41,735 nt of DNA from a virus: the UHGV virus genome UHGV-1359735; one strand, given 5' to 3'. This document shows, piece by piece, positions 1 to 41,735 of this stretch. The position numbers were made by a program, and so were the translations under genes. How positions within the stretch are numbered: the first letter of the stretch is position 1; the number at the start of each line of letters is the position of its first letter. The notes below the pieces were generated by a model. The model was not told the origin of the DNA, searched no databases, and saw nothing but the letters and a program-made list of their open reading frames with translations.

Positions 1-127
1 ACCTCTTATCATCTGCAACTTTCATCGCCTTAATGGCTGCTTTGCACTGCTCCATGCTCTGCATAGGAACCACCTGCATATTCGATGATTGGCTGCTGAT
101 GACGAAAATCAGGAAGAAGTACGGCAT
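1..127 (-). CDS. Hypothetical protein, 5' part (ORF runs off the left edge)
   Basis: ATG at 127..125 preceded by GGGAGGTGA SD; ATGA-type overlap with the stop of the upstream gene; 42 codons open to position 1. Confidence 0.4.
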   Translation of the reverse strand, partial: MPYFFLIFVISSQSSNMQVVPMQSMEQCKAAIKAMKVADDKR

Positions 128-324
128 CAGCTCACCTCCCGCTCAATGTCAGGAAGCACTGCTTTAACGGCTTCGCGGACCTCTTTCATTGAACGATCAA
201 ACCAGTTTACCGAGGTTGTATAACCGTCGAACTTCGCGCCTTTGGCATTAATTTTTGCTACCGTAATATCTCTGTCCGCATTAATCATCGCTACGGCTAC
301 AGCTTCAGGGATTTGGTTACTCAC
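127..324 (-). CDS. Hypothetical small phage protein (65 aa)
   Basis: ORF with GTG start preceded by GGAGGTGA SD; part of a tightly packed minus-strand operon. Confidence 0.5.
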   Translation of the reverse strand: MSNQIPEAVAVAMINADRDITVAKINAKGAKFDGYTTSVNWFDRSMKEVREAVKAVLPDIEREVS

Positions 325-455
325 CTTTCACCTCCAGACGCCAGACGGCCTGACCAATGCGGCTCTCGTGGGGACATTTGGATACCAGCCCCTCTTTCGC
401 CAGTTCGATAAGCTCTTTGCGGAGGTCGGCGCTCCTCCACTCTACCCCGGGGAAT

Positions 456-893
456 TTACGCTCCATCGCGCAGCGAGTCTGCCAGCCACTGCAAATTCAT
501 GATCTGCACGCCGATATTGCTGAACTTCTTCTCCAGGTGAGCGATGGCCTTCTCAACTCCGCGCGCCTCGGCTTCGGCTACGATGCGATCGGTGGCGGGG
601 GTTTCGACCTGCCACCACAGCAGATGCATCTTCGGCCCCTCAAAAGCGCCATCAGACTCATAACCACGCAATTCCTCCGATAGACAATCGTTCATAGCTT
701 TGATTGACATATTCTCCGCAGCCAGTTGAGCATTTTGGTCTGCCAGCATATTCCCGGTTTTTATGGCGGCATCCAGTGAAGCGCTGCAAATGCGAAACTC
801 TTTCGCCAGCTTCAGGAACTTCTGCTCTCTTATCGACAGCTCGCCTGCCGACTCCAGCGACTGAATGAGCTCGTTTACTGTTTCGATGTTCAT
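456..893 (-). CDS. Hypothetical phage protein (145 aa; likely start MNIETV...)
   Basis: ORF 456..953 with internal ATG at 893 that overlaps (ATGA) the stop of an upstream small ORF. Confidence 0.5.
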   Translation of the reverse strand: MNIETVNELIQSLESAGELSIREQKFLKLAKEFRICSASLDAAIKTGNMLADQNAQLAAENMSIKAMNDCLSEELRGYESDGAFEGPKMHLLWWQVETPATDRIVAEAEARGVEKAIAHLEKKFSNIGVQIMNLQWLADSLRDGA

Positions 894-1024
894 GCTGTCA
901 CCCACTCGATCGCCAGATAAGCAACATACAGGATGGCGACGATTGCCACCCACCCAATGATGTTTGCCACCATCACGAACAGCAGCAGAGAACGCCGGCT
1001 GTAATTCACGAAATCAAAATCCAT
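890..1024 (-). CDS. Small hydrophobic membrane peptide (44 aa)
   Basis: Not in ORF track (<60 aa). ATG at 1024 with GGGGGT SD; one predicted TM helix (LLLFVMVANIIGWVAIVAILYVAYLAI); stop overlaps the next start. Confidence 0.4.
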   Translation of the reverse strand: MDFDFVNYSRRSLLLFVMVANIIGWVAIVAILYVAYLAIEWVTA

Positions 1025-1085
1025 ACTTACCCCCGCTTACCCGTTTAACTTATTGATTCAATTGATATCAATGAAGATCGTTGTT

Positions 1086-1433
1086 TTAGAACTCTTCGAC
1101 CTTCCACCCGCCGCCGGCTTTTGCCGGTAGCTTCGTTACTCCGATGATCCGGAATGGGTACTGGTCGGCGGCGACTTTGGTTTTCACCCTGGCATCTTCA
1201 GTCCAGTAACCCCCCTTCACTTCGTGCATTTCCAGTTGGCCGTTTGCCAGCATCACAGCGAAGTCAGGCGTGTAGAACGTGTTGTCAGCCAGACGCAGCT
1301 TGATGCCTTCGAAACGGAACCAGGCGATTTCCCCGTAGCGCTTACGCAGCTCAAGGTTCTGGCAGTACGCCGTTTCGGTTTTGTTCATCTGGCCAGCTTT
1401 AAGCCGGCCAAGTGCCTGTAGTGTCTTTCGCAT
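1086..1433 (-). CDS. DUF1064-like putative PD-(D/E)XK nuclease
   Basis: 115 aa. Pattern ...FRFEGIKLRL..YTPDFAV...LEMHEVKGG... fits the D..E.K nuclease signature of DUF1064 proteins common in lambdoid nin regions. Confidence 0.6.
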   Translation of the reverse strand: MRKTLQALGRLKAGQMNKTETAYCQNLELRKRYGEIAWFRFEGIKLRLADNTFYTPDFAVMLANGQLEMHEVKGGYWTEDARVKTKVAADQYPFRIIGVTKLPAKAGGGWKVEEF

Positions 1434-1438
1434 GATTT

Positions 1439-1515
1439 TTACCTTATTGGTAATTTATAACCATAAACGGATCAATATCAATAGTCTTGCGCATATTTTA
1501 TTACCTTTTTGGTAA
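1439..1515. promoter_or_regulatory. Two operator-like palindromes (TTACCttattGGTAA 1439-1453; TTACCtttttGGTAA 1501-1515) between P-like and DUF1064 genes
   Basis: Perfect copies; a weak minus-strand terminator (GCGC-ttcc-GCGC + T7 on minus) lies at 1527-1550 just after the P-like gene. Confidence 0.5.
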
Positions 1516-1552
1516 ACATTAAGGCGTAAAAAAACGCGCTTCCGCGCCGGTA

Positions 1553-2338
1553 TTACTTGATGAGTCCTTCTGCCTTCCCTCGACGGTATTCCTCCATCAG
1601 CCACTGTGCCGGGGTTATACCTCCGAGTGTCGCCGCGTTAGGCATGCATCCGAAGCTTCTACCTGGTGGATGGTAGGTATTGCCACCGGGGTCTGGAGGG
1701 GTGCTTATAGGCTCTGGCTTCGACTGGATGCTCAGAATCGGATCAGGTATCTGATGACCTGCAGCGACCTTTGATGCCCATTCGTCAAGAAGCTTACGCG
1801 CATGTTTCTCAACCTCAATCTCACTTAACTGACGCTGGTACATCGCGCGCCTGGTATCGCACACAATCCAGTACATGACAGGGTGGCGCCACGGGAATTG
1901 TTCTGGTCCGCCAGGCTGTAGGCTTTTCTCCTTGGCGTAGCGGTGAAATTCCCCCATCACATCTTCGATGCTCACGCCAAGCACCATCTTGCTGTCTTTG
2001 CACCACTTGATGAATTGACCTGGTGACGGCCAGAACGGTGATTCACTGGCACGGGCATGGCGCATTCCTGCTGATACCTGCTCGCGGGTACGGATACCAC
2101 CTTCGGCGAAAGCGGCGATCCACTGGCGCTTGGCGTCGGTCTCCTGCTGTGCGGTCTTAAGGTTGGTCTGCTCTGCTGCCGGAAACAGTTGCTTGAGCTG
2201 TTTAAACAGGGCATCGACAAGTCTCTCTGCGCTGATGTTCACAACATTGTCTTGCTGAGCCTGGTGATTGTCCGGACCCATCATGCGAGCCAGGGCGCCG
2301 GCATCACGATTCTGAATTGCTGCGAATACGTTACTCAT
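1553..2338 (-). CDS. Replication protein P-like DnaB helicase loader
   Basis: Strong similarity to lambda P N-terminal region (RQW.AF.E.GI.T.EQV.AGMR.AR....PF.PSPGQF..WC); ATGA overlap with upstream O-like gene; SD GGAAGGA. Confidence 0.8.
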   Translation of the reverse strand: MSNVFAAIQNRDAGALARMMGPDNHQAQQDNVVNISAERLVDALFKQLKQLFPAAEQTNLKTAQQETDAKRQWIAAFAEGGIRTREQVSAGMRHARASESPFWPSPGQFIKWCKDSKMVLGVSIEDVMGEFHRYAKEKSLQPGGPEQFPWRHPVMYWIVCDTRRAMYQRQLSEIEVEKHARKLLDEWASKVAAGHQIPDPILSIQSKPEPISTPPDPGGNTYHPPGRSFGCMPNAATLGGITPAQWLMEEYRRGKAEGLIK

Positions 2339-3102
2339 AAGAAATCCTTCCAGCCTTCAGGGCTGTTCCAGTGTGGTACTTCATCGTCAGAGCTTTCACC
2401 GCGCTTTCCTGCCGCTCTTTTTTTCCTGTTCATCAGCAGCCGGGCAAACTTCTGCTCCCACTGCACGTGTTGCATCACATTGCCTTCTGCCATCCAGTAG
2501 GTGATGAATTCGATCAGGTCTGATTTCTTGTAACCGTCAGCTGGTAGCGCATGGCCCCATGTTCTGGCGCGCATGACAAAGTCCTCTGACGGCTTCCAGT
2601 TTTCATGCATGGTGAATTTGCCAATTGGCTCTCCGATACCATCAACGACAACCGGAGGGACTTGAATTACTTCGCGCGCAGAGAGAGGGGTTTTTATTTC
2701 CCTGATCCCTGATCCCTGATCCATTCCTAATGGTACTTGTACCGTATCAGTACCGTACTCATACGGTACTAGGGGTAAACCTTTGATTTTGCTTTCTTTT
2801 GGCTTATTCACTACCTGATGTTTAAGGAAATTAGTTATGACCCCAAAATGCTTGCCATCAGGGGTGGAAAACATGGATAAATAACCACAGTTGGAAAGCT
2901 CCCGTATTAGTACCGGAATAGGAACGGATGGTTCTCGGATAGGGAAAACTGCAGCTTTGATAAGCTTCGGGTTTGCATTGAAATAGCCTTCATCATCTGC
3001 GTAATTAAGCAGACCAATAGCCAGCAAGCAGGCTGGTTCTGATACCTCTGCCATGTCTTCATCGGTCCAGAACTCAGGCTTAATGGTGCGAATGCGGGCC
3101 AT
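2335..3102 (-). CDS. Replication initiator (O-like / DnaT-domain replisome organizer)
   Basis: N-terminus MARIRTIKPEFWTDEDM typical of phage replication initiators; C-terminal DnaT-like region; contains candidate iteron origin; directly upstream of P-like gene; SD GGAGGTGA. Confidence 0.7.
   Translation of the reverse strand: MARIRTIKPEFWTDEDMAEVSEPACLLAIGLLNYADDEGYFNANPKLIKAAVFPIREPSVPIPVLIRELSNCGYLSMFSTPDGKHFGVITNFLKHQVVNKPKESKIKGLPLVPYEYGTDTVQVPLGMDQGSGIREIKTPLSAREVIQVPPVVVDGIGEPIGKFTMHENWKPSEDFVMRARTWGHALPADGYKKSDLIEFITYWMAEGNVMQHVQWEQKFARLLMNRKKRAAGKRGESSDDEVPHWNSPEGWKDFL
2697..2810. repeat. Candidate origin of replication (iterons + AT-rich stretch) inside the O-like gene
   Basis: (CCCTGAT)x3 at 2700-2720; GTACCGTA x2 and inverted TACGGTAC at 2739-2769; then AT-rich ctttgattttgctttcttttggcttattc. 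Same arrangement as lambda ori within O. Confidence 0.5.
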
Positions 3103-3311
3103 CAGATCACCTCCACGGCATTACCTTTTGAGGCCTCATGCATTAGCCGTTTTATCTCAGCATGGCGGCGGCGGTTAGTCTCGAGGGTGCATTCGACACA
3201 ATGCCCGTTGTATACCCATCGCTCACTGTCATGGCCGTGCTTACATTGCTTACCGGTGTAGTAGCGCTTTAGTCCTGCCTTTGCCGCTTCGACGCGAGTA
3301 ATGATCTCCAT
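3102..3311 (-). CDS. Small Cys/His-rich protein (69 aa), possible Zn-binding
   Basis: ATG at 3311 with AGGA SD (the ORF-track TTG start is unlikely); C..H.H...HC..C motif; ATGA overlap with O-like start. Confidence 0.45.
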   Translation of the reverse strand: MEIITRVEAAKAGLKRYYTGKQCKHGHDSERWVYNGHCVECTLETNRRRHAEIKRLMHEASKGNAVEVI

Positions 3312-3457
3312 AGTTCCTGTCTCACTCTGGTTGTGGTTACGGTAATTTTGCAGCAAGCCAAAAAAAGATCAACCGTATTTGGATAATTATTACCAAATTG
3401 GTGTACAGGGAGAGGCAGGAGCCGCCTGGGGGTGGCGGCGCGGGTGAGTTTTAAGGA

Positions 3458-3691
3458 TTAACGTTCGTGGAACCAGAGGACCAGGTCGGATTTTGCGGAG
3501 ATCCACTTACGGGATTTGCAGGCTTTAAACAGTCCTTCTAACAGAGGTTTACGTGGAATTCTTCTACGACCAGTCAGGTGAACCTGAATGTAGTGGCTGG
3601 TCGTGCCGGCGTCACTTGCGAACTCTTCACGCTCTGCCGGAGAGAGGTCCAGCCAGCAGCGTTTGAAGTCAAATTTTTGCATATCGCTCAT
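3458..3691 (-). CDS. Cro/YdaS-like HTH regulator (first gene of rightward-equivalent early operon)
   Basis: 77 aa with HTH segment SDAGTTSHYIQVHLTGRRRIP; divergent from the repressor gene across an operator cluster. Confidence 0.55.
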   Translation of the reverse strand: MSDMQKFDFKRCWLDLSPAEREEFASDAGTTSHYIQVHLTGRRRIPRKPLLEGLFKACKSRKWISAKSDLVLWFHER

Positions 3692-3730
3692 ATTTTTTTA
3701 GTCCCGGACTAACTTTAGACAGCCTGATTA

Positions 3731-3791
3731 TTACCAATCTGGTGTAAAAATCAATGACTGTTACCTTTTTGGTAAGTTTACCTTTATGGTA
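3731..3791. promoter_or_regulatory. OR-like operator cluster (3 sites) between cro-like and repressor genes
   Basis: TTACCaatctGGTGT (3731-3745, degenerate), TTACCttttGGTAA (3761-3774), TTACCtttatGGTAA (3777-3791). Confidence 0.7.
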
Positions 3792-3845
3792 ATATTCTAT
3801 TAAATTTAATCAGTTAGGTAACAATTTCAGGCTAAAAAAATAGAA

Positions 3846-4427
3846 ATGAAAAGCATCTACGACATACGACGCGACAACCTCAACGAGATAATCCGGAAGG
3901 ATTTCGATAACACGCAACTCCGGTTTGCCGAGAGATTCAAAAAATCAGCGAATCTCGTTAACAGGTGGAGCAAGGGGACAAAAAATATCGGCGCCAACGC
4001 GGCACGCGAGATCGAGTCGTTCGCCGGGAAAGGTCGTTTCTGGCTGGATATCGACCATCTGTCAGATACCCCGACGCTGCCGGAGATTATCGACCCGCAG
4101 GAATGGAGTGTGGAAAAGCAGGCAGCGTTTACCCTTGGTGTATGGATGGGACAGCATCCGGATCTGAACTCAGAGAAAAAGGTTTCGGAAGCGGCCGGTA
4201 TCGGCCAGGCGACCGTAAATCGCATCCTGAACTGCGAAGGTTCCACCAGCATTGGCGTACTGTCGGCTATCGCCAGCGCGTTCGGCCGCGATGCATATGA
4301 GCTGATCCTGCCGCCTGGTAATGCTGGTCTGATTGACTATGACCACCATGAATACGCCGGGCTGCCGCAGGAAGAGAAAAACAAGATCGCCGCCTTCATC
4401 AAGTTCATCGTCAGCCAGAACCAGTAA
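3846..4427 (+). CDS. Immunity repressor with two XRE-type HTH domains, no S24 peptidase domain
   Basis: 193 aa with two HTH-like segments (res ~20-60 and ~118-165). Divergent to the cro-like gene across the operator cluster. No SD before the ATG, so possibly leaderless like lambda cI. Confidence 0.7.
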   Translation: MKSIYDIRRDNLNEIIRKDFDNTQLRFAERFKKSANLVNRWSKGTKNIGANAAREIESFAGKGRFWLDIDHLSDTPTLPEIIDPQEWSVEKQAAFTLGVWMGQHPDLNSEKKVSEAAGIGQATVNRILNCEGSTSIGVLSAIASAFGRDAYELILPPGNAGLIDYDHHEYAGLPQEEKNKIAAFIKFIVSQNQ

Positions 4428-4482
4428 CCTCTAACCTACCTGTCACTCCTGCCGGTGGGATAACTCCCCGCGCCTCATGCAC

Positions 4483-4634
4483 TTACCAAAATGGTAAACT
4501 TTTCCTCATCAAATCTATTGACACAACCATAAATTGATCAGATTATTACCTTAACGGTAACAACAGGGCGTTAAATTACCAGAAACCCACCATCGGGTGG
4601 ATTTCTCATACCCCTGATATTTACCAAATGGTAA
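4483..4634. promoter_or_regulatory. OL-like operator cluster plus PL-like promoter
   Basis: TTACCaaaatGGTAA 4483-4497; TTGACA(4518-4523)-17bp-GATTAT(4541-4546); TTACCttaacGGTAA 4546-4560 overlaps -10/+1; half site 4576-4580; TTACCaaatGGTAA 4621-4634; hairpin CCCACCatcGGGTGG at 4585-4600. Confidence 0.65.
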
Positions 4635-4647
4635 TAGTGAGGTGTGT

Positions 4648-4797
4648 ATGCAATGGCAAATCATTAACGGCTGGTACTGCGTTACGGCATGCGGGCTGAT
4701 GAGCTGGAAGTTTCGCACGCTGCCGGAAGCAATCAGCTGGGCGTTCGTCAGCAAACTGGCAGCAAAAACGGAAATGGGTATGGGGGTGAGCAAGTGA
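4648..4797 (+). CDS. Small ORF (49 aa), first gene of early-left operon
   Basis: Not in track. ATG 4648 after GTGAGG SD; aromatic/hydrophobic; stop TGA overlaps GTG start of the next ORF. Confidence 0.3.
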   Translation: MQWQIINGWYCVTACGLMSWKFRTLPEAISWAFVSKLAAKTEMGMGVSK

Positions 4798-5093
4798 ACA
4801 TTCAGCAGATTAACAACCTGAAAAAAATCATGAACAACATCGACGGCGATTACCAGCTTAACCAGATGCTGTACGAGCGCCACGTCGAGCTTATCGACGC
4901 GATCAAGTTCCATCAGCTGCAAAAGCCATTCTACGAACTGGAGCGCAAAGGCGTGCGCAGCGAGCTTCTGGAAGAGCTGATGATGAGCTCTGAGTTTGAA
5001 GAATGCCTGGCCGCGTATCAGCGGGAACTCACCGGCATCATTGCCAAGTGGGATCTGGCTGACCAGCTGGATACGGCGAGGAACGCAGCATGA
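4794..5093 (+). CDS. Hypothetical protein (~99 aa)
   Basis: GTG at 4794 preceded by GGGGGTGAG; in frame with track ORF 4689..5093; ATGA overlap with exonuclease gene. Confidence 0.45.
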   Translation: MNIQQINNLKKIMNNIDGDYQLNQMLYERHVELIDAIKFHQLQKPFYELERKGVRSELLEELMMSSEFEECLAAYQRELTGIIAKWDLADQLDTARNAA

Positions 5094-5989
5094 TGAATAA
5101 CGTTGGCAGCATGGACAGAACCAAGTATCTCGGCGGCAGTGATGTCGCCGGTATTCTCGGGATTAGCCCGTGGCGCACTCCGCTTGAGGTTTACCTCGAC
5201 AAAGTTCAGCCACGCAATAAGCCAATAGATCCAGGGAAACAGAGAGTGTTTACGCGTGGCCAGCGTATGGAGCCATACGTAATCGACCTGCTGGCTGAAG
5301 AAACAGGACTCGAAATCATCCACCGCGGGAACCGGTACATCCACCGTGATTACGGCTTTATCGCAGCTGAGATTGATGCAGAAGCAGCTACCGGAGAGAA
5401 CATCGAGATCAAAACGGTTAGCCCGTTCAAGGCTAAGGAATGGGGAGAGGTTCAGACAGATGCGATCCCTGTGCATTACACGGCGCAGGCCATGCATGGG
5501 CTGATGGTTACCGGGAAACAGGTATGCGTATTTGGTGTGCTGATCGGCGGTGATGACTTCCGTATCTATCGGGTGGAGCGTGACGAAGAAACCATCCAGG
5601 CCATCCTGGAGAAAGAAGTCTCCTTCTGGGACAGGGTGATAAACCTCAACCCGCCGGAGGCCACCAGCGTAAGCGATATTTCGCTGATGTTTGAGAAGGA
5701 CGCCGGTACCAGTATTGAGGCAGACGGTAAAGCTCTGTCGCTATACAACGACCTTAGAGATATGAAGTCACGCTGCAAAGCGCTGGAAGCAGAAATAGCT
5801 GTATCAGAAGAGAAACTGAAGATTTATATGCAGGATAACTCAATTCTGACGCTGGATGGTAAGCCGATCTGCACATGGAAATCTCAGGTTAGCAATCGAT
5901 TTGACCAAAAGATATTCCAGGCAGAACACCCTGCCCTTTACGAAAAATTCAAAACAGCAACGACATCACGCGTATTCAGAATGAAGTAA
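5090..5989 (+). CDS. YqaJ-like viral recombination exonuclease (lambda Exo-type PD-(D/E)XK)
   Basis: N-terminal YLGGSDVAGILGISPWRTPLEVY motif characteristic of the YqaJ domain; paired with RecT downstream. Confidence 0.85.
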   Translation: MMNNVGSMDRTKYLGGSDVAGILGISPWRTPLEVYLDKVQPRNKPIDPGKQRVFTRGQRMEPYVIDLLAEETGLEIIHRGNRYIHRDYGFIAAEIDAEAATGENIEIKTVSPFKAKEWGEVQTDAIPVHYTAQAMHGLMVTGKQVCVFGVLIGGDDFRIYRVERDEETIQAILEKEVSFWDRVINLNPPEATSVSDISLMFEKDAGTSIEADGKALSLYNDLRDMKSRCKALEAEIAVSEEKLKIYMQDNSILTLDGKPICTWKSQVSNRFDQKIFQAEHPALYEKFKTATTSRVFRMK

Positions 5990-5998
5990 GGAGAAAAC

Positions 5999-7021
5999 AT
6001 GTCTACCAACGCACTTAAGGCAGCTGCGACAGGAAACCAGGTCGCGCAGCATAGCGATAAACCAACCACTCTGGCTGGCTTGCTCGCAGATCCAAAAATT
6101 AAGGCTCAGATGGCGCTGGCTCTTCCAAAGCACATGACAGCCGACCGCCTTGCGCGCATCGCTACTACAGAGATCCGCAAGATCCCAAAACTGGCGGCCT
6201 GTGACCAGGCCAGCTTCCTCGGGGCGATTATGCAATGTGCTCAACTCGGTCTTGAGCCAGGCGGCGCACTTGGCCATGCATACCTGATTCCGTTCGACAA
6301 ACGGCAGAAAGTAAATGGCCGCTGGGAAACTGTATCGACAGAAGCGCAGCTGATTATTGGTTATCGGGGAATGATTGACCTCGCCCGCCGGTCAGGTCAA
6401 ATCCTGAGCATATCAGCGCGCACAGTCCATGCGAACGACAAATTCAGTTACTCATACGGGCTGGAAGAAACGCTCGAGCATTCACCTTGCGAGACCGGTG
6501 ACCGAGGAGAACTTACGCATGTTTACGCCGTTGCACGCCTGAAAGATGGCGGTGTTCAGTTCGAAGTTATGAGCCGGGCAGACGTTGAGAAAGTTCGTGC
6601 CCTGAGCAAAGCCGGAAGCAGCGGACCGTGGGTGGACCACTTTGACGAGATGGCCAAAAAGACGGTGATCCGTCGCCTGTTTAAATACCTGCCTGTTTCT
6701 ATCGAACTGCAAAAAGCGGTTGTGATGGATGAACGAGCTGAAGCCGGCCTGAGCCAGGATAACGCAGCTGTTATCACCGGTGAGTATTCCGTCGTAGACG
6801 ATGAGCAGCAGAGCATGACAGCAGTTTCTGAATCTGATCGAGAAGAAGCACGTGAATACGCTAGCGCCATTCTGAACAACCTTGATCCTTCTGTGGATGA
6901 TGCAAAGGCGCTTTTTAAGCGGGCAGAAGACGAAATAAACGCACTGGCTGAAAAGTTAGGCGATGAATACCACCAGGGATTCATGACGACGCTTAACGAT
7001 ATGCGTCCTGAATTTGCATAA
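5999..7021 (+). CDS. recT: RecT-family ssDNA annealing recombinase
   Basis: 340 aa; RecT motifs (GYRGMIDLARRSG, acidic C-terminal tail); AAGGAG SD. Confidence 0.9.
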   Translation: MSTNALKAAATGNQVAQHSDKPTTLAGLLADPKIKAQMALALPKHMTADRLARIATTEIRKIPKLAACDQASFLGAIMQCAQLGLEPGGALGHAYLIPFDKRQKVNGRWETVSTEAQLIIGYRGMIDLARRSGQILSISARTVHANDKFSYSYGLEETLEHSPCETGDRGELTHVYAVARLKDGGVQFEVMSRADVEKVRALSKAGSSGPWVDHFDEMAKKTVIRRLFKYLPVSIELQKAVVMDERAEAGLSQDNAAVITGEYSVVDDEQQSMTAVSESDREEAREYASAILNNLDPSVDDAKALFKRAEDEINALAEKLGDEYHQGFMTTLNDMRPEFA

Positions 7022-7071
7022 CACCACCACCGCGGCGCGCCCGGCGCCGCACTGAAAAAAGAGAGGTAACG

Positions 7072-7320
7072 ATGAAAGGTGCATTAGGCAAAAAGGAACT
7101 GCTGGCGGTGGTGCCTGTATCGATGAGCACTATCGACCGCATGGAGAAAAACGGGGAGTTCCCGAAGCGTTTCTGGATCACAGACAAGCGCTGTGCCTGG
7201 AACAGCGAAGAGATCGAGCGCTGGCTGGATGAACGTCAGCAGAACGGCACAACGGAGTTTGCTGGAAAAAAGCCTCCGGTTGAGCAGCGAGTATTTCGCC
7301 CGGTTGGTAACGCGGCGTGA
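7072..7320 (+). CDS. AlpA-family HTH regulator / excisionase-like
   Basis: 82 aa; LLAVVPVSMSTIDRMEKNGEFPKRFWITDKRCAW matches the AlpA/MerR-like phage excisionase family; GAGAGG SD. Confidence 0.7.
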   Translation: MKGALGKKELLAVVPVSMSTIDRMEKNGEFPKRFWITDKRCAWNSEEIERWLDERQQNGTTEFAGKKPPVEQRVFRPVGNAA

Positions 7321-7429
7321 CGTCGCTGGCGAGGTACTGGGAAAGGTGGTCAGGATGGTTTCTGTACCTGGCCGCCGTATCCGCCTGGCTGTTCCTGCTG
7401 GCGGTCATTTTTCGAGAGGGTTGGATACG

Positions 7430-7723
7430 ATGAATCGGATGGAAAAATACCACGCGGATTATGTCTCTCAGCGCAAAGCGCCCCCTCTTGTCGCCGTAAC
7501 GCCGGCGGCAATGGAGATCGAGCAGCGCGCTATTGCTCGCGAGAACAAAGGCCAGTACCGCCTGGCCGCTCGCCTCTGGCTTGAGTGCATGGATGCGGCC
7601 ACTGGCGAGGTTGAGCGGGCCCGTATCGCTATACGCCGAGATCAGTGCATTGGCCGCGGGAACCGGCTTCGCCAGGGATGCTATGCCGGGATCTGCGCCA
7701 CAGCCGGGGTGATTTATGACTAA
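7430..7723 (+). CDS. PerC-like transcriptional activator (98 aa)
   Basis: ATG 7430 after GAGAGGG SD; motif A.RE..G.YRLAARLWLECM resembles PerC/ANR family proteins common in enterobacterial prophages. Confidence 0.45.
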   Translation: MNRMEKYHADYVSQRKAPPLVAVTPAAMEIEQRAIARENKGQYRLAARLWLECMDAATGEVERARIAIRRDQCIGRGNRLRQGCYAGICATAGVIYD

Positions 7724-7874
7724 CCCACACGACAGCATTCGCGTAGGCAGTATCACGCTGGTTTATTCGTCCGTGCGCCGTGGCTGGCTGGCGCCCGGCG
7801 GCCAGGTTATCCAGAACCCGCTGAAGGCTCAGCGCCTGGCGGAGCAACTGAATAGCAAGAAGGTGGCAGCATGA
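7716..7874 (+). CDS. Small ORF (52 aa), translationally coupled
   Basis: Not in track. ATG 7716 after GGGGTGA; start overlaps PerC-like stop and stop overlaps ASCH start (ATGA). Confidence 0.3.
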   Translation: MTNPHDSIRVGSITLVYSSVRRGWLAPGGQVIQNPLKAQRLAEQLNSKKVAA

Positions 7875-8530
7875 AAGAACGCGGGATGATTTTTAACGGG
7901 GAGATGGTGCGGGCATTGTTGGATGGCCGAAAGACGCAGACGCGCAGGATTATAAAGGACTGCACGGTCGGAAGAGACCAAATTTCAAAATTCATTCAGA
8001 TCGAGAAGAAGTTTATCGGCTGCTACCCGGAAGATGTACCTGAACTGATCAGGGAATGCTGCCCATACGGAATACCAGGCGATCGCATCTGGGTGCGGGA
8101 GGCCTTTCGGGTGCATAGCCGGGCTACAGACGTCGCCACCCTGTTATACAAAGCCAGCGAGCGAAATTCATGGACTGAGCAAACCCACCGTGTACCCGTA
8201 GCTGTCTGCAATAAGCCGGCAACGCCTGAGAAATGGACTCCTTCGCTGCACATGCCGCGCTGGGCCAGCCGCATTCTGCTGGAAATCACCAACGTGCGGG
8301 TGGAGCGGCTGAACGCTATCAGCGAAGAGGACGCGCGAGCAGAAGGAATTATTGACGGTGGCTGCCTTAATTGCGGGGAGCCTGAGCCATGCGGATGCGC
8401 TAATCCAGAGCCTGACGCTACCGATGCTTTTGCCTACCTGTGGCAATCTATCTACGGGCAGGAAAACTGGAATGCCAACCCCTGGGTTTGGGTTATCGAG
8501 TTCAAGCGCGTTGAAGGTGGTGCGGCATGA
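7871..8530 (+). CDS. ASCH/PUA-like domain protein
   Basis: N-terminal MIFNGEMVRALLDGRKTQTRR...GDRIWVRE pattern (GxKxxTRR) typical of ASCH-domain proteins; AGGTGG SD; ATGA-coupled to the downstream methylase. Confidence 0.5.
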   Translation: MKERGMIFNGEMVRALLDGRKTQTRRIIKDCTVGRDQISKFIQIEKKFIGCYPEDVPELIRECCPYGIPGDRIWVREAFRVHSRATDVATLLYKASERNSWTEQTHRVPVAVCNKPATPEKWTPSLHMPRWASRILLEITNVRVERLNAISEEDARAEGIIDGGCLNCGEPEPCGCANPEPDATDAFAYLWQSIYGQENWNANPWVWVIEFKRVEGGAA

Positions 8531-9120
8531 GCGGAAAATACACCCTGATTTATAGCGATCCGCCATGGGCATACCGCGACAAGGCAGCCGACGGTGACCG
8601 CGGCGCCGGTTTCAAATACCCGGTGATGAATGTGCTGGATATCTGCAGGCTGCCTGTGTGGGAACTGGCTGCCGACGATTGCCTTCTGGCTATGTGGTGG
8701 GTACCGACTCAGCCGGTAGAGGCGCTGAAAGTCATGGAGGCCTGGGGATTCCGTCTGATGACCATGAAGGGATTCACCTGGCACAAGACGAACAAGCACA
8801 AAGGGAACAGTGCGATCGGCATGGGCCATATGACCCGGGCGAACAGCGAAGACTGCCTGTTTGCGGTGCGCGGGAAACTACCGGCCCGCATGGACGCCTC
8901 GATCTGCCAGCATGTCACGGCGCCGCGCCTGGAGAACTCGCGCAAACCAGACGTTATCCGCGAGAAACTGGTGCAGCTGCTTGGCGATGTCCCACGAATT
9001 GAGCTCTTCGCACGCCAGTCGTCTCACGGTTTCGACGTGTGGGGGAATCAGTGCACGGCGCCGGCGGTTGAGTTGCTGCCAGGCTGCGCTGTGCCGGTAG
9101 TGAAGACGGAGGCCGCATGA
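8527..9120 (+). CDS. MT-A70 family DNA N6-adenine methyltransferase
   Basis: DPPW catalytic motif (LIYSDPPWAY); size and architecture of phage Dam-like MT-A70 enzymes. Confidence 0.85.
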   Translation: MSGKYTLIYSDPPWAYRDKAADGDRGAGFKYPVMNVLDICRLPVWELAADDCLLAMWWVPTQPVEALKVMEAWGFRLMTMKGFTWHKTNKHKGNSAIGMGHMTRANSEDCLFAVRGKLPARMDASICQHVTAPRLENSRKPDVIREKLVQLLGDVPRIELFARQSSHGFDVWGNQCTAPAVELLPGCAVPVVKTEAA

Positions 9121-9308
9121 ACATTGCCGAAGAGGCCTCACTGATACGACAACTCGAAGAGGCGCGCGCCATTATCAACCAGAGGAATGGTGAGATCATT
9201 CACCTGCAGCGAGAAGCGGCGCGCTACCGTGAGCAGCGGGATTCTGCAAATGCGATGGTTAAGTTCCTGCGCGGACTCTTTGAGAATTCTTCGAAGGCGA
9301 CACAATGA
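9117..9308 (+). CDS. Small coiled-coil protein (63 aa)
   Basis: ATGA overlap with the methylase stop; GACGGAGG SD; helical, charged sequence. Confidence 0.45.
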   Translation: MNIAEEASLIRQLEEARAIINQRNGEIIHLQREAARYREQRDSANAMVKFLRGLFENSSKATQ

Positions 9309-9324
9309 GCCGCCTCAGGGCGGG

Positions 9325-10575
9325 CTATTGTTCATTCATCCACTTTTCAAATGCAGACGGGGAGAACGGCACCAGGTCGTAATGCTCCCCGTTTATCCAT
9401 GCATCAACCATATTTGCCCACTGCTGCAGCATGTAGGCCCGCTGCCTGGAATACTCGGCTTTGTTGTAAACCGCCCTCACGCCCTTCTGTTCATGCGCCA
9501 GCGCCTTCTCTATCCAGTCTGACGGGAATCCCGCTTCATGCAAAAGCGTGCTCGCTGTGCGCCGCAGGTCGTGCACCGTGAGAGGTTGAAGGCTCTCCCC
9601 GGCATCCGCTGCCGCAGCAACCGCGCGATCGATGACTGAGTTCAGAGCGGCATTGGATAACGGCTTACTGGTGCTGTAGCGCCCGGGCAGAAGATAGTCA
9701 CTCCCGCCTGCGCACATCTGGAGGCCTACCATCAGATCCTGCGCCTGAGGCGGAAGGTAGATGACGTGCGACCGGCTCCCCTTCATCCTGTCAGATGGGA
9801 TCGTCCAGGTTCCTTTGCTGAAATCGACCTCTTTCCACGTCGCCATGATGAACTCGGTTTTGCGCACCATCGTGATCAGGATGAGCTTCACAGCCAGTTT
9901 TAAGGTTGGCAACGTGCTGACGGTGTCGAGCGACCTGAACAGCACGCCGATTTCTTCCGGCTGCAGGCAACGGTCACGCGGTTTAAACATGGCGATCGCT
10001 GAAGGTTTGATATCTGCGGCAGGGTTGAATAACCCATGCCCGCGGTCATTGGCGTACCGATACACGCTGCTAATTATTTCACGCGCCTGCACCGCCGTCG
10101 CACGTCCGCCGCGCTCGACTATGCGATCGCAAAGATCACGCACCATAGGGGTCGTTATCTCGGACATCATTTTGTTTCCGAGAACAGGCAAAATATCCCG
10201 GTCGATTACTGATTGCTTCATAGACCGCGTGCTGTCGGCCAGGACCACATGTTTCATGTAGGCGTCGGTATGTACCGTAAATGTTTCGGCGCCGCGGATC
10301 CGTTTGATACCGTCACGCTTCGCCGCAGCCGGCGACTGGCCTGCGTTCAGCAGCTTTTTAGCGGCTATCAGTTGATCCCTGGCTTCAGCCAGCGTGATAC
10401 CGTCACGACCATACTGACCGATAACCAGCGTCTCCCGGCGGCCGTTGATGCGGTAATCGTAACGAAACGAGATGGTACCTGAGATCAGCACGGCTACATA
10501 CAGCCCGTCACGATCGGAGACCTTGTACATTTTGCCCTGCGGTTTCAGGTTTTTTAGTTTGGTATCGGTAAGCAC
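9325..10575 (-). CDS. int: Tyrosine integrase (P4-type, N-terminal arm-binding DUF4102-like domain)
   Basis: N-terminus MLTDTKLKNLKPQGKMYKVSDRDGLYVAV typical of P4-like integrases; C-terminal catalytic HDLRRTASTLL...Y; GTG start with GGGTGA SD. Confidence 0.9.
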   Translation of the reverse strand: MLTDTKLKNLKPQGKMYKVSDRDGLYVAVLISGTISFRYDYRINGRRETLVIGQYGRDGITLAEARDQLIAAKKLLNAGQSPAAAKRDGIKRIRGAETFTVHTDAYMKHVVLADSTRSMKQSVIDRDILPVLGNKMMSEITTPMVRDLCDRIVERGGRATAVQAREIISSVYRYANDRGHGLFNPAADIKPSAIAMFKPRDRCLQPEEIGVLFRSLDTVSTLPTLKLAVKLILITMVRKTEFIMATWKEVDFSKGTWTIPSDRMKGSRSHVIYLPPQAQDLMVGLQMCAGGSDYLLPGRYSTSKPLSNAALNSVIDRAVAAAADAGESLQPLTVHDLRRTASTLLHEAGFPSDWIEKALAHEQKGVRAVYNKAEYSRQRAYMLQQWANMVDAWINGEHYDLVPFSPSAFEKWMNEQ

Positions 10576-10599
10576 AGTTCACCCGTGATGCATCATTTT

Positions 10600-10890
10600 T
10601 CTGACGGTACGAGAGTATACCGTAATGGTAATACCGTCAGGTATACCGTCAAAAAATGTGAGATAGAGTGAATAGTGTTGAAGTGATATAAAGAAAAACC
10701 CTCTGTAAAAACAGAGGGTTGCATTTCAATTTGAGTAGATATGATTAGCTATAAGGTAGCCGTTAATCATTCCCACTCAATTATTTACAGCACTCGTAAC
10801 CAATTGACTGAAAACAAGTTTATGAAACGATAAATTCTGCGTACCGTTTTATATACCGTCACCGGGGAACAGTACCATGAAAAATACCAT
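10600..10890. other. attP-like region: arm-type direct repeats flanking a central hairpin
   Basis: TATACCGT/ATACCGTC x3 at 10616-10650; GTACCGT and TATACCGTC at 10841-10860; GTACCATG/ATACCATG at 10872-10892; central hairpin AACCCTCTGtaaaaaCAGAGGGTT at 10697-10720; immediately 5' of int. Confidence 0.55.
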
Positions 10891-10891
10891 G

Positions 10892-11374
10892 CTACCTGGT
10901 TAGTTCATCGTACTGTCTTTCGCAGACCCTTCCGGCTTCAGCTGCCCGGTCAGCGTATTCTGCCAGTTGCCGGTTTCGTTCAAGAGATTTTTCGAGCACG
11001 TCGGCAAGCAAAACTCCGGTGTCTGCGGCTGACGACCCAGCGCCGACAGTGGCGTTATACTGCCTGAGCTGCTCACGGATGGCAACGAGCTGCTGCTGCA
11101 GCCGGCCAGCGCGAGCGGCAGCATCAAGAGCATCATTGCGCGCCTGGTCGATCCTCTGCTGCGCTTCACGTTCATTGGTTGCTTTCTCCTGTTCGTCATG
11201 TTGACGGGCTTTCTCATCTTCCGCTTTGCGGTCTGCCTTCGCCTGCGCATACCCGGCGTCGTACTGTCTGTCACCGTGAATATTCCAGGCTACAATGCCG
11301 CCGGCCACCAGAGCAGCAAGCATCGACACGATAAGCAGCTGTTTCCAGTACGCTTTCACGAATGCCGTGATCAT
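10892..11374 (-). CDS. Rz: Rz-like i-spanin
   Basis: Start ATG 11374 (ATGA overlap with endolysin stop); N-terminal TM (LLIVSMLAALVAGGIVAW) then long charged coiled-coil; last lysis gene. Confidence 0.7.
   Translation of the reverse strand: MITAFVKAYWKQLLIVSMLAALVAGGIVAWNIHGDRQYDAGYAQAKADRKAEDEKARQHDEQEKATNEREAQQRIDQARNDALDAAARAGRLQQQLVAIREQLRQYNATVGAGSSAADTGVLLADVLEKSLERNRQLAEYADRAAEAGRVCERQYDELTR
10900..11136 (-). CDS. Rz1: Rz1-like o-spanin lipoprotein embedded in the +1 frame of Rz
   Basis: MMLLMLPLALAGC lipobox signal peptide; Pro/Ser-rich mature part; entirely nested inside Rz. Confidence 0.65.
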   Translation of the reverse strand: MMLLMLPLALAGCSSSSLPSVSSSGSITPLSALGRQPQTPEFCLPTCSKNLLNETGNWQNTLTGQLKPEGSAKDSTMN

Positions 11375-12000
11375 GATGCCAGTACCTTCTTGGCCGACAG
11401 GTAACGCACACGGCGATCGTCGATGCCATTCTGCCCGCCGTTGATGATCTGCGTGACGCGCATCAGGTCGTCGGTGTACTTCAGGCATCCATATTTCACG
11501 AAGTACCACGCCGCGCTCCGCGCTGCATACTCGTCCTGCGCCAGCAGCTCCGGATGCTTAACCAGATCCACCTTCAAGCCGTTGCCGCAGTCGCGATAGG
11601 TGTTCAGCCCGGTGATCTGGATAAGCCCGCGCCCGCGGTAAAACCAGCCGTCTGTCGGCCCGTTATTCCCCATGCGTTTGCTGTATACCAGATTGGCTAT
11701 GGCTCGCTGCCTCTCCAGTGGCAACGATGGTTCACCCTGCCGGCGCCCTAGGGAATTAGCCTGGCCCTGCGTCAGCCGCCCGGCACGGACGAAACCAGCC
11801 AGCCCCGCCACGCTGTAATTGAAGTTCTCAACGAGCTGGGTAAGGCCAGTGCTTTCATGCCCGGCCTGGGCAATAAACATCGCCTGATCCAACGGCTTGA
11901 TAATGCCAAACTGTTTCATGGCCGCCACGATGTGCGGATGCCAGCGTGTGGCCAGCGCCAGGCTAACGCCGGCTGCTTTCTGAAACTCGTTAATGTCCAT
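11371..12000 (-). CDS. Endolysin, glycoside hydrolase family 19 (chitinase-like lysozyme)
   Basis: GH19 catalytic motifs (AQAGHESTGL ... YRGRGLIQITG..NY); located between holin-like and spanin genes. Confidence 0.85.
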   Translation of the reverse strand: MDINEFQKAAGVSLALATRWHPHIVAAMKQFGIIKPLDQAMFIAQAGHESTGLTQLVENFNYSVAGLAGFVRAGRLTQGQANSLGRRQGEPSLPLERQRAIANLVYSKRMGNNGPTDGWFYRGRGLIQITGLNTYRDCGNGLKVDLVKHPELLAQDEYAARSAAWYFVKYGCLKYTDDLMRVTQIINGGQNGIDDRRVRYLSAKKVLAS

Positions 12001-12295
12001 GTTGCGACCTCGATATCTTGAAGATTTGCACGACGTTGCCGCGCGTCTTCAGCACCGCGGCGAACATCACAGCGTTGATAACGACCTCAGAAAGATCTGC
12101 GGTCATAGGGAAGTGGTACAGGTATGAGTACGCGGTGCGCAGCGGGATGCTGGCCGCCGCCACGATGAGGAAATAGGCTATCCACCCGCCCCAGCGGCGA
12201 TGGCGCGATCCGTTGCGCTGGAAGAACATTACCCGCAGCGCTATCCCGCCGCAGATGATGCTATTAGCGATAAGCAGCAGATCATGGCCTGTCAT
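11990..12295 (-). CDS. Holin-like membrane protein (101 aa)
   Basis: 2-3 predicted TM helices, charged C-terminus; immediately upstream of the endolysin, overlapping it. Confidence 0.55.
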   Translation of the reverse strand: MTGHDLLLIANSIICGGIALRVMFFQRNGSRHRRWGGWIAYFLIVAAASIPLRTAYSYLYHFPMTADLSEVVINAVMFAAVLKTRGNVVQIFKISRSQHGH

Positions 12296-12695
12296 CGTCT
12301 TTTCCTCCCGGGATTAAATCGCACGGATTGTCAGAGCGGTGATACAGCCATATCCCGACCCGCACCGCGACAATTGCCGCAACGAACGCGCCGGCGGAGT
12401 AGACAATACCCCGCTCGAACGAGTCCTGTGTGATGGTGGGGATCATGCTGGCAACGCCGATAAGGATTGATGCTGTGGGTTTGTAGAAGAGAAGGCCGCA
12501 GAGAAAGCTAAGTAGCGCAAGGAGAACGCGGCGCTTGACCGGATACTCAACTGCAGAGGTAACAAAAATTACCGCCCCTGCCAGGGAGCCAAGCGCCACC
12601 TCGGGAGGGACGCCAGCGATAACTGCCGCCAGCGCGCCATAGCTAAGCCCCTGATTTATTATGTCAGCGGTTAGCGATGCAGACATGGTGACCAC
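12282..12695 (-). CDS. Membrane protein (137 aa), possible holin/antiholin partner
   Basis: About 4 TM segments; first gene of the lysis cassette; possible dual start MVTM. Confidence 0.45.
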   Translation of the reverse strand: MVTMSASLTADIINQGLSYGALAAVIAGVPPEVALGSLAGAVIFVTSAVEYPVKRRVLLALLSFLCGLLFYKPTASILIGVASMIPTITQDSFERGIVYSAGAFVAAIVAVRVGIWLYHRSDNPCDLIPGGKDDDRP

Positions 12696-12765
12696 CGTTT
12701 ATTATGCATGATGTACCTCCTATAGTTGGTAAGTACATCATACACAATAATCCTAATACGAATAA

Positions 12766-14106
12766 ATGGTAATAGTAGATACCATCACCATGTCAACCAT
12801 GAACTATTTTGAATTCATCTGGTCAATTGAACATTGCAAACCGAAATTAAGAAAAGAGATGAACAGAAGAGAAGCGGTTTTAGTAACCGGAAAATCTATA
12901 TTATCTATATACTTAAGCTCTTTGATATGGCCGATAAAATCCTTCGCATCGCAGTCTGGCATTCTTAACGTTGCTGACTTTGGAGCAACAGGAGACGGAA
13001 TAACAGACGATTCTTATGCTTTTCAAAAGGCATTTATTAAGGCAAGTGAATCAGGTGGTGCGAAAGTTTACTTTCCGAAACCCAAAAAAGAATATTTGCT
13101 GAAGTTCCCGGTATTTATCTTTAACAATACCGAAGCATATGGCGACGGTAAAGATACGCGAATTGTTTTCGAGAATCCGGTGTTCAGTAAGGGCCGCGGA
13201 GGGTTCGTTATAGGTTCAAGCCTGGAGGCAAACAGAGATCTGGCGCTAACAAGGTTCAGTAACCGTTCATTGTCCACGACGATCAACCAGAACTTCAAGA
13301 ATCCAGTCCAACGGCACTACATACGTGATACGCCAGAGTTGGCCCAGGCGAAAGGAAGTAGCCTACACGATATCTATCTGGAGGCGAGATTCACTGCTGG
13401 CTCAGAAAGCAACTGGGGCGGGTACGGCATTAATTTCGTAAACGCCATTGACTGTCATGCTAGCAACATATGGGGGAAAGGGTGGACGCAGCTTATTGGA
13501 ATGGGCTCTGACACTCCGCCAGAAACACCATCAAACCATAATTGCAGCGCAAAGAATTTGTATGTTCTTGAGCCTGATATGGTCAGGACATATTACTCAA
13601 TAGGGTTCATGGCTAACTCAAGTAATTGTACTATTCAGAATGCAAAACAACTTAAGGCCATGACTGCTGGAAGTAAGAACGGCAGTGGTGTTGCGTTGAA
13701 CTTTTGCGAGGATTGTATTGTTGCAGATATAGATATACCAGACCTGGGAAGAACTCAAACATCAGAGGGGGTTCTTATAAATAATTCGTCTGGTTGTTTG
13801 ATTCAGAACATAAACATCGGCAATGCGAAAAAAGCCGTGTCAACATTCTTTAAATTCAAAGACACTCAAAAGGAATTTAAACCTAATATGATTAAGAATG
13901 TATTGGGTTCAAATTGCGACATTGTATTGTCTGTATACTCCAAATTTAACATCATAAGAAACATCAAGGGTGATAATTCTGGACGAGTTATAGCCTTGAT
14001 GAATACTAATGCAGCGAGAAATGTTATAAGTGCTCCTGAGGCGGATATCTCCACCCCAGGGAAAGCACCGATTACTACATTAATGAAGCTTAATAAAATC
14101 GAGTAA
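12766..14106 (+). CDS. Secreted/anchored right-handed beta-helix protein (pectate-lyase-3-like glycan hydrolase or lyase)
   Basis: NVADFGATGDGITDDSYAFQKAF hallmark of the pectate_lyase_3 / tailspike-like beta-helix. N-terminal hydrophobic signal/anchor (MNRREAVLVTGKSILSIYLSSLIWPIKSFAS). Low GC. Start uncertain: all candidate ATGs have weak SD. Confidence 0.6.
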   Translation: MVIVDTITMSTMNYFEFIWSIEHCKPKLRKEMNRREAVLVTGKSILSIYLSSLIWPIKSFASQSGILNVADFGATGDGITDDSYAFQKAFIKASESGGAKVYFPKPKKEYLLKFPVFIFNNTEAYGDGKDTRIVFENPVFSKGRGGFVIGSSLEANRDLALTRFSNRSLSTTINQNFKNPVQRHYIRDTPELAQAKGSSLHDIYLEARFTAGSESNWGGYGINFVNAIDCHASNIWGKGWTQLIGMGSDTPPETPSNHNCSAKNLYVLEPDMVRTYYSIGFMANSSNCTIQNAKQLKAMTAGSKNGSGVALNFCEDCIVADIDIPDLGRTQTSEGVLINNSSGCLIQNINIGNAKKAVSTFFKFKDTQKEFKPNMIKNVLGSNCDIVLSVYSKFNIIRNIKGDNSGRVIALMNTNAARNVISAPEADISTPGKAPITTLMKLNKIE

Positions 14107-15339
14107 TCATTCTATAGCGCGATGGCGACCATCATCGTCATCGCGCTGACTGTTAACTGCAACAAAGAAGATTAGTGCAGGAATACTAATCCAGAACGTA
14201 GATATATCAACAAACATCCCTGATGCTATAAACGCAAGGAGAAGCGGAAGACTTTCTGAATTGTTCTTGTAAACGCAGTAGCACAGAGACACAAGCATCC
14301 CCACGTACAAAGCTAAACCAATAATGCCTGTTTCCAGCAATGATGATATGAACACGTTATCAGGCACGATGCCGTACTTATCAGTAGCCATGCGATAACC
14401 AACGCCAAATATTGGATTTTCCCCAAGAATATCAGGAACTGAGGCCCAGGTAGCAAGTCGGCCAGACGTGATATCAATCTGTCCAGATCCGGTAATCCTA
14501 TCCAGCAAGGCAATGATATAATCATTACTAATTCCGTAAGTGATAACACCAGCGCCGATAGCTGCGAAAAACAGCATCTTGAATACGCTAAGGCTTCTTG
14601 TTCTTATTAAATCAAAGAATACATATACAGCCAGCGCAAAAACCAAAGTTCGCGTAAGTGAAATATAGATGTTAAACACAAGGCCAAGCAGTATCAAAAT
14701 GTAAAGTATTTTGCTTTTGCTGGTATGGCGAAGACCAATAAGCGATGCCACGCCAAGAATCAATGCAAGACTACCATACGCACTGGAATCATTAGCGACA
14801 CCACCTGCCCTGTAAATGTAACCCATTCCAGGATAGCTAAACCTTTGCTTCGCAACAAGGATGTCCATTTGCATGAACCAACCCCAAGCCGCCTCTATGG
14901 TAACGACAAAGAAAAGGAAAATGAAAAAACGATAGACGGTTTTCCTTTGCTCTTCAGAAAGCTTATTAATAAACGCGAAAACTAAAAGCGCTGGAAAGTA
15001 CATTTCAAGAAGTCTGACATATCGAAGAAATGATGACTCATGATCTGCCAGTTTATCGTAGGTTAGATAGCTATACGCTATACCTGCCACGATCCATGAC
15101 GCCCACAAAAAGAACATAAATAAAACAGATAATTTCTTTTTATCTATTGTTTTTCTTGTCATTGCAAAAACAGCAAATGAAATAATAATAAATGGAATCG
15201 CTGGCTCTAGCCCAGATATACTACCACGACCAAAAGGCACTAGCGTTATTATTGCAAGTGCAAATAGATATAGCCTAATGGCAATATCATCATATTTAAA
15301 TTTACTTCTCAATGTGTGTAGCCCTCTTAAGCGCCACAA
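14107..15339 (-). CDS. Wzy_C / O-antigen ligase-family polytopic membrane protein (putative O-antigen polymerase)
   Basis: About 10-12 TM helices; periplasmic-loop motif RITGSGQIDITSGRLATW typical of Wzy/WaaL family; low GC. Confidence 0.7.
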   Translation of the reverse strand: MWRLRGLHTLRSKFKYDDIAIRLYLFALAIITLVPFGRGSISGLEPAIPFIIISFAVFAMTRKTIDKKKLSVLFMFFLWASWIVAGIAYSYLTYDKLADHESSFLRYVRLLEMYFPALLVFAFINKLSEEQRKTVYRFFIFLFFVVTIEAAWGWFMQMDILVAKQRFSYPGMGYIYRAGGVANDSSAYGSLALILGVASLIGLRHTSKSKILYILILLGLVFNIYISLTRTLVFALAVYVFFDLIRTRSLSVFKMLFFAAIGAGVITYGISNDYIIALLDRITGSGQIDITSGRLATWASVPDILGENPIFGVGYRMATDKYGIVPDNVFISSLLETGIIGLALYVGMLVSLCYCVYKNNSESLPLLLAFIASGMFVDISTFWISIPALIFFVAVNSQRDDDDGRHRAIE

Positions 15340-15470
15340 AAATTAAAACATATTATTATATGTGGCAAATTATCAAGGGAAAGACAAATCACATTCAGTA
15401 GAAAAGTAACGCGATCTGCCTCACCCCAATTTATACTTAGTCGGCAACTATATCACATAAGAATAATCCG

Positions 15471-15737
15471 TCAATTTTCTGACATTGCGCTATCATCCTC
15501 GGCACCCTCGTAAAAAGGTAGTGATTTTAGATAGGCATAAGCCTGTTCGGTTGGCGACAAACTGTTTTGATTATAAGCACATCCGTGCGTTTCACCGTCC
15601 AGAGGAAGTGAGGATTTATCTGCTTTCATCGAAACAAAAAAATCCAACTGGTTGCCTTGTATGGTGATCTGCTCGACAGTGAAAACTGCATTCTCAACAG
15701 TCAACCCCTTAAATGTAGTGGTCTTTATAAGCGACAT
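15471..15737 (-). CDS. Hypothetical protein (88 aa) downstream of tailspike
   Basis: ORF immediately following the tailspike stop; low GC; possible tailspike accessory protein. Confidence 0.4.
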   Translation of the reverse strand: MSLIKTTTFKGLTVENAVFTVEQITIQGNQLDFFVSMKADKSSLPLDGETHGCAYNQNSLSPTEQAYAYLKSLPFYEGAEDDSAMSEN

Positions 15738-15738
15738 T

Positions 15739-18069
15739 TTAAGCTCCTATGTAAGTTGCACCAGCAACAGGATATTCAATGGATATGCGTATATCAGTCG
15801 TGTCTCTTACAACAGAACCATCCATAGGCTGCCCACCTAAAAACAGATTCAATGTCGTTCCTGACGTGACACTGCAAGTAACAGGCAAGGTTCTATTCGG
15901 TATGTTTAATGTAGAGGTTACAGTTTTAGAGTTATCCTCATCCAATACGCCATGGATTTCGTACGTCTGGTTACCAAGAAGAACCTGGCAATGAACGCCA
16001 GACCCACTGCGCTGGCCAGGAGCAATTGCTATTGGGAGGCTTATAGATAGGTTTCCTGCAGGCTGTGTAGTAATGGATCCTATCGTCATCCATAGAGACA
16101 ATTTGCAATTGTCATTGCTGATCTCATAGTTCCCACCCCTTGTTGAATAGGTAATGACCCCAGCGGTGGCTGATCCTGTTAATGACGGATTAAAAGTGCC
16201 GGCTCTTGCCCCTATCATCGGCTTATTTGTTGAATCGTATGTTACTTCATCAACAGAACCAGTAGACTGATTTCTATTATCATAAGCATGTGATCTTGCA
16301 CATGTTCCTGAGAAATGAATTGCTCTTCCTGCAACTGAACAAGTCACTTTGTTATTTTCTGCATGAAGTCCAAAAAGGCCACGCATTTTAATGGCATAGT
16401 TTTGTTTTGAAGAAACCACATAACAGTTTTTTACAGAAATACTATGAGCAGTGTTTTGGCTGGTAATAAGGAATCCCGCATAGTCCCATCCAAGGGTGCC
16501 AGGGAGATCATATCCAATCAGTACACCAGCTTCCGTATTCGCACTGCCAGTACTACCATTACCGTTATTATAGAAATAACATCCTTCTATGGTTCCTCCA
16601 TGAGCTGGGTTTATTACAGTAGAGCCAGCATCGGCATTTGTACCTGAAGCAATACCTATACCCCAGGCTCCATTTTCAGAGTGTTCGATATTGGCACCAG
16701 TAACAGAGAAGCCAGCAGGGTTGCATAACATTAAATTGCCAACCCAGCCATGATGGTAAGTTCCACCAACAATAGAGATTCCAGTATGGTCATTAGTGTA
16801 ACCAATGCGACATGGAGTCTCTCCACCAAAGTACTCGCCTCCAATAATACTGCATCCCCACGCTCTTTTAGACCCTAACCACAGGCCATAACGCGCTCTC
16901 AATGGCTTCCCACTTCCATCAGTTGCAGTTGTATCCCCAGCCCAGAAGTCACAACTAATCACAAAACTGTTGTAACAACGAGGCACTTTTATAAGTGCGT
17001 CTGGGTAATATGTCGTCCCGACATATCTTACTTTTAAATCCTTTAAAATTATTCTCCTTGTTCTTTCCCCTGCTGCTTCCCTGGATAGAACTATCTGACC
17101 GCCATTCATTAATAATATCCCGTTAATAATATTAACGTTAATATCTAAATTATGGCTTTCATAAAGAGTATATTGCTTACCCCTAAGATCAATTGTGTAA
17201 GGTAACGAAGTTCCGAGAAGTGTGTCTGGCAACGACTCAAGATATGAAAACATTAATGACCAAAGCTGATCATCTGTAGGCTCTGCTATTCCCACACCAA
17301 ACATTTCAGGATATACAATTCTCCCCAAAGACAACATTTCCTGAACATTTAATCCATTTTCTGTTCCAACAAGCGATGCGCCGGCCGTGCTAGCAAGTTT
17401 GATGGCAAGGTCTGCTGTGTCGGTTTGACCAGCAATGGCTACTGGATTTCCAAGATCATTAAAGCCAAGGAGCATGTTCGAGCGAACATTTACCGGAGGA
17501 ACAATTCCCACATCAGACTCTGGAACTCGTAGTGACCTTCTGAATAATTTATCTGTGTAAGAATTAGAACTGTCCAGAATGCTGTCAGCATAATTTTTTG
17601 TAGCGGCATCCTGTGACTGTGATGGGTCACGCAGGTTACGAATGCGATTATTCAGTGCATCGTAGTAGTTCGCCAGCCATGATGGTTTCCTGAGTGATAG
17701 TCCAGACCACCAACCATAGGCCTGTTGCACCAGCATAGTCAGCTTATCGAAAGCATCTTCGTGGATCTCAGGAAAGAAGCCCCCCTGGTTCCTGATGCTG
17801 GCTTCCTGCGTAACCGGCGTGCTGCGCTCGATAGAGATTTTGTAGCCAGCTGGCAGCGCTGATGTCAGAACCACCTTCCCCCCGTTGTAACGGTTCACGC
17901 CGGTAACCGTGTAGTCGGTACCGAGTGTTAGCGTCACGATGTTTTCGGAGGTATCCAGGGTCTGCACCAGCAGGTGGCTTTTATCCAGGATGCGGAACGT
18001 GAAATCGTATTGGGTAGTGGCGCCGTTCCCGGTGTACTCGTTACGGCTTACCTGCGTTGAAACTGTCAT
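15739..18069 (-). CDS. Tailspike / tail fiber with T7 gp17-like N-terminal adaptor and beta-helix depolymerase body
   Basis: N-terminus MTVSTQVSRNEYTGNGATTQYDFTFRI is the conserved podovirus tail-fiber N-terminal domain; the remaining ~620 aa look like a beta-helix depolymerase; GC drops sharply at ~17600-17650 (module swap). Confidence 0.85.
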   Translation of the reverse strand: MTVSTQVSRNEYTGNGATTQYDFTFRILDKSHLLVQTLDTSENIVTLTLGTDYTVTGVNRYNGGKVVLTSALPAGYKISIERSTPVTQEASIRNQGGFFPEIHEDAFDKLTMLVQQAYGWWSGLSLRKPSWLANYYDALNNRIRNLRDPSQSQDAATKNYADSILDSSNSYTDKLFRRSLRVPESDVGIVPPVNVRSNMLLGFNDLGNPVAIAGQTDTADLAIKLASTAGASLVGTENGLNVQEMLSLGRIVYPEMFGVGIAEPTDDQLWSLMFSYLESLPDTLLGTSLPYTIDLRGKQYTLYESHNLDINVNIINGILLMNGGQIVLSREAAGERTRRIILKDLKVRYVGTTYYPDALIKVPRCYNSFVISCDFWAGDTTATDGSGKPLRARYGLWLGSKRAWGCSIIGGEYFGGETPCRIGYTNDHTGISIVGGTYHHGWVGNLMLCNPAGFSVTGANIEHSENGAWGIGIASGTNADAGSTVINPAHGGTIEGCYFYNNGNGSTGSANTEAGVLIGYDLPGTLGWDYAGFLITSQNTAHSISVKNCYVVSSKQNYAIKMRGLFGLHAENNKVTCSVAGRAIHFSGTCARSHAYDNRNQSTGSVDEVTYDSTNKPMIGARAGTFNPSLTGSATAGVITYSTRGGNYEISNDNCKLSLWMTIGSITTQPAGNLSISLPIAIAPGQRSGSGVHCQVLLGNQTYEIHGVLDEDNSKTVTSTLNIPNRTLPVTCSVTSGTTLNLFLGGQPMDGSVVRDTTDIRISIEYPVAGATYIGA

Positions 18070-18167
18070 AGTCTGCTCCAGTGGTCAGCGCTGGCGCGCG
18101 TGAATAGAAGCATTCTATTACCCATCAAACCATATATGAATAAAACAGATCGAAACGAGCAAAAACA

Positions 18168-18182
18168 TTACCATTAAGGTAA
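18168..18182. promoter_or_regulatory. Operator-like palindrome TTACCattaaGGTAA in the divergent tailspike / Ant-C-paralog region
   Basis: Perfect copy of the dispersed motif; a half-site lies at 18207-18211. Confidence 0.55.
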
Positions 18183-18256
18183 ATAAAAACCTTCTGGAAA
18201 ACCCTGTTACCTTTTGATATATGTATATATATACAGTATTTATCGGAGTAATCCTA

Positions 18257-18517
18257 ATGCCAGAGCGGTACCAGTATCCTGTCGACGAAGGTTTTGCGGA
18301 TCGTATTCACACCCCGGAAGGGGTCAGATCCCTGGTTGTAAAATCACAGCTGATGGAGTTGCTCAGGGAGATGGAGCGAGACGGCCACGATGTCAGCGGT
18401 GCGGCGGCGGAACTGGTGGCACTGGTTAACTATGTGACAAGCTCGCAGCTGTCGATGCGGGAGCTGCAAACACACCTGGATTTCTGCGCAATGCAGATTA
18501 GACAACATTTAAAGTAA
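18257..18517 (+). CDS. Small protein homologous to the C-terminal domain of the Ant antirepressor (86 aa)
   Basis: ATG 18257 after GGAG SD; about 50% identity to the C-terminal ~75 aa of the 20051..20740 product (IH.P.G.R.L..S.M.LLRE...DGHDVSGAAAE). Preceded by an operator and a LexA-like box. Confidence 0.5.
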   Translation: MPERYQYPVDEGFADRIHTPEGVRSLVVKSQLMELLREMERDGHDVSGAAAELVALVNYVTSSQLSMRELQTHLDFCAMQIRQHLK

Positions 18518-18582
18518 GTTATAAGCTACTCGTCTACATGCTATACTTATATGAAGACGAGTTGCTAATAAACGGTGGTAAA

Positions 18583-18738
18583 ATGAATGTGTTTTTAAAA
18601 AAAGAGTCTAATTCTTTAACTTCCACTGTAAAAATGCTAATAGTGGCAATTGTTACATATCAGATCGGGATAGGATGGGGGCTAATATGCATTGCTACTA
18701 TAAATGTGCTCCCATCCATAACAATAAAATTTAATTAA
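18583..18738 (+). CDS. Small membrane peptide (51 aa)
   Basis: ATG 18583 after GGTGG SD; one TM helix (MLIVAIVTYQIGIGWGLICIATI); 3' end overlaps the convergent 283-aa gene by 8 nt; AT-rich. Confidence 0.3.
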   Translation: MNVFLKKESNSLTSTVKMLIVAIVTYQIGIGWGLICIATINVLPSITIKFN

Positions 18739-19582
18739 GTTTTACACTCATTTGCCCAACATAATTAAACGGGTTTGATTTATCTATTCTTCTTAATGAC
18801 ATGGCAGAAGAAAAGTTCACAAAAGTACTAAATCCGTAGGTTGCTGAAGCTAAAATAGCACCTGTTTCTGGAAGACCTATTGATTTGGCGCCAAAATACG
18901 CTGCACCTGCATTTGTTACTATCTCAGGAATATTGAAGTTAAATTTTACTTCTGATAAGTTAAATTTTATACGGCTTTCACCATACAATCTAATAACATC
19001 TGCGCAAGCTTTATCTATCTCATTTATTGCCACCTTAAGTTCTAAGTCTCTGTTTTGCGAATTTAATACTCTTGTGTTAAGTTCATTAATTTTATTCATG
19101 AGGTTTTCTAGTTCCCCCTTTCTTTTAAGCCTGAACTCCAATATATCATGGATGTTTACACTTTCATCAGGCTCTGGAATTGCATTTATCAAAGTAAATA
19201 ACTCACCATTATCCGGAGCAACCTCATTGCTATTCTTAATCAATACTTTATCAGCCTCACTAGCAATAAAATTTATATCTTTTCGCGCAAGTGAATCAAT
19301 CATAAATTTCATATTTGCGTCATATAATAGCGTAGCAAAATCACCACTGCCATTGATACGTAACATTACCTCAGTAAATAACCCTTCCCTTTTAAGTTCT
19401 GGTATACCTGGGGTTTCGTCATTAGAGATATTAATTAAATTGTTGTTTGTTGTAATTATTTTATCCCAATAAAGAGCATTTATTAATAACTTCCTATAGT
19501 TTAAATTAGATTCTGCTATATGTATGCTATTATTATCTGCGTTAATAAACATATCAGGAAACATTAAAACATGATTTTCCAT
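18731..19582 (-). CDS. Hypothetical 283-aa protein, very AT-rich moron (candidate defense/exclusion gene)
   Basis: Long clean ORF with Asn/Ile/Lys-rich composition; GC about 30% versus the ~52% backbone; isolated between tailspike and ant. Confidence 0.5.
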   Translation of the reverse strand: MENHVLMFPDMFINADNNSIHIAESNLNYRKLLINALYWDKIITTNNNLINISNDETPGIPELKREGLFTEVMLRINGSGDFATLLYDANMKFMIDSLARKDINFIASEADKVLIKNSNEVAPDNGELFTLINAIPEPDESVNIHDILEFRLKRKGELENLMNKINELNTRVLNSQNRDLELKVAINEIDKACADVIRLYGESRIKFNLSEVKFNFNIPEIVTNAGAAYFGAKSIGLPETGAILASATYGFSTFVNFSSAMSLRRIDKSNPFNYVGQMSVKLN

Positions 19583-19768
19583 TTAATCACCCATAGTATG
19601 TGTAGTAATAAAAATAATTTATGTAACTTTATTGGTTAGAATCACATTGGTAAATATCAACACCAAAAAATATACTAGAACTATGTTTAGGATTGTTCTA
19701 TATGCACATAAAAAAAAGCGCAAAACAACTCATAAAGAGATTGATTTTACTTAATAAACAAAATAAGA

Positions 19769-19783
19769 TTACCAAAATGGTAA
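19769..19783. promoter_or_regulatory. Operator-like palindrome TTACCaaaatGGTAA plus promoter upstream of ant
   Basis: TTGATT(19741-19746)-17bp-TAAGAT(19764-19769) promoter directly abutting the perfect palindrome. Confidence 0.55.
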
Positions 19784-19874
19784 ATTTACAACCCATTTCC
19801 CTTGTGCCATAGTGATCAGGCATCGGCAAAATCCGGTGCCGGGATTGGCGTCCCGGATAACTAAACGGCGCACA

Positions 19875-19898
19875 ACACGCGCACTGCGTGTTTTTTTG
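19875..19898 (+). terminator. Intrinsic terminator in the ant leader
   Basis: ACACGC-gcact-GCGTGT stem-loop followed by TTTTTTT, about 100 nt downstream of the ant promoter/operator and ~150 nt before the ant start. Confidence 0.55.
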
Positions 19899-20050
19899 TG
19901 CACGCGCTCTGACGCACCTATCCAATGGTGGGCTGGGCGGGGGTCCGAAAGGACGCCGGTATCCGTTTAGGCCGGTACGCCAACTCCGTTCAGTTCACCA
20001 CCAGTAATTGGCGTTGCGGTGGTGATAACTCTACTAAGCGGGGTATCACA

Positions 20051-20740
20051 ATGAACACCAAACCTTCCATTTTCAATTTCGAATCAGACTCAGCTATTCG
20101 CGCCATTATGATCGATGGCAATCCTTGGTTTTTTGCATCCGATGTTTGCCGCGCGATTGGCATCGCAAACCATCGTGATGCAGTTCGCAAACTTGATGAT
20201 GACGAGAAGGGCGTCGGCTCAACCGACACCCTTGGTGGTGAGCAAGAATCAGTTATCATCTCCGAGTCTGGCCTCTACACTCTTATCCTCCGCTGCCGCG
20301 ATGCGGTGACGCCGGGCACCATCCCCTACCGCTTCCGCAAATGGGTAACCAGCGAGGTGCTGCCGCAGATCCGCAAGACTGGCCGCTACGTTCGGGAAGA
20401 ACTCTCCCAGGCTGATAAAGCCCGCATGCTGGCGCAGGAGATGACCAGCAGCATGTTGCCGGCGATCATGGATGCATTGCAGATCGAGCAGAAGCACTAC
20501 ACCTTCCCTCTTAACCGACGCTATCAGGATCACATCCATTCACCTGATGGCCTGCGTGAACTGGCGAAAAGCTCAATGGTGATGAAGCTGCTCCGCGAAC
20601 TCGATGCTGACGGGCATGATGTGTCCGGCGCCGCCGCAGAGGTCACAGCTATGCTCAGCTACATTGTTGGTATCGGCGCCGTACTGCGCGACATAGAGAC
20701 GCATGCTCAGTACGTGATGGCTAAAGCCAAGGGTTACTGA
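20051..20740 (+). CDS. ant: Antirepressor (BRO-N/Ant family)
   Basis: Starts MNTKPSIFNFESDSAIRAIMIDGNPWFFASDVCRAIG..., the BRO-N domain typical of Ant antirepressors; track ORF 19925..20740, probable start ATG 20051. Confidence 0.75.
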   Translation: MNTKPSIFNFESDSAIRAIMIDGNPWFFASDVCRAIGIANHRDAVRKLDDDEKGVGSTDTLGGEQESVIISESGLYTLILRCRDAVTPGTIPYRFRKWVTSEVLPQIRKTGRYVREELSQADKARMLAQEMTSSMLPAIMDALQIEQKHYTFPLNRRYQDHIHSPDGLRELAKSSMVMKLLRELDADGHDVSGAAAEVTAMLSYIVGIGAVLRDIETHAQYVMAKAKGY

Positions 20741-20803
20741 GGCTGCTGGCGCAGGGAAGCGCCTTTAAAATAATTCTTGACGGACTTCATGGGTGGCTTA
20801 AGA

Positions 20804-20818
20804 TTACCGTATTGGTAA
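20804..20818. promoter_or_regulatory. Operator-like palindrome TTACCgtattGGTAA upstream of moron operon
   Basis: Preceded by TTGACG ... TAAGAT promoter-like elements; TAAGATTACC junction identical to the ant promoter. Confidence 0.5.
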
Positions 20819-20869
20819 TTCAACCATGTGTTGAGTATCCGCTTGCATTAACGTTTGTTAGAGGTATGT

Positions 20870-21205
20870 ATGAGCAGAAGATATAGCAAAGAGCTGGCTT
20901 TAGAGTCAGGGAGCCCTTTGGGTATCGCTCCTCGCTCTGACTACTCCGGCTTTGTGAAAAGAGACTCATCAACCGGCAAGTTCCTCGAACAAGATATGCG
21001 GGTGGTCGGTGATGACTTACGTAGGTCCGCAACGACCATTTATAAAAAGTACATCATAAAAGATGGGAAAAGAGTTGATGCCCCTCAAGGAAAGATGTTT
21101 GCCGTAACTCTACATAAGGAAGGTCTTGATGCTGCCGAAACACCAAAATCAAGTTCCCCAAGATACGACAAATACGCCAGACTTTACTGGCAAACAAAGC
21201 GATAA
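20870..21205 (+). CDS. Hypothetical protein (111 aa)
   Basis: ATG 20870 after GAGG SD; first gene after the operator/promoter at 20777-20818. Confidence 0.4.
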   Translation: MSRRYSKELALESGSPLGIAPRSDYSGFVKRDSSTGKFLEQDMRVVGDDLRRSATTIYKKYIIKDGKRVDAPQGKMFAVTLHKEGLDAAETPKSSSPRYDKYARLYWQTKR

Positions 21206-21674
21206 CCCCGAATTTGAAGAAGTCGAGGAAGATCTAAGTAAAGAGATCATTGAACATCCGGATGCTTTTTCGCGTGTGCTCGACAGGCCTGAAATTCAAG
21301 AAATCGTTGTTGCTCACCACGCATTTCAAGGCCCGCTACCTCCTCCATATCTTTTACGTGGGTATCAGGAAATCTTACCTGATGCCCCCGAGCGTATCTT
21401 TCAACTAACGGAGAGAGAATTTGCTCACAGGCATAAGATGGAGGAAAAAGCACTTGATGGCGCCATCAACAGGGATAAAAGAGGACAGCACTACGGTCTA
21501 GGCGCTACAATCTTTACCGTCGGTTGTGCCACCGTCTTAGGCCTGACCGGGCATGAAGTGTTGGCAGGAACGGTCATCGGCATAGTAGTTGCAGTAGCTT
21601 GTATTTTTGTTCTCAGGCAAAAACCAATCATCAAAAAGAAGCCAGAGAATAACGAAAAACCTGATGAAGAATAG
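21126..21674 (+). CDS. DUF2335-like protein with two C-terminal TM helices
   Basis: Acidic N-terminus, conserved central region (PPPYLLRGYQEILPDAPERIF..E..HRHKME), hydrophobic C-terminus; start uncertain because it overlaps the upstream ORF. Confidence 0.45.
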   Translation: MMLPKHQNQVPQDTTNTPDFTGKQSDNPEFEEVEEDLSKEIIEHPDAFSRVLDRPEIQEIVVAHHAFQGPLPPPYLLRGYQEILPDAPERIFQLTEREFAHRHKMEEKALDGAINRDKRGQHYGLGATIFTVGCATVLGLTGHEVLAGTVIGIVVAVACIFVLRQKPIIKKKPENNEKPDEE

Positions 21675-21765
21675 CCCGGGCCACGGTCTTTTTGATGGAT
21701 GAAATATCAGCCAAGCGCTACAATCAAAAAGCCACGGTTCAGTGGTCTACGCATGGTAAGTGAAA

Positions 21766-21918
21766 ATGAAAAAAGCATTAGCAGTGCTGTTTGTTCTGTT
21801 GTCTCTGGGTTCAGCTACACAAGCTTTCGCTGGTAACTGCCAGCATCCTGATGATACTGCAGCTGATGGCTCACGCTGTGGCGGCCGTTCTGCTGACTCC
21901 CGCCCCGGCGGTCAGTGA
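21766..21918 (+). CDS. Small secreted peptide (50 aa; signal peptide + Cys pair)
   Basis: Not in track. MKKALAVLFVLLSLGSATQAFA signal peptide, then a 28-aa Gly/Asp-rich mature part with 2 Cys; followed by the 21926-21950 terminator. Confidence 0.35.
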   Translation: MKKALAVLFVLLSLGSATQAFAGNCQHPDDTAADGSRCGGRSADSRPGGQ

Positions 21919-21925
21919 TAATTAA

Positions 21926-21950
21926 GGCCGCGAAAGCGGCCTGTTTGTTG
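21926..21950 (+). terminator. Intrinsic terminator
   Basis: GGCCGC-gaaa-GCGGCC GNRA-loop hairpin followed by TGTTTGTTG. Confidence 0.55.
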
Positions 21951-21954
21951 CTGA

Positions 21955-22404
21955 CTATTTCCTGAATGCCTCCTTCCCTTTCCATCCATTAGACGAAAGA
22001 ACCGGATGAAGGGTACCCAAGATAAATCCAACAATGGCAAAGCGGGGATCATCTACCTGGTCCTTTAACTCTTCAATCTGATGCACCGGCATCCATGCGA
22101 CCAGATCTCCGATTTGTAGTTTTGGACCGTTGGCATAAGCAGATTCAGCGATTACTGTGAACCCACCGTCATCAGAGCATACGCGCAATATAGCTCTCTG
22201 GACTCCGGATTGCGTACTGTAAGGCTGATCCCCATCAGGTCCTGGGATTATAATGGCCGGCAACGCTGAGTTCATTAATATCTTTGTGTCAAGATAACTA
22301 CAAGCATACTCGAATGCAGCTAGGTTATCCTTAAAAACAAGTGGCTGCACCGTATTGCTAACTTCCTTCTTGCCGATTAATCTGTTTATCATCTTTTTGA
22401 ACAT
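21955..22404 (-). CDS. Hypothetical cytoplasmic protein (149 aa)
   Basis: Probable ATG start 22404 (MFKKMINRL...); divergently adjacent to the secreted-protein gene. Confidence 0.45.
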   Translation of the reverse strand: MFKKMINRLIGKKEVSNTVQPLVFKDNLAAFEYACSYLDTKILMNSALPAIIIPGPDGDQPYSTQSGVQRAILRVCSDDGGFTVIAESAYANGPKLQIGDLVAWMPVHQIEELKDQVDDPRFAIVGFILGTLHPVLSSNGWKGKEAFRK

Positions 22405-22416
22405 AAAGGCCACCAA

Positions 22417-22857
22417 ATGATTAAGCTGGTTTGCACCATCACAGCAACTTTGTTGTTTACATTACCAATTTTTTCTTATGCAAACGACATATGCTTTAAA
22501 AATTTGATAAAGGAAGATATGTGCGCATATGCAAGTAAAGTTGCCTCAGAAGCAGGCAAGTCACTTCCCATAAAATTGAATGATAATATGTCTATTATTT
22601 CAGTAAATTCGATATTTAACAAATTGTTATTTGTAGCACGCTTAAATTACAACCAAGACTATTTATCAAAAATTTATAATGGAGATGTAAATTTAGAAAG
22701 TAAATTAAAGGGTGTTATGAAGAATTATTCAAAATCAAGCATTTGCACTAACAGGCAAACAAGAGCATTTGTTGGGCTTGGTGGAGAAATTGAGTATAGA
22801 TATGTATTTAGTGATGGCAATGTATTTGACACATACGCCATCACTAGCTGTGAATAG
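22417..22857 (+). CDS. Secreted (periplasmic) Cys-containing protein, AT-rich moron
   Basis: Signal peptide MIKLVCTITATLLFTLPIFSYA; 4 Cys in the mature part; GC about 30%. Confidence 0.55.
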   Translation: MIKLVCTITATLLFTLPIFSYANDICFKNLIKEDMCAYASKVASEAGKSLPIKLNDNMSIISVNSIFNKLLFVARLNYNQDYLSKIYNGDVNLESKLKGVMKNYSKSSICTNRQTRAFVGLGGEIEYRYVFSDGNVFDTYAITSCE

Positions 22858-25800
22858 CTATTTCATCTGCTCTTCAACTTTGTTTAGTAACGGTGATATC
22901 GCCCACAGATTCTGAAATGGTAGCATTTTACGGACCGCGTGGGTTTGCTGGCTGTCAAATTCCCCATTCAGTACCCCATGAGCCACCGTTGCAGCATCAC
23001 CACCGAGATCGAATGTCGGACCCAGCATAGCACCAATGGCATTGCGGCTTTGGAATCTGGATACCGGCGGCGCACCAAACATCGCGCCAAGACCAAACCG
23101 GCCGCCGCTAACGTTCTCGACGGTATTCAGTGGCTCAGACAACCAGCCAATCATACCGCCACGGTCAATCCCCTCTTTCACAAGGTTATTCCAGCTGTAG
23201 TCGATATCGCGGCCGCTAAGCTTTTGCTTCATCATATAGACCATAGACCCGAGTGCGACAGTACCCAGAGCGCCCAGATAGAATGATGCATCCCCCTGCT
23301 GAATACCAGATACCAGTACGCGATTATGCTGAGCAAAGATAAACGTTTTGAACTGGGTGATCAGTTTCCACCCCTCTTTACTGAAGAACAGCGGCGTATC
23401 GCCCACGCCAGGGGTTACAATCACCGAATCGACATCCTTCAGCACCGCGGCTTGGAATATCTCCCTAACGTGACGATCGTCCCACAAGTGGCTGTGGCCG
23501 GTTAGAAGTCCATCCATATCCTCGCCATGCTTACCGAACTGCTCACCGATGCGCCGCAGCATATCCTCATTGATACCAACCTGCGCCATCTTGCGTAATT
23601 CGGTTTTGGCTATCTCGCCGCCGCTGGATATCTGCCGAGCCGCATCAAGTATCCTCGACTGCACAATCATTCCTGACCACGATTTAAGAACGCTGTTCCA
23701 CTGGTTCATCAATGTCCAGTTCCCAAACTTTTGCGTCATCCAGTTAAGACCGCGCTCGAATGCAGTGCGCCGGCTATAGGGATCGGTCAGGTCGGCAATA
23801 GCTTTGGTTCGCGTTGAAAGAACGTACTCCAGGCCAACAGACATTTCGCGCAGGTCTTTTGTGGCGATCTTTACGGCATCCATGTTCCTTAGCATGCTGG
23901 CCATAGGACCAAGAGATTTGCGCAGACCATGCTGCATCATCGGCCGCATCAGATCAGTTGCCGCAGCGACGGTCATGCCGCCAAGCAGGCGAAGGAAGTT
24001 AACATTCCTTGCAACCCTCCCAGCCCGAACGAAGAAACTGCGAGGATCCTGCGGGGCGCCGTAGGTACCGAGAAGGCGGTCGCGCATTGCAGTTATATCC
24101 CTGATATCTGCTTCGCGTTGTTTTTCAAGCGCAGCGCGTTGTTTAGGCGTTTTCGCCTCTTTGATCAGCCGCGTATATTCTTCGCTAACCTGGCGAATCT
24201 GATCCCCCATGTCTTTACGGCCGAACTGCGCAGTCAGTTCGATTTCCGGAGCCACCTGCCTGAGGTAGCTTTCCATGATGTGATTGACATCTGACTCCAG
24301 GAAATCCTCTATACGTTCATCGGGAATAAGCAGAGTTCGGCTTTTGGTGAAACCAGCCCGTCCAACGAGTCTCTCCGGGATAATATCGGCAGGAACAAGT
24401 CCGGAAGGTGCGCCGATTATTTTATTCACGATCTCGTCAGCAGCGTCCTCTGCTTCCTCTCGGGATAGAGGTTCTATCTGCTTTAGAGCCCGCTCGCGGC
24501 TTGCATTCAGCCTTGTGGTTGAATTTGCCCGTTTTTGCAGTCGGCGAAGCTCAGAACGGTATTTCCGTGGGTTATCCAGCAACTCCATATGGCGCTGATA
24601 GACCGGAAGCTCTTCTTTAGCCTGAGCTATATCATCAAGCCGTGTTTTAAGATCAGAGCTTTCTTTCATCATTCTGGCCTGAAGTCTTTCTGATGAAGTA
24701 TCAGCCAATTGTTTTTCTATTCTGGTAAGGCGCTCCTGTGTGTCAGCTTCCTGAGATATGAGCTTATTGCGTTTATCCAGCTCTTCCATGAGCAGGATTT
24801 TTTTCCCGGACCATTTCTCGGCTTCGGCGATATCACTCGCCAGGGCCTCAGCGCGCGGCGCTGATTCCTCCGCATTTTTCAGACCTGCATTTATCTTTTC
24901 AATTCTCTGCCCGGCTTTATCAGCTCCTTTGGCACTAATACCCTGTATCCAGTTGGCTATCCTCCCCCTGAATTCAGTGCGGTCTGAAAGTATCTTATCG
25001 AACTTATAAATACGTGGAAGATAGCTTTGTGCCGTCACAACATCGACATCTTCCGGAAGGATCCCAAGCTCCTGCATACGGGCTTTTGTGCTCTCGAAAA
25101 TAGGTCGAATACTGGCGGCCGCCTGCGCCACTTCAGGAATATCACTCTGATCGCCGCGGCGCATAGCCATGCCCACAGCCTCATTGAAATCTACAAAGTT
25201 CATCCTCTTCGCACCGCTGGCGCTGACGGACTTGCTGTACTGCTGATAAGCGTCTCGGGTGGTTTCCATCTGCTTATAGAGCATGGCATCGTATTGCTTA
25301 ATCTTTGTTTCTGCTGCCGTAAATGTAGCTAGGCCTTCGTCATTTTTGGCAAAGAAATAGTTATTCTCAGCCAGTTGCTGGTTTATCTGTCGGGAAACCA
25401 GTGATGGAGACTGAGCCAGCCGGCCAGCAGGCGTGACGCTGAGTGTTTTATTTGCGAGACCAAGCCCAGCTAGTTGCTCCTGATCTAGCGTCGTATTGAA
25501 CACCTGCGCGGCGCCAATGCTCTGCGGAGAGTCCATGCCCCGCAAATTTTCACCAATGGCATTAGCAACAGCGGAGCGCTGAGCGGGCCCTGCAAGAACC
25601 TGTGCGCCAGCGCCAAGAATACCGCCAACAAGCGCATCAACCGCTACGTTTGAAATGCTCTCCATCGCCGATCTTGTTTCCTGCGTCGCCTGCAATGACG
25701 CTTCTGACGCAACTCCGCCAGCGGCGTTAGCTAAGGCAAAGCGCCCAGCTGTTTCTGCTATGCTCCCGCCGCGGGCCACGGCTCCGGCAGGAATGAACAT

Positions 25801-26247
25801 CGCAGCGACGTTAACCGGATCAATCATTCCCATTGCCAGACTTGAAATCGTTCCTGCGCCTCCGACCTCGGATAGATATTCCCTGTCCGCCTTCTGCTGA
25901 TCTATGCGGTGCTTAATAGCAAGAGTTTCCTCTGGCGATCCGGAGTTGATAAATGAATCAGCAAAGTCCTCATAGCCTTTAATATCTGCGGCATCATTAT
26001 CAAACGGGTTATAGCCGTCAACTCGGTCAAACTGGCTGAACGGAGCGCTGGCGATAAAACTCCCTAGGGAGTTATCTATGCGGAAAGCTGCTTGCCTGGA
26101 TTGCTGAACGCGCTGATCGCTGGTAAATGGATTTACGGCAGAGAGCAAAGAAGGCGTTTCCATATAAAAATCGCTGTCATCTGGCGTGGCTATCTGCTGA
26201 ATGTCCTCGCCAAGCAACTCTTTCGGATCCTGTTCATATGTCGGCAT
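22858..26247 (-). CDS. Large internal virion / DNA-ejection protein (1129 aa; T7 gp16-like position)
   Basis: Last and largest gene of the tail/core module; helical, Ala/Gln-rich; comparable in size and position to podovirus gp15/gp16. Confidence 0.6.
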   Translation of the reverse strand: MPTYEQDPKELLGEDIQQIATPDDSDFYMETPSLLSAVNPFTSDQRVQQSRQAAFRIDNSLGSFIASAPFSQFDRVDGYNPFDNDAADIKGYEDFADSFINSGSPEETLAIKHRIDQQKADREYLSEVGGAGTISSLAMGMIDPVNVAAMFIPAGAVARGGSIAETAGRFALANAAGGVASEASLQATQETRSAMESISNVAVDALVGGILGAGAQVLAGPAQRSAVANAIGENLRGMDSPQSIGAAQVFNTTLDQEQLAGLGLANKTLSVTPAGRLAQSPSLVSRQINQQLAENNYFFAKNDEGLATFTAAETKIKQYDAMLYKQMETTRDAYQQYSKSVSASGAKRMNFVDFNEAVGMAMRRGDQSDIPEVAQAAASIRPIFESTKARMQELGILPEDVDVVTAQSYLPRIYKFDKILSDRTEFRGRIANWIQGISAKGADKAGQRIEKINAGLKNAEESAPRAEALASDIAEAEKWSGKKILLMEELDKRNKLISQEADTQERLTRIEKQLADTSSERLQARMMKESSDLKTRLDDIAQAKEELPVYQRHMELLDNPRKYRSELRRLQKRANSTTRLNASRERALKQIEPLSREEAEDAADEIVNKIIGAPSGLVPADIIPERLVGRAGFTKSRTLLIPDERIEDFLESDVNHIMESYLRQVAPEIELTAQFGRKDMGDQIRQVSEEYTRLIKEAKTPKQRAALEKQREADIRDITAMRDRLLGTYGAPQDPRSFFVRAGRVARNVNFLRLLGGMTVAAATDLMRPMMQHGLRKSLGPMASMLRNMDAVKIATKDLREMSVGLEYVLSTRTKAIADLTDPYSRRTAFERGLNWMTQKFGNWTLMNQWNSVLKSWSGMIVQSRILDAARQISSGGEIAKTELRKMAQVGINEDMLRRIGEQFGKHGEDMDGLLTGHSHLWDDRHVREIFQAAVLKDVDSVIVTPGVGDTPLFFSKEGWKLITQFKTFIFAQHNRVLVSGIQQGDASFYLGALGTVALGSMVYMMKQKLSGRDIDYSWNNLVKEGIDRGGMIGWLSEPLNTVENVSGGRFGLGAMFGAPPVSRFQSRNAIGAMLGPTFDLGGDAATVAHGVLNGEFDSQQTHAVRKMLPFQNLWAISPLLNKVEEQMK

Positions 26248-28991
26248 TATTTGCCCCCTGCGTAAATGTTGCCAGGAAGGTTATTGGCTGAACCATAGCC
26301 AAAAGGCTTAGTCAGATCTGGCGGCGTATAGCCTTCATTGTTACTGAACTGCGGTAATGGATTTCCTTCTCGCTTCACTCTAGCCTCATCGACTCGTTGC
26401 TGCTGGAACTGCATGGTTTGCCTGTACATCGGAGATGTCTGCTGATCTGGTTTGAAGCGAACGGGAAGCCCATTCTCACCATAATACGGACGGACATCAT
26501 CGTAACCGTCCTGATTTTTCTGTCTCACCATGACCGCATAGCTTTTATCTCTTGGCGTGACACCATCAGGAACGATAACCAAATCAGTATCACTACGAGC
26601 ACCACCAAAAGCTTTAGCTTTAAGCTCGTTTTTCTCCTGATACCATTGGCCTTCTATCCAGTTACCGGATCCACTGTTCACCCCATAAAGCGCTTCTGGG
26701 GCATATTTCATAACCTCTGCACTACCATTAATAGTAGAAACTCCCCATGTGGTTCTGATCATGGCGTTGGTCATTTTCTCAGCCTGGTCTGCATCGCCCC
26801 CAGTCTGTGCAAAGTTTGCATCGTAAATTGTCTGGTAATCACGTTGATAGGCCGCATTTGATTTGCCTGGATCGGTAATGTCTGGAGACCACGAACCAAA
26901 TGAGGTCAGGCTGCTAGCGTTGTTTTGTGCAGCAGTTGTCCGTGCGGCGACATATTTTTTGTCTCGCATGGCAGTGGAAAGCATCTGTTTCATCCGGTCA
27001 TCCTGCTGGAATACCTGGCTATATGCCATGTCCACAGCCTTATCCTCCGGAACTCCAGCGCGGGAATAATCGTAAACCTTCCCATAAAATGCCATCGTTC
27101 CCTTATCAAGGGTTGCCGCGGCCGCCGGGTTATTATCGAATAACTGGCCGTAGAATTTTGCCATAGGAACAACCAGTGCAGGATCTCTTGAGGTTGCTCC
27201 GCTGTTAAGCATAGTTTTGACCTGCGTTGGTATCATGCCGCTTTTAGTTGTGACGGTGGCCAGCGCATTGATGCTCTGCGGATCAGATATCGAAAACGAA
27301 GGCGCAATATCCTGAGCAAAGTAATGGTCCACGGCTGCCTGGTTATTTTTGTCGTTAGGATCTAAGGGGAAGTTATTTTGCAAGGATGAAACTAAGCGGT
27401 TGCGCCCCTGTTGTGCTTGCCACTCTGTATCCATTTGCTTAAATTTGCTCTGCATTTTCTCCCATCGTTGCTGGTTAGCTGCAAAGCCAGGAGCATTTGG
27501 ATCCTGTGGGCGAAGTCGCTCAAGAATGTCCTGTCGTCCTTCAGGGGTAAGGTCCTTAGCTGCACCAATTACGCCGCCATATTGTATCTGCGCCTGCATA
27601 TCTTGCCATTTCAACGCCCCAACGCGAGGGCCATTAGCCCGGATAAAATCAGCCTCAGAAGGTAATTGAGCCGGTCTAAGCCCCTCATCAAGAGCTGAAT
27701 ATGCATCCTTCACTACAGAGCTAAGTTGTTCAGCATACTGTTGACGGTACTGGTTATTAAGCTCGTTAGCCTGCCTCAATGCCTGCATTTGCATTTGAGG
27801 GCTCATAGCATCAAAAGCGGCATTTCCCGTATAGCGCTTTGGTGAATCAAGGTTAGTTAACCCGAGCGCAGCCGACACGCCAGTTTCAAGCTGGTCAGCA
27901 CTGTATGGGACACTGCCATTTTCATGCTTAACAATACCGGCACACAAAGCTGCAAGGGTTTTAGGGTTGGACACATCAAGCGGGTCATTAGCTCCCACAC
28001 CAAGGGCGCTGCACAGCGCCTTGATATAAGCATCGGTGTTATTGCCATCGCTGGCCGGCGCCCAACGATTAACGATCTCGCTCACGGTGTCGTATCCCTG
28101 GCGCTGGTACGACAGCAGGTTTTTACCCAGCGCCCGGATCCCATGCTCGGGCGTCGCAAAAGTAGCAAAACGGCCATCACTCCCCGTCTGCCCCTCCCAG
28201 GGGTTTGAACCTGCTTCAATATTACCGGGGTTGTTATTCCTCAGGCCCCTGGCTGCGCCAGAGTTACCGTGAGCCACAACGCGGCCAACACCATCAAGAT
28301 CTCCTGGTTCGCCATTTGTTTGAAGTAGTTCGCTGTATTTTTGAGCAATGTTTCCGACCCAGGCCGATTGCCCCATCTGCTCCTTCAGCTGCGTTTTCTG
28401 CTGCACGCGCCATTCATCAGGCATGCCATGAGCATCAGCATACTGATCAATAGCATCAAAACGCTGTTTGGCAAGACCCACGAAGGCCGGGTTATCGTTA
28501 TAAAGACCGGTGGACTGAGTTACGGCCAGGGAGTTCCCAGAAGTAAACGCCTGATCCTGAAACTGCTGGAACTGGCCAACCTCATACCGGCGGGCCTGGT
28601 TGTGAAATGACTGCATGGACTGCTGCAATTGAAAAGATAACTGCTGACGGGCTTCGCCATCCGGCACGGTACCCAGCAAGTCCTGAGCTTTCTGCTGCAT
28701 GTTCTGCATGACGACATCGCTTTGCCCGAGCGCAGCTTTTCCCTGCTTCGTTATCAGACCATTGTCAGGATTGTTGAACTGGTCATCACCGAACTGATTA
28801 AACTGCAGCAGAGCATCCTGGCTAAGCGCTACATCAGCCTTGCGCTTTGCATCAGCCATCATATTGATCGACGTATCAGCAGCCTGCTGGATGCCCTGCA
28901 CCAGCGGATTTTCCGGGACACGAAGATTGCTCGTCATCACCGGCGCGGTTTGCGTCTGGCTCTGGCGTTGATATTGCGGAACGGTTGGCAT
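26247..28991 (-). CDS. Internal virion protein (914 aa) with a putative peptidoglycan-hydrolase-like segment
   Basis: Q-rich N-terminus; segment res ~245-340 (RNNNPGNIEAG...RFATFATPEHGIRALGKNLLSYQRQGYDTVSEIVNRWAP) resembles virion-associated lysin modules. Confidence 0.55.
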   Translation of the reverse strand: MPTVPQYQRQSQTQTAPVMTSNLRVPENPLVQGIQQAADTSINMMADAKRKADVALSQDALLQFNQFGDDQFNNPDNGLITKQGKAALGQSDVVMQNMQQKAQDLLGTVPDGEARQQLSFQLQQSMQSFHNQARRYEVGQFQQFQDQAFTSGNSLAVTQSTGLYNDNPAFVGLAKQRFDAIDQYADAHGMPDEWRVQQKTQLKEQMGQSAWVGNIAQKYSELLQTNGEPGDLDGVGRVVAHGNSGAARGLRNNNPGNIEAGSNPWEGQTGSDGRFATFATPEHGIRALGKNLLSYQRQGYDTVSEIVNRWAPASDGNNTDAYIKALCSALGVGANDPLDVSNPKTLAALCAGIVKHENGSVPYSADQLETGVSAALGLTNLDSPKRYTGNAAFDAMSPQMQMQALRQANELNNQYRQQYAEQLSSVVKDAYSALDEGLRPAQLPSEADFIRANGPRVGALKWQDMQAQIQYGGVIGAAKDLTPEGRQDILERLRPQDPNAPGFAANQQRWEKMQSKFKQMDTEWQAQQGRNRLVSSLQNNFPLDPNDKNNQAAVDHYFAQDIAPSFSISDPQSINALATVTTKSGMIPTQVKTMLNSGATSRDPALVVPMAKFYGQLFDNNPAAAATLDKGTMAFYGKVYDYSRAGVPEDKAVDMAYSQVFQQDDRMKQMLSTAMRDKKYVAARTTAAQNNASSLTSFGSWSPDITDPGKSNAAYQRDYQTIYDANFAQTGGDADQAEKMTNAMIRTTWGVSTINGSAEVMKYAPEALYGVNSGSGNWIEGQWYQEKNELKAKAFGGARSDTDLVIVPDGVTPRDKSYAVMVRQKNQDGYDDVRPYYGENGLPVRFKPDQQTSPMYRQTMQFQQQRVDEARVKREGNPLPQFSNNEGYTPPDLTKPFGYGSANNLPGNIYAGGK

Positions 28992-29003
28992 AGTCAGCTC
29001 CTT

Positions 29004-29501
29004 TTACTTAGCGGAAAGCGGCTTCCAGGTACCGCCCAGCGTCTTGTATGCATTAAGACCGGTCAGCGTGGAGTTGAGCAGTGTTGAACCTGCGCCAAGC
29101 ATTCCGGACTGCTTATCAATTTTCCCTTGCGCTCGGCTGGTATCAGCCTGGAACTGCAGCCCGGCGGCCTGTCGCTGGCCGTTGTTGATGGTGGTCAGCG
29201 CGTCGAGCGTGCCCTGCTGCATGGTTTCAGTTGTCAGGTCCAATGCGTTACCGCTCGTCAGGTCGGCGCCGTTAGCAGCCAGTGCATTGGTTTGCTGTCC
29301 GGCAACCCGCCGGGCCTGCTGCCGCTGCTGGTATGCCTGGTCATTAGTTGTATTGATAGTGTCGCGGGCGGCCTGCTCCTGAGCGTCGGCGTTAGCGTTC
29401 GCCAGCGCGGCGTTAGCGCGGCCTGTCTGGATCTGGCTGTAAGCGCTGAGACCGCCAGAGACGGCGGAAACTGCCAGCGCTGCGGTACCGACATCACACA
29501 T
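29004..29501 (-). CDS. Internal virion protein B-like (165 aa; Ala/Gln/Thr-rich)
   Basis: Low-complexity helical composition like T7 gp14-type core proteins; GAAGGAG SD. Confidence 0.5.
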   Translation of the reverse strand: MCDVGTAALAVSAVSGGLSAYSQIQTGRANAALANANADAQEQAARDTINTTNDQAYQQRQQARRVAGQQTNALAANGADLTSGNALDLTTETMQQGTLDALTTINNGQRQAAGLQFQADTSRAQGKIDKQSGMLGAGSTLLNSTLTGLNAYKTLGGTWKPLSAK

Positions 29502-29964
29502 GGTCGATCTCCTTCGTAAAGTGGTGAAATGGCATGCCCTTTAATCCGTATGGCTCAGGATCTGCCAGGGTGAACCCCATCCAGTGAAGCCAGGATTTTG
29601 CTGCGTGGTTACGCGCATCTACGTAATTTTCAAGCACGCGATATCCGCGTGACATGTCACGAAGAATCGGTCGGCAGTGGCGGAGGAATGTCAGCGGCTG
29701 ATGCTCAATGTGGTCGGTGCTTACAAGCCACGGAATACCGCGCCCGGTGATGATCGATGCAGGAGATATACCGAAGATGGTTACCACCTGGCCGTTAATC
29801 ATCCCTGCAGCGGCTACCGAAGCGCTTTTCATAGCGCGAGTTATGACCTCCGCCGGAGTCATCCCAGCGGCAGCCATAAACTCATCGTGGTCTGCCTGGC
29901 GGACATGCGGGAGAATGGCGCTGATATGCTCGTCAGTAACGCTGACTATCTCAACTTTTCGCAT
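29494..29964 (-). CDS. Hypothetical virion-module protein (156 aa)
   Basis: Well-formed ORF with AGGAGG SD in the tail/core gene block. Confidence 0.45.
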   Translation of the reverse strand: MRKVEIVSVTDEHISAILPHVRQADHDEFMAAAGMTPAEVITRAMKSASVAAAGMINGQVVTIFGISPASIITGRGIPWLVSTDHIEHQPLTFLRHCRPILRDMSRGYRVLENYVDARNHAAKSWLHWMGFTLADPEPYGLKGMPFHHFTKEIDHV

Positions 29965-29965
29965 A

Positions 29966-32443
29966 TCAGCCTCCTACCGTTACGCGCGGTATAATGGCCA
30001 GAATGCCAAGCGGCAGCGGATCGGAATGGCTAATTACAACCCGCCCGTTACGCTCCCAGTTTGCATCGAGGTTCATATCGATGATGCCCGTCTTTAGCCC
30101 TACCGGGTCGTCGTAGAATTCCCACTCACGCTGGGTATACTCCAGTAAGTGAGCATCATCTGTTCCTGCCCAAACCGAGCGCCCGCTGTTGAGCATTACG
30201 CAAAGCTGATTGATAAGTTTGGTCTTATCCAGCAGCGTAGACTGCCCTGCAACGTTCACGTCCAGCGTTTCGATAACCGCAGCTACCGGCAAACCGATAT
30301 GCACCACTGACGAGTGGTTTTCGATCGTCACCTCACCGCCAGAAACTATCTGCTGAGGCTCAACATTCCCGTCGGCCAGAATGCTGACCGTCTGCCCCTC
30401 GAGGTGAGACAGTCCCGCAAATGTCCGACGTGCTATCGACCATGTTGATTGCGCAGTGTTGCGCAGCGCTGTCGGCACATCACGGTTTGCTAATACGGTA
30501 GCCACTGTTGATGAGATAACACCAGCAATGCTTAAACGCATCGACTTGCTGACACCGCCTTCGGTGTAGGGAATATGGATCTCGTAATCAGTGCTCGATG
30601 AGTCGAAGATTGCAGAGCTACACGTTAGCGTAAATTCATCCTGGTAGGTCCAGCCCCCGGCGGAACTGATCGTCATTGTGCGTGAATAGTCGGTGTTTCC
30701 TCCGCTGTAAGACAGGCCAGAATCCACGAAAAATGCATCCTGCTGTTCTGTAAACTTCCTGGTGTTCAGTCGCTCAACATAACGAACTGTCGATCCATTC
30801 ACCGTACGGCGAATAAGCGCATAGACCGCATCTTCCTGCCCTTCGCTAATACTGCAGATCGATTCGACATAGCCATTAGTCATCGGGTGCGGATGCCAGG
30901 CATATACCTGCTGCTCACGGAGATAAGTCAGCCCAAGAAGCATGCCATCACTCCTCGCACACCATGCAACGCTGAACGGTTGTACAGACAAGGCCCAATC
31001 CCTGATGCTGTAACCGTTAAACAGATGACTGGCAAGGAGGGTCAGATCACTGGATTGATAGCTGTCCTGGTCGAATGAGTAAAACAGGTCACGGATGATG
31101 GAGCCCTTCTGCTGAACGTACAGTGCAACGCTACCAACGTTGATTGGTGCCAGATCGCTGCTACCGTTGAACGACTGACCGGACATCGCAAAGCCACCGG
31201 TTCCCGTCAGGTTGCCGTTGCTGTCGCCTGTCACCTTGAACTCTCCGCCGCTGGTCAGCACGATAAGCTGACCGACATCGAGAAGATGCAGGATTTTGTT
31301 CAGCTGGCGACCGGCGTAGTTATAGGTTATCGCATCGTCGTCAACCTTCGGGTTGCTGCGATAGAAGTTGTGATAATCACCGGTACGGCTACACCATATA
31401 GTTTGAGGAAATGCCCGGCTGCCGCCGAAAATCAGCCTCTGCTGGTAATAGGTAACTGTACCCGGGTAGCCGTCTGTATCGTTCCAGGCATAATGCGCCC
31501 ATTTGTAAGTGGCGAAGGTGCTACCTACCACTTGCGCTGGCAGCTCGATCTCACCATCCTGACGTGGCACAACGTCGGCCGTTGCAGTTAGTCCATCTCC
31601 GGCGACGGCGGTAATACGGCACACGCCAAAACCACTATGCAGATAGCGCCACAGCACACCGTTACGGCCACCAAGACCCCAGCCATCCCAGGAATCTCCC
31701 GTTGTATGGGTCGGAGCAACAGTGCCGGTGGTGCCATTAGAACCGCCGTCAACACAGCGATAAAAGTTCTCCTGATATCGGCACTCGTCACCGATCCCGA
31801 TGTCTTTATCGGTTTCCCACCGACCAACACTATCTACCGCTTTCTGTTCCATGTAGAACAGTTTTCCCACGTGCTGGCTTTTGAAAATCGGGCTGCTGGC
31901 AGTCAACGTTACGGATCCAGTTCGGCCTGAGGCGTACACAGTTACCGAGTCGTCTGTGTTCAGGTCCTGGAATGGCCCGCTGGTTGTTGTCACTGCGGCG
32001 GTGCGCCAGTCATCCTCTCCGTAACGGCGGATCTCAAGCGGAGGATAATCGTTGTGGCACACTGTCATCACATCGGCAGACTGCGTAAATTTCAGCTCAG
32101 AGATGACGCTCACCGGCCATGGGGTAGACACTTCAACAGGGCTGCCGCCGTCCGTAACCAGCGCGCCGTTAGACCAGACACGGAAATAGTGATCACCGAG
32201 CTCGAGCGCATAGGTTTGCGATACGCTGAACTGGAACGGTATTAGCCGGCAATAACGGTCTGCATATTTCGCGCTCCCCAGGAACCGGAAACCGGGACGA
32301 TTTTCAATGCCACCTGACTGCCGGACGATAAAGTTGCGGCAGCGGCGCAACGACGTCTGGTATTTTTCAAGATCGATTCGACCATACAGTGAAGGAGATA
32401 TCTCGCCGCCTGCAAGCGACGGCTGCACCAGTGAATAGGCCAT
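29966..32443 (-). CDS. Tail tubular protein B-like (nozzle; 825 aa)
   Basis: Size and position (after capsid/adaptor, before core proteins) match podovirus gp12-type nozzle proteins; ATGA-coupled to the upstream gene. Confidence 0.55.
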   Translation of the reverse strand: MAYSLVQPSLAGGEISPSLYGRIDLEKYQTSLRRCRNFIVRQSGGIENRPGFRFLGSAKYADRYCRLIPFQFSVSQTYALELGDHYFRVWSNGALVTDGGSPVEVSTPWPVSVISELKFTQSADVMTVCHNDYPPLEIRRYGEDDWRTAAVTTTSGPFQDLNTDDSVTVYASGRTGSVTLTASSPIFKSQHVGKLFYMEQKAVDSVGRWETDKDIGIGDECRYQENFYRCVDGGSNGTTGTVAPTHTTGDSWDGWGLGGRNGVLWRYLHSGFGVCRITAVAGDGLTATADVVPRQDGEIELPAQVVGSTFATYKWAHYAWNDTDGYPGTVTYYQQRLIFGGSRAFPQTIWCSRTGDYHNFYRSNPKVDDDAITYNYAGRQLNKILHLLDVGQLIVLTSGGEFKVTGDSNGNLTGTGGFAMSGQSFNGSSDLAPINVGSVALYVQQKGSIIRDLFYSFDQDSYQSSDLTLLASHLFNGYSIRDWALSVQPFSVAWCARSDGMLLGLTYLREQQVYAWHPHPMTNGYVESICSISEGQEDAVYALIRRTVNGSTVRYVERLNTRKFTEQQDAFFVDSGLSYSGGNTDYSRTMTISSAGGWTYQDEFTLTCSSAIFDSSSTDYEIHIPYTEGGVSKSMRLSIAGVISSTVATVLANRDVPTALRNTAQSTWSIARRTFAGLSHLEGQTVSILADGNVEPQQIVSGGEVTIENHSSVVHIGLPVAAVIETLDVNVAGQSTLLDKTKLINQLCVMLNSGRSVWAGTDDAHLLEYTQREWEFYDDPVGLKTGIIDMNLDANWERNGRVVISHSDPLPLGILAIIPRVTVGG

Positions 32444-33054
32444 CAGCAGATCCTCGCACTGGCAAGGTCAGACATCGCCTGCTGCGGTTCATGTGCCTCA
32501 TCCAGAGAGCGTTGCATGGCCGCCGTAAGCACCTGCTGATAATTGGCCATTGCCTGCTGGCCGAGACTGGCATTTGCCGAGATAGGCATGGCTATTTCTG
32601 CCGCCATACGCCACGAAAGCGCATCAGCGAACAGGGCATCAAACATCGTCGGGTCAGTAATGCTTTTCACGTATAGCAGTACCGCCTGAGACTCATTGGT
32701 ATGAATGACGCGGCCAGTGCCATCTTCATTGCTGCCAACTTCAAAAACAGGCTTATCCTGCAGAACGATATGAGACCCAGTGAACCACTTCGGTAATATG
32801 GCAGCTATGCGCGCGCAGTCGGTCGGGTACTGATACCGGAACAACCATCCCGGCGCGGGGTCGCCAAGGTCAGCCAGGACAACGCGCGACATGGCAAAGT
32901 TCCAGTCGTTGTCTGCCAGAACTGCGTCGCGCATGGACTCGTAAAACAGGTTGCAGGTATATGCCTCTTTGGTCTTTTCGGTGAGGCTATTAATCGTCCG
33001 GCTGTTGCCTATACGTGCCAGCGCGATATTGCAGATATTGATCACTGATGCCAT
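32443..33054 (-). CDS. Tail tubular protein A / adaptor-like (203 aa)
   Basis: ATG at 33054 after GGTGGA SD (the track's TTG start is unlikely); position and size comparable to podovirus gp11. Confidence 0.45.
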   Translation of the reverse strand: MASVINICNIALARIGNSRTINSLTEKTKEAYTCNLFYESMRDAVLADNDWNFAMSRVVLADLGDPAPGWLFRYQYPTDCARIAAILPKWFTGSHIVLQDKPVFEVGSNEDGTGRVIHTNESQAVLLYVKSITDPTMFDALFADALSWRMAAEIAMPISANASLGQQAMANYQQVLTAAMQRSLDEAHEPQQAMSDLASARIC

Positions 33055-33063
33055 ATCATCCAC

Positions 33064-33093
33064 CAACTAAAAAGGGGCTTTCGCCCCTTTGGT
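33064..33093. terminator. Bidirectional hairpin terminator after capsid module
   Basis: AAAGGGGC-tttc-GCCCCTTT with A/T runs on both sides. Confidence 0.55.
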
Positions 33094-33102
33094 TATGAGG
33101 GC

Positions 33103-33381
33103 TTACACCCCGAGTTCTTTCCGCCTTTCGGCGATCTTCGCCTTCAGAGTTTCCGCTTTGGTATTGAAATGCGGCGCTTCGCCGAACATTTCTTCATACT
33201 GTTTGCGCAAATCATCAAGCTCGGTTAACTCTTCTGCACTGACCGGAATAATCTTTTCGCTCAGGCTGGCATCAACGGAAACCAGATTACTTCCCGGCTC
33301 ACCGTCGTAGGTAACGATGTCACCCGGCTCATGCAGGCGGCCATTGATGAATGACCGCTTAGCGACTTTGTACTCAGGCAT
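33103..33381 (-). CDS. Hypothetical protein (92 aa)
   Basis: ORF between the decoration-like gene and the terminator. Confidence 0.45.
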   Translation of the reverse strand: MPEYKVAKRSFINGRLHEPGDIVTYDGEPGSNLVSVDASLSEKIIPVSAEELTELDDLRKQYEEMFGEAPHFNTKAETLKAKIAERRKELGV

Positions 33382-33766
33382 TGGTTTGCACGCCTCCGGT
33401 GATACCCGCAGTGACTTTGCCAGTGGTCGGCGCAGTACCAGTCACCGTATAGTTCAGACGGATGTAGCGTTCCATCTTCATCGGCAACGTGATAACCGGA
33501 GACTTATAGCCCAGCACCAGAGACGCCAGAGGGATCGTCATGGACAGCACGTCCGCAGCGGAACTGAATGCAGAGTTGTCATCGGTTTGCACCGTCACAG
33601 TCAGGCTGGTCAGGTTGTTGAAACCTTCAACCACCTGGATAAGCAGCGGGATATCGCCATATTTACCGACATCTTTATTGCTGCCGGTATCAATGACGTT
33701 GGTCGAAGCAGCCGTGGCCGTAATGGCCTGAGCTGCGGAAAAAAGCGCTTGCTGGTCGAGCAGCAT
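33374..33766 (-). CDS. Small capsid-associated protein (130 aa; decoration/cement-like)
   Basis: Directly downstream of the major capsid gene; Thr/Ala/Gly-rich beta-type composition as in podovirus capsid staple proteins. Confidence 0.4.
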   Translation of the reverse strand: MLLDQQALFSAAQAITATAASTNVIDTGSNKDVGKYGDIPLLIQVVEGFNNLTSLTVTVQTDDNSAFSSAADVLSMTIPLASLVLGYKSPVITLPMKMERYIRLNYTVTGTAPTTGKVTAGITGGVQTNA

Positions 33767-33775
33767 GATCCCCCC

Positions 33776-34783
33776 TTACGCCGTTACGGCTGATTCAGTA
33801 TTCAGGATGGCGTCAGCGCGACGGATCGGAATACCCAGGAAAGAAACGATTTTCTTACCGGCATATTCGTCGATCGTCAGGTTAACGTTTTTCGCATTCA
33901 TAGCCTGCTTGTGCAGCCAGGCATGGATGGTCTTGTTGCAGTAGATGACCTCTTTGCCATCGCCCAGCATTGCTACATCACGCGCGTAGTACGCATCGAC
34001 CATCATGCTGATGAGGTCGGCGCCGGTTGCAGCATCTTTGGTCAACGTGGTGACATCGATGTTGCAGATGCGCGAGATCGAACGCCAGTCACGGACTGAC
34101 AGGCCGAGATGCCATTTGAACTCATCACGGTAAGCCAGGAACTGACCGCCGTTCGCATCGCTGACCAGGTCATTACCCAGATCCTGATGCTGGAACCCGG
34201 CGACCATACCTTCCGGATAGATCATGTGCGCAGTGTTCTCACCCCAGGACATGAACCAGATGGAGGTATTGGTAGAACCACTACCACCGGCGCTGAATAC
34301 GTTCTCCGCGCTGGCCGCTTTGGAAGTGCTCAGAGTGTTGAAGCGCGGAGCCAGGCCCATGAACGCTTCCGGCTCAGCATCGGTATTGCCGTAGAAGGTG
34401 TAGCGGGAAACCTTGTTGTTAAAGCCCTGCAGCTTGCCCATGTTCTCGGACACGCGGAACGAGTCCGCATTACCGGAGCGATCGGCCAGGTCTTTGTCCA
34501 CAAAGCCAAGGTCGTACAGCATACCGGTAGTGTCAGTCACCGGAACGGTCTGGGTTTTGGTAGGCTGCACGCCCTGGTTGTAACGGCGCCACACCGGCTC
34601 GGGGATACCGGCACGGATGGTAGTTTTGTGCTTGGAACCGTCGTTACACGGCACGTAAATCGCATCGGTAATGACATCGTTGCTTTTCGCCAGTTGCTCG
34701 ACGATTTTAGCGATCCGCCCGTTCTTGTCGGTACGGCTGTACACGTCAAGAAGAGAAGGCAGCGTCTGACCAATTAAAGCCAT
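33776..34783 (-). CDS. Major capsid protein (335 aa)
   Basis: Position after the scaffold-like gene; strong GAGGTG SD; size and composition consistent with epsilon15/T7-like coat proteins. Confidence 0.7.
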   Translation of the reverse strand: MALIGQTLPSLLDVYSRTDKNGRIAKIVEQLAKSNDVITDAIYVPCNDGSKHKTTIRAGIPEPVWRRYNQGVQPTKTQTVPVTDTTGMLYDLGFVDKDLADRSGNADSFRVSENMGKLQGFNNKVSRYTFYGNTDAEPEAFMGLAPRFNTLSTSKAASAENVFSAGGSGSTNTSIWFMSWGENTAHMIYPEGMVAGFQHQDLGNDLVSDANGGQFLAYRDEFKWHLGLSVRDWRSISRICNIDVTTLTKDAATGADLISMMVDAYYARDVAMLGDGKEVIYCNKTIHAWLHKQAMNAKNVNLTIDEYAGKKIVSFLGIPIRRADAILNTESAVTA

Positions 34784-34795
34784 GATTACACCTCA

Positions 34796-35473
34796 CTATT
34801 TTTTGCTTGGATAAAACGCTTCGACCAGATCGTTTTTCGGCGATCCGTTACCCTGGCCAGTGACGAAACTGTCTTCACTCATCAACTTGCCTACCTTTGC
34901 GAACGCCCGAACCATTTCCGGGTGGTTACCCAGGCCGGTCGAGTCAAGGAATTCGCGGAACTCTTTCGATGCGAAGGTATCCAGCGCCTTCTGCGCGTGT
35001 CCGACGGATACCGTTAATTTGTCGCCACCGATTTCTTTGTCAGCCTTCGTGTCAGCTGCCCACTGTTCAACCTGCTGCCCCCACGACTCAGCCTGGCGGT
35101 TCTGGATTTGCTCCTGCAGTTGTGGCCACAGTCCAGCCAACTTCTGCGCCTGGTCATTAGAAAGACCAAGCTCGCGCGCCACGGGCTCAAACAAATCAAC
35201 AGCTTTTGAGTCCAGCTCAGTGCCTTCAGGTGCCGTTAGTTCATATTTTTCTGGAACCGATGGTTCAGCAGAAGGAGTTGGCTTATCGCCAGTCGGCTCA
35301 GGTTTATCACCATCAGCTGGCGAAGGTTCTGGATCTGCTGCTGGTTGTTGCGCTGCTTCAGATTGCTTAGCCGCAGGAGTCGGGGATGGTTCGGATGCTG
35401 CTGGAGCTGCCCCACCATCTGCAGGCTGCTCATTGCACAAACGCCGATACATCAGACGCTCAAATAAATTCAT
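34796..35473 (-). CDS. Scaffolding-like protein (acidic, Pro/Ala-rich N-terminus)
   Basis: Likely start ATG 35473 after GAGGAA SD; low-complexity acidic protein between portal and capsid. Confidence 0.5.
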   Translation of the reverse strand: MNLFERLMYRRLCNEQPADGGAAPAASEPSPTPAAKQSEAAQQPAADPEPSPADGDKPEPTGDKPTPSAEPSVPEKYELTAPEGTELDSKAVDLFEPVARELGLSNDQAQKLAGLWPQLQEQIQNRQAESWGQQVEQWAADTKADKEIGGDKLTVSVGHAQKALDTFASKEFREFLDSTGLGNHPEMVRAFAKVGKLMSEDSFVTGQGNGSPKNDLVEAFYPSKK

Positions 35474-35475
35474 CG

Positions 35476-35781
35476 CTATTCCTCGCTGGCCTCTTTGGCC
35501 ATTGCCAGATACTGATCGGGACACGCCTCCATCACGTCGGAAAAGACTTTCAGTCCCGTGTTACGTTTTCCTTCGGCGAAGGCTGCCGAGAGCGCCTCAC
35601 CGGTATAAGTCGTACGCCACACCCCAGCCTGCTCAATCAGGCGCCAGATGAAACGGCGGCCGTGTTCTGTCTCGCAGATGAGGCGCAGGTCATTAAGTTC
35701 GTTCTCGCGCCGTAACTGCTGCCTTTTGAGCTCATCTGCTGCCAGTTCTTCACGCTCTTCTTCGCTCAGGTAATCAGTCAT
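35476..35781 (-). CDS. Hypothetical protein (101 aa)
   Basis: ATGA overlap with the portal stop. Confidence 0.45.
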   Translation of the reverse strand: MTDYLSEEEREELAADELKRQQLRRENELNDLRLICETEHGRRFIWRLIEQAGVWRTTYTGEALSAAFAEGKRNTGLKVFSDVMEACPDQYLAMAKEASEE

Positions 35782-37457
35782 TGCGTCACCGCCGGCTGCT
35801 GAGCAGCATCAGAGAGGGTTTTTAACAGGCTAGGGTCAGCGGTGTTGGTATCGCTCAGGGTCTTAGCGGTTGCGCCAGCTTGCTGGGCCATAGCCATCAT
35901 CTGCTGCTGCTGCTCCATTTGAGCACGCTGCTCGCGCGTAGCTTGCACCTCATCATCAGAGTTAACGATCGTGGCCGGGACGCCGAGCATATTTCCGTAC
36001 TCGTCAATCGTCTGGTCGATATTGAGTTTGTCGAGCGCCGCAGGATTGGCTTTTGCAAGATTCCCAACAAAGCCAACAAAGCGCTCTACGCTGCTGATCC
36101 CTATGGATTTTTGGGCCTGTGCCAAAATGGATACATATTCAACTTTCAAAGGAGTGCCCTGCAGTTCTTCCGGTGGCTCAGGAAAGAGGTTGCGGCGCGC
36201 CATGATGTTGAATGTGCGATCAACGAAAGGATCAAGGAATTCATCATTAAGTCGCTCAAGAACTGGGCCAAGCTGCAGGAGTTTCTCATCCTGCATTGCG
36301 GCCACAGCTTCCACTGGCATGCTCCTGGTGTTGATGGTGCTGAACAGGTTAAACAGGTCAGAGAAGAAGCAGGCTTCAATCATTTGGCGGTCATCAGCAA
36401 TACTGCCGAGCATGTCATTAAGCTGCGGGCTGACGGCGTAAGCCGGACGCACTAGCTTGGTAGCATCAACCTCATCGACATAAGTAACTCCGCCAGGGGC
36501 AAGGTTGATCAGCTTATTTTTAAGACCTGTCGGGGCCACCATTGGCGGGTTAACAAGCTTATCGATCGCGTTAGCTTTGCGAATTTGCTCCAGCTGCAGC
36601 GCCTTACCAGTACCGAGCGCCATCATTCCCGGGCAGTTACTCCCGTAAACGTCTTCCCCGTTAATCTCCCAGCGCGGTGAAAGGATCGGCGGCTCATCAA
36701 AACCAGCCTCCCGAAGAAGCTTGTCACCGTCTCCTGACAACTCGAAATACACCGATTTGAATGCCTTGTTGCGGGAGTTCAGCTTGCCATTCACACGATC
36801 GATATTGGGCTCTGTCAGATGGACCACATCGAACCATGCTTCATAGTTCGCGTTATCCCAGGCGCCGCGCACGGCGTTACTGACATTGTCCAGGCCAAAC
36901 TGCATAACAATCTGGCGGGCAGTCATGGAGAAAACGCGATACGTGGTATCGACTGACAAACGATGCGAGTTTGACAGGTAGTAACTTCCGATCGGCAGAG
37001 GATGAGTACGAATCACATCTTCGTCGTCTTCGAGAACCGCCATAGCCGCGGTACCAAAAACACCAAGGTGCCGGTAGATAATCGGCAGGGACTGGTAGAC
37101 GTTAGAGCGGTTCATGACGTCGTTCATCCTGGTCATGACCACATCAAGCCAGCGTTTTACCGGTCCATATTGCATCATCTCCGGATCCGGCGTTGCCAGC
37201 TTAAACCATGGGCGGGTTGGGCTGGTGATACCTGACAGCATGCCTGATTGCAGAGTGCGGGCAGCTTTGGAGGCGGTAGGGTCAACGATGCGGGTATTAC
37301 GCTTGCTGCCGTTGTTTCTCTCCGTCGTAAGAAAGCGCGTGCTGCGCGGATCAATAAATTCCGCCAGTTCGCGCCAGTGCTCCTCAAAGCTGGTGCGCTC
37401 ATTTTTGAGCTGCCCCAGGTGTTTGAGGTAATGCTGTTTCGGAGAGAGTTCGGCCAT
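35778..37457 (-). CDS. Portal (head-to-tail connector) protein, T7 gp8-like
   Basis: 559 aa; motifs PWFKLATPDPEMM...YGPVKRWLDVVMTRMNDVM and a Q/A-rich C-terminal tail resemble the podovirus head-tail connector family. Confidence 0.8.
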   Translation of the reverse strand: MAELSPKQHYLKHLGQLKNERTSFEEHWRELAEFIDPRSTRFLTTERNNGSKRNTRIVDPTASKAARTLQSGMLSGITSPTRPWFKLATPDPEMMQYGPVKRWLDVVMTRMNDVMNRSNVYQSLPIIYRHLGVFGTAAMAVLEDDEDVIRTHPLPIGSYYLSNSHRLSVDTTYRVFSMTARQIVMQFGLDNVSNAVRGAWDNANYEAWFDVVHLTEPNIDRVNGKLNSRNKAFKSVYFELSGDGDKLLREAGFDEPPILSPRWEINGEDVYGSNCPGMMALGTGKALQLEQIRKANAIDKLVNPPMVAPTGLKNKLINLAPGGVTYVDEVDATKLVRPAYAVSPQLNDMLGSIADDRQMIEACFFSDLFNLFSTINTRSMPVEAVAAMQDEKLLQLGPVLERLNDEFLDPFVDRTFNIMARRNLFPEPPEELQGTPLKVEYVSILAQAQKSIGISSVERFVGFVGNLAKANPAALDKLNIDQTIDEYGNMLGVPATIVNSDDEVQATREQRAQMEQQQQMMAMAQQAGATAKTLSDTNTADPSLLKTLSDAAQQPAVTQ

Positions 37458-37460
37458 GGA

Positions 37461-37679
37461 TTACGCCCCGAGCAGGGTCTTACCCTGAGTACCGCCAGAA
37501 GGCTGCGTTACACCCTGGCTCGACGTCAGGATTGTTGATTTCTGCCCGCCCGCTGCGGCACGGCGACGACGATCGCTATCGGCGGCGTTCTGTACAGCAG
37601 AATCGGAAACCTGCGGCGCCGCCTGAACCTGCGGAGAACTCACTTTCGGCTTGCTGATGCACATTTTGCTGCGCTCCAT
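37461..37679 (-). CDS. Small Gln/Ala/Ser-rich protein (72 aa) upstream of portal
   Basis: ORF with weak SD; first gene after the 37756 operator on the minus strand. Confidence 0.35.
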   Translation of the reverse strand: MERSKMCISKPKVSSPQVQAAPQVSDSAVQNAADSDRRRRAAAGGQKSTILTSSQGVTQPSGGTQGKTLLGA

Positions 37680-37755
37680 ACGCGTTTAAATTATTACCAA
37701 TTTAACCACATATAATTTATTTGTCGTAGTGTATTGACCTTTTGATGATAAATTA

Positions 37756-37770
37756 TTACCTTTTTGGTAA
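37756..37770. promoter_or_regulatory. Operator-like palindrome TTACCtttttGGTAA (with degenerate copy at 37694-37708)
   Basis: Perfect copy between the portal operon and the ORF-free region; TTGACC at 37734-37739 lies upstream. Confidence 0.5.
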
Positions 37771-38083
37771 ACACAACATGAAAGCGCACCCCATTCCCTT
37801 CCATTGGTGGCTTTGTCGTTACTCAGATGGCGGAGTGCGCTTCCAGGTGTGAAAGCATCCGGCGTATGGCACATGCGTCGATAGCGGTCCGGGGGCTCCT
37901 TGGTACATGGCCCAGCGGGTAGCCGGAATGTGCAAGCCATGCCATGCATGCACGACAGCGACTCACCATCGTGGCGGTACGGTGTGACACCTCGGAAGAG
38001 ACGAGGATGCAACGATGAGAGCATTGGCGGAAGCAACGCCTCCCTCGCCGGGTGGTCCACTGTGGTAATCAGTGCTCTCTTCG

Positions 38084-38198
38084 TTGTGGTTAGCTCAGGA
38101 ATTGGTTAGAGCTCCATCCATGCTTGCCATTGCTGCATGGGCGGGTAATGGGTTCCGAAAGGATCGCCGCGCCGGTTGGAATCCGGCACCACAACCCA
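38084..38198 (+). ncRNA. tRNA-like element (non-canonical) inside an ORF-free region
   Basis: Acceptor 5' strand TTGTGGT (38084-38090); D-arm GCTC-aggaattggtta-GAGC (38093-38112); T-arm GCCGG-ttggaat-CCGGC (38171-38187); acceptor 3' strand ACCACAA + C + CCA (38188-38198). But 58 nt separate the D- and T-arms, containing a 6-bp stem CCATGC/GCATGG and GGTTCCGAAAGG. Confidence 0.35.
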
Positions 38199-38242
38199 AT
38201 CACACCTCAGGACCGTGATACCCGTAGTTCCAGTGCAAGTTT

Positions 38243-38284
38243 GGCGGTGGCAGTTATTCCCTTTCTGACCACCGCCATTTTTAC
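38243..38284 (+). terminator. Intrinsic terminator ending the ORF-free transcript
   Basis: GGCGGTGGCAG ... CTGACCACCGCC stem followed by ATTTTTAC. Confidence 0.55.
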
Positions 38285-38366
38285 AGCAGGACGCCATTGC
38301 GATGACTTCATGCTGTAAACCCTGTGACACCCAGCCAAGGACGGCACTTTCCATCATCCCTGTTTC

Positions 38367-38392
38367 GCCCGGTTCGTCCGGGCATTTTTTTT
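38367..38392 (+). terminator. Strong intrinsic terminator 17 nt upstream of the gp49-like gene
   Basis: GCCCGG-ttcgt-CCGGGC followed by ATTTTTTTT. Confidence 0.7.
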
Positions 38393-38408
38393 AAGGTGAG
38401 ATTAGACT

Positions 38409-38786
38409 ATGAGTGACAAAGACATTGAATCTGAAATTCAGGCTAAAGGCTTAACGGCGCCGCGCGTTACGCCCAACCATATCGAAAGCATTATTGCCAG
38501 CGAGCATTACTTCACTGGCTCTGATGGTGTACTGGGTGCCTACAAAAACAACGATGACGTTTACGTTGGCAGCGCACCTAGCGATAAATCCGTACGGTCT
38601 TTAGATTTGATTACCTTCTGTGTCCTGGTGCTTCAAAACGGCTTCACCGTCACCGGTGAAAGCGCCTGCGCCAGTCCTGAAAACTTCGACCCTGAAATCG
38701 GACGTAAGATTGCCCGTGAAAATGCGGTAAATAAAATCTGGATGCTGGAAGGTTACCTGCTGAAGCAGAGACTGAGCGAAAAATAA
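38409..38786 (+). CDS. Hypothetical protein (125 aa), possibly phage Gp49/Sf6-gp66-like family
   Basis: AAGGTGAG SD; opposite strand to the late operon; followed by a terminator; family assignment from memory only. Confidence 0.5.
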   Translation: MSDKDIESEIQAKGLTAPRVTPNHIESIIASEHYFTGSDGVLGAYKNNDDVYVGSAPSDKSVRSLDLITFCVLVLQNGFTVTGESACASPENFDPEIGRKIARENAVNKIWMLEGYLLKQRLSEK

Positions 38787-38805
38787 CACCGTGACATGTC
38801 ACAAT

Positions 38806-38831
38806 AGCCCGCCGATGCGCGGGCTTTTTTT
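38806..38831 (+). terminator. Intrinsic terminator after gp49-like gene (abuts TerL stop)
   Basis: AGCCCGC-cgat-GCGGGCT followed by TTTTTTT; preceded by GTGACATGTCAC palindrome at 38791-38802. Confidence 0.65.
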
Positions 38832-40305
38832 ACGCCCACGGGTCGTACTCGCTGATCACGTTGGGCTGCTTGCCGCCGGCAGCGGGGAAATCTGAACGCT
38901 TCGCCACTGGATAGGCGAACGTCAGAAGCAGCGCATCGCCCTTGCCCGGCGACCGACCCAGACGCTCTTTGATATCCTCTTTCGGCTCCATGACGATCTT
39001 ACCGTCTACCCTCACCTTGTACTCTGCCGCTGACAGATCATCCGCCGTCTCCTGGTCGTCCAGCGCGCCGCCGAGCTTGAGCCACGTCTTGCAGGCGTTG
39101 AACATCTCTCCGCGCTTATTCAGCATCTGAGGATCTGCCGATGCGCCGCCGAACGGCACAAGCTGCCAGGTGCGACCCCAGCCGTCACCGATGGACTTCA
39201 GCCCGGTACCGTAGCCGAAGTCGATAAACACCGCATCAGCCTGGTACTGGTCCTCAAAATCAGCGATACGCTTCGCCATAATCAGATCGTCGGTGGTCTT
39301 GTTGCCGGTCCACAGCACTTTGCTGTGCAGTCCCTGGCGGAAATAAATCACTGCATCATCCACGCCGGAATATGCTGGGTCGACGCCGATTATCCGCGGG
39401 GCGTGCGCCACCTGCGCAGCGGTCACAACGCGCTTCATCGCCTCATCAGTCAGCCCGGTAGGGATGAACTGCAGCTCCGACGCATCAGGGAAGATCCCCC
39501 GCACGCGGACCTTCACAAAGTCGCTATCCTCGCCGTAGTCATCGACCCATTTCTGCAGCTGCTGCTTGTTGGTGCCTTCGACGGTGCGGCTGTCGATTTG
39601 CGCGCACTTCCAGCGGTGCTTGTATTTGCGGAAGCACTCCCGGAATCGCCCGGTGTTGCGCGTCGGGTTACCGAACGCCACCCAGATAATTTCGGTGTCT
39701 TCGTCCGTCAGCGCGCCCTCGGCAACTTCCCAGACAAGATCTGCGATGTTGGATGCTTCGTCGAACACCACAACGATGCGCTTACGCTCGTTGTGCAGGC
39801 CCGCAAACGCCTCGGTGTTGTGCTCAGACCAGGGAATAGCATCGGCGCGCCAGCGTTTGTCGTGGCCCGGATCGTTGCTGTACATCGCGGTGGCTGTGCA
39901 GGTGAACCACTCTTTCGTGATAGCCAGGTTCGACCATTTGATGATTTCCGGCCAGGTCTTCGTGCGCAGCTGGTTGTCGGTGTTAGCGGTCACCACCACC
40001 TTGCAATCTTCACAGGTGGACATGGCCCAGTTAATCAGCATCGAGATGAAAGCAGATTTACCGATACCGTGACCGGAGGCCCGGGCAATCATCAGCGGCT
40101 GGTGACGTGTCGCGGGATTCTGCAGGTGCTCGCCTATCTCGCGGAATGCGTCAGCCTGCCACTGTCGCGGCCCGGAGGCGTGCGCCAGTTCTGTGCCATC
40201 CTCGCCCCACGGGAACGCATACAGCGCATAGCCCAGCGGGTCATGGGTGAAGCTGGCGATATCGTCGATCAGCTGTTCTTCCGGGGATAAAGCGGCGTCT
40301 GTCAC
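38830..40305 (-). CDS. terL: Terminase large subunit
   Basis: 491 aa; Walker A-like GHGIGKS; acidic nuclease motifs; GTGA-coupled to TerS; GGTGGTGA SD. Confidence 0.85.
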   Translation of the reverse strand: MTDAALSPEEQLIDDIASFTHDPLGYALYAFPWGEDGTELAHASGPRQWQADAFREIGEHLQNPATRHQPLMIARASGHGIGKSAFISMLINWAMSTCEDCKVVVTANTDNQLRTKTWPEIIKWSNLAITKEWFTCTATAMYSNDPGHDKRWRADAIPWSEHNTEAFAGLHNERKRIVVVFDEASNIADLVWEVAEGALTDEDTEIIWVAFGNPTRNTGRFRECFRKYKHRWKCAQIDSRTVEGTNKQQLQKWVDDYGEDSDFVKVRVRGIFPDASELQFIPTGLTDEAMKRVVTAAQVAHAPRIIGVDPAYSGVDDAVIYFRQGLHSKVLWTGNKTTDDLIMAKRIADFEDQYQADAVFIDFGYGTGLKSIGDGWGRTWQLVPFGGASADPQMLNKRGEMFNACKTWLKLGGALDDQETADDLSAAEYKVRVDGKIVMEPKEDIKERLGRSPGKGDALLLTFAYPVAKRSDFPAAGGKQPNVISEYDPWA

Positions 40306-40886
40306 TGGTCACCACCCTGGTGTTCTTTCAGGCGGCGCCGGGCGGCGGCCATGCGGTCGGCAATTGTGACGTTCACGTTAACTTCCATGCGCTCTTTGAA
40401 CGCGTTAACGTCGACGTGCTTACCGATTAGCTCGAGGTTCTTCACCTTGTCGGGCCATTTTATTTTCTTGAGGATGGTCTCTATCGATGTCTCATCCATG
40501 TTCATGATGGTTGAGGACAGGTCAAACCCGCTGAGCGTGGTTCGCCAGATTTTCGGCCACTCGCGGATAGGCTTCAGGCTGCCGTCATCGTTCAGGATAT
40601 CCAGCACGTCCATCTGGTCGATTTCCACCAGGCGCAGCAGCACGTAATCGGCGCTGACGCGCAGGCGCTTGTTGCGCTCTTCCATGAGCTCAGCGATTCG
40701 TTTCTGGATACGCTCATCACGCATCATCGTGCTGGCTTTGACGTGGGCAGACTTTGGGGAAAACCCGGCATTGATGGCCGCCTGCGTCTGATTTTCAGGG
40801 CATTTCACATACTCCTGGGCGTAGGCTTCCTGCATCACCGTCAACGGTTTGTACTGAGTTGATTTGCGCTTCGGATCCTTTGGCAT
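40302..40886 (-). CDS. terS: Terminase small subunit
   Basis: Probable ATG 40886 (GGGGTG SD; track start GTG 40895). N-terminal HTH-like segment MQEAYAQEYVKCPENQTQAAINAGFS typical of Terminase_2-type TerS. Confidence 0.7.
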   Translation of the reverse strand: MPKDPKRKSTQYKPLTVMQEAYAQEYVKCPENQTQAAINAGFSPKSAHVKASTMMRDERIQKRIAELMEERNKRLRVSADYVLLRLVEIDQMDVLDILNDDGSLKPIREWPKIWRTTLSGFDLSSTIMNMDETSIETILKKIKWPDKVKNLELIGKHVDVNAFKERMEVNVNVTIADRMAAARRRLKEHQGGDQ

Positions 40887-40906
40887 GGTAAACACCCCGA
40901 AAATAA

Positions 40907-40921
40907 TTACCCTTTCGGTAA
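40907..40921. promoter_or_regulatory. Operator-like palindrome TTACCctttcGGTAA immediately upstream of terS
   Basis: On the minus strand a TATTAT -10-like hexamer directly precedes the palindrome; no good -35 (activator-dependent late promoter?). Confidence 0.5.
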
Positions 40922-40943
40922 TAATACCATGCCACCAGCGATG

Positions 40944-41273
40944 TTACATGATCGGAATATCATCATCACTCACCCATCCGGCCCGGTTTATCAGGTAGGT
41001 AACGACTCCCCGCACTTCAACATCGTCCAGGGCGTCCCCTTCCAGCGCCTCACCATCATCAGTGATCAGCGCCTGGCCACGGACAACAGCGAATTCAGTT
41101 TTCCCGGCATATGCGATAAGAACATGATCACCCTGCTTTGGCCGGCGGCAGACATCGACGATGGCATAACCGGCGGCAGTCTCCAGGGCGCGACAGTTGG
41201 CGTCATACTGACAAAGGCGGGAAACGGTTAGCGTTTGCTCAACGTAGTCTGCGGCAGGTGATGGAAACCCCAT
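40944..41273 (-). CDS. UmuD'-like (HumD-like) S24-fold protein, pre-truncated and lacking the Ser/Lys dyad
   Basis: Begins MGFPSPAADYVEQ, which is the N-terminus of processed E. coli UmuD' (GFPSPAADYVEQ after the Cys24-Gly25 cleavage site). C-terminal GDHVLIAYAGKTEFAVVRGQ aligns with UmuD GDIVIAAVDGEFTVKKLQ. The Ser60 loop is deleted and Lys97 is replaced by Arg. GAGG SD. A LexA box lies 19-38 nt upstream. Confidence 0.7.
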   Translation of the reverse strand: MGFPSPAADYVEQTLTVSRLCQYDANCRALETAAGYAIVDVCRRPKQGDHVLIAYAGKTEFAVVRGQALITDDGEALEGDALDDVEVRGVVTYLINRAGWVSDDDIPIM

Positions 41274-41291
41274 GATGACCTCACATAAAAA

Positions 41292-41311
41292 TACTGTATA
41301 TTTAAACAGTA
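41292..41311. promoter_or_regulatory. LexA (SOS) box TACTGTATATTTAAACAGTA
   Basis: Perfect CTGT-N8-ACAG with the flanking TA..TA of the enterobacterial consensus; overlaps the promoter region of the UmuD'-like gene. Confidence 0.8.
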
Positions 41312-41348
41312 CAATCATGCGAGGATTTAGTCAATCTGTCGTGACATG

Positions 41349-41681
41349 TCACAGCGGTAGTTTTGTTTCGTGCCAGCCAAGAGTGGCCCAGCACTGAGAA
41401 TCACCAGTGCAAGGGCAGGATGCCACCGGCAGTTGATCGCCACACTTGCCGCAGCGGCGTTTGCTGATGGCGTTAATCCGGCCGCGCACCCGGGCGTCAT
41501 CCTGGCGGATAAGCAACGCGATGTACTCGGCCATTTCATAGGGATCGCGACCAGGGCGCCGGGCGGCGCAGTTCCGCGCCAGCATCTCCTGCTCATCCAG
41601 CACCAGTTCAATTTTGCGCTCACCGGCGGCGGACTGCCGCGCGCGCTGCGCGGCTTTACGTTCTGCGGGGGATTTAAGCAC
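41349..41681 (-). CDS. Zn-finger (CxxC...CxC) basic protein, possible late-gene regulator
   Basis: GTG start after AGGTGA SD; CGKCGDQLPVASCPC motif; located just upstream of the terminase operon. The overlapping alternative frame 41327..41698 looks like a GC-skew artefact. Confidence 0.4.
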   Translation of the reverse strand: MLKSPAERKAAQRARQSAAGERKIELVLDEQEMLARNCAARRPGRDPYEMAEYIALLIRQDDARVRGRINAISKRRCGKCGDQLPVASCPCTGDSQCWATLGWHETKLPL

Positions 41682-41735
41682 CCTTCACCTCTACGCATTG
41701 AATATTATCTACGCTCGGCGAAACGTCGTCCCAGG

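Follow-up and report, generated by a model that had tools for sequence, protein, structure and literature searches.

Dispersed palindromes in an epsilon15-type Klebsiella phage are probable operators of the lysogeny repressor Rep

The Rep/Ant switch and its counterparts in the window

The dispersed sites described here have been annotated before in phage epsilon15 and are part of the characterised Rep/Ant switch of phage SPC32H. Kim and Ryu are said to have described in 2013 that Rep is inactivated by an antirepressor without RecA cleavage, and Kim is said to have found in 2016 that DNA-binding domains from different dimers are paired in the Rep tetramer. According to a passage of PMC9638917 that cites Kim 2016, it is as a tetramer that Rep recognises palindromic DNA, and Ant disrupts that tetramer. 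The tetramerisation domain of Rep has the DNA-looping 'TetDloop' fold (PMC9986798). In phage ZX5, overexpression of the repressor lowered holin and endolysin transcripts by >99.9% (PMC9782041). The epsilon15 GenBank record (AY150271.2) contains seven protein_bind features labelled 'repressor / lysogeny', with the sequence ATTACC-N5-GGTAAT and including sites at terS, portal and tailspike, so that the preliminary description of the present DNA, whose author had not seen such sites reported in a podovirus-like temperate phage of enterobacteria, is not supported on this point.

The window, by which we mean the whole stretch of 41,735 nt that was analysed, is an epsilon15-type phage of Klebsiella (genus Uetakevirus), and it is collinear with epsilon15 (Table 1). 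Its Rep shares 64% identity with epsilon15 gp38, its Ant 60% with gp19 and its Cro-like protein 66% with gp39. A Pfam search with Rep returned HTH_3 only and no S24 peptidase domain, and many residues of the N-terminal DNA-binding domain are invariant in homologs down to 43% identity. The variant LexA-box-like sequence before ant takes the same form in three Klebsiella relatives.

Number, placement and conservation of the palindrome

A pattern search for TTACC-N{4,5}-GGTAA returned exactly 12 perfect matches, the number given in the preliminary description, one of whose coordinates moves from 3777 to 3778. The single N4 copy is that at 4621, the other 11 having an N5 spacer. The chance expectation, put at ~0.1 in the preliminary description, is 0.03 copies in 100 dinucleotide shuffles, none of which held more than 1. 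All 12 copies are indeed intergenic (P ~2e-13), with intergenic DNA making up 8.8% of the window in a curated gene map. The PWM scan that had been proposed was performed with a matrix built from 59 perfect sites of six related genomes. It gave 19-29 bits for the 11 N5 copies, compared to a mean shuffle maximum of 6.2 bits, and 16 positions of at least 8 bits where 0.33 were expected; it also yielded weak candidates at 3807, 10617 and 10745. The copies in the late region (25-29 bits) are not distinguishable by sequence from those flanking rep. Among six degenerate copies proposed earlier, two are full-length sites with two mismatches each (3731, 11.2 bits; 3390, 5.3 bits), whereas those at 4576, 18207, 19649 and 37694 are single half-sites. 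The density of lone half-sites is only ~2x higher in intergenic than in coding DNA, and of the three compared with relatives only 37694 is conserved, the alignments showing no conservation of 4576 and 18207.

Each of six Uetakevirus genomes holds 8-11 perfect copies, which occupy the same positions in epsilon15, phiV10, SPC32H, Tyrion and ZX5. Those annotated in epsilon15 ahead of terS, portal and tailspike/ant, next to the repressor gene and past the replication genes have syntenic counterparts in the window. In five intergenic alignments the two halves of the palindrome vary hardly or not at all, and the flanking DNA is variable. The alignment upstream of terS follows the same pattern with zero fully invariant columns, because its epsilon15 row ends short of the site. 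An unbiased 5-mer palindrome scan ranked TTACC-N5-GGTAA first in all four loci of Rep homologs with 42-54% identity, where pairs spaced by 61-62 bp and copies close to terS recur as well. Since the half-site is invariant across the whole family, covariation of repressor and operator could not be shown.

Table 1. Coordinates of predicted operators, promoters, genes and RNAs in the window.
Feature	Position	Strand	Remarks
Perfect palindrome copies	1439, 1501, 3761, 3778, 4483, 4546, 4621, 18168, 19769, 20804, 37756, 40907		pattern search
Proximal operator, post-replication promoter	1439..1453	.	overlaps -10; 62 bp from 1501
Post-replication promoter	1481..1452	-	TTGATA-18-TAAATT
Distal operator, promoter following replication genes	1501..1515	.	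just after terminator
Terminator-like site	1548-1533	-	beside 1501 operator
Cro-like gene, 77 aa	3458..3691	-	first of rightward early operon; phrog_35 transcriptional repressor
PR-like promoter (leftward)	3754..3727	-	TTGATT-16-AATAAT; promoter-like site
Degenerate operator	3731..3745	.	TTACCAATCTGGTGT; across spacer and -10 of PR-like promoter; PWM 11.2 bits
Operator between PR and rep	3761..3775	.	syntenic with epsilon15 33358, SPC32H 34407
Operator between PR and rep	3778..3792	.	17 bp from 3761 operator
rep, lysogeny repressor, 193 aa, HTH	3846..4427	+	PDB 5D50_A (SPC32H Rep), E=1e-74, full length
Distal PL operator	4483..4497	.	63 bp upstream of 4546
PL promoter	4518-4546		TTGACA-17-GATTAT; 10/12 matches
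PL-proximal operator	4546..4560	.	perfect copy; begins at last T of -10
Third PL-side operator	4621..4634	.	N4 variant; in leader just before gp37
One-mismatch variant	10617..10631	.	ATACC-N5-GGTAA; 42 nt upstream of int; PWM 10.2 bits
Likely tailspike promoter	18112..18140	-	TTCATA-17-TAGAAT; in block conserved across six genomes
Solitary operator, tailspike/ant divergent region	18168..18182	.	syntenic with annotated epsilon15 site 19895-19911
LexA-box-like sequence before ant	18220..18239	.	ATGT-N8-ACAG; one half off consensus
ant, small SPC32H-type antirepressor	18257..18517	+	PDB 5D50_E, E=2.9e-32
Operator, isrK/C4/Bro-N antirepressor module promoters	19769..19783	.	
Second promoter-like site	19785-19813		TTTACA-17-CATAGT; directly after 19769 operator
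isrK-like sRNA	19820-19896	+	Rfam gathering-level match, 80.2 bits
Terminator-like site	19874-19892		within isrK-like region
C4 antisense RNA	19921-20005	+	Rfam gathering-level match, 66.4 bits
ORF with Bro-N domain and Ant-like C-terminus	19925..20740	+	Pfam Bro-N, residues 58-147
Accessory-cassette promoter	20777-20804		TTGACG-16-TAAGAT
Operator, accessory-gene cassette promoter	20804..20818	.	phrog_10654, DUF2335
Conserved GGTAA half-site	37694..37708	.	in invariant TTAAATTGGTAATAATTTAA; beside -10-like element of likely portal promoter
Solitary operator upstream of gp3/portal operon	37756..37770	.	syntenic with annotated epsilon15 site 2931-2947
Operator 12 nt upstream of terS start codon	40907..40921	.	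syntenic with annotated epsilon15 site 12-27

Promoter geometry at early, accessory and late operons

In about half of the sites the first base coincides with the final one of a -10 element. At PL, the post-replication promoter, 19769, 20804 and terS, operator and -10-like hexamer overlap by the hexamer's last T, which agrees with the earlier observation of sites directly following such hexamers; in one case among these -10-abutting operators, the overlap comprises the last two Ts. Adjacent operators are 62 bp apart in 11 of 17 pairs, and this usual spacing suggests looping. The clusters on both sides of rep (3731/3761/3778 and 4483/4546/4621) support the original reading of the motif as a repressor operator, as do the further copies before terS, the portal operon, tailspike/ant, the Bro-N antirepressor module and the accessory-gene promoter. 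Within the clusters, the position of the degenerate 3731 operator is kept in six genomes, the alignment column corresponding to 3778 is invariant in 6/6, the 17-bp spacing recurs in epsilon15 and SPC32H, and the PL operator/-10 geometry is identical in 6/6 genomes.

Following the replication genes, the layout of the 1501 operator and its terminator is conserved in six genomes, and the 1439 operator contains the Shine-Dalgarno sequence of the DUF1064 gene, with GGTAAA(AA)TCATG conserved. A TTACC-N5-GGTAT variant lies upstream of int in 6/6 genomes; the 10617 variant is possibly a weak operator, its status being ambiguous given its similarity to Int arm-type repeats. The claim that nearly every promoter carries a site proved too broad, as the regions upstream of the lysis cassette, wzy and the umuD-like gene have none, and the int and cro-gp40 intergenic regions hold weak variants only. 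In the antirepressor module, a promoter (TTGATT-17-TAAGAT) has its last base in common with the first of the 19769 operator, and the operator-isrK-C4-Bro-N layout is also found in phiV10, Tyrion and ZX5. The C-terminus of the Bro-N ORF resembles epsilon15 gp19, and since the ORF overlaps the C4 RNA, its start has probably been over-called.

At the late operons, the first base of the 40907 operator is also the final T of a conserved extended -10 (TGGTATTAT). The 37756 operator, invariant in six genomes, forms the 5' edge of a ~110-nt conserved block, and inspection of the alignment places it over the -10 position of a promoter-like site on the other strand, TTGAC(A/C)-17-TACCTT. Exactly 62 bp away lies the half-site 37694, likewise invariant in six genomes. 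In the tailspike/ant region a conserved GGTAA half-site abuts the -10 of the likely tailspike promoter, and a CATATATGGTT motif is located 40 nt from the centre of the 18168 operator. Neither at the portal nor at the tailspike/ant site does a late-gene-facing sigma-70-like promoter overlap the operator. The best candidate promoters are found 40-60 bp downstream, so that the operator is centred ~70-80 bp upstream of the estimated start at portal and tailspike, and the proposed silencing of the late operons is therefore, at these two, only what we infer. Repression there would need looping to the half-site or interference with an activator. A second conserved palindrome, CATATRWGGTT, is situated nearer to the late promoters than the operator.

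Rep operators, alternative readings and known systems

The palindrome (A)TTACC-N5-GGTAA(T) very probably serves as operator for Rep, the lysogeny repressor encoded by the phage itself, and we consider it highly likely that Rep operators released by Ant explain the sites as a whole. What the sequence analysis itself shows is how often and where the motif occurs, its synteny and conservation, and the homology of Rep and Ant. For Rep as the bound protein, its tetrameric state and its release by Ant we rely on annotation or published work; site-by-site repression, looping and a direct control over late operons are what we infer. In a lysogen, Rep would occupy three sites on each side of rep and control the divergent PL and PR as well as, probably, the promoter of rep. 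A 62-bp-spaced pair of bound sites would bracket the promoter following the replication genes, and single sites would be bound at terS, gp3/portal, tailspike/ant and the promoters of the isrK-C4-Bro-N module and the accessory gene. Where the operator starts at the last -10 base, Rep would most likely block RNA polymerase binding or open-complex formation, and at the 62-bp pairs (~six helical turns) one tetramer would most likely hold two operators with the DNA between them looped. Upon induction, which would not proceed by Rep cleavage, SOS-relieved Ant would strip Rep from all operators at once.

The sites had initially been called stoperator-like, a reading in which they would mainly block elongation within transcription units, in the manner of the L5 gp71 sites, and not act as operators at promoters. 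Their dispersal over early and late regions would suit it, as would the copies at 4621 in the PL leader, at 40907 in the stretch, terminator-free in the window, that separates the umuD-like gene from terS, at 1501 directly after a terminator, and at 1439, which covers a ribosome-binding site. Stoperators, however, are recognised by a monomer as asymmetric 13-mers, with an orientation that tracks transcription and whose reversal abolishes function (PMC9283540), whereas the sites described here are perfect palindromes, therefore have no orientation, and would be read by an HTH protein that is a tetramer in the passage on Rep cited above. Just 12-16 sites are present, and most short intergenic gaps lack one. 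Because the sites are palindromic, Rep is tetrameric and about half of the sites abut a -10 element at its last base, we do not regard them as stoperators, and a predominant role in blocking elongation appears quite improbable.

Slightly better placed, though still unlikely, is the view that the palindrome mainly serves the Cro-like gp39 homolog or a late activator, with Rep confined to the copies next to rep. Proteins of the Cro type normally use the repressor's operators too, and some or all of the sites may be common to both proteins; the distance of the portal and tailspike palindromes from the estimated start is activator-like, and the early left operon encodes PerC-like and AlpA-like regulators. 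Against this, the late-region copies match the rep-flanking ones in sequence, the epsilon15 record labels all of them as repressor sites, and CATATRWGGTT is the better candidate for an activator site. We give very little credence to the idea that the repeats are promoter or module-junction sequences kept by recombination among mosaic phages and read by no protein. The sites do lie at module boundaries, and the 20804-type promoter-operator cassette (TTGACGGA...TAAGAT-TTACC...) stands ahead of different cargo genes in two Klebsiella relatives. Yet only the 5-bp arms and their spacing are invariant, the 5-bp spacer and flanks varying freely, which is the signature of a dimer-binding site and not of a recombination scar, and the arms persist at loci where Rep is only 42% identical.

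Read as Rep operators, the sites resemble those of L5 and other cluster A phages in that a single immunity repressor has sites across early and late regions, always intergenic. Cluster A stoperators differ in number (>20), in being asymmetric 13-mers read by a monomer with two DNA-binding domains, and in blocking elongation in an orientation-dependent manner (PMC9283540), none of which holds here.

The antirepressor module is reminiscent of P1 immI (c4-icd-ant), with a repressor-controlled promoter followed here by a C4 antisense RNA and then an antirepressor gene. The immI layout was reportedly described by Heinrich et al. in 1995. The late genes of P1 are under indirect control via Lpa. P1 C1, also a single repressor with many operators across an enterobacterial phage genome, has 22 of them, which removes the novelty claimed for dispersed operators; these are asymmetric 17-mers (PMC8546580), and C1 is unrelated to Rep.

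With lambda cI, which has tripartite OL/OR operators and cooperative looping, the phage shares clustered palindromic operators that flank the repressor gene at divergent early promoters and, as far as the passage on the Rep tetramer goes, an oligomerising repressor, the fixed 62-bp phasing suggesting cooperative binding. Unlike those of lambda cI, Rep operators also lie outside the immunity region, and Rep has no S24 domain. Compared to epsilon15 and SPC32H, the host is Klebsiella, the isrK-C4-Bro-N and accessory-gene copies are additional, being absent from both (the former are also found in phiV10, Tyrion and ZX5), the epsilon15 lysis-cassette site is missing, the spacer of the third PL-side operator (4621) is 1 nt shorter in the alignment, one half of the LexA box of ant departs from the consensus, and the place of the terminator ahead of terS is taken by a umuD-like gene. 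Shared with both are orthologous Rep and Ant proteins, a collinear genome, an identical operator sequence, syntenic sites including those at terS, portal and tailspike/ant, and a LexA-type box before ant.

Conservation and identity of the palindrome

A pattern search of the 41.7-kb window confirmed the dispersed palindrome TTACC-N4/5-GGTAA noticed earlier: it returned twelve perfect copies and no more, against an average of 0.03 in dinucleotide shuffles, and all twelve are intergenic (P about 2e-13, with intergenic DNA making up 8.8% of the curated gene map). The twelve positions had been given correctly save for 3777, which should read 3778. The sites are perfect inverted repeats with arms of 5 + 5 bp and a 5-bp spacer, the sole N4 copy being that at 4621, and neither spacer nor flanks carry a consistent asymmetry. 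A position weight matrix derived from the 59 perfect copies of six related genomes (the window, epsilon15, SPC32H, phiV10, Tyrion and ZX5) gave the eleven N5 copies 19–29 bits, set apart from all else, and values of at least 8 bits at 16 positions in the window where 0.33 were expected. Such a scan had been proposed as a check. The six copies formerly called degenerate fared less well, as four are bare half-sites and, of the three compared with the relatives (4576, 18207 and 37694), only the one at 37694 is kept there. The half-sites at 4576 and 18207 were dropped as operators, and that at 19649 is treated as chance with them, because the former two are unconserved and lone half-sites are only about twofold denser in intergenic DNA of the window.

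Megablast placed the window among the epsilon15-type Klebsiella phages of the genus Uetakevirus. Large parts of it are 95–98% identical to ST512-KPC3phi13.3, Kp4865-1 and BUCT711, and its conserved genes are about 80% identical to epsilon15. Transfer of the epsilon15 CDS set by tblastn revealed a collinear gene order, reverse-complemented and permuted. The 193-aa repressor, Rep, aligns over its full length (residues 1–192, E = 1e-74) with its counterpart from Salmonella phage SPC32H, chain A of the Rep/Ant crystal structure 5D50, and Pfam finds in it an HTH domain only, with no S24 autocleavage domain. The gene for Ant, the small antirepressor predicted to release Rep, matches chain E of the same structure (E = 2.9e-32); it is divergent from the tailspike gene and syntenic with epsilon15 gp19 and SPC32H ant. 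Two citing papers describe SPC32H Rep as binding palindromic DNA as a tetramer, which tetrameric Ant breaks (PMC9638917), and its tetramerisation domain as a p53-like 'TetDloop' fold linked to DNA looping (PMC9986798). In phage ZX5, overexpression of the repressor cut holin and endolysin transcripts by more than 99.9% (PMC9782041).

The epsilon15 GenBank record AY150271.2 contains seven protein_bind features with the label 'repressor / lysogeny' and the sequence ATTACC-N5-GGTAAT, and every one of the seven has a perfect, syntenic counterpart in the window (that at 4621 with its 4-nt spacer). Because this record already labels the sites as repressor-binding, public annotation contradicts the remark in the preliminary description that nothing of the kind had been seen described in a temperate, podovirus-like enterobacterial phage. 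Perfect copies number 11 in epsilon15, 10 in SPC32H, 8 in phiV10, 9 in Tyrion and 10 in ZX5, at the same positions. For phylogenetic footprinting, six syntenic intergenic regions were aligned across the six genomes. In five of these regions the two 5-bp arms show little or no variation, unlike the spacer and most flanks; the region upstream of terS follows the same pattern but has zero fully invariant columns, since the epsilon15 row ends before the site.

The association extends to distant Rep homologs of 42–54% identity from Serratia, Citrobacter, Enterobacter and one unassigned phage contig (loci L071-L074). An unbiased scan of these four loci for all 5-mer palindromes with 3–7-nt spacers ranked TTACC-N5-GGTAA first in every one, and the same 61–62-bp pairs and terS-proximal copies are present. 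Judged from sequence, these loci suggest a single operator specificity across the whole epsilon15-like group, possibly accompanied by cross-immunity. Covariation of Rep and operator was sought among homologs down to 42% identity and none was shown; as the half-site never changes, the comparison cannot discriminate and shows invariant association only. Many residues of the Rep N-terminal DNA-binding domain are invariant among the homologs. The core of the earlier reading, a repressor operator clustered at the repressor gene and dispersed to other operons, is very probably correct.

Probable operators at early, terS and accessory promoters

Sequence features of the operator system (window coordinates unless stated)
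Feature	Position	Strand	Description
Perfect palindromes	1439, 1501, 3761, 3778, 4483, 4546, 4621, 18168, 19769, 20804, 37756, 40907		pattern search
Weak matrix candidates	3731, 3807, 10617, 4620/4621, 10745, 3390
rep	3846-4427		193-aa ORF
PR			TTGATT-16-AATAAT; degenerate 3731 site spans its spacer and -10
Operators between PR and rep	3761, 3778		perfect copies
PL			TTGACA-17-GATTAT, 10/12 matches; ends on first T of 4546 operator; common to all six genomes
PL distal operator	4483		63 bp upstream of 4546
PL-leader stem-loop	4587-4600	+	CCACC-ATCG-GGTGG then ATTTCT
Third PL-side operator	4621-4634		in leader; 4-nt spacer
Post-replication promoter			terminator, operator, -35 TTGAnA, 18-nt spacer, -10 TAAATT; layout in 6/6 genomes
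int-upstream variant	10617-10631; epsilon15 26882		TTACC-N5-GGTAT
Pectate-lyase-like protein	12766-14106	+
Wzy-type O-antigen polymerase	14107-15339	-
CATATRWGGTT	37711, 18135	-	more copies in relatives L004-L007
CATATRWGGTT, epsilon15	2991, 19943, 24754
Tailspike promoter, best candidate			TTCATA-17-TAGAAT; within conserved block
LexA-box-like sequence before ant	18220-18239
ant	18257-18517
19769 promoter			TTGATT-17-TAAGAT; ends at operator's first base
isrK-like sRNA	19820-19896	+	Hfq-binding; Rfam gathering-level, 80 bits
C4 antisense RNA	19921-20005	+	Rfam gathering-level, 66 bits
20804 promoter			TTGACG-16-TAAGAT; ends at operator's first base
Opposite-strand promoter-like site	37733-37761	+	TTGAC(A/C)-17-TACCTT
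Same, epsilon15	about 2925-2965	-
Portal operon promoter, weaker candidate			ATCATA-17-TAATTT; read by eye from alignment
terS operator			starts at last T of conserved extended -10 TGnTAYTAT; ends 12 nt before start codon
UmuD-like gene	40944-41273	-	phrog_3469, E=5e-47
LexA box of UmuD-like gene	about 41294-41313		perfect; TACTGTTTAAATATACAGTA (own strand)
epsilon15 annotated repressor sites	epsilon15 12-27; 2931-2947; 19895-19911		before terS; before gp3/portal operon; before tailspike gene
epsilon15 annotated repressor sites			three between repressor gene and gp37; one after replication genes

The sites had also been described as overlapping transcription starts. Promoter geometry suggests that this holds at PL, which together with PR forms the divergent early promoters flanking rep, and at the post-replication, terS, 19769 and 20804 promoters, but not at the portal and tailspike/ant operators. 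Compared with epsilon15 and SPC32H, the spacer of the third PL-side operator has lost one nucleotide, which probably weakens Rep binding; this operator is missing from phiV10, Tyrion and ZX5. The PL leader also contains a conserved stem-loop, present in epsilon15 and SPC32H as well, that separates the PL operator from the third one, and this element may be a pause or attenuation signal. At the post-replication promoter the -10 overlaps the second of two operators that are 62 bp apart, and the same operator holds the Shine-Dalgarno sequence of the next gene. Adjacent operators in the six genomes are spaced by 62 bp in 11 of 17 cases, by 63 bp once, by 17 bp three times and by 76 bp twice; from the 62-bp spacing and the tetrameric state of Rep we infer cooperative looping between operators.

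In phiV10, Tyrion and ZX5 the terS site directly follows a rho-independent terminator, and in epsilon15 the same terminator is found at the end of the linear record, just before the terS site. The terminator and the operator/-10 layout before terS make it plausible that this gene has its own Rep-controlled promoter. The position of the terminator is occupied in the window by the UmuD-like gene, an insertion flanked by the gp49 homolog and terS and equipped with a LexA box and a TTGACT-17-TACTGT promoter-like site. An antisense promoter-like site at terS (TTGGCA-16-AATAAT, 10/12 matches) was set aside, its -35 being degenerate in the relatives; it probably arises from the conserved sequence around the terS start codon together with the AT-rich operator flank.

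Upstream of int, at a distance of about 45–55 nt in all six genomes, lies an operator variant with one mismatch. It abuts a TATAAT/TATACT hexamer and sits among ATACCGTCA repeats, which are annotated in epsilon15 as integrase sites, and could either be a weak Rep operator for an int promoter or simply look like an Int arm site. Weak variants are all that the int and cro-gp40 regions contain, and the regions upstream of the lysis cassette, wzy and the umuD-like gene have no site; to place the palindrome at nearly every promoter was thus an overstatement.

Late operons and antirepressor modules

A sigma-70 scan around every site in the six genomes found no late-facing promoter overlapping the portal or the tailspike/ant operator, and overlap with the transcription start was rejected there. 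Each of these two operators marks the upstream border of a strongly conserved block with a second palindrome-like motif, CATAT(A/G)(T/A)GGTT (CATATRWGGTT). This motif lies 52 nt downstream of the operator centre at portal in all six genomes, 40 nt from the operator centre at tailspike in four genomes, and 43 nt from it at the epsilon15 lysis cassette. Further copies occur in the intergenic DNA at the lysis cassette and at cro-gp40; those at the lysis cassettes of phiV10 and Tyrion have the full 14-bp palindrome form AACCATATATGGTT. The motif may act as a late-promoter element or as a site for an activator. Candidate proteins to read it are the PerC-like (7421-7723), AlpA-like (7072-7320) and Cro-like (3458-3691) products. 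The candidate promoters for portal and tailspike, both inside the conserved block, place the operator centre roughly 70–80 bp upstream of the start. Only a conserved GGTAA half-site abuts their -10, and at portal the distance between it and the complete operator is exactly 62 bp. With the operator away from the late promoters, direct repression of the late operons by Rep is plausible rather than demonstrated.

Reading of the alignment also revealed an opposite-strand promoter-like site with its -10 inside the portal-upstream operator. In SPC32H, phiV10 and ZX5 it faces a tRNA-Arg gene adjoining this operator, and in the window, where a tRNA scan found none, it faces the gene at 38409-38786. 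In Enterobacter phage Tyrion, an int-alpA RNA (Rfam, 44 bits; 2605-2669, minus strand) that is absent from the window lies near the terL-portal interval. The pectate-lyase-like protein, which could be another depolymerase or a second tailspike, fills together with the Wzy-type polymerase the slot of epsilon15 serotype conversion; with this insertion the lysis cassette lost its upstream operator and most of the conserved motif there.

The LexA-box-like sequence before ant reads ATGT-N8-ACAG on the plus strand (CTGT-N8-ACAT on the other), so that one half is CAT and not CAG, and an intact CTGT-N8-ACAG occupies the aligned position in epsilon15, SPC32H, phiV10, Tyrion and ZX5. The same variant in Kp4865-1, ST512-KPC3phi13.3 and BUCT711 marks it as characteristic of the Klebsiella clade. 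Kim and Ryu reportedly found in 2013 that a single change in the ant LexA box led to constitutive Ant expression by SPC32N. Elsewhere, the isrK-like and C4 RNAs are located between the operator/promoter region at 19741-19813 and a Bro-N antirepressor-like ORF, whose called start at 19925 is probably too early, given that the C4 RNA overlaps its 5' end. The order operator-isrK-C4-Bro-N is repeated in phiV10, Tyrion and ZX5. With Ant and the Bro-N module, the window therefore has two antirepressor modules.

Combined reading and comparison with known systems

These elements can be joined in one reading, which we advance as tentative and rather doubtful: Rep would silence the whole genome in a single layer, through DNA architecture as well as occlusion, in combination with second-palindrome late promoters, a feed-forward antirepressor and cross-genus immunity. 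Operator pairs phased at 62 bp would fold the DNA at PL and at the post-replication promoter into micro-loops. Solitary operators about 70–80 bp upstream would pair with promoter-proximal GGTAA half-sites and shut the late promoters, which would otherwise depend on CATATRWGGTT, and the Rep-controlled isrK/C4-Bro-N antirepressor would add feed-forward to Ant-driven induction. The identical operator in Rep homologs down to 42% identity, in Klebsiella, Salmonella, Escherichia, Enterobacter, Citrobacter and Serratia, would, if this reading is true, define one cross-genus immunity group.

Assignment of the repeat to a known and structurally characterised repressor/antirepressor switch allows the regulatory map of a Klebsiella prophage to be drawn by homology, with regard both to the promoters that are off in the lysogen and to SOS turn-on. 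The strict 62-bp phasing, the terS promoter with its extended -10 beneath an operator, the late-promoter operators placed upstream beside a second palindrome and the family-wide operator invariance are not spelled out in the accessible literature. The residual interest would lie in the phasing, the upstream late-promoter operators, the putative Rep-controlled and RNA-gated second antirepressor and the operator invariance, as read from the genomes. Uetakevirus prophages are common in clinical Klebsiella, and such details bear on the prediction of their induction and of cross-immunity among them.

The sites had been called stoperator-like. Stoperators are asymmetric 13-mers, present in more than 20 copies per genome and bound by a monomeric two-domain repressor, and their orientation tracks transcription such that inversion abolishes function (PMC9283540). 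In contrast, the sites in the window are perfect inverted repeats, as palindromes they carry no orientation that could correlate with transcription, and Rep is homologous to a tetramer binding palindromic DNA rather than to a monomer with two different DNA-binding domains. Membership in this class was rejected on these three features, and the label is not retained. The geometry suggests that most copies lie at promoters; a role as an elongation roadblock is possible at 4621 and 40907.

The immI region of phage P1, laid out as c4-icd-ant, has an antirepressor gene with a C4-family antisense RNA upstream and a repressor-controlled promoter, an arrangement that the predicted isrK-C4-Bro-N module appears to share. 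P1 is also an enterobacterial precedent for many dispersed operators, its C1 repressor having 22 asymmetric 17-bp operators (PMC8546580). With the epsilon15/SPC32H switch, the window has in common a Rep ortholog with an N-terminal DNA-binding domain, a predicted C-terminal domain for tetramerisation and Ant binding, and no autocleavage domain, as well as an ant gene divergent from tailspike and syntenic sites. The palindrome set is not new in kind; very probably it represents the operators already known from the epsilon15/SPC32H Rep-Ant switch, carried here by a Uetakevirus of Klebsiella.

Follow-up and report, generated by a model that had tools for sequence, protein, structure and literature searches.

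A putative polymerase-glycanase conversion module beside the tailspike gene of an epsilon15-like phage

Why should a temperate phage carry, next to its tailspike gene, predicted genes for a polysaccharide polymerase and for an exported beta-helix enzyme? The question is raised by the virus genome UHGV-1359735, of which one stretch of 41,735 nucleotides (the window) was analysed. The phage is temperate and epsilon15-like (Uetakevirus), its integrase and gp23 showing 82% and 83% amino-acid identity, respectively, to those of epsilon15, and its host is probably Klebsiella aerogenes. A preceding sequence-only reading had taken it for a prophage, but the gene order in the window is that of attP, without integration. 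The succession of holins (11990-12695), cassette, and tailspike (15739-18069) matches the order of gp20, gp21, gp22, and gp23 in epsilon15, with the glycanase-polymerase pair occupying the gp21/gp22 slot between the tailspike and holin genes of a Uetakevirus.

The same reading proposed a foreign, mosaic block of low GC, which is not regarded as a chance feature because its boundaries are supported by both homology and composition. GC is 41.3% over 12766-17600 against 51.0% for the whole window, and amounts to 58.2% in the adjacent lysis genes, 53.9% in the structural genes, and 53.1% in the N-terminal part of the tailspike; the drop is real, although not as deep as the 35-40% originally put forward. 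Similarity to Klebsiella Uetakevirus relatives ends at 12772 and restarts at 17584-17590, with 94% nucleotide identity from 17584 on, such that the suspected swap junction in the tailspike exists but had been placed (17600-17650) about 15-60 nt away. Since the tailspike directly adjoins the holin in close relatives, the gene pair together with a small ORF (about 12773-15737) constitutes an insertion, and the tailspike body (15739-17583) a replacement. The beta-helix ORF, Wzy-like gene, small ORF, and tailspike that had been listed were all recovered in 12766-17600, with small corrections (Table 1).

Table 1. Predicted features of the cassette and the adjoining tailspike.
Feature	Coordinates	Strand	Basis or remarks
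Predicted Tat-signal beta-helix glycanase	12859..14106	+	PF12708, phrog_14442, AlphaFold2, RR motif
Putative Wzy-family polysaccharide polymerase	14107..15312	-	PF04932, cluster homologues
Conserved 5' leader, promoter-polymerase interval, with Shine-Dalgarno GAGGG	15313..15446	-	Alignment across five genomic contexts
Sigma-70 promoter-like element, TTGACG-16 nt-TGaTATAGT (extended -10)	15447..15474	-	Scan, alignment
88-aa ORF	15471..15737	-	Always follows one receptor-binding domain family
Tailspike, whole	15739-18069	-	776 aa; adaptor, neck, and receptor-binding body
Tailspike receptor-binding body (aa 230-776), low-GC beta-helix and C-terminal domain	15739..17382	-	AlphaFold2, Foldseek
Tailspike neck/linker (aa 163-229)	17383..17583	-	Shared with other tail proteins
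Tailspike N-terminal virion adaptor (aa 1-162), backbone GC 53%	17584..18069	-	PF03906, nucleotide identity
Mobile 4.39-kb cassette: mature glycanase, polymerase, 88-aa ORF, receptor-binding body	12969..17355		blastn

The longest ORF of the glycanase gene starts at 12766 (12766-14106, + strand); the likely start is the ATG at 12859, which comes after the purine-rich AAGAAAAGAG and, in alignment, coincides with the start of 417-aa homologues, giving a product of 415 aa. The ORF matches PF12708 (formerly Pectate_lyase_3) in Pfam with an E-value of 3.6e-12 and the tail-protein profile phrog_14442 with an E-value of 1.8e-143, the latter only at positions 188-561 of 733, because of which the enzyme is considered to lack both the virion adaptor and the tailspike C-terminal domain. 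Whereas a virion tailspike or depolymerase of this profile carries flanking N- and C-terminal domains, the N-terminus here is a signal peptide, predicted as MNRREAVLVTGKSILSIYLSSLIWPIKSFA/SQ, followed by a right-handed beta-helix as the mature part. This N-terminus (MNRREAVL...SFA/SQ) looks like a twin-arginine (Tat) signal, comprising NRREAV, a 14-residue uncharged stretch, and SFA/S, which is probably cleaved and leaves no anchor; of the "signal-anchored" protein described earlier, the export signal is thus retained and the anchor is not. Among the stand-alone homologues (412-440 aa), 18 of 19 carry an RRxFL-type twin-arginine motif, which none of roughly 50 homologous tail proteins from phages has. 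The AlphaFold2 model (pLDDT 89.3, pTM 0.84) is a right-handed parallel beta-helix, and a Foldseek search of the PDB returned 152 matches at E <=0.001, the best 50 of which were almost all beta-helix enzymes or tailspikes. In addition, the enzyme is 41-47% identical over about 360-390 aa to Klebsiella capsule depolymerases, including the KpV79 K57 hydrolase, and keeps GMGSDxPPETPSNH, the most conserved block of the family. Its KpV79 and ZX1 homologues (41-42% identity) are K57 capsule hydrolases that cleave the beta-Gal-(1->3)-GalA bond (PMC7693772). From these matches we infer a periplasmic glycoside hydrolase that shares ancestry with the catalytic core of Klebsiella capsule depolymerases, and the lyase activity suggested at the outset is not upheld, the closest characterised homologues being hydrolases (PMC7693772).

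For the polymerase, whose longest ORF extends to 15339, the likely start is the TTG at 15312, preceded by a conserved GAGGG (Shine-Dalgarno), with a product of 401 aa. Residues 216-346 match PF04932 (Wzy_C) in Pfam with an E-value of 3.6e-11, and a crude hydropathy plot indicated about 10 hydrophobic segments with a 67-aa loop at residues 262-328, as in Wzy proteins, where PF04932 is part of a polytopic membrane protein whose large loop lies close to the C-terminus. Identity is 96-99% to K. aerogenes proteins of 401 aa, and 44% over 386 aa to the Wzy_C gene product of the wza-wzb-wzc-wzx clusters of Rahnella and E. coli, which contain no other polymerase candidate. Unlike these cluster homologues, which are encoded beside wzx and wza-wzb-wzc, the phage copy is an orphan. 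The protein therefore sides with capsule/EPS polymerases and not with unrelated transporters, the outcome that would have spoken against the sequence-only reading. Epsilon15 gp21, also of PF04932, is 27% identical to it along 210 aa (E 7e-8 in the pairwise comparison), a kinship for which a database-scale tblastn of all phages returned no match. We infer that the gene product is a Wzy polymerase of undecaprenyl-pyrophosphate-linked repeat units.

Other identities for the two proteins were weighed. That the glycanase ORF strongly matches a PHROG family of "tail protein" type, and that NCBI or UniRef name some homologues "phage tail protein", would suit a piece of a tailspike that has decayed or been duplicated, whether as a pseudogene or as a second fibre of the virion; such an origin is hardly credible, given that the match is confined to the catalytic core without an adaptor, that length and RR signal are constant among the homologues, that the gene is found in non-phage capsule loci, and that it lies on the strand opposite to the late genes, with no similarity found to the phage's own tailspike. 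By its sequence, the glycanase is a member of the stand-alone family rather than a tailspike fragment, free of a virion adaptor as previously claimed; with the RR signal seen, the reservation that it might lack a signal peptide or be a virion component does not apply. A polymer-level epimerase or lyase, acting for instance by periplasmic C5-epimerisation of a uronic acid, is suggested by the top Foldseek matches, namely the mannuronan C5-epimerases AlgE4 and AlgE6 together with alginate epimerase/lyase (E about 1e-8), and by the inclusion of epimerases in the Pfam family name. At 12-14% identity and TM-scores <0.5, however, the AlgE-type matches reflect only a generic beta-helix, and the sole characterised clear sequence homologues are the hydrolytic capsule depolymerases (PMC7693772), making this activity very unlikely. 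As for the Wzy_C protein, it might instead be a WaaL- or PglL-like ligase that transfers a glycan to lipid A-core or protein, with the beta-helix enzyme preparing or trimming that glycan: PF04932 bears the name O-antigen ligase, NCBI labels the homologues "O-antigen ligase family protein", and NCBIfam gives a weak hit to the O-oligosaccharyltransferase TfpM (E 3e-7, 30 bits vs a cut-off of 600). This appears unlikely in view of the full-length homologues that are the only polymerase candidates in two clusters, the label "polymerase" on certain K. aerogenes copies, and the epsilon15 beta-polymerase gp21, which has the same Pfam family and the same generic name.

The pair seems to bring its own transcription signal. 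The sigma-70 promoter-like element, the top site of the scan (10/12 matches plus TG), forms the right boundary of the two-gene module, and both of its hexamers are kept in all aligned contexts (epsilon15-like, P22-like, the siphovirus-like contig described below, and, in K. oxytoca, a prophage and the chromosome), whereas the flank upstream of the element varies from one context to another. The leader downstream matched no Rfam family. For the glycanase, no promoter was recognised in the window by the promoter scan, and the region found upstream of the gene in other loci is replaced in the window. The two genes run towards each other, their stop codons abut, and no terminator was found between them, so their transcripts would collide. 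With a predicted, conserved promoter-like element and a GC of 41% against 51-58%, the module has the two marks of a moron, an own promoter and deviant GC.

The tailspike is itself composite. Pfam places PF03906, the N-terminal domain of T7 tail fibres, at its residues 8-166, confirming the T7-gp17-like N-terminus at backbone GC proposed before, and residues 1-240 share 54% amino-acid identity with epsilon15 gp20. Over residues 178-229, tailspikes with another N-terminus are 94% identical to it, and the neck is also common to GDSL-esterase tail fibres. The AlphaFold2 model of the body (pLDDT 87.6) found tailspikes as its best Foldseek matches, the first being Det7 gp208 at an E-value of 2.5e-13, in agreement with the depolymerase-like beta-helix expected of this part. 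The 88-aa ORF has no Pfam, PHROG, or NCBIfam match; its homologues (42-95% identity) stand directly after the receptor-binding domain at loci with and without the module, the lytic Serratia phage IME250 among them.

Mobility is apparent from a single 94.8% blastn alignment spanning the cassette and the IMG/VR contig UViG_3300011644_000052, whose backbone differs, being siphovirus-like with a 976-aa tape-measure-sized protein. The left junction (12969) falls on the signal/mature boundary of the glycanase, because of which the signal peptide here is considered a divergent allele (RREAVL, Lys in the hydrophobic region). Nucleotide identity of the pair is about 90% for epsilon15-like, siphovirus-like, and P22-like prophage backbones; it falls to about 84% in a decayed element and to about 77% in a K. 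oxytoca prophage. In phages, the pair always comes directly after the tailspike gene, on at least five distinct prophage backbones, and the tailspike bodies of the other module-bearing backbones are 41-96% identical to that of the present phage. In the P22-like prophages of K. aerogenes, the module is flanked by the tailspike gene on one side and the integrase/attachment end on the other, the position that gtrABC occupies in P22. One receptor-binding domain family, recognisable down to 41% identity, stands upstream of the module at 7 of 8 IMG/VR loci and at all genome-derived prophage loci, although the module accompanies that family at only 7 of 19 loci; the association could be a mere effect of shared hosts. 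The coding sequence and the promoter-like element are intact in all but one decayed copy.

Outside phages, the two genes are adjacent in capsule/EPS clusters of Rahnella (inside wza-wzb-wzc-wzx clusters) and E. coli (inside a wzi-wza-wzb-wzc-wbaP-wzx...gnd-manCB-ugd locus), and form an island in K. oxytoca chromosomes. The identities of polymerase and glycanase move in step (84/87%, 44/61%, and 44/57% across the K. oxytoca chromosome, Rahnella, and E. coli), which suggests that the pair was taken as a unit from Wzx/Wzy-dependent (group-1 type) capsule/EPS loci. In K. oxytoca chromosomes, the pair is fixed without any phage, from which a phage-independent role follows; the chromosomal glycanase there probably acts on the product of its partner rather than on a phage receptor.

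What the analysis shows, namely which genes these are, the fold and the export motif, the conservation of the pair and of the promoter-like element, the mobility and position of the module, and its association with one receptor-binding domain family, is best read as lysogenic conversion, with a Wzy-dependent glycan, probably capsule, as the target. With a probability of roughly 0.6, positions 12969-17355 would constitute a mobile receptor-plus-conversion cassette, in which a tailspike receptor-binding body and the 88-aa ORF are united with a self-promoted two-gene moron, the pair remodelling the surface glycan of the lysogen against its own tailspike family. The lysogen would transcribe the polymerase from its own sigma-70 promoter, and the polymerase would join host-made undecaprenyl-pyrophosphate repeat units by its own linkage; the glycanase, exported folded via Tat, would cleave polymer in the periplasm, where it may either shorten or release the new polymer or remove the resident one. 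The resulting surface glycan would be mismatched to the tailspike family travelling with the module, shielding the lysogen from superinfection and preventing the trapping of released virions. Expression in the lysogen, the substrates, and the effect on adsorption are predicted features of this account. Klebsiella O-antigens are usually made without Wzy, for which reason the substrate is presumed to be capsule; the O-antigen named by the sequence-only reading is the less likely target. Trimming to block superinfection, the purpose which that reading assigned to the enzyme, is only one of two possibilities, because enzymes of this kind in capsule/EPS loci act on the polymer of their own cluster.

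In a competing account, the pair is a capsule/EPS accessory unit (polymerase with chain-trimming glycanase) hitchhiking on phages and altering capsule amount, chain length, or biofilm properties for the benefit of the host, or having no effect in these hosts, with no masking of receptors. The phage-free pairs in K. oxytoca chromosomes and in the Rahnella and E. coli capsule clusters, the control of EPS chain length by WceF-type enzymes (PMC7949094), and the absence of the module at 12 of the 19 phage loci that have the receptor-binding domain family favour it. Nevertheless, it is rather doubtful when set against the placement of all phage copies behind the tailspike gene, where conversion genes classically lie, on multiple backbones and beside one receptor-binding domain family, the sharing of module and receptor-binding domain as one block by unrelated phages, and the upkeep of coding sequence and promoter-like element. 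Within lysogenic conversion, a tentative and speculative extension would make the glycanase the enzymatic counterpart of the polymerase inhibitors gp22 of epsilon15 and Iap of D3, that is, a periplasmic "eraser" of the resident capsule or O-polymer or of its inter-unit bonds, with receptor-binding domain, polymerase, and eraser travelling from phage to phage in a single specificity-matched cassette. If so, conversion would be complete without blocking the host Wzy, as the phage polymerase builds a differently linked polymer; this would add a new mechanism to lysogenic conversion and give Klebsiella its first case of capsule-type conversion by phage. Among 79 Klebsiella cps loci, 33 glycosyl hydrolase and 6 "tail fiber" genes have been annotated (PMC4616057).

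Among the closest known systems is epsilon15 itself. Its seroconversion genes encode the beta-polymerase gp21, the alpha-polymerase inhibitor gp22, and the transacetylase repressor gp28; the genus-level backbone, the tailspike-holin slot, a Wzy_C-family polymerase, and a holin-adjacent gene transcribed against the late genes are common to both phages. The proposed analogy with epsilon15-type seroconversion holds for the slot, but not for the inhibitor genes, as homologues of gp22 and gp28 were not found in the window by tblastn (noise only, E above 2). A predicted Tat-exported glycanase of 415 aa replaces the 66-aa membrane inhibitor, the direction of the polymerase gene is reversed, its origin is capsule/EPS rather than O-antigen, and the two polymerases are distant. 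With the P22 gtrABC cassette, the module shares its position in P22-like K. aerogenes prophages, whereas the chemistry is wholly different, gtrABC (O-antigen glucosylation) being bactoprenol-glucose transferases. In Acinetobacter baumannii, prophage wzy genes (K127; wzy1Ph/wzy2Ph with KL58) convert the capsule by altering its inter-unit linkage and, as here, are carried by and move between prophages (PMC9241936, PMC13228068); in the abstract of the latter, the resident Wzy is reported to be suppressed, with no mechanism given and no partner glycanase mentioned (PMC13228068). That case concerns another genus, and for the present phage conversion is a prediction. The Klebsiella capsule depolymerases, such as the K57-specific Dep_kpv79, possess the homologous beta-helix with its GSDxPPxTPS block, but belong to the virion, as tail proteins of 563-721 aa that carry an adaptor at the N-terminus and a further domain at the C-terminus and lack a signal peptide, unlike the free, predicted exported glycanase encoded on the other strand. 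Last, WceF of Pantoea stewartii combines a Tat signal with a tailspike-related right-handed beta-helix, is encoded inside a Wzy-dependent EPS cluster, and hydrolyses the polymer of that cluster, its loss lengthening stewartan chains (PMC7949094). WceF (6tgf) was not found from the glycanase by PDB phmmer, by PDB profile search, or among the best 50 of 152 Foldseek matches, and differs in being trimeric, of 736 aa with extra N-terminal domains, and not phage-borne, the glycanase consisting of the helix only. The predicted Tat signal, the right-handed beta-helix, and homologues in polysaccharide clusters are shared. Judging from the homologous hydrolytic depolymerases (PMC7693772), the glycanase may cleave the polymer of its own cluster, and it may shorten or release that polymer much as WceF does with stewartan.

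Its gene content identifies the window as an epsilon15-type temperate phage (Uetakevirus): its integrase shares 82% amino acid identity with that of epsilon15, the first of its holin-like proteins 83% with gp23, the N-terminal 240 residues of its tailspike are 54% identical to gp20, and its lysis genes match holin, GH19 endolysin, and spanin families in Pfam and PHROG. The closest DNA relatives are Klebsiella phages, namely Kp4865-1 (96%), ST512-KPC3phi13.3, and BUCT711, with matches confined to the sequence outside 12773-17583. Bacterial assemblies were found to hold integrated copies with a tailspike and cassette 100% identical to those of the window, in which the spanin gene is followed by host genes. 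Two of these (L023 and L024) are collinear with the window from 12000 down to the crossover, beyond which the window runs into the integrase gene and the integrated copies into host MFS/LysR genes; the window thus displays the unintegrated (attP) gene order. Klebsiella aerogenes is the probable host, given that polymerase proteins 96-99% identical to that of the window come almost exclusively from this species. Examples of lysogen assemblies are GCA_016614375.1, GCA_050599165.1, and GCA_047324765.1.

All genes named in the sequence-only reading were located, and its observation of a glycan module beside a mosaic tailspike was confirmed. The drop in GC content that it described is likewise present: the block has 41.3% GC, whereas the window overall has 51.0%, its lysis genes 58.2%, and the N-terminal part of the tailspike 53.1%. 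Since the holin gene directly adjoins the tailspike gene in all three relatives inspected, the polymerase-glycanase pair and the ORF after the tailspike represent an insertion, and the tailspike body a replacement. The swap junction, previously placed near 17600-17650, does exist, although homology puts it at lower coordinates (junction 1). Junction 2 is the end of a block common to another phage, and the neck segment (aa 163-229) lying between both junctions is also found on tailspikes that have other N-termini. Flanked by the tailspike gene and a gene for a BRO-N anti-repressor, a DUF6236 protein (PF19749, E 4e-18; phrog_23128) is encoded in a second island of low GC (34.6%), and the E. coli EC25 prophage has a DUF6236 family protein at the equivalent site.

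Features of the window and contexts in which the polymerase-glycanase pair recurs
Feature or context	Window coordinates (strand)	Remark	Identity
Integrase gene	9325-10575		82% (amino acid)
Crossover with integrated copies	near 10694, within 10576-10891	
Imperfect 26-nt hairpin	12766-12791	ATGGTAATAGTAGATACCATCACCAT	
Low-GC block	12766-17600		
Glycanase gene	12859-14106 (+)	ATG start at 12859	
Left edge of shared sequence	12969	signal/mature boundary of glycanase	
Block shared with a phage of different backbone	12969-17355	4.39 kb	94.8%
Abutting stop codons	14104-14109		
Polymerase gene	14107-15312 (-)		
Promoter-like element	15447-15474	right edge of shared sequence	
88-aa ORF	15471-15737		42-95% (homologues)
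Tailspike gene	15739-18069 (-)		
Tailspike junction 2	near 17355-17382		
Tailspike junction 1	17584-17590		
Second low-GC island	18500-20000		
DUF6236 gene	18731-19582 (-)		
Epsilon15-like phage		pair after tailspike	about 90%
Siphovirus-like phage		pair after tailspike	about 90%
P22-like prophages		pair between tailspike gene and integrase end	about 90%
K. oxytoca prophage		pair after tailspike	about 77% (nucleotide)
Decayed element (one)		pair after tailspike	about 84%

The beta-helix protein had been described as unattached to a virion adaptor domain, and this holds: it matches PF12708, and of a 733-position tail-protein profile it covers only positions 188-561. Its homologues form two classes, one comprising proteins of 412-440 aa from Klebsiella, Rahnella, and Pantoea (53-88% identity) and the other phage tail proteins of 546-780 aa (30-50% identity). 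A twin-arginine motif (consensus RRxFL), positioned about 35-40 residues ahead of the helix start, was present in 18 of the 19 full-length members of the former class, the remaining one having KR, and in none of about 50 homologous phage tail proteins. In the window, the N-terminus reads MNRREAVL, followed by a 14-residue uncharged stretch and SFA/S; the assigned start codon agrees with the homologues and is preceded by a purine-rich stretch, which none of three upstream ATGs possesses. From these sequence features, the protein is predicted to be a free, exported enzyme. The possibility of a tailspike fragment was ruled out, since length is conserved, the RR signal is present, and homologues occur outside phages; a BLASTP comparison with the tailspike body of this phage showed no relation. 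The hairpin overlaps the first ATG codons of the long-form beta-helix ORF; it lies immediately upstream of the holin gene, and the scan rated it as a terminator-like structure of the minus strand.

The AlphaFold2 model of the glycanase is a right-handed beta-helix (pLDDT 89), and the nearest characterised relatives are Klebsiella capsule depolymerases at 41-47% identity. Among them is Dep_kpv79, a hydrolase cleaving the beta-Gal-(1->3)-GalA bond of the K57 capsule (PMC7693772). Searching the PDB by sequence, with the protein alone or with a profile, matched nothing beyond the helix's N-terminal cap motif, and Foldseek returned generic beta-helix matches, so that no catalytic residues are transferable to the glycanase. 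Similarity to the K57/K11 depolymerases allowed no assignment of a K type to the E. coli capsule locus (L027) because the bacterial glycanase copies are about equally distant (40-47%).

The polymerase contains a PF04932 domain, about ten hydrophobic segments, and a 67-residue loop; an NCBIfam search gave far sub-threshold matches only. It shares 44% identity over 386 residues with the sole polymerase candidates of two clusters, a Rahnella wza-wzb-wzc-wzx cluster and an E. coli wzi-wza-wzb-wzc-wbaP-wzx...gnd-manCB-ugd capsule locus, in both of which the gene following the polymerase encodes a beta-helix enzyme homologue with the RR motif. Across contexts, the identities of the two proteins move in step (84/87%, 44/61%, and 44/57%), indicating inheritance as a pair. 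In K. oxytoca chromosomes (L004-L008, locus ~7000-11500), the pair forms an island of 36.9% GC between dacD/wzi and sbcB, convergent as in the window and with an orphan wzi beside dacD, and was indexed in 940 of the collection's blocks; IS1 interrupts the copy in L005, and that in L006 is frameshifted. A profile search of genome contigs with the polymerase alignment, using narrow patterns, yielded four loci, all from Rahnella. Among the deposited phages of INPHARED, no close polymerase homologue was found, the sole match being a Halomonas phage protein at 29% identity. Glycosyl hydrolase genes are familiar in Klebsiella capsule loci, with 33 reported across 79 loci, alongside 6 genes annotated as "tail fiber" (PMC4616057). 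The stop codons of the convergent genes abut without spacer or terminator in the window and in all mobile copies; both genes run in the same direction in the Rahnella and E. coli loci, and the mobile form therefore arose with an inversion.

The pair lies directly after the tailspike gene in several phage backbones. The right edge of the shared sequence coincides with a promoter-like element, TTGACG-16-TGaTATAGT, both hexamers of which persist in all contexts whose alignment spans it, whereas the upstream sequence varies; downstream follow a conserved leader and a GAGGG-TTG/GTG start. Of the promoter-scan sites, only this conserved one was given weight, the total not exceeding shuffled expectation and no site being recognised for the glycanase gene. 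An Rfam scan of 12000-18500 returned nothing credible, hence the polymerase leader corresponds to no known RNA. Given that the left edge falls at the signal/mature boundary, the signal peptide encoded in the window is a divergent allele, and the region upstream of it differs as well. A LexA-box-like palindrome, TACTGTTTTTATATACAGTA, precedes the glycanase gene by about 150 nt in another prophage context (L010, about 12600) and at equivalent positions in L011 and the siphovirus-like contig L016; it is missing from the window, where the region is replaced. In one of these contexts, the decayed copy (L020), a UmuC-like ORF diverges from the palindrome side of the glycanase gene.

Tailspike bodies adjoining the module show 41%, 55%, 96%, or 100% identity to that of the window and are fused to differing adaptors, including T7-like and P22 head-binding domains. 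In IMG/VR, the receptor-binding family lies upstream in seven of eight module loci, and the module is found in 7 of the 19 loci with the family; two further prophage types carry the family without the module, and it also occurs in lytic phages that infect K. aerogenes and K. oxytoca. Lytic phages with this family include KA1-1 and PMBT12. The body was modelled as tailspike-like (pLDDT 87.6), with Det7 gp208 as best match. The 88-aa ORF, which has no family match, trails the receptor-binding body with or without the module, and does so in the lytic Serratia phage IME250 too. Its affiliation is therefore with the tailspike and not with the pair, and its product might act as an accessory or assembly factor of the tailspike.

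Five observations fit a role of the module in lysogenic conversion of a Wzx/Wzy-dependent glycan: its slot, the promoter-like element, its foreign base composition, its repeated capture by prophages, and its association with one receptor-binding family. In view of the source loci of the pair, the target would most probably be capsule. As for the glycanase, it may trim the new polymer, the role favoured by the copies in chromosomes and capsule loci, or it may remove the old one, a reading that deserves attention because the gene stands where epsilon15 has gp22.

The effectiveness of phages, depolymerases, antibodies, and vaccines against Klebsiella depends on capsule and O-antigen type, and the prediction of these types relies solely on the chromosomal K and O loci. 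A polymerase-glycanase pair moving from prophage to prophage, and also present in K. oxytoca chromosomes, could alter the polymer with the typed locus unchanged, in the manner of Acinetobacter prophage wzy. The conversion reading is directly testable and matters for serotype prediction in Klebsiella as well as for phage therapy. With this pair, the function of capsule-locus glycanases could be probed in a clean system, and it could become apparent whether recognition and alteration of the receptor travel in phages as a single exchangeable unit.

No description of the module in Klebsiella was found in the literature searched, nor was a polymerase together with an exported glycanase on a phage found there or in deposited phage genomes. 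The seroconversion proposed in the sequence-only reading is supported in part: the foreign pair occupies a slot identical to that of epsilon15 gp21/gp22, whereas the epsilon15 inhibitor genes gp22 and gp28 are absent from the window. Each half of the module has a precedent, in the prophage Wzy genes that convert the capsule of Acinetobacter (PMC9241936, PMC13228068), and in WceF, a Tat-exported, tailspike-like glycanase that trims the EPS of its own cluster (PMC7949094).

Follow-up and report, generated by a model that had tools for sequence, protein, structure and literature searches.

A predicted SPC32H-type antirepressor gene behind a conserved variant LexA-like box in an epsilon15-like Klebsiella phage or prophage

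In Salmonella phage SPC32H, a lytic switch in which the antirepressor Ant, the repressor Rep and LexA take part was reportedly described by Kim and Ryu in 2013 (J Virol) and by Kim et al. in 2016 (PNAS), with the structures deposited as PDB 5D50 and 5D4Z. SPC32H Ant is reported to be structurally distinct from the Tum-type antirepressors, and the change in the box of phage SPC32N is reported to make Ant synthesis constitutive and the phage lytic. The ant intergenic regions of SPC32H and SPC32N were found to be identical but for one base, the C in the right (CAG) arm of the box (TATACAGTG and TATAAAGTG, respectively). In PMC7380047, the work of Kim and Ryu is cited for LexA-cleavage-dependent synthesis of Ant and for the inhibition of the repressor by Ant, and PMC9638917 describes Ant as a tetramer to which two Rep dimers bind and which disrupts the Rep tetramer. 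The logic of the Tum-type systems, as outlined in PMC7380047, is that LexA represses a small antirepressor gene whose product, once the SOS response has lifted this repression, binds the prophage repressor and inactivates it. Tum of phage 186, the Gifsy/Fels-2 antirepressors and AntC of N15 follow the same logic as the locus described here, and the likeness is functional only.

The window analysed here is the whole viral sequence UHGV-1359735, with a length of 41,735 nucleotides. The small ant gene lies on the plus strand at 18257..18517 (ATG at 18257, TAA at 18515-18517) and encodes a predicted SPC32H-type antirepressor of 86 amino acids. The open reading frame was present where the original prediction had placed it, and a ribosome-binding site, GGAG (18245-18248, plus strand), was found 8 nt 5' of the ATG and was kept in 11 of 12 aligned promoters. 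By tblastn, 97% of the product aligned at 63.9% identity with the protein that the records of Salmonella phages SPC32H and SPC32N call 'ant: anti-repressor protein'. The SPC32H gene, SPC32H_020, also encodes 86 amino acids, is named 'ant, anti-repressor protein' in GenBank and is divergent from the tailspike gene. The sole PDB match of small Ant was chain E of 5D50, 'Anti-repressor protein' (E 1.5e-32, residues 2-84 to 2-84), no Pfam family was matched, and neither search detected a relation to Tum or AntC. Small Ant was assigned to phrog_450 (4e-44), which PHROGs files under unknown function. Relatives were encoded on 466 IMG/VR stretches, and the length of 86 amino acids was kept across genera. 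The locus was 95-99% identical to four Klebsiella phage records, in which the gene is called 'hypothetical' or the record is unannotated.

As judged from sequence comparison, the 86-aa gene is the orthologue of SPC32H ant in an epsilon15-like (Uetakevirus-type) Klebsiella phage or prophage. It had been proposed earlier to encode a small SOS-triggered antirepressor of a non-cleavable repressor, and this proposal was supported, the orthologue having been reported as such (GenBank, 5D50, PMC7380047, PMC9638917). The gene is therefore a hitherto unannotated member of a switch type that has already been characterised, and the mechanism put forward in the original prediction was essentially a rediscovery. 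The result is mainly an annotation correction, the gene being a 'hypothetical protein' in every Klebsiella record seen. The switch itself has been textbook knowledge for epsilon15-like phages since 2013-2016, and the unusual feature here is only the conserved, weakened-looking LexA site.

The presumed target of small Ant is Rep, a repressor of 193 amino acids encoded on the plus strand at 3846..4427. Rep matched chain A of 5D50, 'Repressor', over its full length (E 1e-74, residues 1-192), and both chains of the Ant-Rep complex solved as 5D50 thus matched window proteins. For Rep, Pfam gave HTH_3 only, and no S24 peptidase domain was found. SPC32H resembles the window in its 86-aa Ant (64% identical), in a full-length Rep orthologue without a peptidase domain, in the divergence of ant from the tailspike gene, in a TTACC-N5-GGTAA palindrome about 90 nt 5' of the ATG and in a 20-nt LexA-type palindrome that ends 18-19 nt before the ATG.

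The Rep operator palindrome upstream of small ant, TTACCATTAAGGTAA (18168-18182, no strand assigned), lies between the divergent tailspike (15739..18069, minus strand) and ant genes. It had been noticed before as a repressor palindrome and was recovered here as one of 11 exact copies. In the whole window, TTACC-N5-GGTAA occurred in these 11 exact copies and in 2 further copies with one mismatch, compared to 0.7 expected, and 0 of 100 shuffles reached this number. Two of the palindromes are directly 5' of rep (3761-3792). The half-sites at 18168-18182 were at the same position and invariant in all of the relatives aligned, and the orthologous site of epsilon15 is annotated as 'protein_bind repressor'. 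Moreover, the order of tailspike gene (minus strand), Rep operator, box and ant was the same in SPC32H, epsilon15, phiV10, Tyrion, BUCT554 and TL-2011b. The operator family marks a Rep regulon that is not confined to one immunity region but extends over the entire genome. The other operators were found at 1439-1515, 3761-3792, 4483-4560, 19769, 20804, 37756 and 40907-41002, often in pairs 17-80 nt apart. A promoter-like element pointing to the tailspike gene, TTCATA-17-TAGAAT, was seen at 18112-18140 on the minus strand, within a stretch (TTCTATTACC...ATATGAAT) that was almost invariant in all 13 aligned phages. The Rep operator, being flanked by this element and the ant promoter, could act on both.

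The LexA-like box before the small ant start codon, ATATGTATATATATACAGTA, was present at 18219-18238 (no strand assigned) and ends 18 nt 5' of the ATG. In this box ATG replaces the left CTG, so that it reads ATATGT-N8-ACAGT compared to the canonical TACTGT-N8-ACAGT. The two mismatches listed in the original prediction, T1>A and C3>A, were both found, but the count against TACTGTATATATATACAGTA was three, A2>T having been missed. The right arm and the spacing were intact, at a position orthologous to that of the canonical box, and the left arm was ATGT. Upstream of the box, a CTGGA/TGGAAA element (18194-18200, plus strand) contains TGGAAA (18195..18200), a putative -35-like hexamer. CTGGA was invariant in 13 of 13 and in 12 of 12 aligned promoters, with scrambled flanks. 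TGGAAA is located 17 nt 5' of the -10-like hexamer and the Rep operator 12 nt 5' of TGGAAA. The -10-like hexamer is part of a putative extended -10-like element, TGaTATATG (18215..18223, plus strand), which overlaps the left arm of the box. TG and TATATG were invariant in 12 divergent variant-box promoters, and the canonical-box relatives had TGnTACTGT at the equivalent place. In a scan for consensus promoters and terminators, neither the ant promoter nor any terminator was detected; we infer the hexamers of this promoter from their conservation. An in-frame ATG at 18221, inside the LexA-like box, would give a product of 98 amino acids. It was rejected as the small ant start, being without a ribosome-binding site and positioned within or upstream of the -10-like element; all homologues begin at the 86-aa position. 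In addition, the distance from box to ATG ranged from 17 to 21 nt among relatives, which means that the 98-aa frame is not conserved.

The strength of the box was estimated with a LexA heterology-index (HI) matrix obtained by regression on the E. coli site table published with PSOSP (PMC12527982 supplement). The regression left a residual of 3e-5, and the matrix gave back the tabulated values for recA (4.31) and umuDC (2.77). With a symmetric matrix and N = 38, the penalty for any departure from the consensus at an invariant CTG/CAG position is ln(38.5/0.5) = 4.34. The HI was 8.12 for the window box, compared to 3.81 for SPC32H, 8.15 for SPC32N and 1.49 for epsilon15. The window box was one of two sites with HI < 13 in the window, and a site with HI <= 8.2 occurred in 0 of 200 shuffled windows. 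Near small ant the scan found no other site below 13, and a hidden canonical box in another register was not found. In the PSOSP table, the Mean Shift low-HI class of E. coli sites reaches about 13.6 (PMC12527982), and an HI of 8.1 falls among accepted E. coli operators. All reference E. coli sites have the C of the left CTG that is absent from the window box, and the penalty of 4.34 is a pseudocount bound that may understate the real cost. The equal HI of the SPC32N box likewise indicates that the loss of a CTG/CAG base may weigh more than the index suggests. A precedent for the ATG half-site was found in the E. coli recN promoter, where TAATGGTTTTTCATACAGGA is the third of three boxes (HI 11.49, calculated by hand with the same matrix); three SOS boxes are also listed for the recN promoter of Salmonella.

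The window thus differs from SPC32H in its left arm (ATATGT versus TACTGT) and in the resulting HI (8.1 versus 3.8). It is like SPC32N in that one arm of the box lacks a CTG/CAG base, with nearly the same HI in both. In SPC32N, however, the C of the right CAG is changed, whereas in the window the C of the left CTG and two flanking bases are changed. Furthermore, the SPC32N change is the mutation of a single isolate, whereas the ATG-type box has become fixed in several genera, in many prophages that are stably integrated.

In an alignment of the intergenic region from 13 phages, the canonical TACTGT-N8-ACAGT was found in every non-Klebsiella member (SPC32H, epsilon15, phiV10, Tyrion, TL-2011b, BUCT554 and phiv142-3), and ATATGT-N8-ACAGT was found in all five of the Klebsiella sequences. 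Among reference genomes, those of K. pneumoniae ATCC 13883, Superficieibacter electus and Pseudescherichia vulneris also had the ATG-type box, with Ant proteins 97%, 63% and 54% identical to that of the window, respectively. Among 78 IMG/VR loci, which were the closest relatives kept by the scan, 68 contained ATATGT-N8-ACAGT, 5 contained the canonical box and 5 contained a disrupted box. When 12 variant-box promoters were aligned (Ant identity 54% to 100%), the operator half-sites, CTGGA, TG plus TATATGTATAT-NN-ATACAGT, the core of the ribosome-binding site and the ATG were invariant, and the remaining columns were scrambled. Box positions 1-10 and 13-19 were invariant in the variant-box relatives; the only variable positions, 11, 12 and 20, are of low information content in the LexA matrix. 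The comparative evidence is consistent with selection still acting on a LexA-type palindrome and its exact spacing, and a -10 role of TATATG could explain part of the conservation. The variant-box prophages are numerous in isolate genomes, indicating that they form stable lysogens. In three Klebsiella-type IMG/VR loci (L050, L071 and L080), the 5' sequence was swapped exactly inside the box, ...GGGAAGACC|CATATATATACAGTA, with loss of the left arm, the promoter and the operator; the breakpoint in the TA-rich spacer may stem from a rearrangement or an insertion. In a further IMG/VR locus (L069), the spacer 5' of the ant ATG was 2 nt shorter (ATGTATTTTTACAG) and the half-site spacing was broken.

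The window also encodes a large Ant (20051..20740, plus strand), in which a Bro-N domain (1.4e-19) is joined to a C-terminal domain (about 20486-20737) paralogous to small Ant. This C-terminus matched phrog_450 at 1e-38 and 5D50 chain E at E 8e-16 (residues 147-223). The identity of about 50% previously given for the small protein and the large Ant C-terminus was too high, BLASTP with the C-terminal 80 residues giving 31/80 (39%) identical and 69% positive residues (E 1e-23). In relatives, the shared C-terminal domain was joined to Bro-N or to a different N-terminal domain. This N-terminal modularity, together with 5D50, in which the 86-aa protein suffices as the partner of Rep, supports the C-terminal domain as the repressor-binding part of Ant, and the data fit that earlier supposition. 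Small Ant corresponds to the C-terminal domain of the Bro-N 'anti-repressors' and, by homology, points to the probable Rep-binding part of these larger proteins. In the related phage vB_EcoP_ZX5, overexpression of the Bro-N anti-repressor decreased lysogen counts about 1000-fold (PMC9782041). The phiV10 p23 protein, an 'anti-immunity' Bro-N protein, was found to be truncated inside the Ant-like C-terminal domain compared to Tyrion, phiv142-3 and the window (locus L024 in our set); it may be a pseudogene or a sequencing frameshift.

The block DGHDVSGAAAE was common to small and large Ant, as had been claimed, and is coded at 18383-18415 and 20609-20641. It was the form found in the large Ants that retain the block (window, ST11-OXA245phi3.2, Tyrion and phiv142-3), and the small Ants contained either DGHDVSGAAAE (Klebsiella, Scandinavium) or DGFNVDGPLAE (Salmonella, E. 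coli, Citrobacter), the latter being the form of SPC32H. The block may be a Rep-specificity surface. Recent gene conversion between small and large ant was rejected as its source, many synonymous sites within the block being different. A link between the DGHDVSGAAAE allele and the ATG-type box was also rejected: the allele is combined with a canonical box in a Scandinavium prophage, and the ATG-type box of a Superficieibacter prophage precedes an Ant with DGFNVDGPMAE.

The statement in the original prediction that full-length ant is controlled by the repressor palindrome only was incorrect. Between the Rep operator of large ant (19769-19783, TTACC-N5-GGTAA family) and the ant start, three RNA elements were matched on the plus strand: c4-a1b1 targets at 19807-19859 (Rfam 44.9 bits, just under the gathering score of 46.7), an isrK-like RNA with a terminator at 19820-19896 (80.2 bits, gathering score 50) and a C4 antisense RNA at 19921-20005 (66.4 bits, gathering score 45). 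The control region 19769..20005 was about 99% identical in ST11-OXA245phi3.2. The HI scan found no LexA-like site below 13 5' of large ant. From the Rfam matches, large ant is predicted to be under P1 immI-like antisense RNA control, here in an epsilon15-like phage. The C4, a1/b1 and isrK matches 5' of large ant make it resemble P1/P7 immI (c4 antisense RNA - icd - ant) and Gifsy-1 isrK, but the likeness concerns the large paralogue only and not the 86-aa gene, and the antirepressor domain of the window is SPC32H-type. SPC32H differs from the window in having no large Bro-N paralogue with C4/isrK RNA control.

A canonical LexA box, TACTGTATATTTAAACAGTA (41292-41311, no strand assigned; HI 2.36), is located 18 nt 5' of a umuD'-like gene (about 40944..41273, minus strand; 109 aa; phrog_3469, 3e-47) and served as an internal comparison. 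The protein begins with MGFPSPAADY, a start that presumably corresponds to the residue after the UmuD cleavage site, and in this it resembles a pre-processed UmuD'. We take the 109-aa product to be like P1 HumD. No recognisable Peptidase_S24 match was found for it in Pfam. This looks like a second SOS-controlled gene of the phage.

Taken as a whole, the locus is, in our judgement, quite probably an SPC32H-type Ant switch with a variant LexA operator. In the lysogen, Rep (3846..4427) would be bound to the TTACC-N5-GGTAA operators and host LexA to the box overlapping the -10 region of the ant promoter; the orthology of Ant and Rep, the synteny and the conservation of operators and box were computed here. 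Upon DNA damage, self-cleavage of LexA would allow transcription of ant, and Ant (a tetramer in SPC32H) would bind Rep dimers and remove the Rep tetramer from the operators. The lytic genes would then be turned on without Rep cleavage. For Ant-Rep binding and for the LexA dependence of Ant synthesis, this scheme draws on the literature on the orthologue. In the present lineage the LexA operator would be the conserved, lower-affinity-looking ATGT-N8-ACAG, and control is probably kept in a weaker or differently tuned form; LexA binding to the ATG-type box is, together with the promoter hexamers, what we infer. The second antirepressor, a Bro-N fusion with the same Rep-binding-type domain, would be under separate control by a Rep operator and the C4/isrK RNA. 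That LexA still controls the ant promoter, probably at lower affinity, seems likely to us, if held a little less firmly than the scheme as a whole; the HI of the box (8.1) equals that of the SPC32N mutant box (8.15), so that we put such control no higher than likely.

It is also conceivable, and in our view rather unlikely, that Ant acts as a Rep antirepressor and that the ATG-type box has lost its effectiveness as a LexA operator, induction being SOS-independent or weakly SOS-linked. The conserved TGnTATATGTATAT..ATACAGT would then be kept as a promoter (extended -10 and start region) or as the site of another factor, and how much Ant is made would depend on Rep at the upstream operator or on the strength of the promoter. 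In keeping with this, the C of CTG was replaced at every variant-box locus, the HI is that of the SPC32N mutant box, the change of C to TA also turns the -10-like TACTGT into TATATG, and the Rep operator is located 12 nt 5' of the -35-like element; the canonical box (HI 2.36) at the umuD'-like gene of the same genome indicates that a strong box was available to the phage. However, the right arm ATACAGT and the exact 8-nt spacing were invariant, with no promoter role that requires either, variation was confined to low-information positions of the LexA motif, and working E. coli operators include sites with an HI as high as 8.1. Moreover, the upstream Rep operator of SPC32N is intact, yet Ant is reportedly constitutive in that phage, so that Rep alone seems not to silence the promoter. 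A related suggestion, which we find doubtful and less likely again, is that ATGT-N8-ACAG is a deliberately remodelled and not a decayed operator that needs a compensating input. The C-to-TA change may have recast the -10 element and the left LexA arm together, and the remodelled box may then have been fixed across Klebsiella, Superficieibacter, Pseudescherichia and other prophages. If LexA binds the variant box as poorly as it apparently binds that of SPC32N, a compensating input that has so far escaped recognition would be required for stable lysogeny; LexA cooperation with Rep at the operator 36 nt 5', or a phage factor that strengthens LexA binding, would be candidates. Such strengthening is described for gp7 of phage GIL01 (PMC4551915). 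If true, this would make, with the C4 RNA-controlled large Ant, a two-input antirepressor switch on one shared Rep-binding domain.

The remaining two explanations concern the protein and the locus as a whole. The small protein could modulate the large Bro-N Ant and not Rep, for example through mixed oligomers formed via the shared domain. The homologous domain, including DGHDVSGAAAE, is present in both proteins, and the description of SPC32H Ant as a tetramer makes mixed assemblies conceivable, but SPC32H has a small Ant and no large paralogue (one match in the record), its Ant binds Rep directly in 5D50 and the window Rep is a full-length orthologue; we consider such modulation highly improbable. 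As for the open reading frame and the AT-rich palindrome being chance features without function, the AT-richness of the box was the one observation that agreed with it. Against it, the 86-aa length was kept across genera, the phrog_450 match was at 4e-44, relatives were encoded on 466 IMG/VR stretches and 0 of 200 shuffles gave a comparable site. We regard chance as already refuted by these conservation data.

An SPC32H-type Ant switch with a variant LexA operator, the reading preferred here, would have consequences for how such prophages are classified. In the part of the PSOSP table considered, every potential SOS box is CTG-N10-CAG (PMC12527982). Searches for CTG-N10-CAG would miss the variant box and could misclassify a common K. 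pneumoniae prophage group as SOS-independent. The conserved ATG-type box would also offer a natural test of LexA half-site tolerance, comparable with the SPC32H/SPC32N pair.

Small and large ant are separated in the window by a stretch of about 1.25 kb (18520-19760) with a low GC content (25-35%). It contains a DUF6236 gene of 283 amino acids (18731..19582, minus strand; phrog_23128, 6e-116), which had no PADLOC hit, and a possible 51-aa membrane open reading frame (18583..18738); PADLOC gave no hits for the open reading frames neighbouring small ant. In ST11-OXA245phi3.2 the 18520-19760 stretch was absent and large ant started 315 nt after small ant, and the stretch looks like an inserted cargo module.

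Follow-up and report, generated by a model that had tools for sequence, protein, structure and literature searches.

An IsrK–C4 RNA cassette ahead of a Bro-N antirepressor gene in an epsilon15-like prophage

The region before ant in the virus genome UHGV-1359735 corresponds to a known phage RNA switch, of which it is an ordinary copy: the small RNA IsrK is followed by the antisense RNA C4. The cassette has the design of P1 immI, P4 CI and Gifsy-1 isrK and is placed here ahead of a Bro-N antirepressor gene. Elements of this kind have been described before, both in their parts and in their general logic, and the copy in the window (the complete stretch of 41,735 nt that was analysed) is an ordinary member. 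The window is an epsilon15-like Klebsiella/Enterobacteriaceae prophage. We consider it quite probable that this is an RNA immunity cassette of the P1 immI type, which also works by the P1 immI logic. The cassette is present in 208 phage records and in 105 complete E. coli genomes. An initial annotation of the region had listed a promoter with operator, a structured leader and a terminator before ant, and had suspected an attenuator, a small RNA or a P22 sar-like control. Its observation is partly confirmed, with each quoted string found at the position given, and its interpretation is partly supported. All features are listed in Table 1.

Table 1. Features of the cassette and related elements in the window.
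Feature	Position	Strand	Remarks
P_up (promoter-like)	19741..19769	+	-35 TTGATT 19741-46, 17-nt spacer, -10 TAAGAT 19764-69; function predicted
Operator TTACCAAAATGGTAA	19769..19783	.	Perfect palindrome, read directly
IsrK promoter	19785..19813	+	-35 TTTACA 19785-90, 17-nt spacer, TG-extended -10 CATAGT 19808-13
IsrK small RNA	19820..19897	+	Hairpin 1, hairpin 2, intrinsic terminator; from fold and covariation
a1 UUGGCGU	19845..19851	+	Loop of IsrK hairpin 2; complementary to a' of C4
b1 CUAAACGG	19861..19868	+	Linker before the IsrK terminator; perfectly complementary to b' of C4
IsrK intrinsic terminator	19874..19897	+	Stem 19874-92, U7 19891-97; GC-rich hairpin, -8.8 kcal/mol
C4 antisense RNA	19921..20005	+	STnc1160/'orf45' region of Gifsy-1; Rfam C4
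b' CCGUUUAG	19963..19970	+	Loop of the second inner hairpin of C4
a' ACGCCAA	19977..19983	+	Single-stranded joint of C4
a2 UUGGCGU	20008..20014	+	ant leader; identical to a1
b2 CUAAGCGG (20034-41)	20034..20043	+	Overlaps the ant Shine-Dalgarno sequence GGGG (20040-43)
ant	20051..20740	+	229-aa Bro-N antirepressor-type protein (Pfam Bro-N, E = 1.4e-19); ATG 20051-53
Candidate prophage repressor, HTH_3	3846..4427	+	Pfam HTH_3, E = 1.6e-08; predicted assignment; outside the region
Exact operator copies	1439, 1501, 3761, 3778, 4483, 4546, 18168, 19769, 20804, 37756, 40907		

The two RNAs and the antirepressor gene

The first RNA matches the Rfam family isrK (RF01394) over the complete model (19820-19896; model positions 1-77 of 77) with a score of 80.2 bits, the cut-off being 50. 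Two 5' hairpins are present in the predicted fold, and a terminator scan returned a Rho-independent terminator. In the consensus structure, which was computed from 71 sequences, four pairs are maintained through double-sided changes, and two pairs of the terminator stem keep pairing through such changes across the 71 sequences. The strong terminator that had been described before ant is thus upheld: its hairpin (19874-92) and its run of seven T (19891-97) are part of the Rfam isrK match and show compensatory changes. A small RNA of ~110 nt had been considered as well. A discrete terminated small RNA is indeed encoded, namely IsrK, but its length is ~78 nt and its start is at ~19820. This start is deduced by alignment with that of Gifsy-1, because the Gifsy-1 +1 is the first base of the Rfam model, which aligns to 19820. 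When +1 is set to the model start, the published numbers of the Gifsy-1 bases G28, G31, C18, C159, C162 and G173 agree with the sequence throughout.

The 5' part of IsrK is probably the equivalent of the P1 element c4-a1b1. The match to this Rfam family (RF03163; 19807-19859, E = 3.9e-10) reaches 44.9 bits, which is 1.8 bits under the cut-off of 46.7 and counts against a P1-type assignment. All three families (isrK, C4 and c4-a1b1) are also found in Gifsy-1 and in P1.

The 150 nt between the terminator and ant, which had been regarded as a plain leader, hold a complete C4 RNA. The match to Rfam family C4 (RF01695) scores 66.4 bits (cut-off 45) and extends over model positions 1-87 of 87. The minimum free energy is -42 kcal/mol (z = -3.85), and the long closing stem around two hairpins is present. 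Mature C4 probably extends from ~19927 to ~20002, with both processing sites predicted by alignment to the annotated 77-nt C4 of P1. Features of excision by RNase P are present at the putative ends: a G following AU at 19925-26 and CACCACCA on the 3' side, which align with the ends of P1 C4. In analogy to P1 and P4, C4 is probably excised from the read-through transcript. The suspicion of a second control layer on antirepressor synthesis thus proved well-founded, as a P1-type C4 is encoded on the same strand. One consequence concerns Gifsy-1, where 'orf45' is the C4 gene. The structured region was also searched for tRNA and tmRNA, and none was found.

The start codon of ant, an ATG read directly, is where the initial annotation had placed it. 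A 95% identical E. coli prophage carries this start in its annotation as well, and its RefSeq record lists no RNA feature at the position of the cassette. The gene starts 46 nt beyond position 20005, where the C4 match ends, and has its Shine-Dalgarno sequence 7 nt ahead of the ATG, and the ORF list contains no separate ORF between the C4 match and ant. Ant shows no homology to Ant1 from P1 (BLASTP, E = 1.4) or to AnrP from Gifsy-1 (E = 26). What resembles P1 and Gifsy-1 is confined to the RNA cassette.

Unrelated cargo genes follow the cassette. Among 78 distinct proteins encoded downstream of it, 27 are assigned to Bro-N, 12 to Rha, 6 to ORF6N and 1 to the Derepression family. The remaining 32 lack a Pfam match, and many of these have just 62-87 aa.

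Pairing between C4 and its target sites

The names of the elements (a1, b1, a', b', a2 and b2) are adopted from the annotated GenBank record of P1. In the window, all seven positions of a' pair with a2, and b' forms eight pairs with b2, which lies on the Shine-Dalgarno sequence (duplex energy -12.2 kcal/mol). One of these eight is a G.U pair, a point against a P1-type assignment.

An IMG/VR scan with the IsrK core yielded 120 loci, and the 63 distinct combinations of the elements were analysed. An exact three-way match between a1, a' and a2 is found in 62 of the 63. There are three a classes (CGU/ACG, UCU/AGA and AAC/GUU). The b' loops are far more diverse, with 42 different sequences in the 63 distinct loci. 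Because MAFFT failed to align the b sites, whose positions differ between loci, intermolecular covariation was judged by comparing the longest Watson-Crick runs within a locus and between loci, using the same algorithm for both. Between b' and the IsrK linker, the median run is 8 nt for the own locus, compared with 4 nt for other loci. Between b' and the downstream leader, the respective medians are 9 nt and 4 nt. The median distance from the 3' end of b2 to the start codon is 9 nt across loci, and the Shine-Dalgarno core abuts or overlaps b2 in 51 of 54. One locus (L082) is a natural chimera, which has a foreign IsrK on the C4 of the window.

Pairing strength was assessed by local duplex energies because co-folding cannot model loop-loop contacts without opening C4. 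The C4 core has a duplex energy of -30.5 kcal/mol with the a1-b1 region of IsrK and of -29.8 kcal/mol with the ant leader. Upon co-folding of the whole C4, there is little net gain with IsrK. There is no net gain with the ant leader, so that loop-loop contacts must be assumed. The predicted fold of the full-length transcript (z = -5.0) contains both cis duplexes, a1:a' and b1:b', and thereby matches 'structure A' of the Gifsy-1 paper.

Promoters, operator and candidate repressor

The promoter-like site TTGATT-17-TAAGAT (P_up) and its fusion to the operator, both reported by the initial annotation, could be read directly from the sequence. P_up had, however, been called the only visible promoter. 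A better one, TTTACA-17-CATAGT, follows it at 19785-19813 (a 9/12 match plus a TG extension) and is conserved in all relatives. This is a sigma-70 promoter directly upstream of IsrK. A set of 79 distinct upstream sequences was taken from related phage contigs. In all 79, a -10 hexamer whose A2 and T6 never vary is placed exactly 6 nt before +1, and the -35 hexamer is positioned 17 nt further up, while the surrounding sequence otherwise varies freely. The geometry is that of the mapped PisrK from Gifsy-1 and of P51b from P1. In P51b, the -10 hexamer TATAGT is followed, after 6 nt, by the G that opens hairpin 1.

On the + strand, no promoter-like site with a match of at least 8/12 starts between 19805 and 20060. 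This range includes the segment from 19900 to 20050, for which the initial annotation had likewise assumed that there is no extra promoter. Because there is no promoter between the terminator and ant, expression of ant is predicted to depend on read-through of the IsrK terminator. Transcripts had been proposed to stop before ant unless they are antiterminated. The need for read-through is retained from this proposal, but no alternative antiterminator structure was found.

The operator is genuine. Eleven exact copies of TTACC-N5-GGTAA occur in the 41.7-kb window, while 0.04 are expected from the base composition. When up to two mismatches are allowed, there are 43 matches, compared with a shuffle mean of 11.9. 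Two copies (3761 and 3778) are located in the intergenic region between a divergently transcribed pair, the HTH_3 gene (3846-4427) and a cro-like ORF (3458-3691). The prophage repressor very likely uses TTACC-N5-GGTAA as its operator. Two additional copies (4483 and 4546) are found just downstream of the HTH_3 gene. As judged from the sequence, the HTH_3 protein is the likely input to the module and would bind to the operator.

P_up on its own matches at 8/12 positions, a level that + strand sites reach ~3.3 times per kb. The last T of its -10 hexamer is also the first T of the operator. The same arrangement is seen at 4546 (TTGACA-17-GATTAT) and at 20804 (TTGACG-16-TAAGAT), and several diverged relatives have TTGAxx, a spacer of 17 or 18 nt and a -10-like hexamer joined to the operator. 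Because the fusion recurs in this way, P_up is probably real despite its 8/12 match. It is probably also repressor-controlled, since the operator begins at the last base of its -10 hexamer; the operator covers the -10/+1 region of P_up. With respect to the IsrK start, the operator is found at -51 to -37, and its placement relative to the IsrK -35 hexamer is kept in 37 distinct upstream variants. For a repressor predicted to bind at -44 of the IsrK promoter, either repression or stimulation would be compatible with the sequence.

Putative tandem promoters flank the probable operator of the prophage repressor. This layout, with one promoter-like site on either side of a site of predicted repressor binding, is unlike that of P1. 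The operator in the window is a 15-bp palindrome between the promoters, whereas P1 has an asymmetric C1 site upstream of both. TTACC-N5-GGTAA is absent upstream of isrK in Gifsy-1.

Known systems and the predicted mode of action

Among the closest known systems are the immI regions of P1 and P7. They have the order of elements that is predicted for the window on one strand (operator, tandem promoters, a1/b1 hairpins, C4 and a2/b2), and b2 likewise lies on the Shine-Dalgarno sequence of the next gene. The GenBank record of P1 annotates Op51, P51a/P51b, a1, b1, C4, a2, b2 and icd-ant, in the order seen in the window. P1 also has a weak isrK match of 35.1 bits, which includes the terminator hairpin. 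There are, however, differences. In P1, icd lies between C4 and ant and is translationally coupled. The window has no icd, and b2 therefore sits directly on the ribosome site of ant. The Bro-N protein Ant of the window is unrelated to the Ant1/Ant2 type of P1. P1 is a plasmid prophage, whereas the host element of the cassette analysed here is an integrated epsilon15-like podovirus. The cassette has the defining features of IsrK and of C4 but falls short of a full P1 immI operon, since it lacks icd and its Ant is unrelated.

The Gifsy-1 locus isrK-orf45(STnc1160)-anrP shares the Rfam families, their order, the promoter geometry and the +1, and terminator read-through likewise feeds the antirepressor gene. 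It differs in its b specificity (CGGUGAU/AUCACCG in Gifsy-1, CCGUUUAG/CUAAACGG in the window). An ORF from a C4-internal AUG ends at the anrP start in Gifsy-1 (AUGA), while the equivalent frame is fused in frame to ant in the window.

In P4 immunity (seqA, the CI RNA with seqB, and seqC), an RNA that is processed from the leader pairs with sites upstream and downstream of itself. The output in P4 is premature termination, which protects the replication genes, and not control of an antirepressor. The immI region of P22 (Pant, the Mnt/Arc operators and sar) has, like the window, an antirepressor near the tailspike gene; it is under both operator and RNA control, as is predicted here. P22 sar is transcribed from the opposite strand. 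The regulator RNA in the window is, in contrast, encoded on the same strand, has short loop complementarity and lacks an antisense promoter.

Based on these comparisons, we propose the following mode of action. Transcription would begin at the conserved IsrK promoter (at ~19820), with P_up, its -10 hexamer fused to the operator, probably providing a second start. Most transcripts would end at the intrinsic terminator and yield the ~78-nt IsrK, while a fraction would continue past it and include both C4 (19921-20005) and ant. Once cut out of the read-through transcript, as is probable from P1 and P4, C4 would pair via a' and b' with a2 (20008-14) and b2 (20034-41). Translation of Ant would be switched off because b2, when covered by C4, overlaps the ant Shine-Dalgarno sequence. 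IsrK could occupy C4, either in cis within the long transcript or in trans as free RNA, because it bears the two sites a1 and b1. A high ratio of IsrK to C4 would relieve the block, and the Ant protein made under these conditions would inactivate a repressor.

Genetic data are available for Gifsy-1 (Hershko-Shalev et al. 2016, PMC4825925). PisrK is required for transcription of anrP (PMC4825925), for which 280 Miller units were obtained in the presence of PisrK and 3 in its absence (PMC4825925, Table 1A). The a1:a' pairing was verified by mutation, the tested pairs being G28-C162 and G31-C159 (PMC4825925, Table 1D), which are homologous to pairs in the window. Supplying IsrK in trans increased anrP translation 139-fold and transcription 8-fold (PMC4825925). 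The a' mutants C159U and C162U are de-repressed 100-200-fold, and repression is not regained when a1 is changed to compensate (PMC4825925), which fits a need for a':a2 pairing. When a1 is mutated in cis, values of 93 and 218 units are reached, compared with 4 units (PMC4825925). As these mutations de-repress rather than tighten, a1/b1 is not purely a decoy and also contributes to the inactive state. Two points from Gifsy-1 stand against a P1-type mode of action. Constitutive STnc1160, which is C4, did not oppose the toxicity of IsrK (PMC4825925), a result that also speaks against a pure decoy role, and the published model invokes translation of an upstream ORF and not C4 at the anrP ribosome site.

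The published Gifsy-1 model might apply literally, which we regard as possible but rather doubtful. The long transcript would then be inactive, with the middle of IsrK paired to the 'orf45' region. Free IsrK would open it, and ribosomes would start at the C4-internal AUG at 19925 (in the Gifsy-1 numbering, A107 is the first AUG of 'orf45'; PMC4825925). The Gifsy-1 genetics and 30S protection data argue for this model (PMC4825925), and in the full-length fold of the window transcript, IsrK is base-paired to the C4 core in cis. Moreover, AUG 19925 is in frame with ant without an intervening stop, so that translation would run straight into ant and result in a 271-aa protein. However, this AUG has no upstream Shine-Dalgarno sequence (CACCUAUCCAAUG), and the second AUG of Gifsy-1 is missing from the window. 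It also coincides with the site where P1 C4 leaves its precursor. ant has a Shine-Dalgarno sequence of its own, and it is this one that b2 overlaps. Finally, the frame is not conserved. Among 71 distinct loci, it is fused in 32, abuts the next start in 3 and stops in 26, in the latter case after ~14-17 codons and thus inside C4. Because 'orf45' is C4, the frame is unconserved and b2 is on the ribosome site in nearly all loci, we argue that the P1 mechanism, as far as can be told from comparative sequence data, would be the general one among these loci. These comparative data sharpen the published Gifsy-1 model.

It is unlikely that the output is of the P4 type, with C4 pairing mainly causing premature termination, either at the IsrK terminator or in a Rho-dependent manner inside ant, and with the ribosome block not being primary. 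The authors of the Gifsy-1 study regard IsrK as structurally homologous to P4 seqA and liken STnc1160 to the CI RNA (PMC4825925), which favours such an output. The 8-fold increase of anrP transcription by IsrK in trans points the same way, as does the position of b1, which ends just 5 nt ahead of the terminator stem. However, the translational effect in Gifsy-1 is much larger (139-fold) than the transcriptional one, and the placement of b2 on the Shine-Dalgarno sequence in 51 of 54 loci points to ribosome occlusion. For P1, termination is reportedly a consequence of blocked translation, as is said to have been described by Biere et al. in 1992.

The initial annotation had suggested an attenuator, overcome by an antiterminator structure or factor, or an antisense RNA similar to P22 sar. 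The strong terminator between the promoters and ant, with no promoter further downstream, speaks for this suggestion, but we consider it very unlikely. A classical attenuator was rejected: when pairing of the terminator's 3' arm is prevented, nothing better than a 4-bp hairpin forms (-24.9 vs. -27.9 kcal/mol), so there is no competing antiterminator helix, and there is no leader peptide either. For a sar-type RNA, no promoter-like site on the minus strand faces the ant leader (19600-20800). In addition, the element belongs to two described RNA families with another known logic.

It is scarcely credible that IsrK is a separate small RNA gene with no relation to ant and that ant is expressed without it. 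The promoter and terminator that IsrK has of its own would fit such a view. Against it stand the lack of any promoter in the segment from the terminator to ant, the covariation of IsrK with C4 and the leader, and the finding that deletion of PisrK abolishes anrP transcription in Gifsy-1.

For genome annotation, the outcome is that the 230 nt before the Bro-N antirepressor gene of this prophage family are IsrK, C4 and their target sites, and neither an untranslated leader nor a small ORF. Useful by-products are the identification of 'orf45' as C4, the general location of b2 on the ribosome site and the operator being sandwiched between two putative tandem promoters.

Beyond the P1-type switch as such, we speculate, with considerable reservation, that the cassette is a portable sensor of the IsrK/C4 ratio and that its a and b specificities are a heteroimmunity code, which permits cross-talk between co-resident prophages. 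The IsrK terminator would set the ratio between a target-mimic RNA (with a1/b1) and the immunity RNA C4. Upon de-repression, a shift in this ratio would come from the repressor, which would occupy -44 of the IsrK promoter as well as the -10 hexamer of P_up. The code would comprise at least three a classes and 42 b loops in ~100 loci. If this is true, IsrK from one phage could switch on antirepressor synthesis in any other prophage of its class in the same cell, and chimeras such as L082 would rewire the cross-talk between prophages.

A sub-threshold isrK match in phage P1, and the AUG at the C4 5' end

In phage P1, an isrK match of 35.1 bits (E = 7e-6), below threshold, extends over a hairpin and U-run that lie between b1 and c4 and resemble a terminator. 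The P1 record has no annotation of a possible terminator at this position. Judged by this sub-threshold match, the P1 a1/b1 region (the sites pairing with a' and b' of the C4 antisense RNA) is homologous to IsrK and may contain a terminator.

The AUG at 19925 is the orf45 start in the terms of the Gifsy-1 paper (PMC4825925). It belongs to the C4 5' end (AUGGUGG), which is why it is conserved. In P1, mature C4 begins at the G of the equivalent AUG, and by alignment with P1, AUG 19925 lies at the predicted C4 5' processing site. In the window, the frame starting at this AUG (19925-20053) is open into ant, with no stop.

Cargo and reassortment

The genes 3' of the cassette are unrelated cargo among the related loci L001-L120 (IMG/VR scan for the IsrK core). 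The 78 distinct cargo proteins include Bro-N (27), Rha (12), ORF6N (6) and Derepression family (1) proteins by Pfam; 32 of the 78 lack a Pfam match, and many of those 32 are short (62-87 aa). Reassortment between these loci also affects the promoter/operator regions, the a classes and the b loops. The upstream region of L089, for example, is that of the window, while its a/b class is a different one. The cassette of L082 is a natural chimera: a1/b1 of its IsrK belong to another class than in the window (UUGGUCU / CUACAAAGG), but in C4, in a2/b2 and at the start of the downstream gene it does not differ from the window. The junction is inside the terminator loop, so that the 5' and 3' arms of the stem no longer match each other. 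Of the 63 distinct loci, no other has disagreeing a sites.

Surroundings of ant and dispersed operators

The Ant-like ORF upstream of the cassette matches the C-terminal part of Ant (43% identity, 72 aa, E = 3e-23). It is either what is left of a second antirepressor gene or a gene that encodes the C-terminal domain alone. The AT-rich island that follows (25-35% GC; flanks 55-60%) resembles a moron that has entered the stretch between the Ant-like remnant and the IsrK module. Its DUF6236 gene is also found in an E. coli prophage (95% identical). The upstream promoter proposed in the initial annotation is at the edge of this island. Directly 3' of the ant stop is a second promoter/operator, with a design that matches the one preceding ant.

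Features considered in this part (window coordinates unless stated)
Feature	Position	Strand	Remarks
TTACC-N5-GGTAA, exact copies	1439, 1501, 3761, 3778, 4483, 4546, 18168, 19769, 20804, 37756, 40907
cro-like gene	3458-3691
HTH repressor-like gene	3846-4427
Ant-like ORF	18221-18517		98 aa; preceded by operator copy at 18168
AT-rich island	18500-19800
DUF6236 gene	18731-19582	minus	inside island
Second promoter/operator	20777-20818		TTGACG-16-TAAGAT, then TTACCGTATTGGTAA
ORF	20855-21205		downstream of second promoter/operator
ORF, DUF2335 membrane protein	21126-21674		downstream of second promoter/operator
L082 cassette	about 11150-11381 (L082)	minus	natural chimera
isrK match in P1	231-312 (L122)

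The operator palindrome occurs in 11 exact copies across the prophage (0.04 expected). Pairs of copies flank the HTH repressor-like and cro-like genes, and in several of the 11 a promoter-like site has its -10 fused to the palindrome. The copies look like a dispersed repressor regulon, and the scattered set recalls the C1 operators of phage P1.

Follow-up and report, generated by a model that had tools for sequence, protein, structure and literature searches.

The 41,735-nt window, the stretch of viral DNA analysed here, encodes a new, widespread and structured RNA whose 3′ side has a fixed slot for a tRNA or tRNA mimic. Its core marks it as a member of a large RNA family, so far undescribed, which unrelated enterobacterial phages carry as a mobile cassette. 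Judged from the letters of the DNA, there is about an even chance that positions 37770-38284 are one non-coding transcription unit of ~515 nt specifying a discrete early ncRNA that acts in trans and is probably processed by RNase P. This composite RNA would consist, in order, of a leader hairpin (P0), a 150-nt core with two pseudoknots, a long helix (P6), a tRNA-like domain (P7), a small hairpin and a terminator (T1). The initial annotation was right in describing a non-coding, structured, terminator-ended region transcribed from the + strand and holding a genuine tRNA-like module; it did not recognise the main feature, the large covariation-supported RNA family at 37860-38088 (230 nt).

The window comes from an epsilon15/phiV10-like (Uetakevirus-type) phage or prophage, and its nearest relatives over the locus are the Klebsiella phages ST512-KPC3phi13.3 and BUCT711 (98% identity). 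On one side of the locus, the - strand carries the portal gene (35778-37457, PF12236) and a 72-aa gene. On the other side, a gene of the N4 gp49 / Sf6 gp66 family (38409-38786, + strand; PF13876, E = 1e-34) is convergent with the terminase genes. This gp49-like gene is the window's version of a slot downstream of the RNA in which gene content varies among relatives. Since the order is terS, terL, the locus on the opposite strand and then portal, the locus resembles an independently transcribed insert.

The absence of a credible open reading frame (ORF) from 37771-38400 is borne out, as four six-frame ORFs have neither Pfam-like nor other family support. The exception is the antisense ORF 38106..38357, which matches phrog_4647, a PHROG without an assigned function. 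Because its start, frame and length (27-110 aa) all shift among relatives, and its C-terminal half is the reverse complement of the tRNA-Arg or of the tRNA-like domain, this ORF is likely an annotation artefact. Alignments with relatives contain indels of 1, 2, 6, 18 and 35 nt in the region. An intact protein gene in homologous phages, named at the outset as the observation that would make the region a pseudogene, was looked for; no ORF is kept in frame among the relatives, and a hidden protein gene is rejected on that ground. If the RNA reading holds, a number of existing gene calls at this locus (several “hypothetical proteins” and probably one PHROG or more) can be flagged as likely annotation artefacts.

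The conserved double-pseudoknot core (37860..38006, + strand, ~150 nt) comprises four helices and two pseudoknots. Helix P1 pairs 37860-64 with 37876-80, and its loop GCACAU (37869-74) is complementary to AUGUGC (37928-33), with which it would form pseudoknot A. Helix P2 (37888-92 with 37915-19) closes a variable hairpin and is followed by the invariant stretch GGUAGCCGGAAUGUGCAAG (37918-36) and a further variable hairpin (37937-57). Helix P3 (37958-62 with 37968-72) presents the loop CACC (37964-67), which pairs with GGUG (37981-84) as pseudoknot B, and helix P5 (37990-94 with 38002-06) carries the loop GAAGAGA. P5 is one of two hairpins that had been singled out by eye: CCTCG-gaagaga-CGAGG (37990-38006) is conserved with compensatory changes, whereas GGCG-gaagcaa-CGCC lies in a non-conserved insert of P6. 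The structure was derived from alignments and evaluated on 28 sequences that are at most 95% identical. In this set 95.2% of the cells pair and 14 of the 30 pairs change on both sides, while none of 500 shuffles reaches any of the measures and slid controls pair at 28-47%. Compensatory changes occur in P1, P2, P3, pseudoknot B and P5; pseudoknot A is invariant, so its support consists of invariance and complementarity. The conserved secondary structure and covariation that the initial annotation had proposed to look for in homologous phages are thus present. The RNA is assigned to the + strand because a U.G pair at the base of P2 is found in all 28 sequences and other G.U pairs are frequent.

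The core is followed by the long helix P6 (38009..38088, + strand), in which GCAACGAUGAGAGCAUU (38009-25) pairs with AGUGCUCUCUUCGUUGUG (38071-88) around a variable insert (38026-70). The predicted fold has a free energy of -37.4 kcal/mol (z = -4.0); RNAduplex recovers the helix in most variants, and compensating variants were seen in five loci (L023, L042, L080, L108 and L121). A covariance model of the core, R1, scores 142.8 bits in the window (E = 4e-45) as a single copy; a search for a further one, near PR or in the rest of the window, gave none. R1 likewise finds one copy in each related locus searched.

The core does not correspond to a described RNA class in the sources searched. Rfam 15 gives no match to it at E<=10 in the window or in the homologous locus L002, nor in 13 other loci. 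Apart from tRNA matches, Rfam returned weak hits driven by terminators (RyhB, SorX, asX2 and DicF). The DicF sRNA was rejected as an identity, as RF00039 scores 19.4 bits at 38228-38277 against a gathering threshold of 48 and is missing in the L002 homologue. The prophage sRNAs Pas, AgvB and AsxR belong to unrelated loci. A full-text literature search found no paper that contains the conserved motifs as text, and no antisense target of the invariant 19-mer was found within the window at up to three mismatches.

The distribution of the core was measured in phage and E. coli collections. Using blastn in “distant” mode, its central 110-170 nt were found in 153 phage records. These fall into four unrelated kinds: Uetakevirus, lambdoids (mEp390, mEp460, 2H10, and Stx2a- and Stx2c-converting phages), Jedunavirus Klebsiella myophages, and the P1-like phage-plasmids SJ46 and D6. 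Where the listed records carry annotation, the core is left unannotated except for a few calls as “hypothetical protein”. At least 120 IMG/VR stretches contain the invariant 15-mer GGTAGCCGGAATGTG; 80 IMG/VR loci were returned, and 4 of the 80 were excluded as lacking the element. Of 5426 complete E. coli genomes, 1990 contain the core; it lies at 2588 places in them, 206 being plasmid-borne, and none of the 40 places listed is annotated. In 124 oriented loci, no tRNA within 2 kb lies on the strand opposite to the RNA; a tRNA-Arg abuts P6 in 25 loci, and in 16 a tRNA-Met(CAU) precedes the core by ~15-20 nt. Intrinsic terminators in the sense of the RNA were found in 94 of 111 distinct loci, for the most part at +135 to +700; in one locus (L058) the terminator comes directly after P6.

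The tRNA-like domain P7 of the window (38083..38198, + strand) begins with G-1 at 38083. It has an acceptor stem (38084-90 with 38188-94), U8 and A9, a D-arm (38093-38112; D-stem GCUC/GAGC), a T-arm (38171-87), C73 (38195) and CCA (38196-98). The 7-bp acceptor, U8, D-arm, 5-bp T-stem and N73-CCA of a canonical tRNA are therefore all in place, while the 5-bp stem and 7-nt loop of an anticodon arm are absent. Where a tRNA has 22 nt, P7 has 57 (38114-70), which in the predicted fold make two hairpins, one a 6-9-bp stem with an 11-nt loop, and no anticodon loop. The coordinates given earlier for the module, 38084-38198, prove exact in tRNA numbering; its odd region is 57 nt long rather than 58. 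The GUUGU at 38083-87 has two mutually exclusive partners, the base of P6 or the 3′ strand of the acceptor. The T-loop of the window reads UUGGAAU (G38178), whereas all nine relatives of the domain have UUCGAAU (C56). This C56-to-G change was counted against the reading of a discrete ncRNA processed by RNase P.

Standard searches, several of them proposed in the initial annotation, do not call this element. ARAGORN reports no tRNA or tmRNA in the window or in the nine relatives. Rfam, including its tRNA, Y_RNA and YrlA models, gives no match to P7 in the window even at E<=10, nor in the nine relatives at the gathering threshold; as a positive control, the Rfam tRNA model assigns 73 bits to the tRNA-Arg of L002. 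The nine relatives (L249-L257) are IMG/VR contigs found with a 20-mer from the odd region. Across its full 116 nt the domain is 97-100% identical in them, in spite of divergence in the core, the insert of P6 and the flanking sequence, and one of them (L253) carries a compensatory stem change from G-C to U-A. The tRNA-like element is genuine.

Sister phages place a canonical tRNA-Arg(UCU) at exactly the position of P7, between the same flanks. Across relatives this slot is filled by tRNA-Arg, by either of two different tRNA mimics, or by a minihelix of acceptor-like stem and hairpin, which is closed by GUUGUGG/CCACAAC pairing as elsewhere. The second mimic, in L102, is recognised by the Rfam tRNA model with 43.9 bits over 127 nt. 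Compared with the tRNA-Arg(UCU) of epsilon15-like (Uetakevirus) phages, P7 shares the slot, with CGUUGUGG upstream and AAUCAC..GUGAU downstream, and has a nearly identical D-arm. It differs in the 57 nt that replace the anticodon arm and variable loop, in its acceptor stem, and in having C73 with G-1, a layout that presumably recalls tRNA-His.

A tRNA-Arg that has decayed amid drifting intergenic DNA, as considered at the outset, is a highly improbable explanation of P7. Such a relic would sit in a tRNA-Arg slot, be rejected by ARAGORN and Rfam, and carry a T-loop mutation, as the window copy does. Against this, a domain that stays 97-100% identical in nine viral contigs with divergent flanks, with a canonical T-loop and a compensatory change, is not a decayed tRNA, and the core upstream of it shows strong covariation. 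A Y-RNA/YrlA-like tRNA mimic that tethers the Ro (Rsr) protein, the kinship first suggested for this region, is scarcely credible. Like such a mimic, P7 combines D and T arms of tRNA type with an insert foreign to tRNAs, and GGUUCCGAAAGG is vaguely like GGUCCGA. However, GGUUCCGAAAGG folds as a plain CC-GAAA-GG hairpin, and the likeness of GGTTCCGAAAGG to Y RNA is without support, as neither the Y_RNA nor the YrlA model matches the window at E<=10. YrlA is characterised by linkage to an rsr gene and by 5′ and 3′ ends that form its Ro-binding stem; in the predicted fold of P7 the arrangement is the reverse, both ends being at the acceptor stem like those of an ordinary tRNA.

A promoter-like site on the + strand (37734..37762) consists of TTGACC (37734-39), a 17-nt spacer and TACCTT (37757-62). 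These elements, which the initial annotation had read as a promoter, are invariant in relatives, although they fall below the cut-off of a consensus scanner. The site is a putative promoter from which transcription would start at ~37770. The 11-nt repeat AAATTATTACC occurs at 37688-98 and at 37750-60, where it overlaps the promoter-like site, and looks like an operator. The leader hairpin P0 (37772..37851, + strand) pairs CACAACAUGAAAGCGCAC (37772-89) with GUGCGCUUCCAGGUGUG (37835-51) and has a predicted free energy of -29.3 kcal/mol (z = -2.4). It is the same type of long helix as P6, and its sequence module is found at a different position in L012-type loci. Downstream of P7, a conserved small hairpin (38199..38219, + strand), AUCAC-(ACCUCAGGACC)-GUGAU, comes after the tRNA or tRNA-like domain in every version.

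The two terminators reported before, at 38243-38284 and 38367-38392, are both good intrinsic terminators on the + strand, each with a GC-rich hairpin and a U-tract. In T1 (38243..38284), GGCGGUGG (38243-50) pairs with CCACCGCC (38269-76) and is followed by A and U5; the terminator scan used here gives a dG of -20.4. In the other listed epsilon15-like loci an equivalent terminator lies at +278 to +325 from the core motif, and T1 is likely the 3′ end of the ~515-nt primary transcript. The segment between the terminators (38285..38366, + strand) contains the invariant block GACGCCATTGCGATGACTTCATGCTGTAAACC (38289-38320) and cannot be coding, given a 1-nt indel among relatives. T2 (38367..38392), GCCCGG-uucgu-CCGGGC with a T-rich tail (ATTTTTTTT), ends 17 nt before the start codon at 38409, and a consensus scan found no promoter-like sites between T1 and that start codon.

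The order of promoter, structured RNA, two terminators and gene is also that of a regulatory leader, a riboswitch or attenuator that would set termination at T1 and T2 for the gp49-like gene, and the exclusive partners of GUUGU (38083-87) could be read as its switch. This reading is unlikely. About 150 nt of tRNA or mimic and hairpin lie between the core and T1, and no alternative pairing that overlaps a terminator was found. The downstream gene varies among relatives, the core also occurs without a co-oriented gene downstream, and a leader leaves free-standing copies with their own promoter and terminator unexplained.

Such free-standing copies are found in Jedunavirus (Geezett), where the RNA is served by a TTGACA-17-AATTAT promoter of its own and a conserved terminator in a unit of ~515 nt. 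There it is antisense to the flanking baseplate genes, and no co-oriented gene follows. By our own estimate, the presumed distance from start to terminator is ~515-530 nt in the window, in Stx-type lambdoids and in Jedunavirus. In P1-like phages the core lies inside an operon, between tRNA-Met(CAU) and ban, and lacks a promoter or terminator of its own, an arrangement that was counted against a discrete gene. No constant phage protein neighbour of the RNA was seen in the contexts inspected.

The lambdoid loci are arranged as cro (-), cI (+), a terminator, a promoter with the operator motifs of OR, and then the core. As its operator motifs are the same as those of OR, the promoter is taken to be PL, and the core is the first element transcribed from it, at the nutL/putL position. 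None of the first downstream ORFs in the 10 lambdoid loci checked is N-like, and the core is missing from the immunity region of lambda, where N and nutL are found. In some loci P5 is immediately followed by a gene in reverse orientation with a bidirectional terminator, and several loci have no terminator by the criteria used here. A first element after PL, with no N-like gene and in some loci no terminator, fits a cis-acting leader at least as well as a discrete RNA.

These lambdoid contexts point to a further possibility, held with an appreciable minority of the weight, that the core is a cis-acting processive antiterminator RNA, similar to put or EAR in function and structurally unrelated to them. 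It would fold co-transcriptionally and stay on RNA polymerase, which would then read through T1, T2 and later terminators. A strong hairpin with a U-tract, or a reverse gene with a bidirectional terminator, often stands between the RNA and the early-left genes, and in the window two terminators and no promoter stand ahead of the gp49-like gene. HK639 has an annotated “putL-like antiterminator RNA” at the equivalent position, and N-less lambdoid phages have been noted to lack a known early antiterminator (PMC12315714). The free-standing copies argue against an antiterminator: the Jedunavirus copy, with its own promoter and conserved terminator, points antisense into tail genes. In the window, a terminator-proof polymerase would enter the terminase genes antisense, and three + strand terminators shield the terminase. 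There is also no second copy near PR.

The put RNAs are the closest known counterparts in position. They promote terminator read-through in cis and are blocked by mutations in the zinc-binding domain of rpoC. In HK022 and HK639, put lies just downstream of PL in phages without N, the same position as the lambdoid core; this placement is seen in the lambdoid relatives and is inapplicable to the phage type of the window. Both act, or would act, as nascent structured RNA, and ACGGCG...CAUGCGUCG is common to the core and putL. The put element, however, is ~70 nt with two stem-loops, whereas the core has free-standing, terminator-bearing copies. The position of HK022 putL, which is without annotation in the record, was derived from L008 and the numbering in PMC9378689. 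Membership in the put family was rejected: the 9-nt identity CAUGCGUCG that putL shares with the core does not exceed shuffled controls and is not found in putR, and the core shows no significant similarity to putL or putR (p = 0.06-0.8). R1 finds nothing in HK022 or HK639, and the putL-like RNA of HK639 is homologous to HK022 putL and not to the core.

Parts of the RNA also resemble lambda nut and rrn signals. We take P5, a 5-bp hairpin with a GAAGA(GA) loop, to recall lambda nut boxB. Many 3′ strands of P6 read UGCUCUUU, presumably like rrn boxA, followed by GUUGUGG, presumably like boxC. Unlike those signals, the boxA-like strand is here paired in P6 with compensating variants, and the window reads UGCUCUCUU; the N gene, part of the lambda nut system, is absent here. 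With the same modest probability as the antiterminator reading, the core might be a second, structurally unrelated class of RNA-only antiterminators at the nutL/putL position of the many N-less lambdoid prophages, and hence found in about one in three complete E. coli genomes. Other phage groups would have borrowed it as a self-contained cassette, with a tRNA or tRNA mimic defining its 3′ end.

The preferred reading of a discrete trans-acting ncRNA draws on free-standing copies with promoter and terminator, the usual terminator at the 3′ end and the conserved length of the unit. It is also favoured by four tRNA-shaped solutions in one slot and by the lack of an accompanying phage protein gene. 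A promoter, an RNA and a terminator in sequence suggest a discrete gene product and not merely a leader. A promoter under repressor control would drive the RNA early in the lytic cycle, as suggested by the lambdoid upstream promoter with the operator motifs of OR. Host tRNA-processing enzymes would then cut the transcript, RNase P on the 5′ side of the tRNA or mimic, and cleavage would release a stable structured RNA of ~310 nt and a tRNA-like RNA. A link to tRNA processing is favoured by the shared orientation of the RNA and its neighbouring tRNAs, by the tRNA-Arg and tRNA-Met(CAU) genes close to it, and by the different tRNA-shaped fillings of the P7 slot. The structured RNA may act in trans on a conserved host component, for which the leading guess is the transcription elongation/termination machinery.

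By analogy, the C4 RNA of phage P1 and the CI RNA of P4 are matured by RNase P, and the same enzyme frees mascRNA from MALAT1. The precursors of these RNAs also have a tRNA-shaped module directly 3′ of a structured RNA; with this layout, RNase P would make the 3′ end of that RNA. They have no sequence relationship to the RNA of the window. The large RNAs ROOL and GOLLD are phage-borne, “often near tRNA islands”, and tRNAs sometimes lie inside the GOLLD linker (PMC12286853). The RNA described here is likewise phage-borne and structured with pseudoknots, is encoded in phages and prophages next to tRNAs, and abuts or incorporates a tRNA or mimic. It is smaller, with a 150-nt core and a full length of ~0.3-0.65 kb, belongs, in the phage and E. 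coli collections searched, to phages of Enterobacteriaceae only, and is not matched by the ROOL or GOLLD models of Rfam (window and 13 loci).

If these interpretations hold, 37% of complete E. coli genomes contain an RNA with two pseudoknots and extensive covariation that has escaped annotation, and the same RNA is carried by Stx-converting, epsilon15-like, P1-like and Klebsiella phages. At a fixed slot on its 3′ side, tRNA mimics replace a real tRNA. In N-less lambdoids the RNA would be a candidate for the expression of the early-left operon, a gap noted before (PMC12315714). It would also offer an enterobacterial and genetically tractable case of the link between ornate phage RNAs and tRNAs that is seen for ROOL and GOLLD.

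Much longer, multi-module versions of the structured non-coding RNA between the portal and terminase genes (about 650 nt) occur in some relatives, namely L078 (about 2180-2830), L252 and L256. These versions contain either a second module of the P5-P6 type or an additional, divergent domain lying between the double-pseudoknot core and the tRNA-like domain. CAAC / GUUGUGG junctions seem to be the points at which modules of the RNA are shuffled. One such junction (ACACAAC-AUGAAAGCGCAC) opens the leader P0 of the window. In the version found in Stx-type lambdoid phages, the insert of helix P6 (L005, Stx2a_WGPS2, 2609-2693) carries two T-loop-like hairpins, CUGGUUCAAUUCCAG and CCGUUCGAUUCGG, which are tRNA-elbow-type motifs within the L005 RNA itself. 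In the tRNA-like domain of the window, position 38178 is a G, whereas the corresponding T-loop residue is C56 in all nine relatives with this domain; the window's copy may be impaired.

Some protein calls over this locus are probably spurious. An antisense ORF of 83 aa on the minus strand (window 38106-38357) matches phrog_4647, a “family” that appears to have been assembled from spurious ORFs called over the non-coding RNA locus, their C-termini being reverse-complemented tRNA sequence. The RNA is overlaid in phiV10, ZX5, mEp390 and TL-2011b by annotated “hypothetical proteins”, which are probably artefacts of the same kind.

The divergent promoter region contains an 11-nt direct repeat, AAATTATTACC (window 37688-37698 and 37750-37760), of which both copies are unchanged across relatives and the second overlaps the -10 element of the RNA promoter. 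This repeat looks like an operator for some regulator. At the other end of the RNA, the hairpin region of intrinsic terminator T1 (window 38228-38277) aligns weakly with Rfam DicF (19.4 bits against a gathering score of 48) and has UUUGGCGGU and CAGUU in common with it; this alignment was not seen in the homologue from E. coli O157 typing phage 9. Between T1 and the second intrinsic terminator, T2, lies an invariant 32-nt block, GACGCCATTGCGATGACTTCATGCTGTAAACC (window 38289-38320), which is conserved above its surroundings. In the close Klebsiella phage relative BUCT711, an insertion of ~270 bp with a small ORF lies immediately 5' of this block.

The HK639 record (L258) annotates an “M3-like RNA” downstream of cII (37910-37969) and a putL-like RNA (34187-34312). 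In the window, away from the portal-terminase locus, Rfam matches to isrK (19820-19896, 80 bits) and C4 antisense RNA (19921-20005, 66 bits) adjoin each other. Side by side, they are a P1/P7-type immunity RNA pair, and the same pair adjoins the immunity region in Stx2a_WGPS2 (L005 128-316, minus strand).

Follow-up and report, generated by a model that had tools for sequence, protein, structure and literature searches.

Activation of Pol V is normally delayed by the slow, RecA*-dependent cleavage of UmuD, and this delay is a main brake on SOS mutagenesis. As summarized in PMC11791011, UmuD' that lacks its N-terminal arm dimerizes yet is fully defective in mutagenesis, and UV mutagenesis is altered when one N-terminal residue is removed or substituted. 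[quoted passage not shown] Phage P1 encodes a UmuD'-like protein of its own, HumD, which in the words of the P1 record "functionally complements E. coli UmuD'"; for complementation, the title of McLenigan 1999 is also cited.

Here, we describe a shorter relative of these proteins encoded in the window, by which we mean the whole stretch of DNA that was analyzed (virus genome UHGV-1359735; 41,735 nucleotides). The window spans the complete genome, circularly permuted and read in reverse, of an epsilon15/SPC32H-like (Uetakevirus-like) podophage of Klebsiella. An earlier, preliminary description had called this phage lambdoid/podo-like; the assignment as a podophage was retained, and the lambdoid assignment was dropped. 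The protein comprises 109 amino acids (MGFPSPAADYVEQTLTVSRLCQYDANCRALETAAGYAIVDVCRRPKQGDHVLIAYAGKTEFAVVRGQALITDDGEALEGDALDDVEVRGVVTYLINRAGWVSDDDIPIM) and has the N terminus MGFPSPAADYVEQ. Mechanical ORF calling had given a longer frame (40944..41318, minus strand) that begins at an in-frame ATG at 41318. That start was rejected because it lies 5' of the LexA box and thus upstream of the operator and because the frame upstream of the box is broken by stop codons in relatives; the ATG at 41273 was therefore taken as the real start. The AF2 model of the 109-amino-acid protein was confident, with low pLDDT for the DDDIPIM tail, which in this model is probably flexible. The features of the locus, and the other genes of the window that bear on its interpretation, are collected in Table 1.

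Table 1. Coordinates of the UmuD'-like gene, its predicted control elements, and related features in the window
Feature	Position	Strand	Remarks
Mini UmuD'/HumD-like CDS, 109 aa	40944..41273	-	ATG 41273-41271; stop codon 40944-40946
Codons of C-terminal acidic/hydrophobic tail DDDIPIM	40947..40967	-	Family pattern [DE][DE]xP[VI][IVM]-COOH
Codons Gly2-Glu12 (GFPSPAADYVE), UmuD' N-terminal arm	41238..41270	-	Identical to UmuD 25-35
Shine-Dalgarno GAGG	41279..41282	-	5 nt before ATG; assigned from sequence; GAGG/GGGG kept there in relatives
LexA (SOS) box, predicted	41292..41311	.	TACTGTATATTTAAACAGTA on + strand, TACTGTTTAAATATACAGTA on gene strand
Putative -10 hexamer TACTGT	41306..41311	-	Left arm of LexA box; 3/6 match to TATAAT
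-35 hexamer TTGACT	41329..41334	-	17 nt upstream of box; offset conserved in relatives
Terminase small subunit gene terS	40302..40895	-	PF03592, E 1e-28; probable start ATG 40886; ~57 nt downstream
Last early-right gene, phrog_536 "transcriptional regulator"	41349..41681	-	SPC32H gp051 homolog, 81% identity
SPC32H-type repressor gene rep	3846..4427	+	63% identity to SPC32H Rep; Pfam HTH_3 only, no S24 domain
SPC32H-type antirepressor gene ant	18257-18517	+	64% identity to SPC32H Ant
Degenerate LexA-like box before ant	18219-18238	+	ATATGTATATATATACAGTA; 3 mismatches; CTG -> ATG

Pfam returned no family for the 109-amino-acid protein at an E value of ≤0.1, Peptidase_S24 (PF00717) remaining undetected, and a precomputed Pfam domain was present on none of the homologs. 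A phmmer search of the PDB matched solely UmuD and UmuD', with a marginal E value of 2e-3 that was driven by the first 12 residues. Because the Pfam result was blank and the PDB sequence search was marginal, homology was established by profile and structure comparison. A profile built from 36 family members was aligned by hhalign to E. coli UmuD with 97.3% probability and an E value of 2e-11 (residues 2 to 97 against UmuD residues 25 to 137), the S24 beta-fold was present, and structure comparison returned 8gmt (UmuD-RecA) among the top matches. The preliminary description had proposed an alignment against UmuD and HumD as a check, and similarity was present in both cases: BLASTP matched P1 HumD at 31% identity (E value of 1e-9), with the C-terminal tail within the match. 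The homology to UmuD' is real.

Residues 2 to 41 of the protein correspond to residues 1 to 40 of UmuD' (UmuD 25 to 64), and residues 2 to 13 are identical. The alignment thus opens at Gly25 of the Cys24/Gly25 junction, in agreement with the original proposal that the protein starts at the point where RecA-mediated cleavage of UmuD occurs. Farther along, hhalign and MAFFT agreed on a 12-residue gap over UmuD 57 to 68 (SGDSMIDGGISD), Ser60 included, and the AF2 model has a mere 3-residue turn in place of the Ser60 loop. The reported deletion of the catalytic Ser region therefore stands. The companion statement, that the catalytic Lys had been replaced by Arg, had to be abandoned: Lys97 of UmuD lies opposite Ala62 in the hhalign register, or opposite Val64 when the shared Glu-Phe is used as an anchor (our own reading), and Arg65 falls at a neighboring position. 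The catalytic dyad of Ser and Lys is absent, and since the protein begins with Met-Gly, it has no cleavable (Ala/Cys)-Gly site with a preceding segment. With the Ser60 loop gone and no catalytic Lys, the protein cannot be a protease.

The protein belongs to PHROG 3469 ("UmuD-like protein"), to which it gave a full-length profile match (E value of 3e-47; residues 1 to 104 against 1 to 104 of 106). In a large protein collection, this family had 217 cluster representatives, almost all of 105 to 109 amino acids and most named "hypothetical protein," drawn from Klebsiella, Enterobacter, Escherichia, Citrobacter, Raoultella, Salmonella, Kosakonia, and others. Relatives occurred in 81 phage records, and the RefSeq record of mEp390 names its own copy "UmuD-like protein similar to HumD." When 1.84 billion representatives were searched exhaustively with the profile, only 376 matches were obtained, showing that the family is compact, and no sizeable set of full-length (uncleaved) versions of the subfamily was among them. 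The longer matches to the profile mostly looked like miscalled starts or fusions. The exact protein of the window was found in 5042 blocks of an assembly index, where the places that were read were on chromosome-sized contigs, and its close relatives carry Klebsiella names. In E. coli, the mEp390-type operon is rare: 7 of 5426 complete genomes have it, annotated as "hypothetical protein."

All 111 full-length members start with M-[GA]-F-P-S-P, and the N terminus M-G-F-P-S-P-A-x-D-Y-x-E is essentially invariant (F, P, and S in 111/111, G in 107/111, and P6 in 110/111), so that the term "pre-truncated," first applied to the single protein of the window, holds for essentially the whole family. 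At the arm positions, all synonymous codons are in use across the family. Because these codons vary freely, we infer that selection acts on the N-terminal peptide itself; a recent transfer from umuD as the cause of the identical N terminus was rejected on the same evidence. Conservation is also seen in ETxxG, in the acidic ITxDGEAIEGEALDDV, in the strand V.V.GVVT, and in the C-terminal tail. ITxDGEAIEGEALDDV is the most conserved segment of the family and has no counterpart in UmuD, a pattern that points to a family-specific interaction.

The possibility that the gene is a decaying, nonfunctional remnant of a captured umuD or humD can be judged from the same data. The catalytic loop and about 20 residues have been lost, and there is no Pfam match, as a remnant reading would have it. 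Nevertheless, intact ORFs of 105 to 109 amino acids occur in hundreds of distinct sequences in which the columns are strongly conserved and synonymous sites vary; the promoter, the operator, and the ribosome binding site are conserved as well, the exact protein recurs throughout the assembly index, and its AF2 model is confident. This conservation pattern effectively refutes the remnant reading, and we regard its probability as negligible.

Next, the control region was analyzed, for which a perfect LexA box overlapping the promoter had been claimed. The predicted box, confirmed at the coordinates first given for it, has perfect half-sites (TACTGT and ACAGTA), and its 2 mismatches to TACTG(TA)5CAGTA are both in the spacer. 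The pattern CTGT-N8-ACAG has its single occurrence in the window here, and 100 shuffles of the window produced 0 sites with 3 or fewer mismatches from the LexA consensus. The box lies 18 nt upstream of the CDS and starts 38 nt before the ATG. A simple promoter scan of the gene strand called nothing, TACTGT having only three of the six TATAAT positions. Since the scan missed this weak −10, the promoter was placed by comparing relatives. Eighty related viral loci were fetched, 79 of them with enough upstream DNA for the box analysis, and a CTG-N10-CAG box with an AT-rich spacer was found at a fixed position in 77 of the 79.

The boxed loci fell into two layouts. In 53 of the 77, the gene stands alone as in the window, and the box starts 36 to 44 nt before the ATG. 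The other 24 are two-gene operons, in which the box starts about 275 to 283 nt before the UmuD'-like gene and lies about 25 to 30 nt before an ORF for a 79-amino-acid winged-helix protein, the stop codon of which overlaps the start of the UmuD'-like gene. TTGACT or TTGATC was present exactly 17 nt upstream of the box at 58 of the 77 loci and CTTGAC at 8 more (66 of 77 in total), a spacing that is common to both layouts despite otherwise unrelated flanks. Because the −35 hexamer sits exactly 17 nt upstream across relatives, the left arm of the box was read as a weak −10, a placement based on a spacing that is conserved in about 70 independent upstream regions. LexA, if bound, would cover this −10. 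Taken together, these data provide strong indirect evidence for control of the promoter by LexA. Both parts of the claim were thus upheld: the half-sites are perfect and the site is unique in the window, and the box, conserved in position at 77 of 79 loci, shares its left arm with the putative −10.

The gene lies on the same strand as terS and adjoins it, as had been noted in the preliminary description ("next to the terminase operon"). No convincing terminator was found between the two genes, and the local hairpin was insignificant (z of −1.6). In SPC32H, gp051 is followed by the genome end and then directly by terS, with no umuD'-like gene between, indicating that the UmuD'-like cassette was inserted in the lineage of the window. 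The same slot in close relatives also holds other cargo, e.g., a retron-type reverse transcriptase. Members of the family occupy three kinds of site: the region upstream of terS in epsilon15-like Klebsiella and Enterobacter phages (where protein identity across these podophages is 55 to 100%), the nin region of a lambdoid Kluyvera prophage, and, in HK97-like coliphages (e.g., mEp390 and Flotzy), a position adjacent to attP and to a divergent dinI homolog. Judged from this distribution, the cassette, consisting of a −35, a box overlapping the −10, a ribosome binding site, and one gene, behaves as a mobile LexA-boxed moron. At seven places with Pfam-annotated neighbors, no Y-family polymerase gene was present within 6 kb; any polymerase partner must therefore be that of the host. 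Because the protein is conserved across three phage types and layouts, its target is expected to be a conserved host protein and not a phage repressor.

This expectation bears on a further reading, in which the gene is a LexA-controlled antirepressor or induction trigger like Tum, GfoA, or SPC32H Ant and inactivates the phage repressor after DNA damage. According to the review PMC7380047, which cites Kim & Ryu 2013, SPC32H-type phages are induced via LexA-controlled Ant and not by repressor cleavage. The Rep protein of the window is of the same SPC32H type, with a helix-turn-helix domain only, and the original statement that the repressor is not SOS cleavable was thereby supported. A small LexA-controlled gene in combination with a noncleavable repressor is the typical antirepressor layout (PMC7380047; Lemire 2011). 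Moreover, the Ant operator is degenerate in the window and canonical in SPC32H (TACTGTATGTTTATACAGTG), so that the umuD'-like gene holds the only canonical LexA box in the window. However, the window already encodes an SPC32H-type Ant as well as a second protein with Bro-N and Ant-like domains, and the SPC32H and epsilon15 relatives manage without a umuD'-like gene. Antirepressors are repressor specific, whereas this family is common to three phage types and layouts; the invariant UmuD' N terminus would also be left unexplained. A repressor-specific antirepressor role for so widely conserved a protein is unlikely, and we consider this reading to be very improbable. The earlier suggestion of an SOS sensor that feeds into induction is likewise unlikely, since the phage already carries an SPC32H-type Ant.

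As the best explanation, we propose that the protein is a HumD-like surrogate of UmuD' that works via host UmuC/Pol V, a reading for which confidence and doubt are about evenly balanced. The preliminary description had suggested that the protein may hijack host UmuC/Pol V or, alternatively, titrate RecA* or UmuD. According to this proposal, DNA damage would lead to active RecA*, LexA would be cleaved, and the promoter of the UmuD'-like gene would be released. The protein would be made already "processed." By an established rule, a protein that starts with Met-Gly acquires a native Gly N terminus after the action of methionine aminopeptidase, and loss of the Met would here give the N terminus Gly-Phe-Pro-Ser-Pro, as in RecA*-cleaved UmuD. 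The invariant arm would then engage host UmuC, with the protein acting either as a homodimer or together with host UmuD or UmuD', and the Pol V accessory function would be supplied with no need to wait for slow UmuD cleavage. Early in SOS or during prophage induction, lesions in phage and host DNA could in this way be copied past. A UmuC-directed function fits the data because the family keeps exactly the arm and because HumD provides a precedent.

The part of UmuD' that the family has lost complicates this mechanism. Of the residues onto which the UmuC C terminus docks in the AlphaFold models, Ser60 is deleted here, and Thr95 and Lys97 are not conserved. With the docking site largely gone, a homodimer may fail to hold UmuC canonically. 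As read from the alignment, the loss of the pocket would argue against a simple homodimeric replacement of UmuD' and would leave room for inhibition or for a heterodimer with host UmuD or UmuD'. Binding to UmuC could equally block Pol V as activate it.

Were the outcome inhibition, the protein would act as a dominant negative on Pol V, binding UmuC or heterodimerizing with UmuD/UmuD' via its arm and C-terminal strand and, with the pocket missing, holding its partner in a nonproductive complex; during phage replication, SOS mutagenesis would be dampened or a UmuD2C-like checkpoint extended. The deletion or replacement of the predicted docking residues (UmuD S60, T95, and K97) is consistent with such a role, although loss of the Ser need not abolish function, given that UmuD'(S60A) still supports mutagenesis. 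Retention of the arm and of the strand motif V.V.GVV makes partner binding plausible, and inactivating mixed dimers have a precedent in UmuD/UmuD' heterodimers, which do not support mutagenesis and are ClpXP targets. Restraint of Pol V by mobile elements is also known, in that, according to PMC8460599, such elements restrain their own Pol V homologs. In contrast, the closest characterized relative, HumD, is described in the P1 record as complementing UmuD' and is not inhibitory, and the exact conservation of the N terminus suits an activating arm and exceeds the needs of a simple blocker. We consider dominant-negative action to be rather unlikely.

A variant of the UmuC-directed function takes account of both the retained and the lost parts. 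The AlphaFold models give the two protomers different jobs, and the family keeps the arm with the pocket deleted; the protein might thus act as an "arm donor" that pairs with uncleaved host UmuD as the supplier of the pocket and so converts the inactive UmuD2C complex of early SOS to an active polymerase without RecA*-mediated processing. We regard this variant as unlikely. The C-terminal tail DDDIPIM resembles DDDIPF, the C-terminal peptide of SSB, and on the basis of this likeness may plug the complex into the SSB-binding network at stalled forks.

RecA* was considered as a target in place of UmuC. Lodged in the groove of the filament as LexA, UmuD, and cI are, but as a noncleavable substrate mimic, the protein would modulate the SOS response by slowing the cleavage of LexA, UmuD, or cI-type repressors, like DinI or PsiB. 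Its fold is that of groove-binding proteins (hence the match to 8gmt), and a dinI homolog lies beside the operon in HK97-like phages. Groove binders use acidic patches, and the protein is acidic (pI of 4.3; net charge of −9); UmuD' is, however, about equally acidic, and therefore neither charge nor pI separates any of the hypotheses. The individual contacts were more informative. In the cryo-EM structure of UmuD-RecA, the contacts of the cleavage-site region with RecA are made by F26 and P29, two residues that are invariant in this family. The same structure shows a pocket for Phe203 of RecA L2, formed by Y52, V54 (printed L54), and F94, and an acidic patch of D91 and E93. Two of the three pocket residues are not conserved, Y52 corresponding to Ala29 and V54 to an almost invariant Glu31, and D91 and E93 are not clearly kept. 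Further contacts (F18, L21, and Q23) belong to the first 24 residues of UmuD, which are absent here. On account of the Ala and Glu that replace Y52 and V54, canonical groove binding is not well supported, and we view a RecA* filament binder as quite improbable. In sum, the target is most probably host UmuC/Pol V, with activation likelier than inhibition by analogy to HumD, and RecA* modulation and antirepression are less likely.

If the protein is a UmuD' surrogate, its ready-made appearance upon release from LexA could lift the brake on SOS mutagenesis; if it is inhibitory, it could tighten that brake. Should it change damage-induced mutation rates, the gene would be a prophage-borne modifier of resistance evolution in clinical Klebsiella under fluoroquinolones or other SOS-inducing drugs. 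If the arm-donor reading is true, lysogens would surpass nonlysogens in the speed or strength of SOS mutagenesis. The phage, for its part, would gain a self-provided means of Weigle-type reactivation when its genome is damaged. The family also represents a natural experiment that asks which portions of UmuD' are still required once cleavage has taken place: the arm has been retained, the active-site pocket has not.

The nearest known system is HumD of P1 (NCBIfam NF051876; also N15 gp26), which is likewise phage encoded, starts with MGFPSPAADYVE, and is made without a pro-peptide. The HumD model matched the window protein end to end (residues 1 to 109 against 1 to 129), with a score of 39.3 bits (E value of 5.4e-10) against a cutoff of 120. 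The P1 annotation puts the LexA site 39 nt before the ATG, with GAGG after it; the corresponding distance in the window is 38 nt. The HumD tail (..DDCPVI) and the tail found here (..DDDIPIM) have DDxPV[IM] in common, and this tail is absent from UmuD. The analogy with HumD that was drawn at the outset is therefore sound, as a full-length distant relation with the same box-to-ATG layout. The differences are equally clear. HumD has 129 amino acids, and about 20 residues have been lost here relative to HumD and UmuD', including the Ser60 loop; in our reading of the alignment, HumD keeps a Ser and a Lys at the dyad positions, whereas the family of the window has neither. On this evidence, the gene is a member of a shortened, further degenerate sister subfamily of HumD and not its equivalog.

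Bacterial UmuD' has the identical first 12 residues and a similar SOS box. The E. coli umuDC box, which we take to be TACTGTATATAAAAACAGTA, was found verbatim upstream of several family operons. Unlike UmuD', the window protein is made directly, without RecA*-mediated self-cleavage, and it has neither the Ser60 loop nor Lys97; the extra C-terminal tail and the motif ITxDGEAIEGEALDDV are found only on its side, and there is no adjacent umuC. The LexA-controlled antirepressors (186 Tum, Gifsy GfoA/GftA, and SPC32H Ant) are also products of small LexA-boxed phage genes that act where the repressor is not cleaved; they have no sequence relation to the window protein, the window has a separate Ant homolog, and the family, in contrast to them, moves between phages of different types and layouts. 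Noncatalytic S24-like domains such as the C-terminal domain of 186 CI are oligomerization domains fused to DNA-binding domains, whereas the window protein is free-standing and carries the UmuD' arm. Thus, HumD represents a kind of protein that is already known and studied, and the subfamily of the window, recognized in PHROGs and in some annotations, is structurally distinct.

The integrase gene is located mid-window, and the gene order of the window is a circular permutation of the map of SPC32H, a phage with a LexA-controlled antirepressor (Ant). Because of these two features, the window appears to be an entire phage genome, not a prophage integrated between host sequences.

The interval between the phrog_536 gene and terS (window positions 41349 to 40895), in which the umuD'-like gene lies, is a cargo slot. 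In close relatives (loci L088 to L092), this slot holds extra ORFs besides the umuD'-like cassette, and in one of them it contains a reverse transcriptase. A retron-type reverse transcriptase is also nearby in phage record vB_EcoS-733R5, which has a relative of the umuD'-like gene. At the terS end, no convincing intrinsic terminator was found from the umuD'-like stop codon to terS (40884-40955, minus strand), and thus SOS-driven transcripts might read through into the terminase genes. The same segment contains a weak hairpin (CAUGGUA paired with UACCAUG; z of -1.6, not significant), and the terS start codon falls inside it.

Features of the window and of one related locus
Feature	Position	Strand	Remarks
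Integrase gene	9325-10575	-	mid-window
Ant, SPC32H-type antirepressor gene	18257-18517	+	
DUF6236 ORF	18731-19582	-	between Ant and the 271-aa ORF
271-aa ORF	19925-20740	+	Bro-N domain (PF02498, E 2e-19)
Tail of the UmuD'-like protein	40947-40967	-	DDDIPIM, residues 103-109
495-aa reverse transcriptase	locus L090, 4435-5922		PF00078; phrog_536-terS slot of a close relative

The UmuD'-like protein ends in a conserved C-terminal tail for which flexibility is predicted. The mini family, composed of UmuD'-like proteins without a pro-peptide, shares the tail pattern [DE][DE]xP[VI][IVM] with P1 HumD. E. coli SSB ends in a similar peptide, DDDIPF, which is the docking motif for numerous replication and repair proteins; the likeness may be coincidental. 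In one representative, P0129 (141 aa), a mini-family body follows a pro-peptide of the UmuD type (..FIRPAELREIIALTLFSDSMQC/GFTSPAADYVE); this protein could be a recombinant of full-length umuD with a mini-family gene or an assembly artefact. In P0166, the 79-aa winged-helix partner is fused with the UmuD'-like protein.

Near Ant, the 271-aa Bro-N ORF is a second antirepressor-like protein, of the fused type, its C-terminal region having 41% identity to SPC32H Ant. When the whole window was scanned, the only canonical SOS box was that of the umuD'-like gene, which is left in this position because the sequence at the LexA-box position upstream of Ant (ATATGTATATATATACAGTA, 18219-18238) is degenerate. 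At the equivalent place, SPC32H has a canonical LexA box, TACTGTATGTTTATACAGTG, whose left CTG is replaced by ATG in the window, so that LexA may repress Ant less tightly in this phage.
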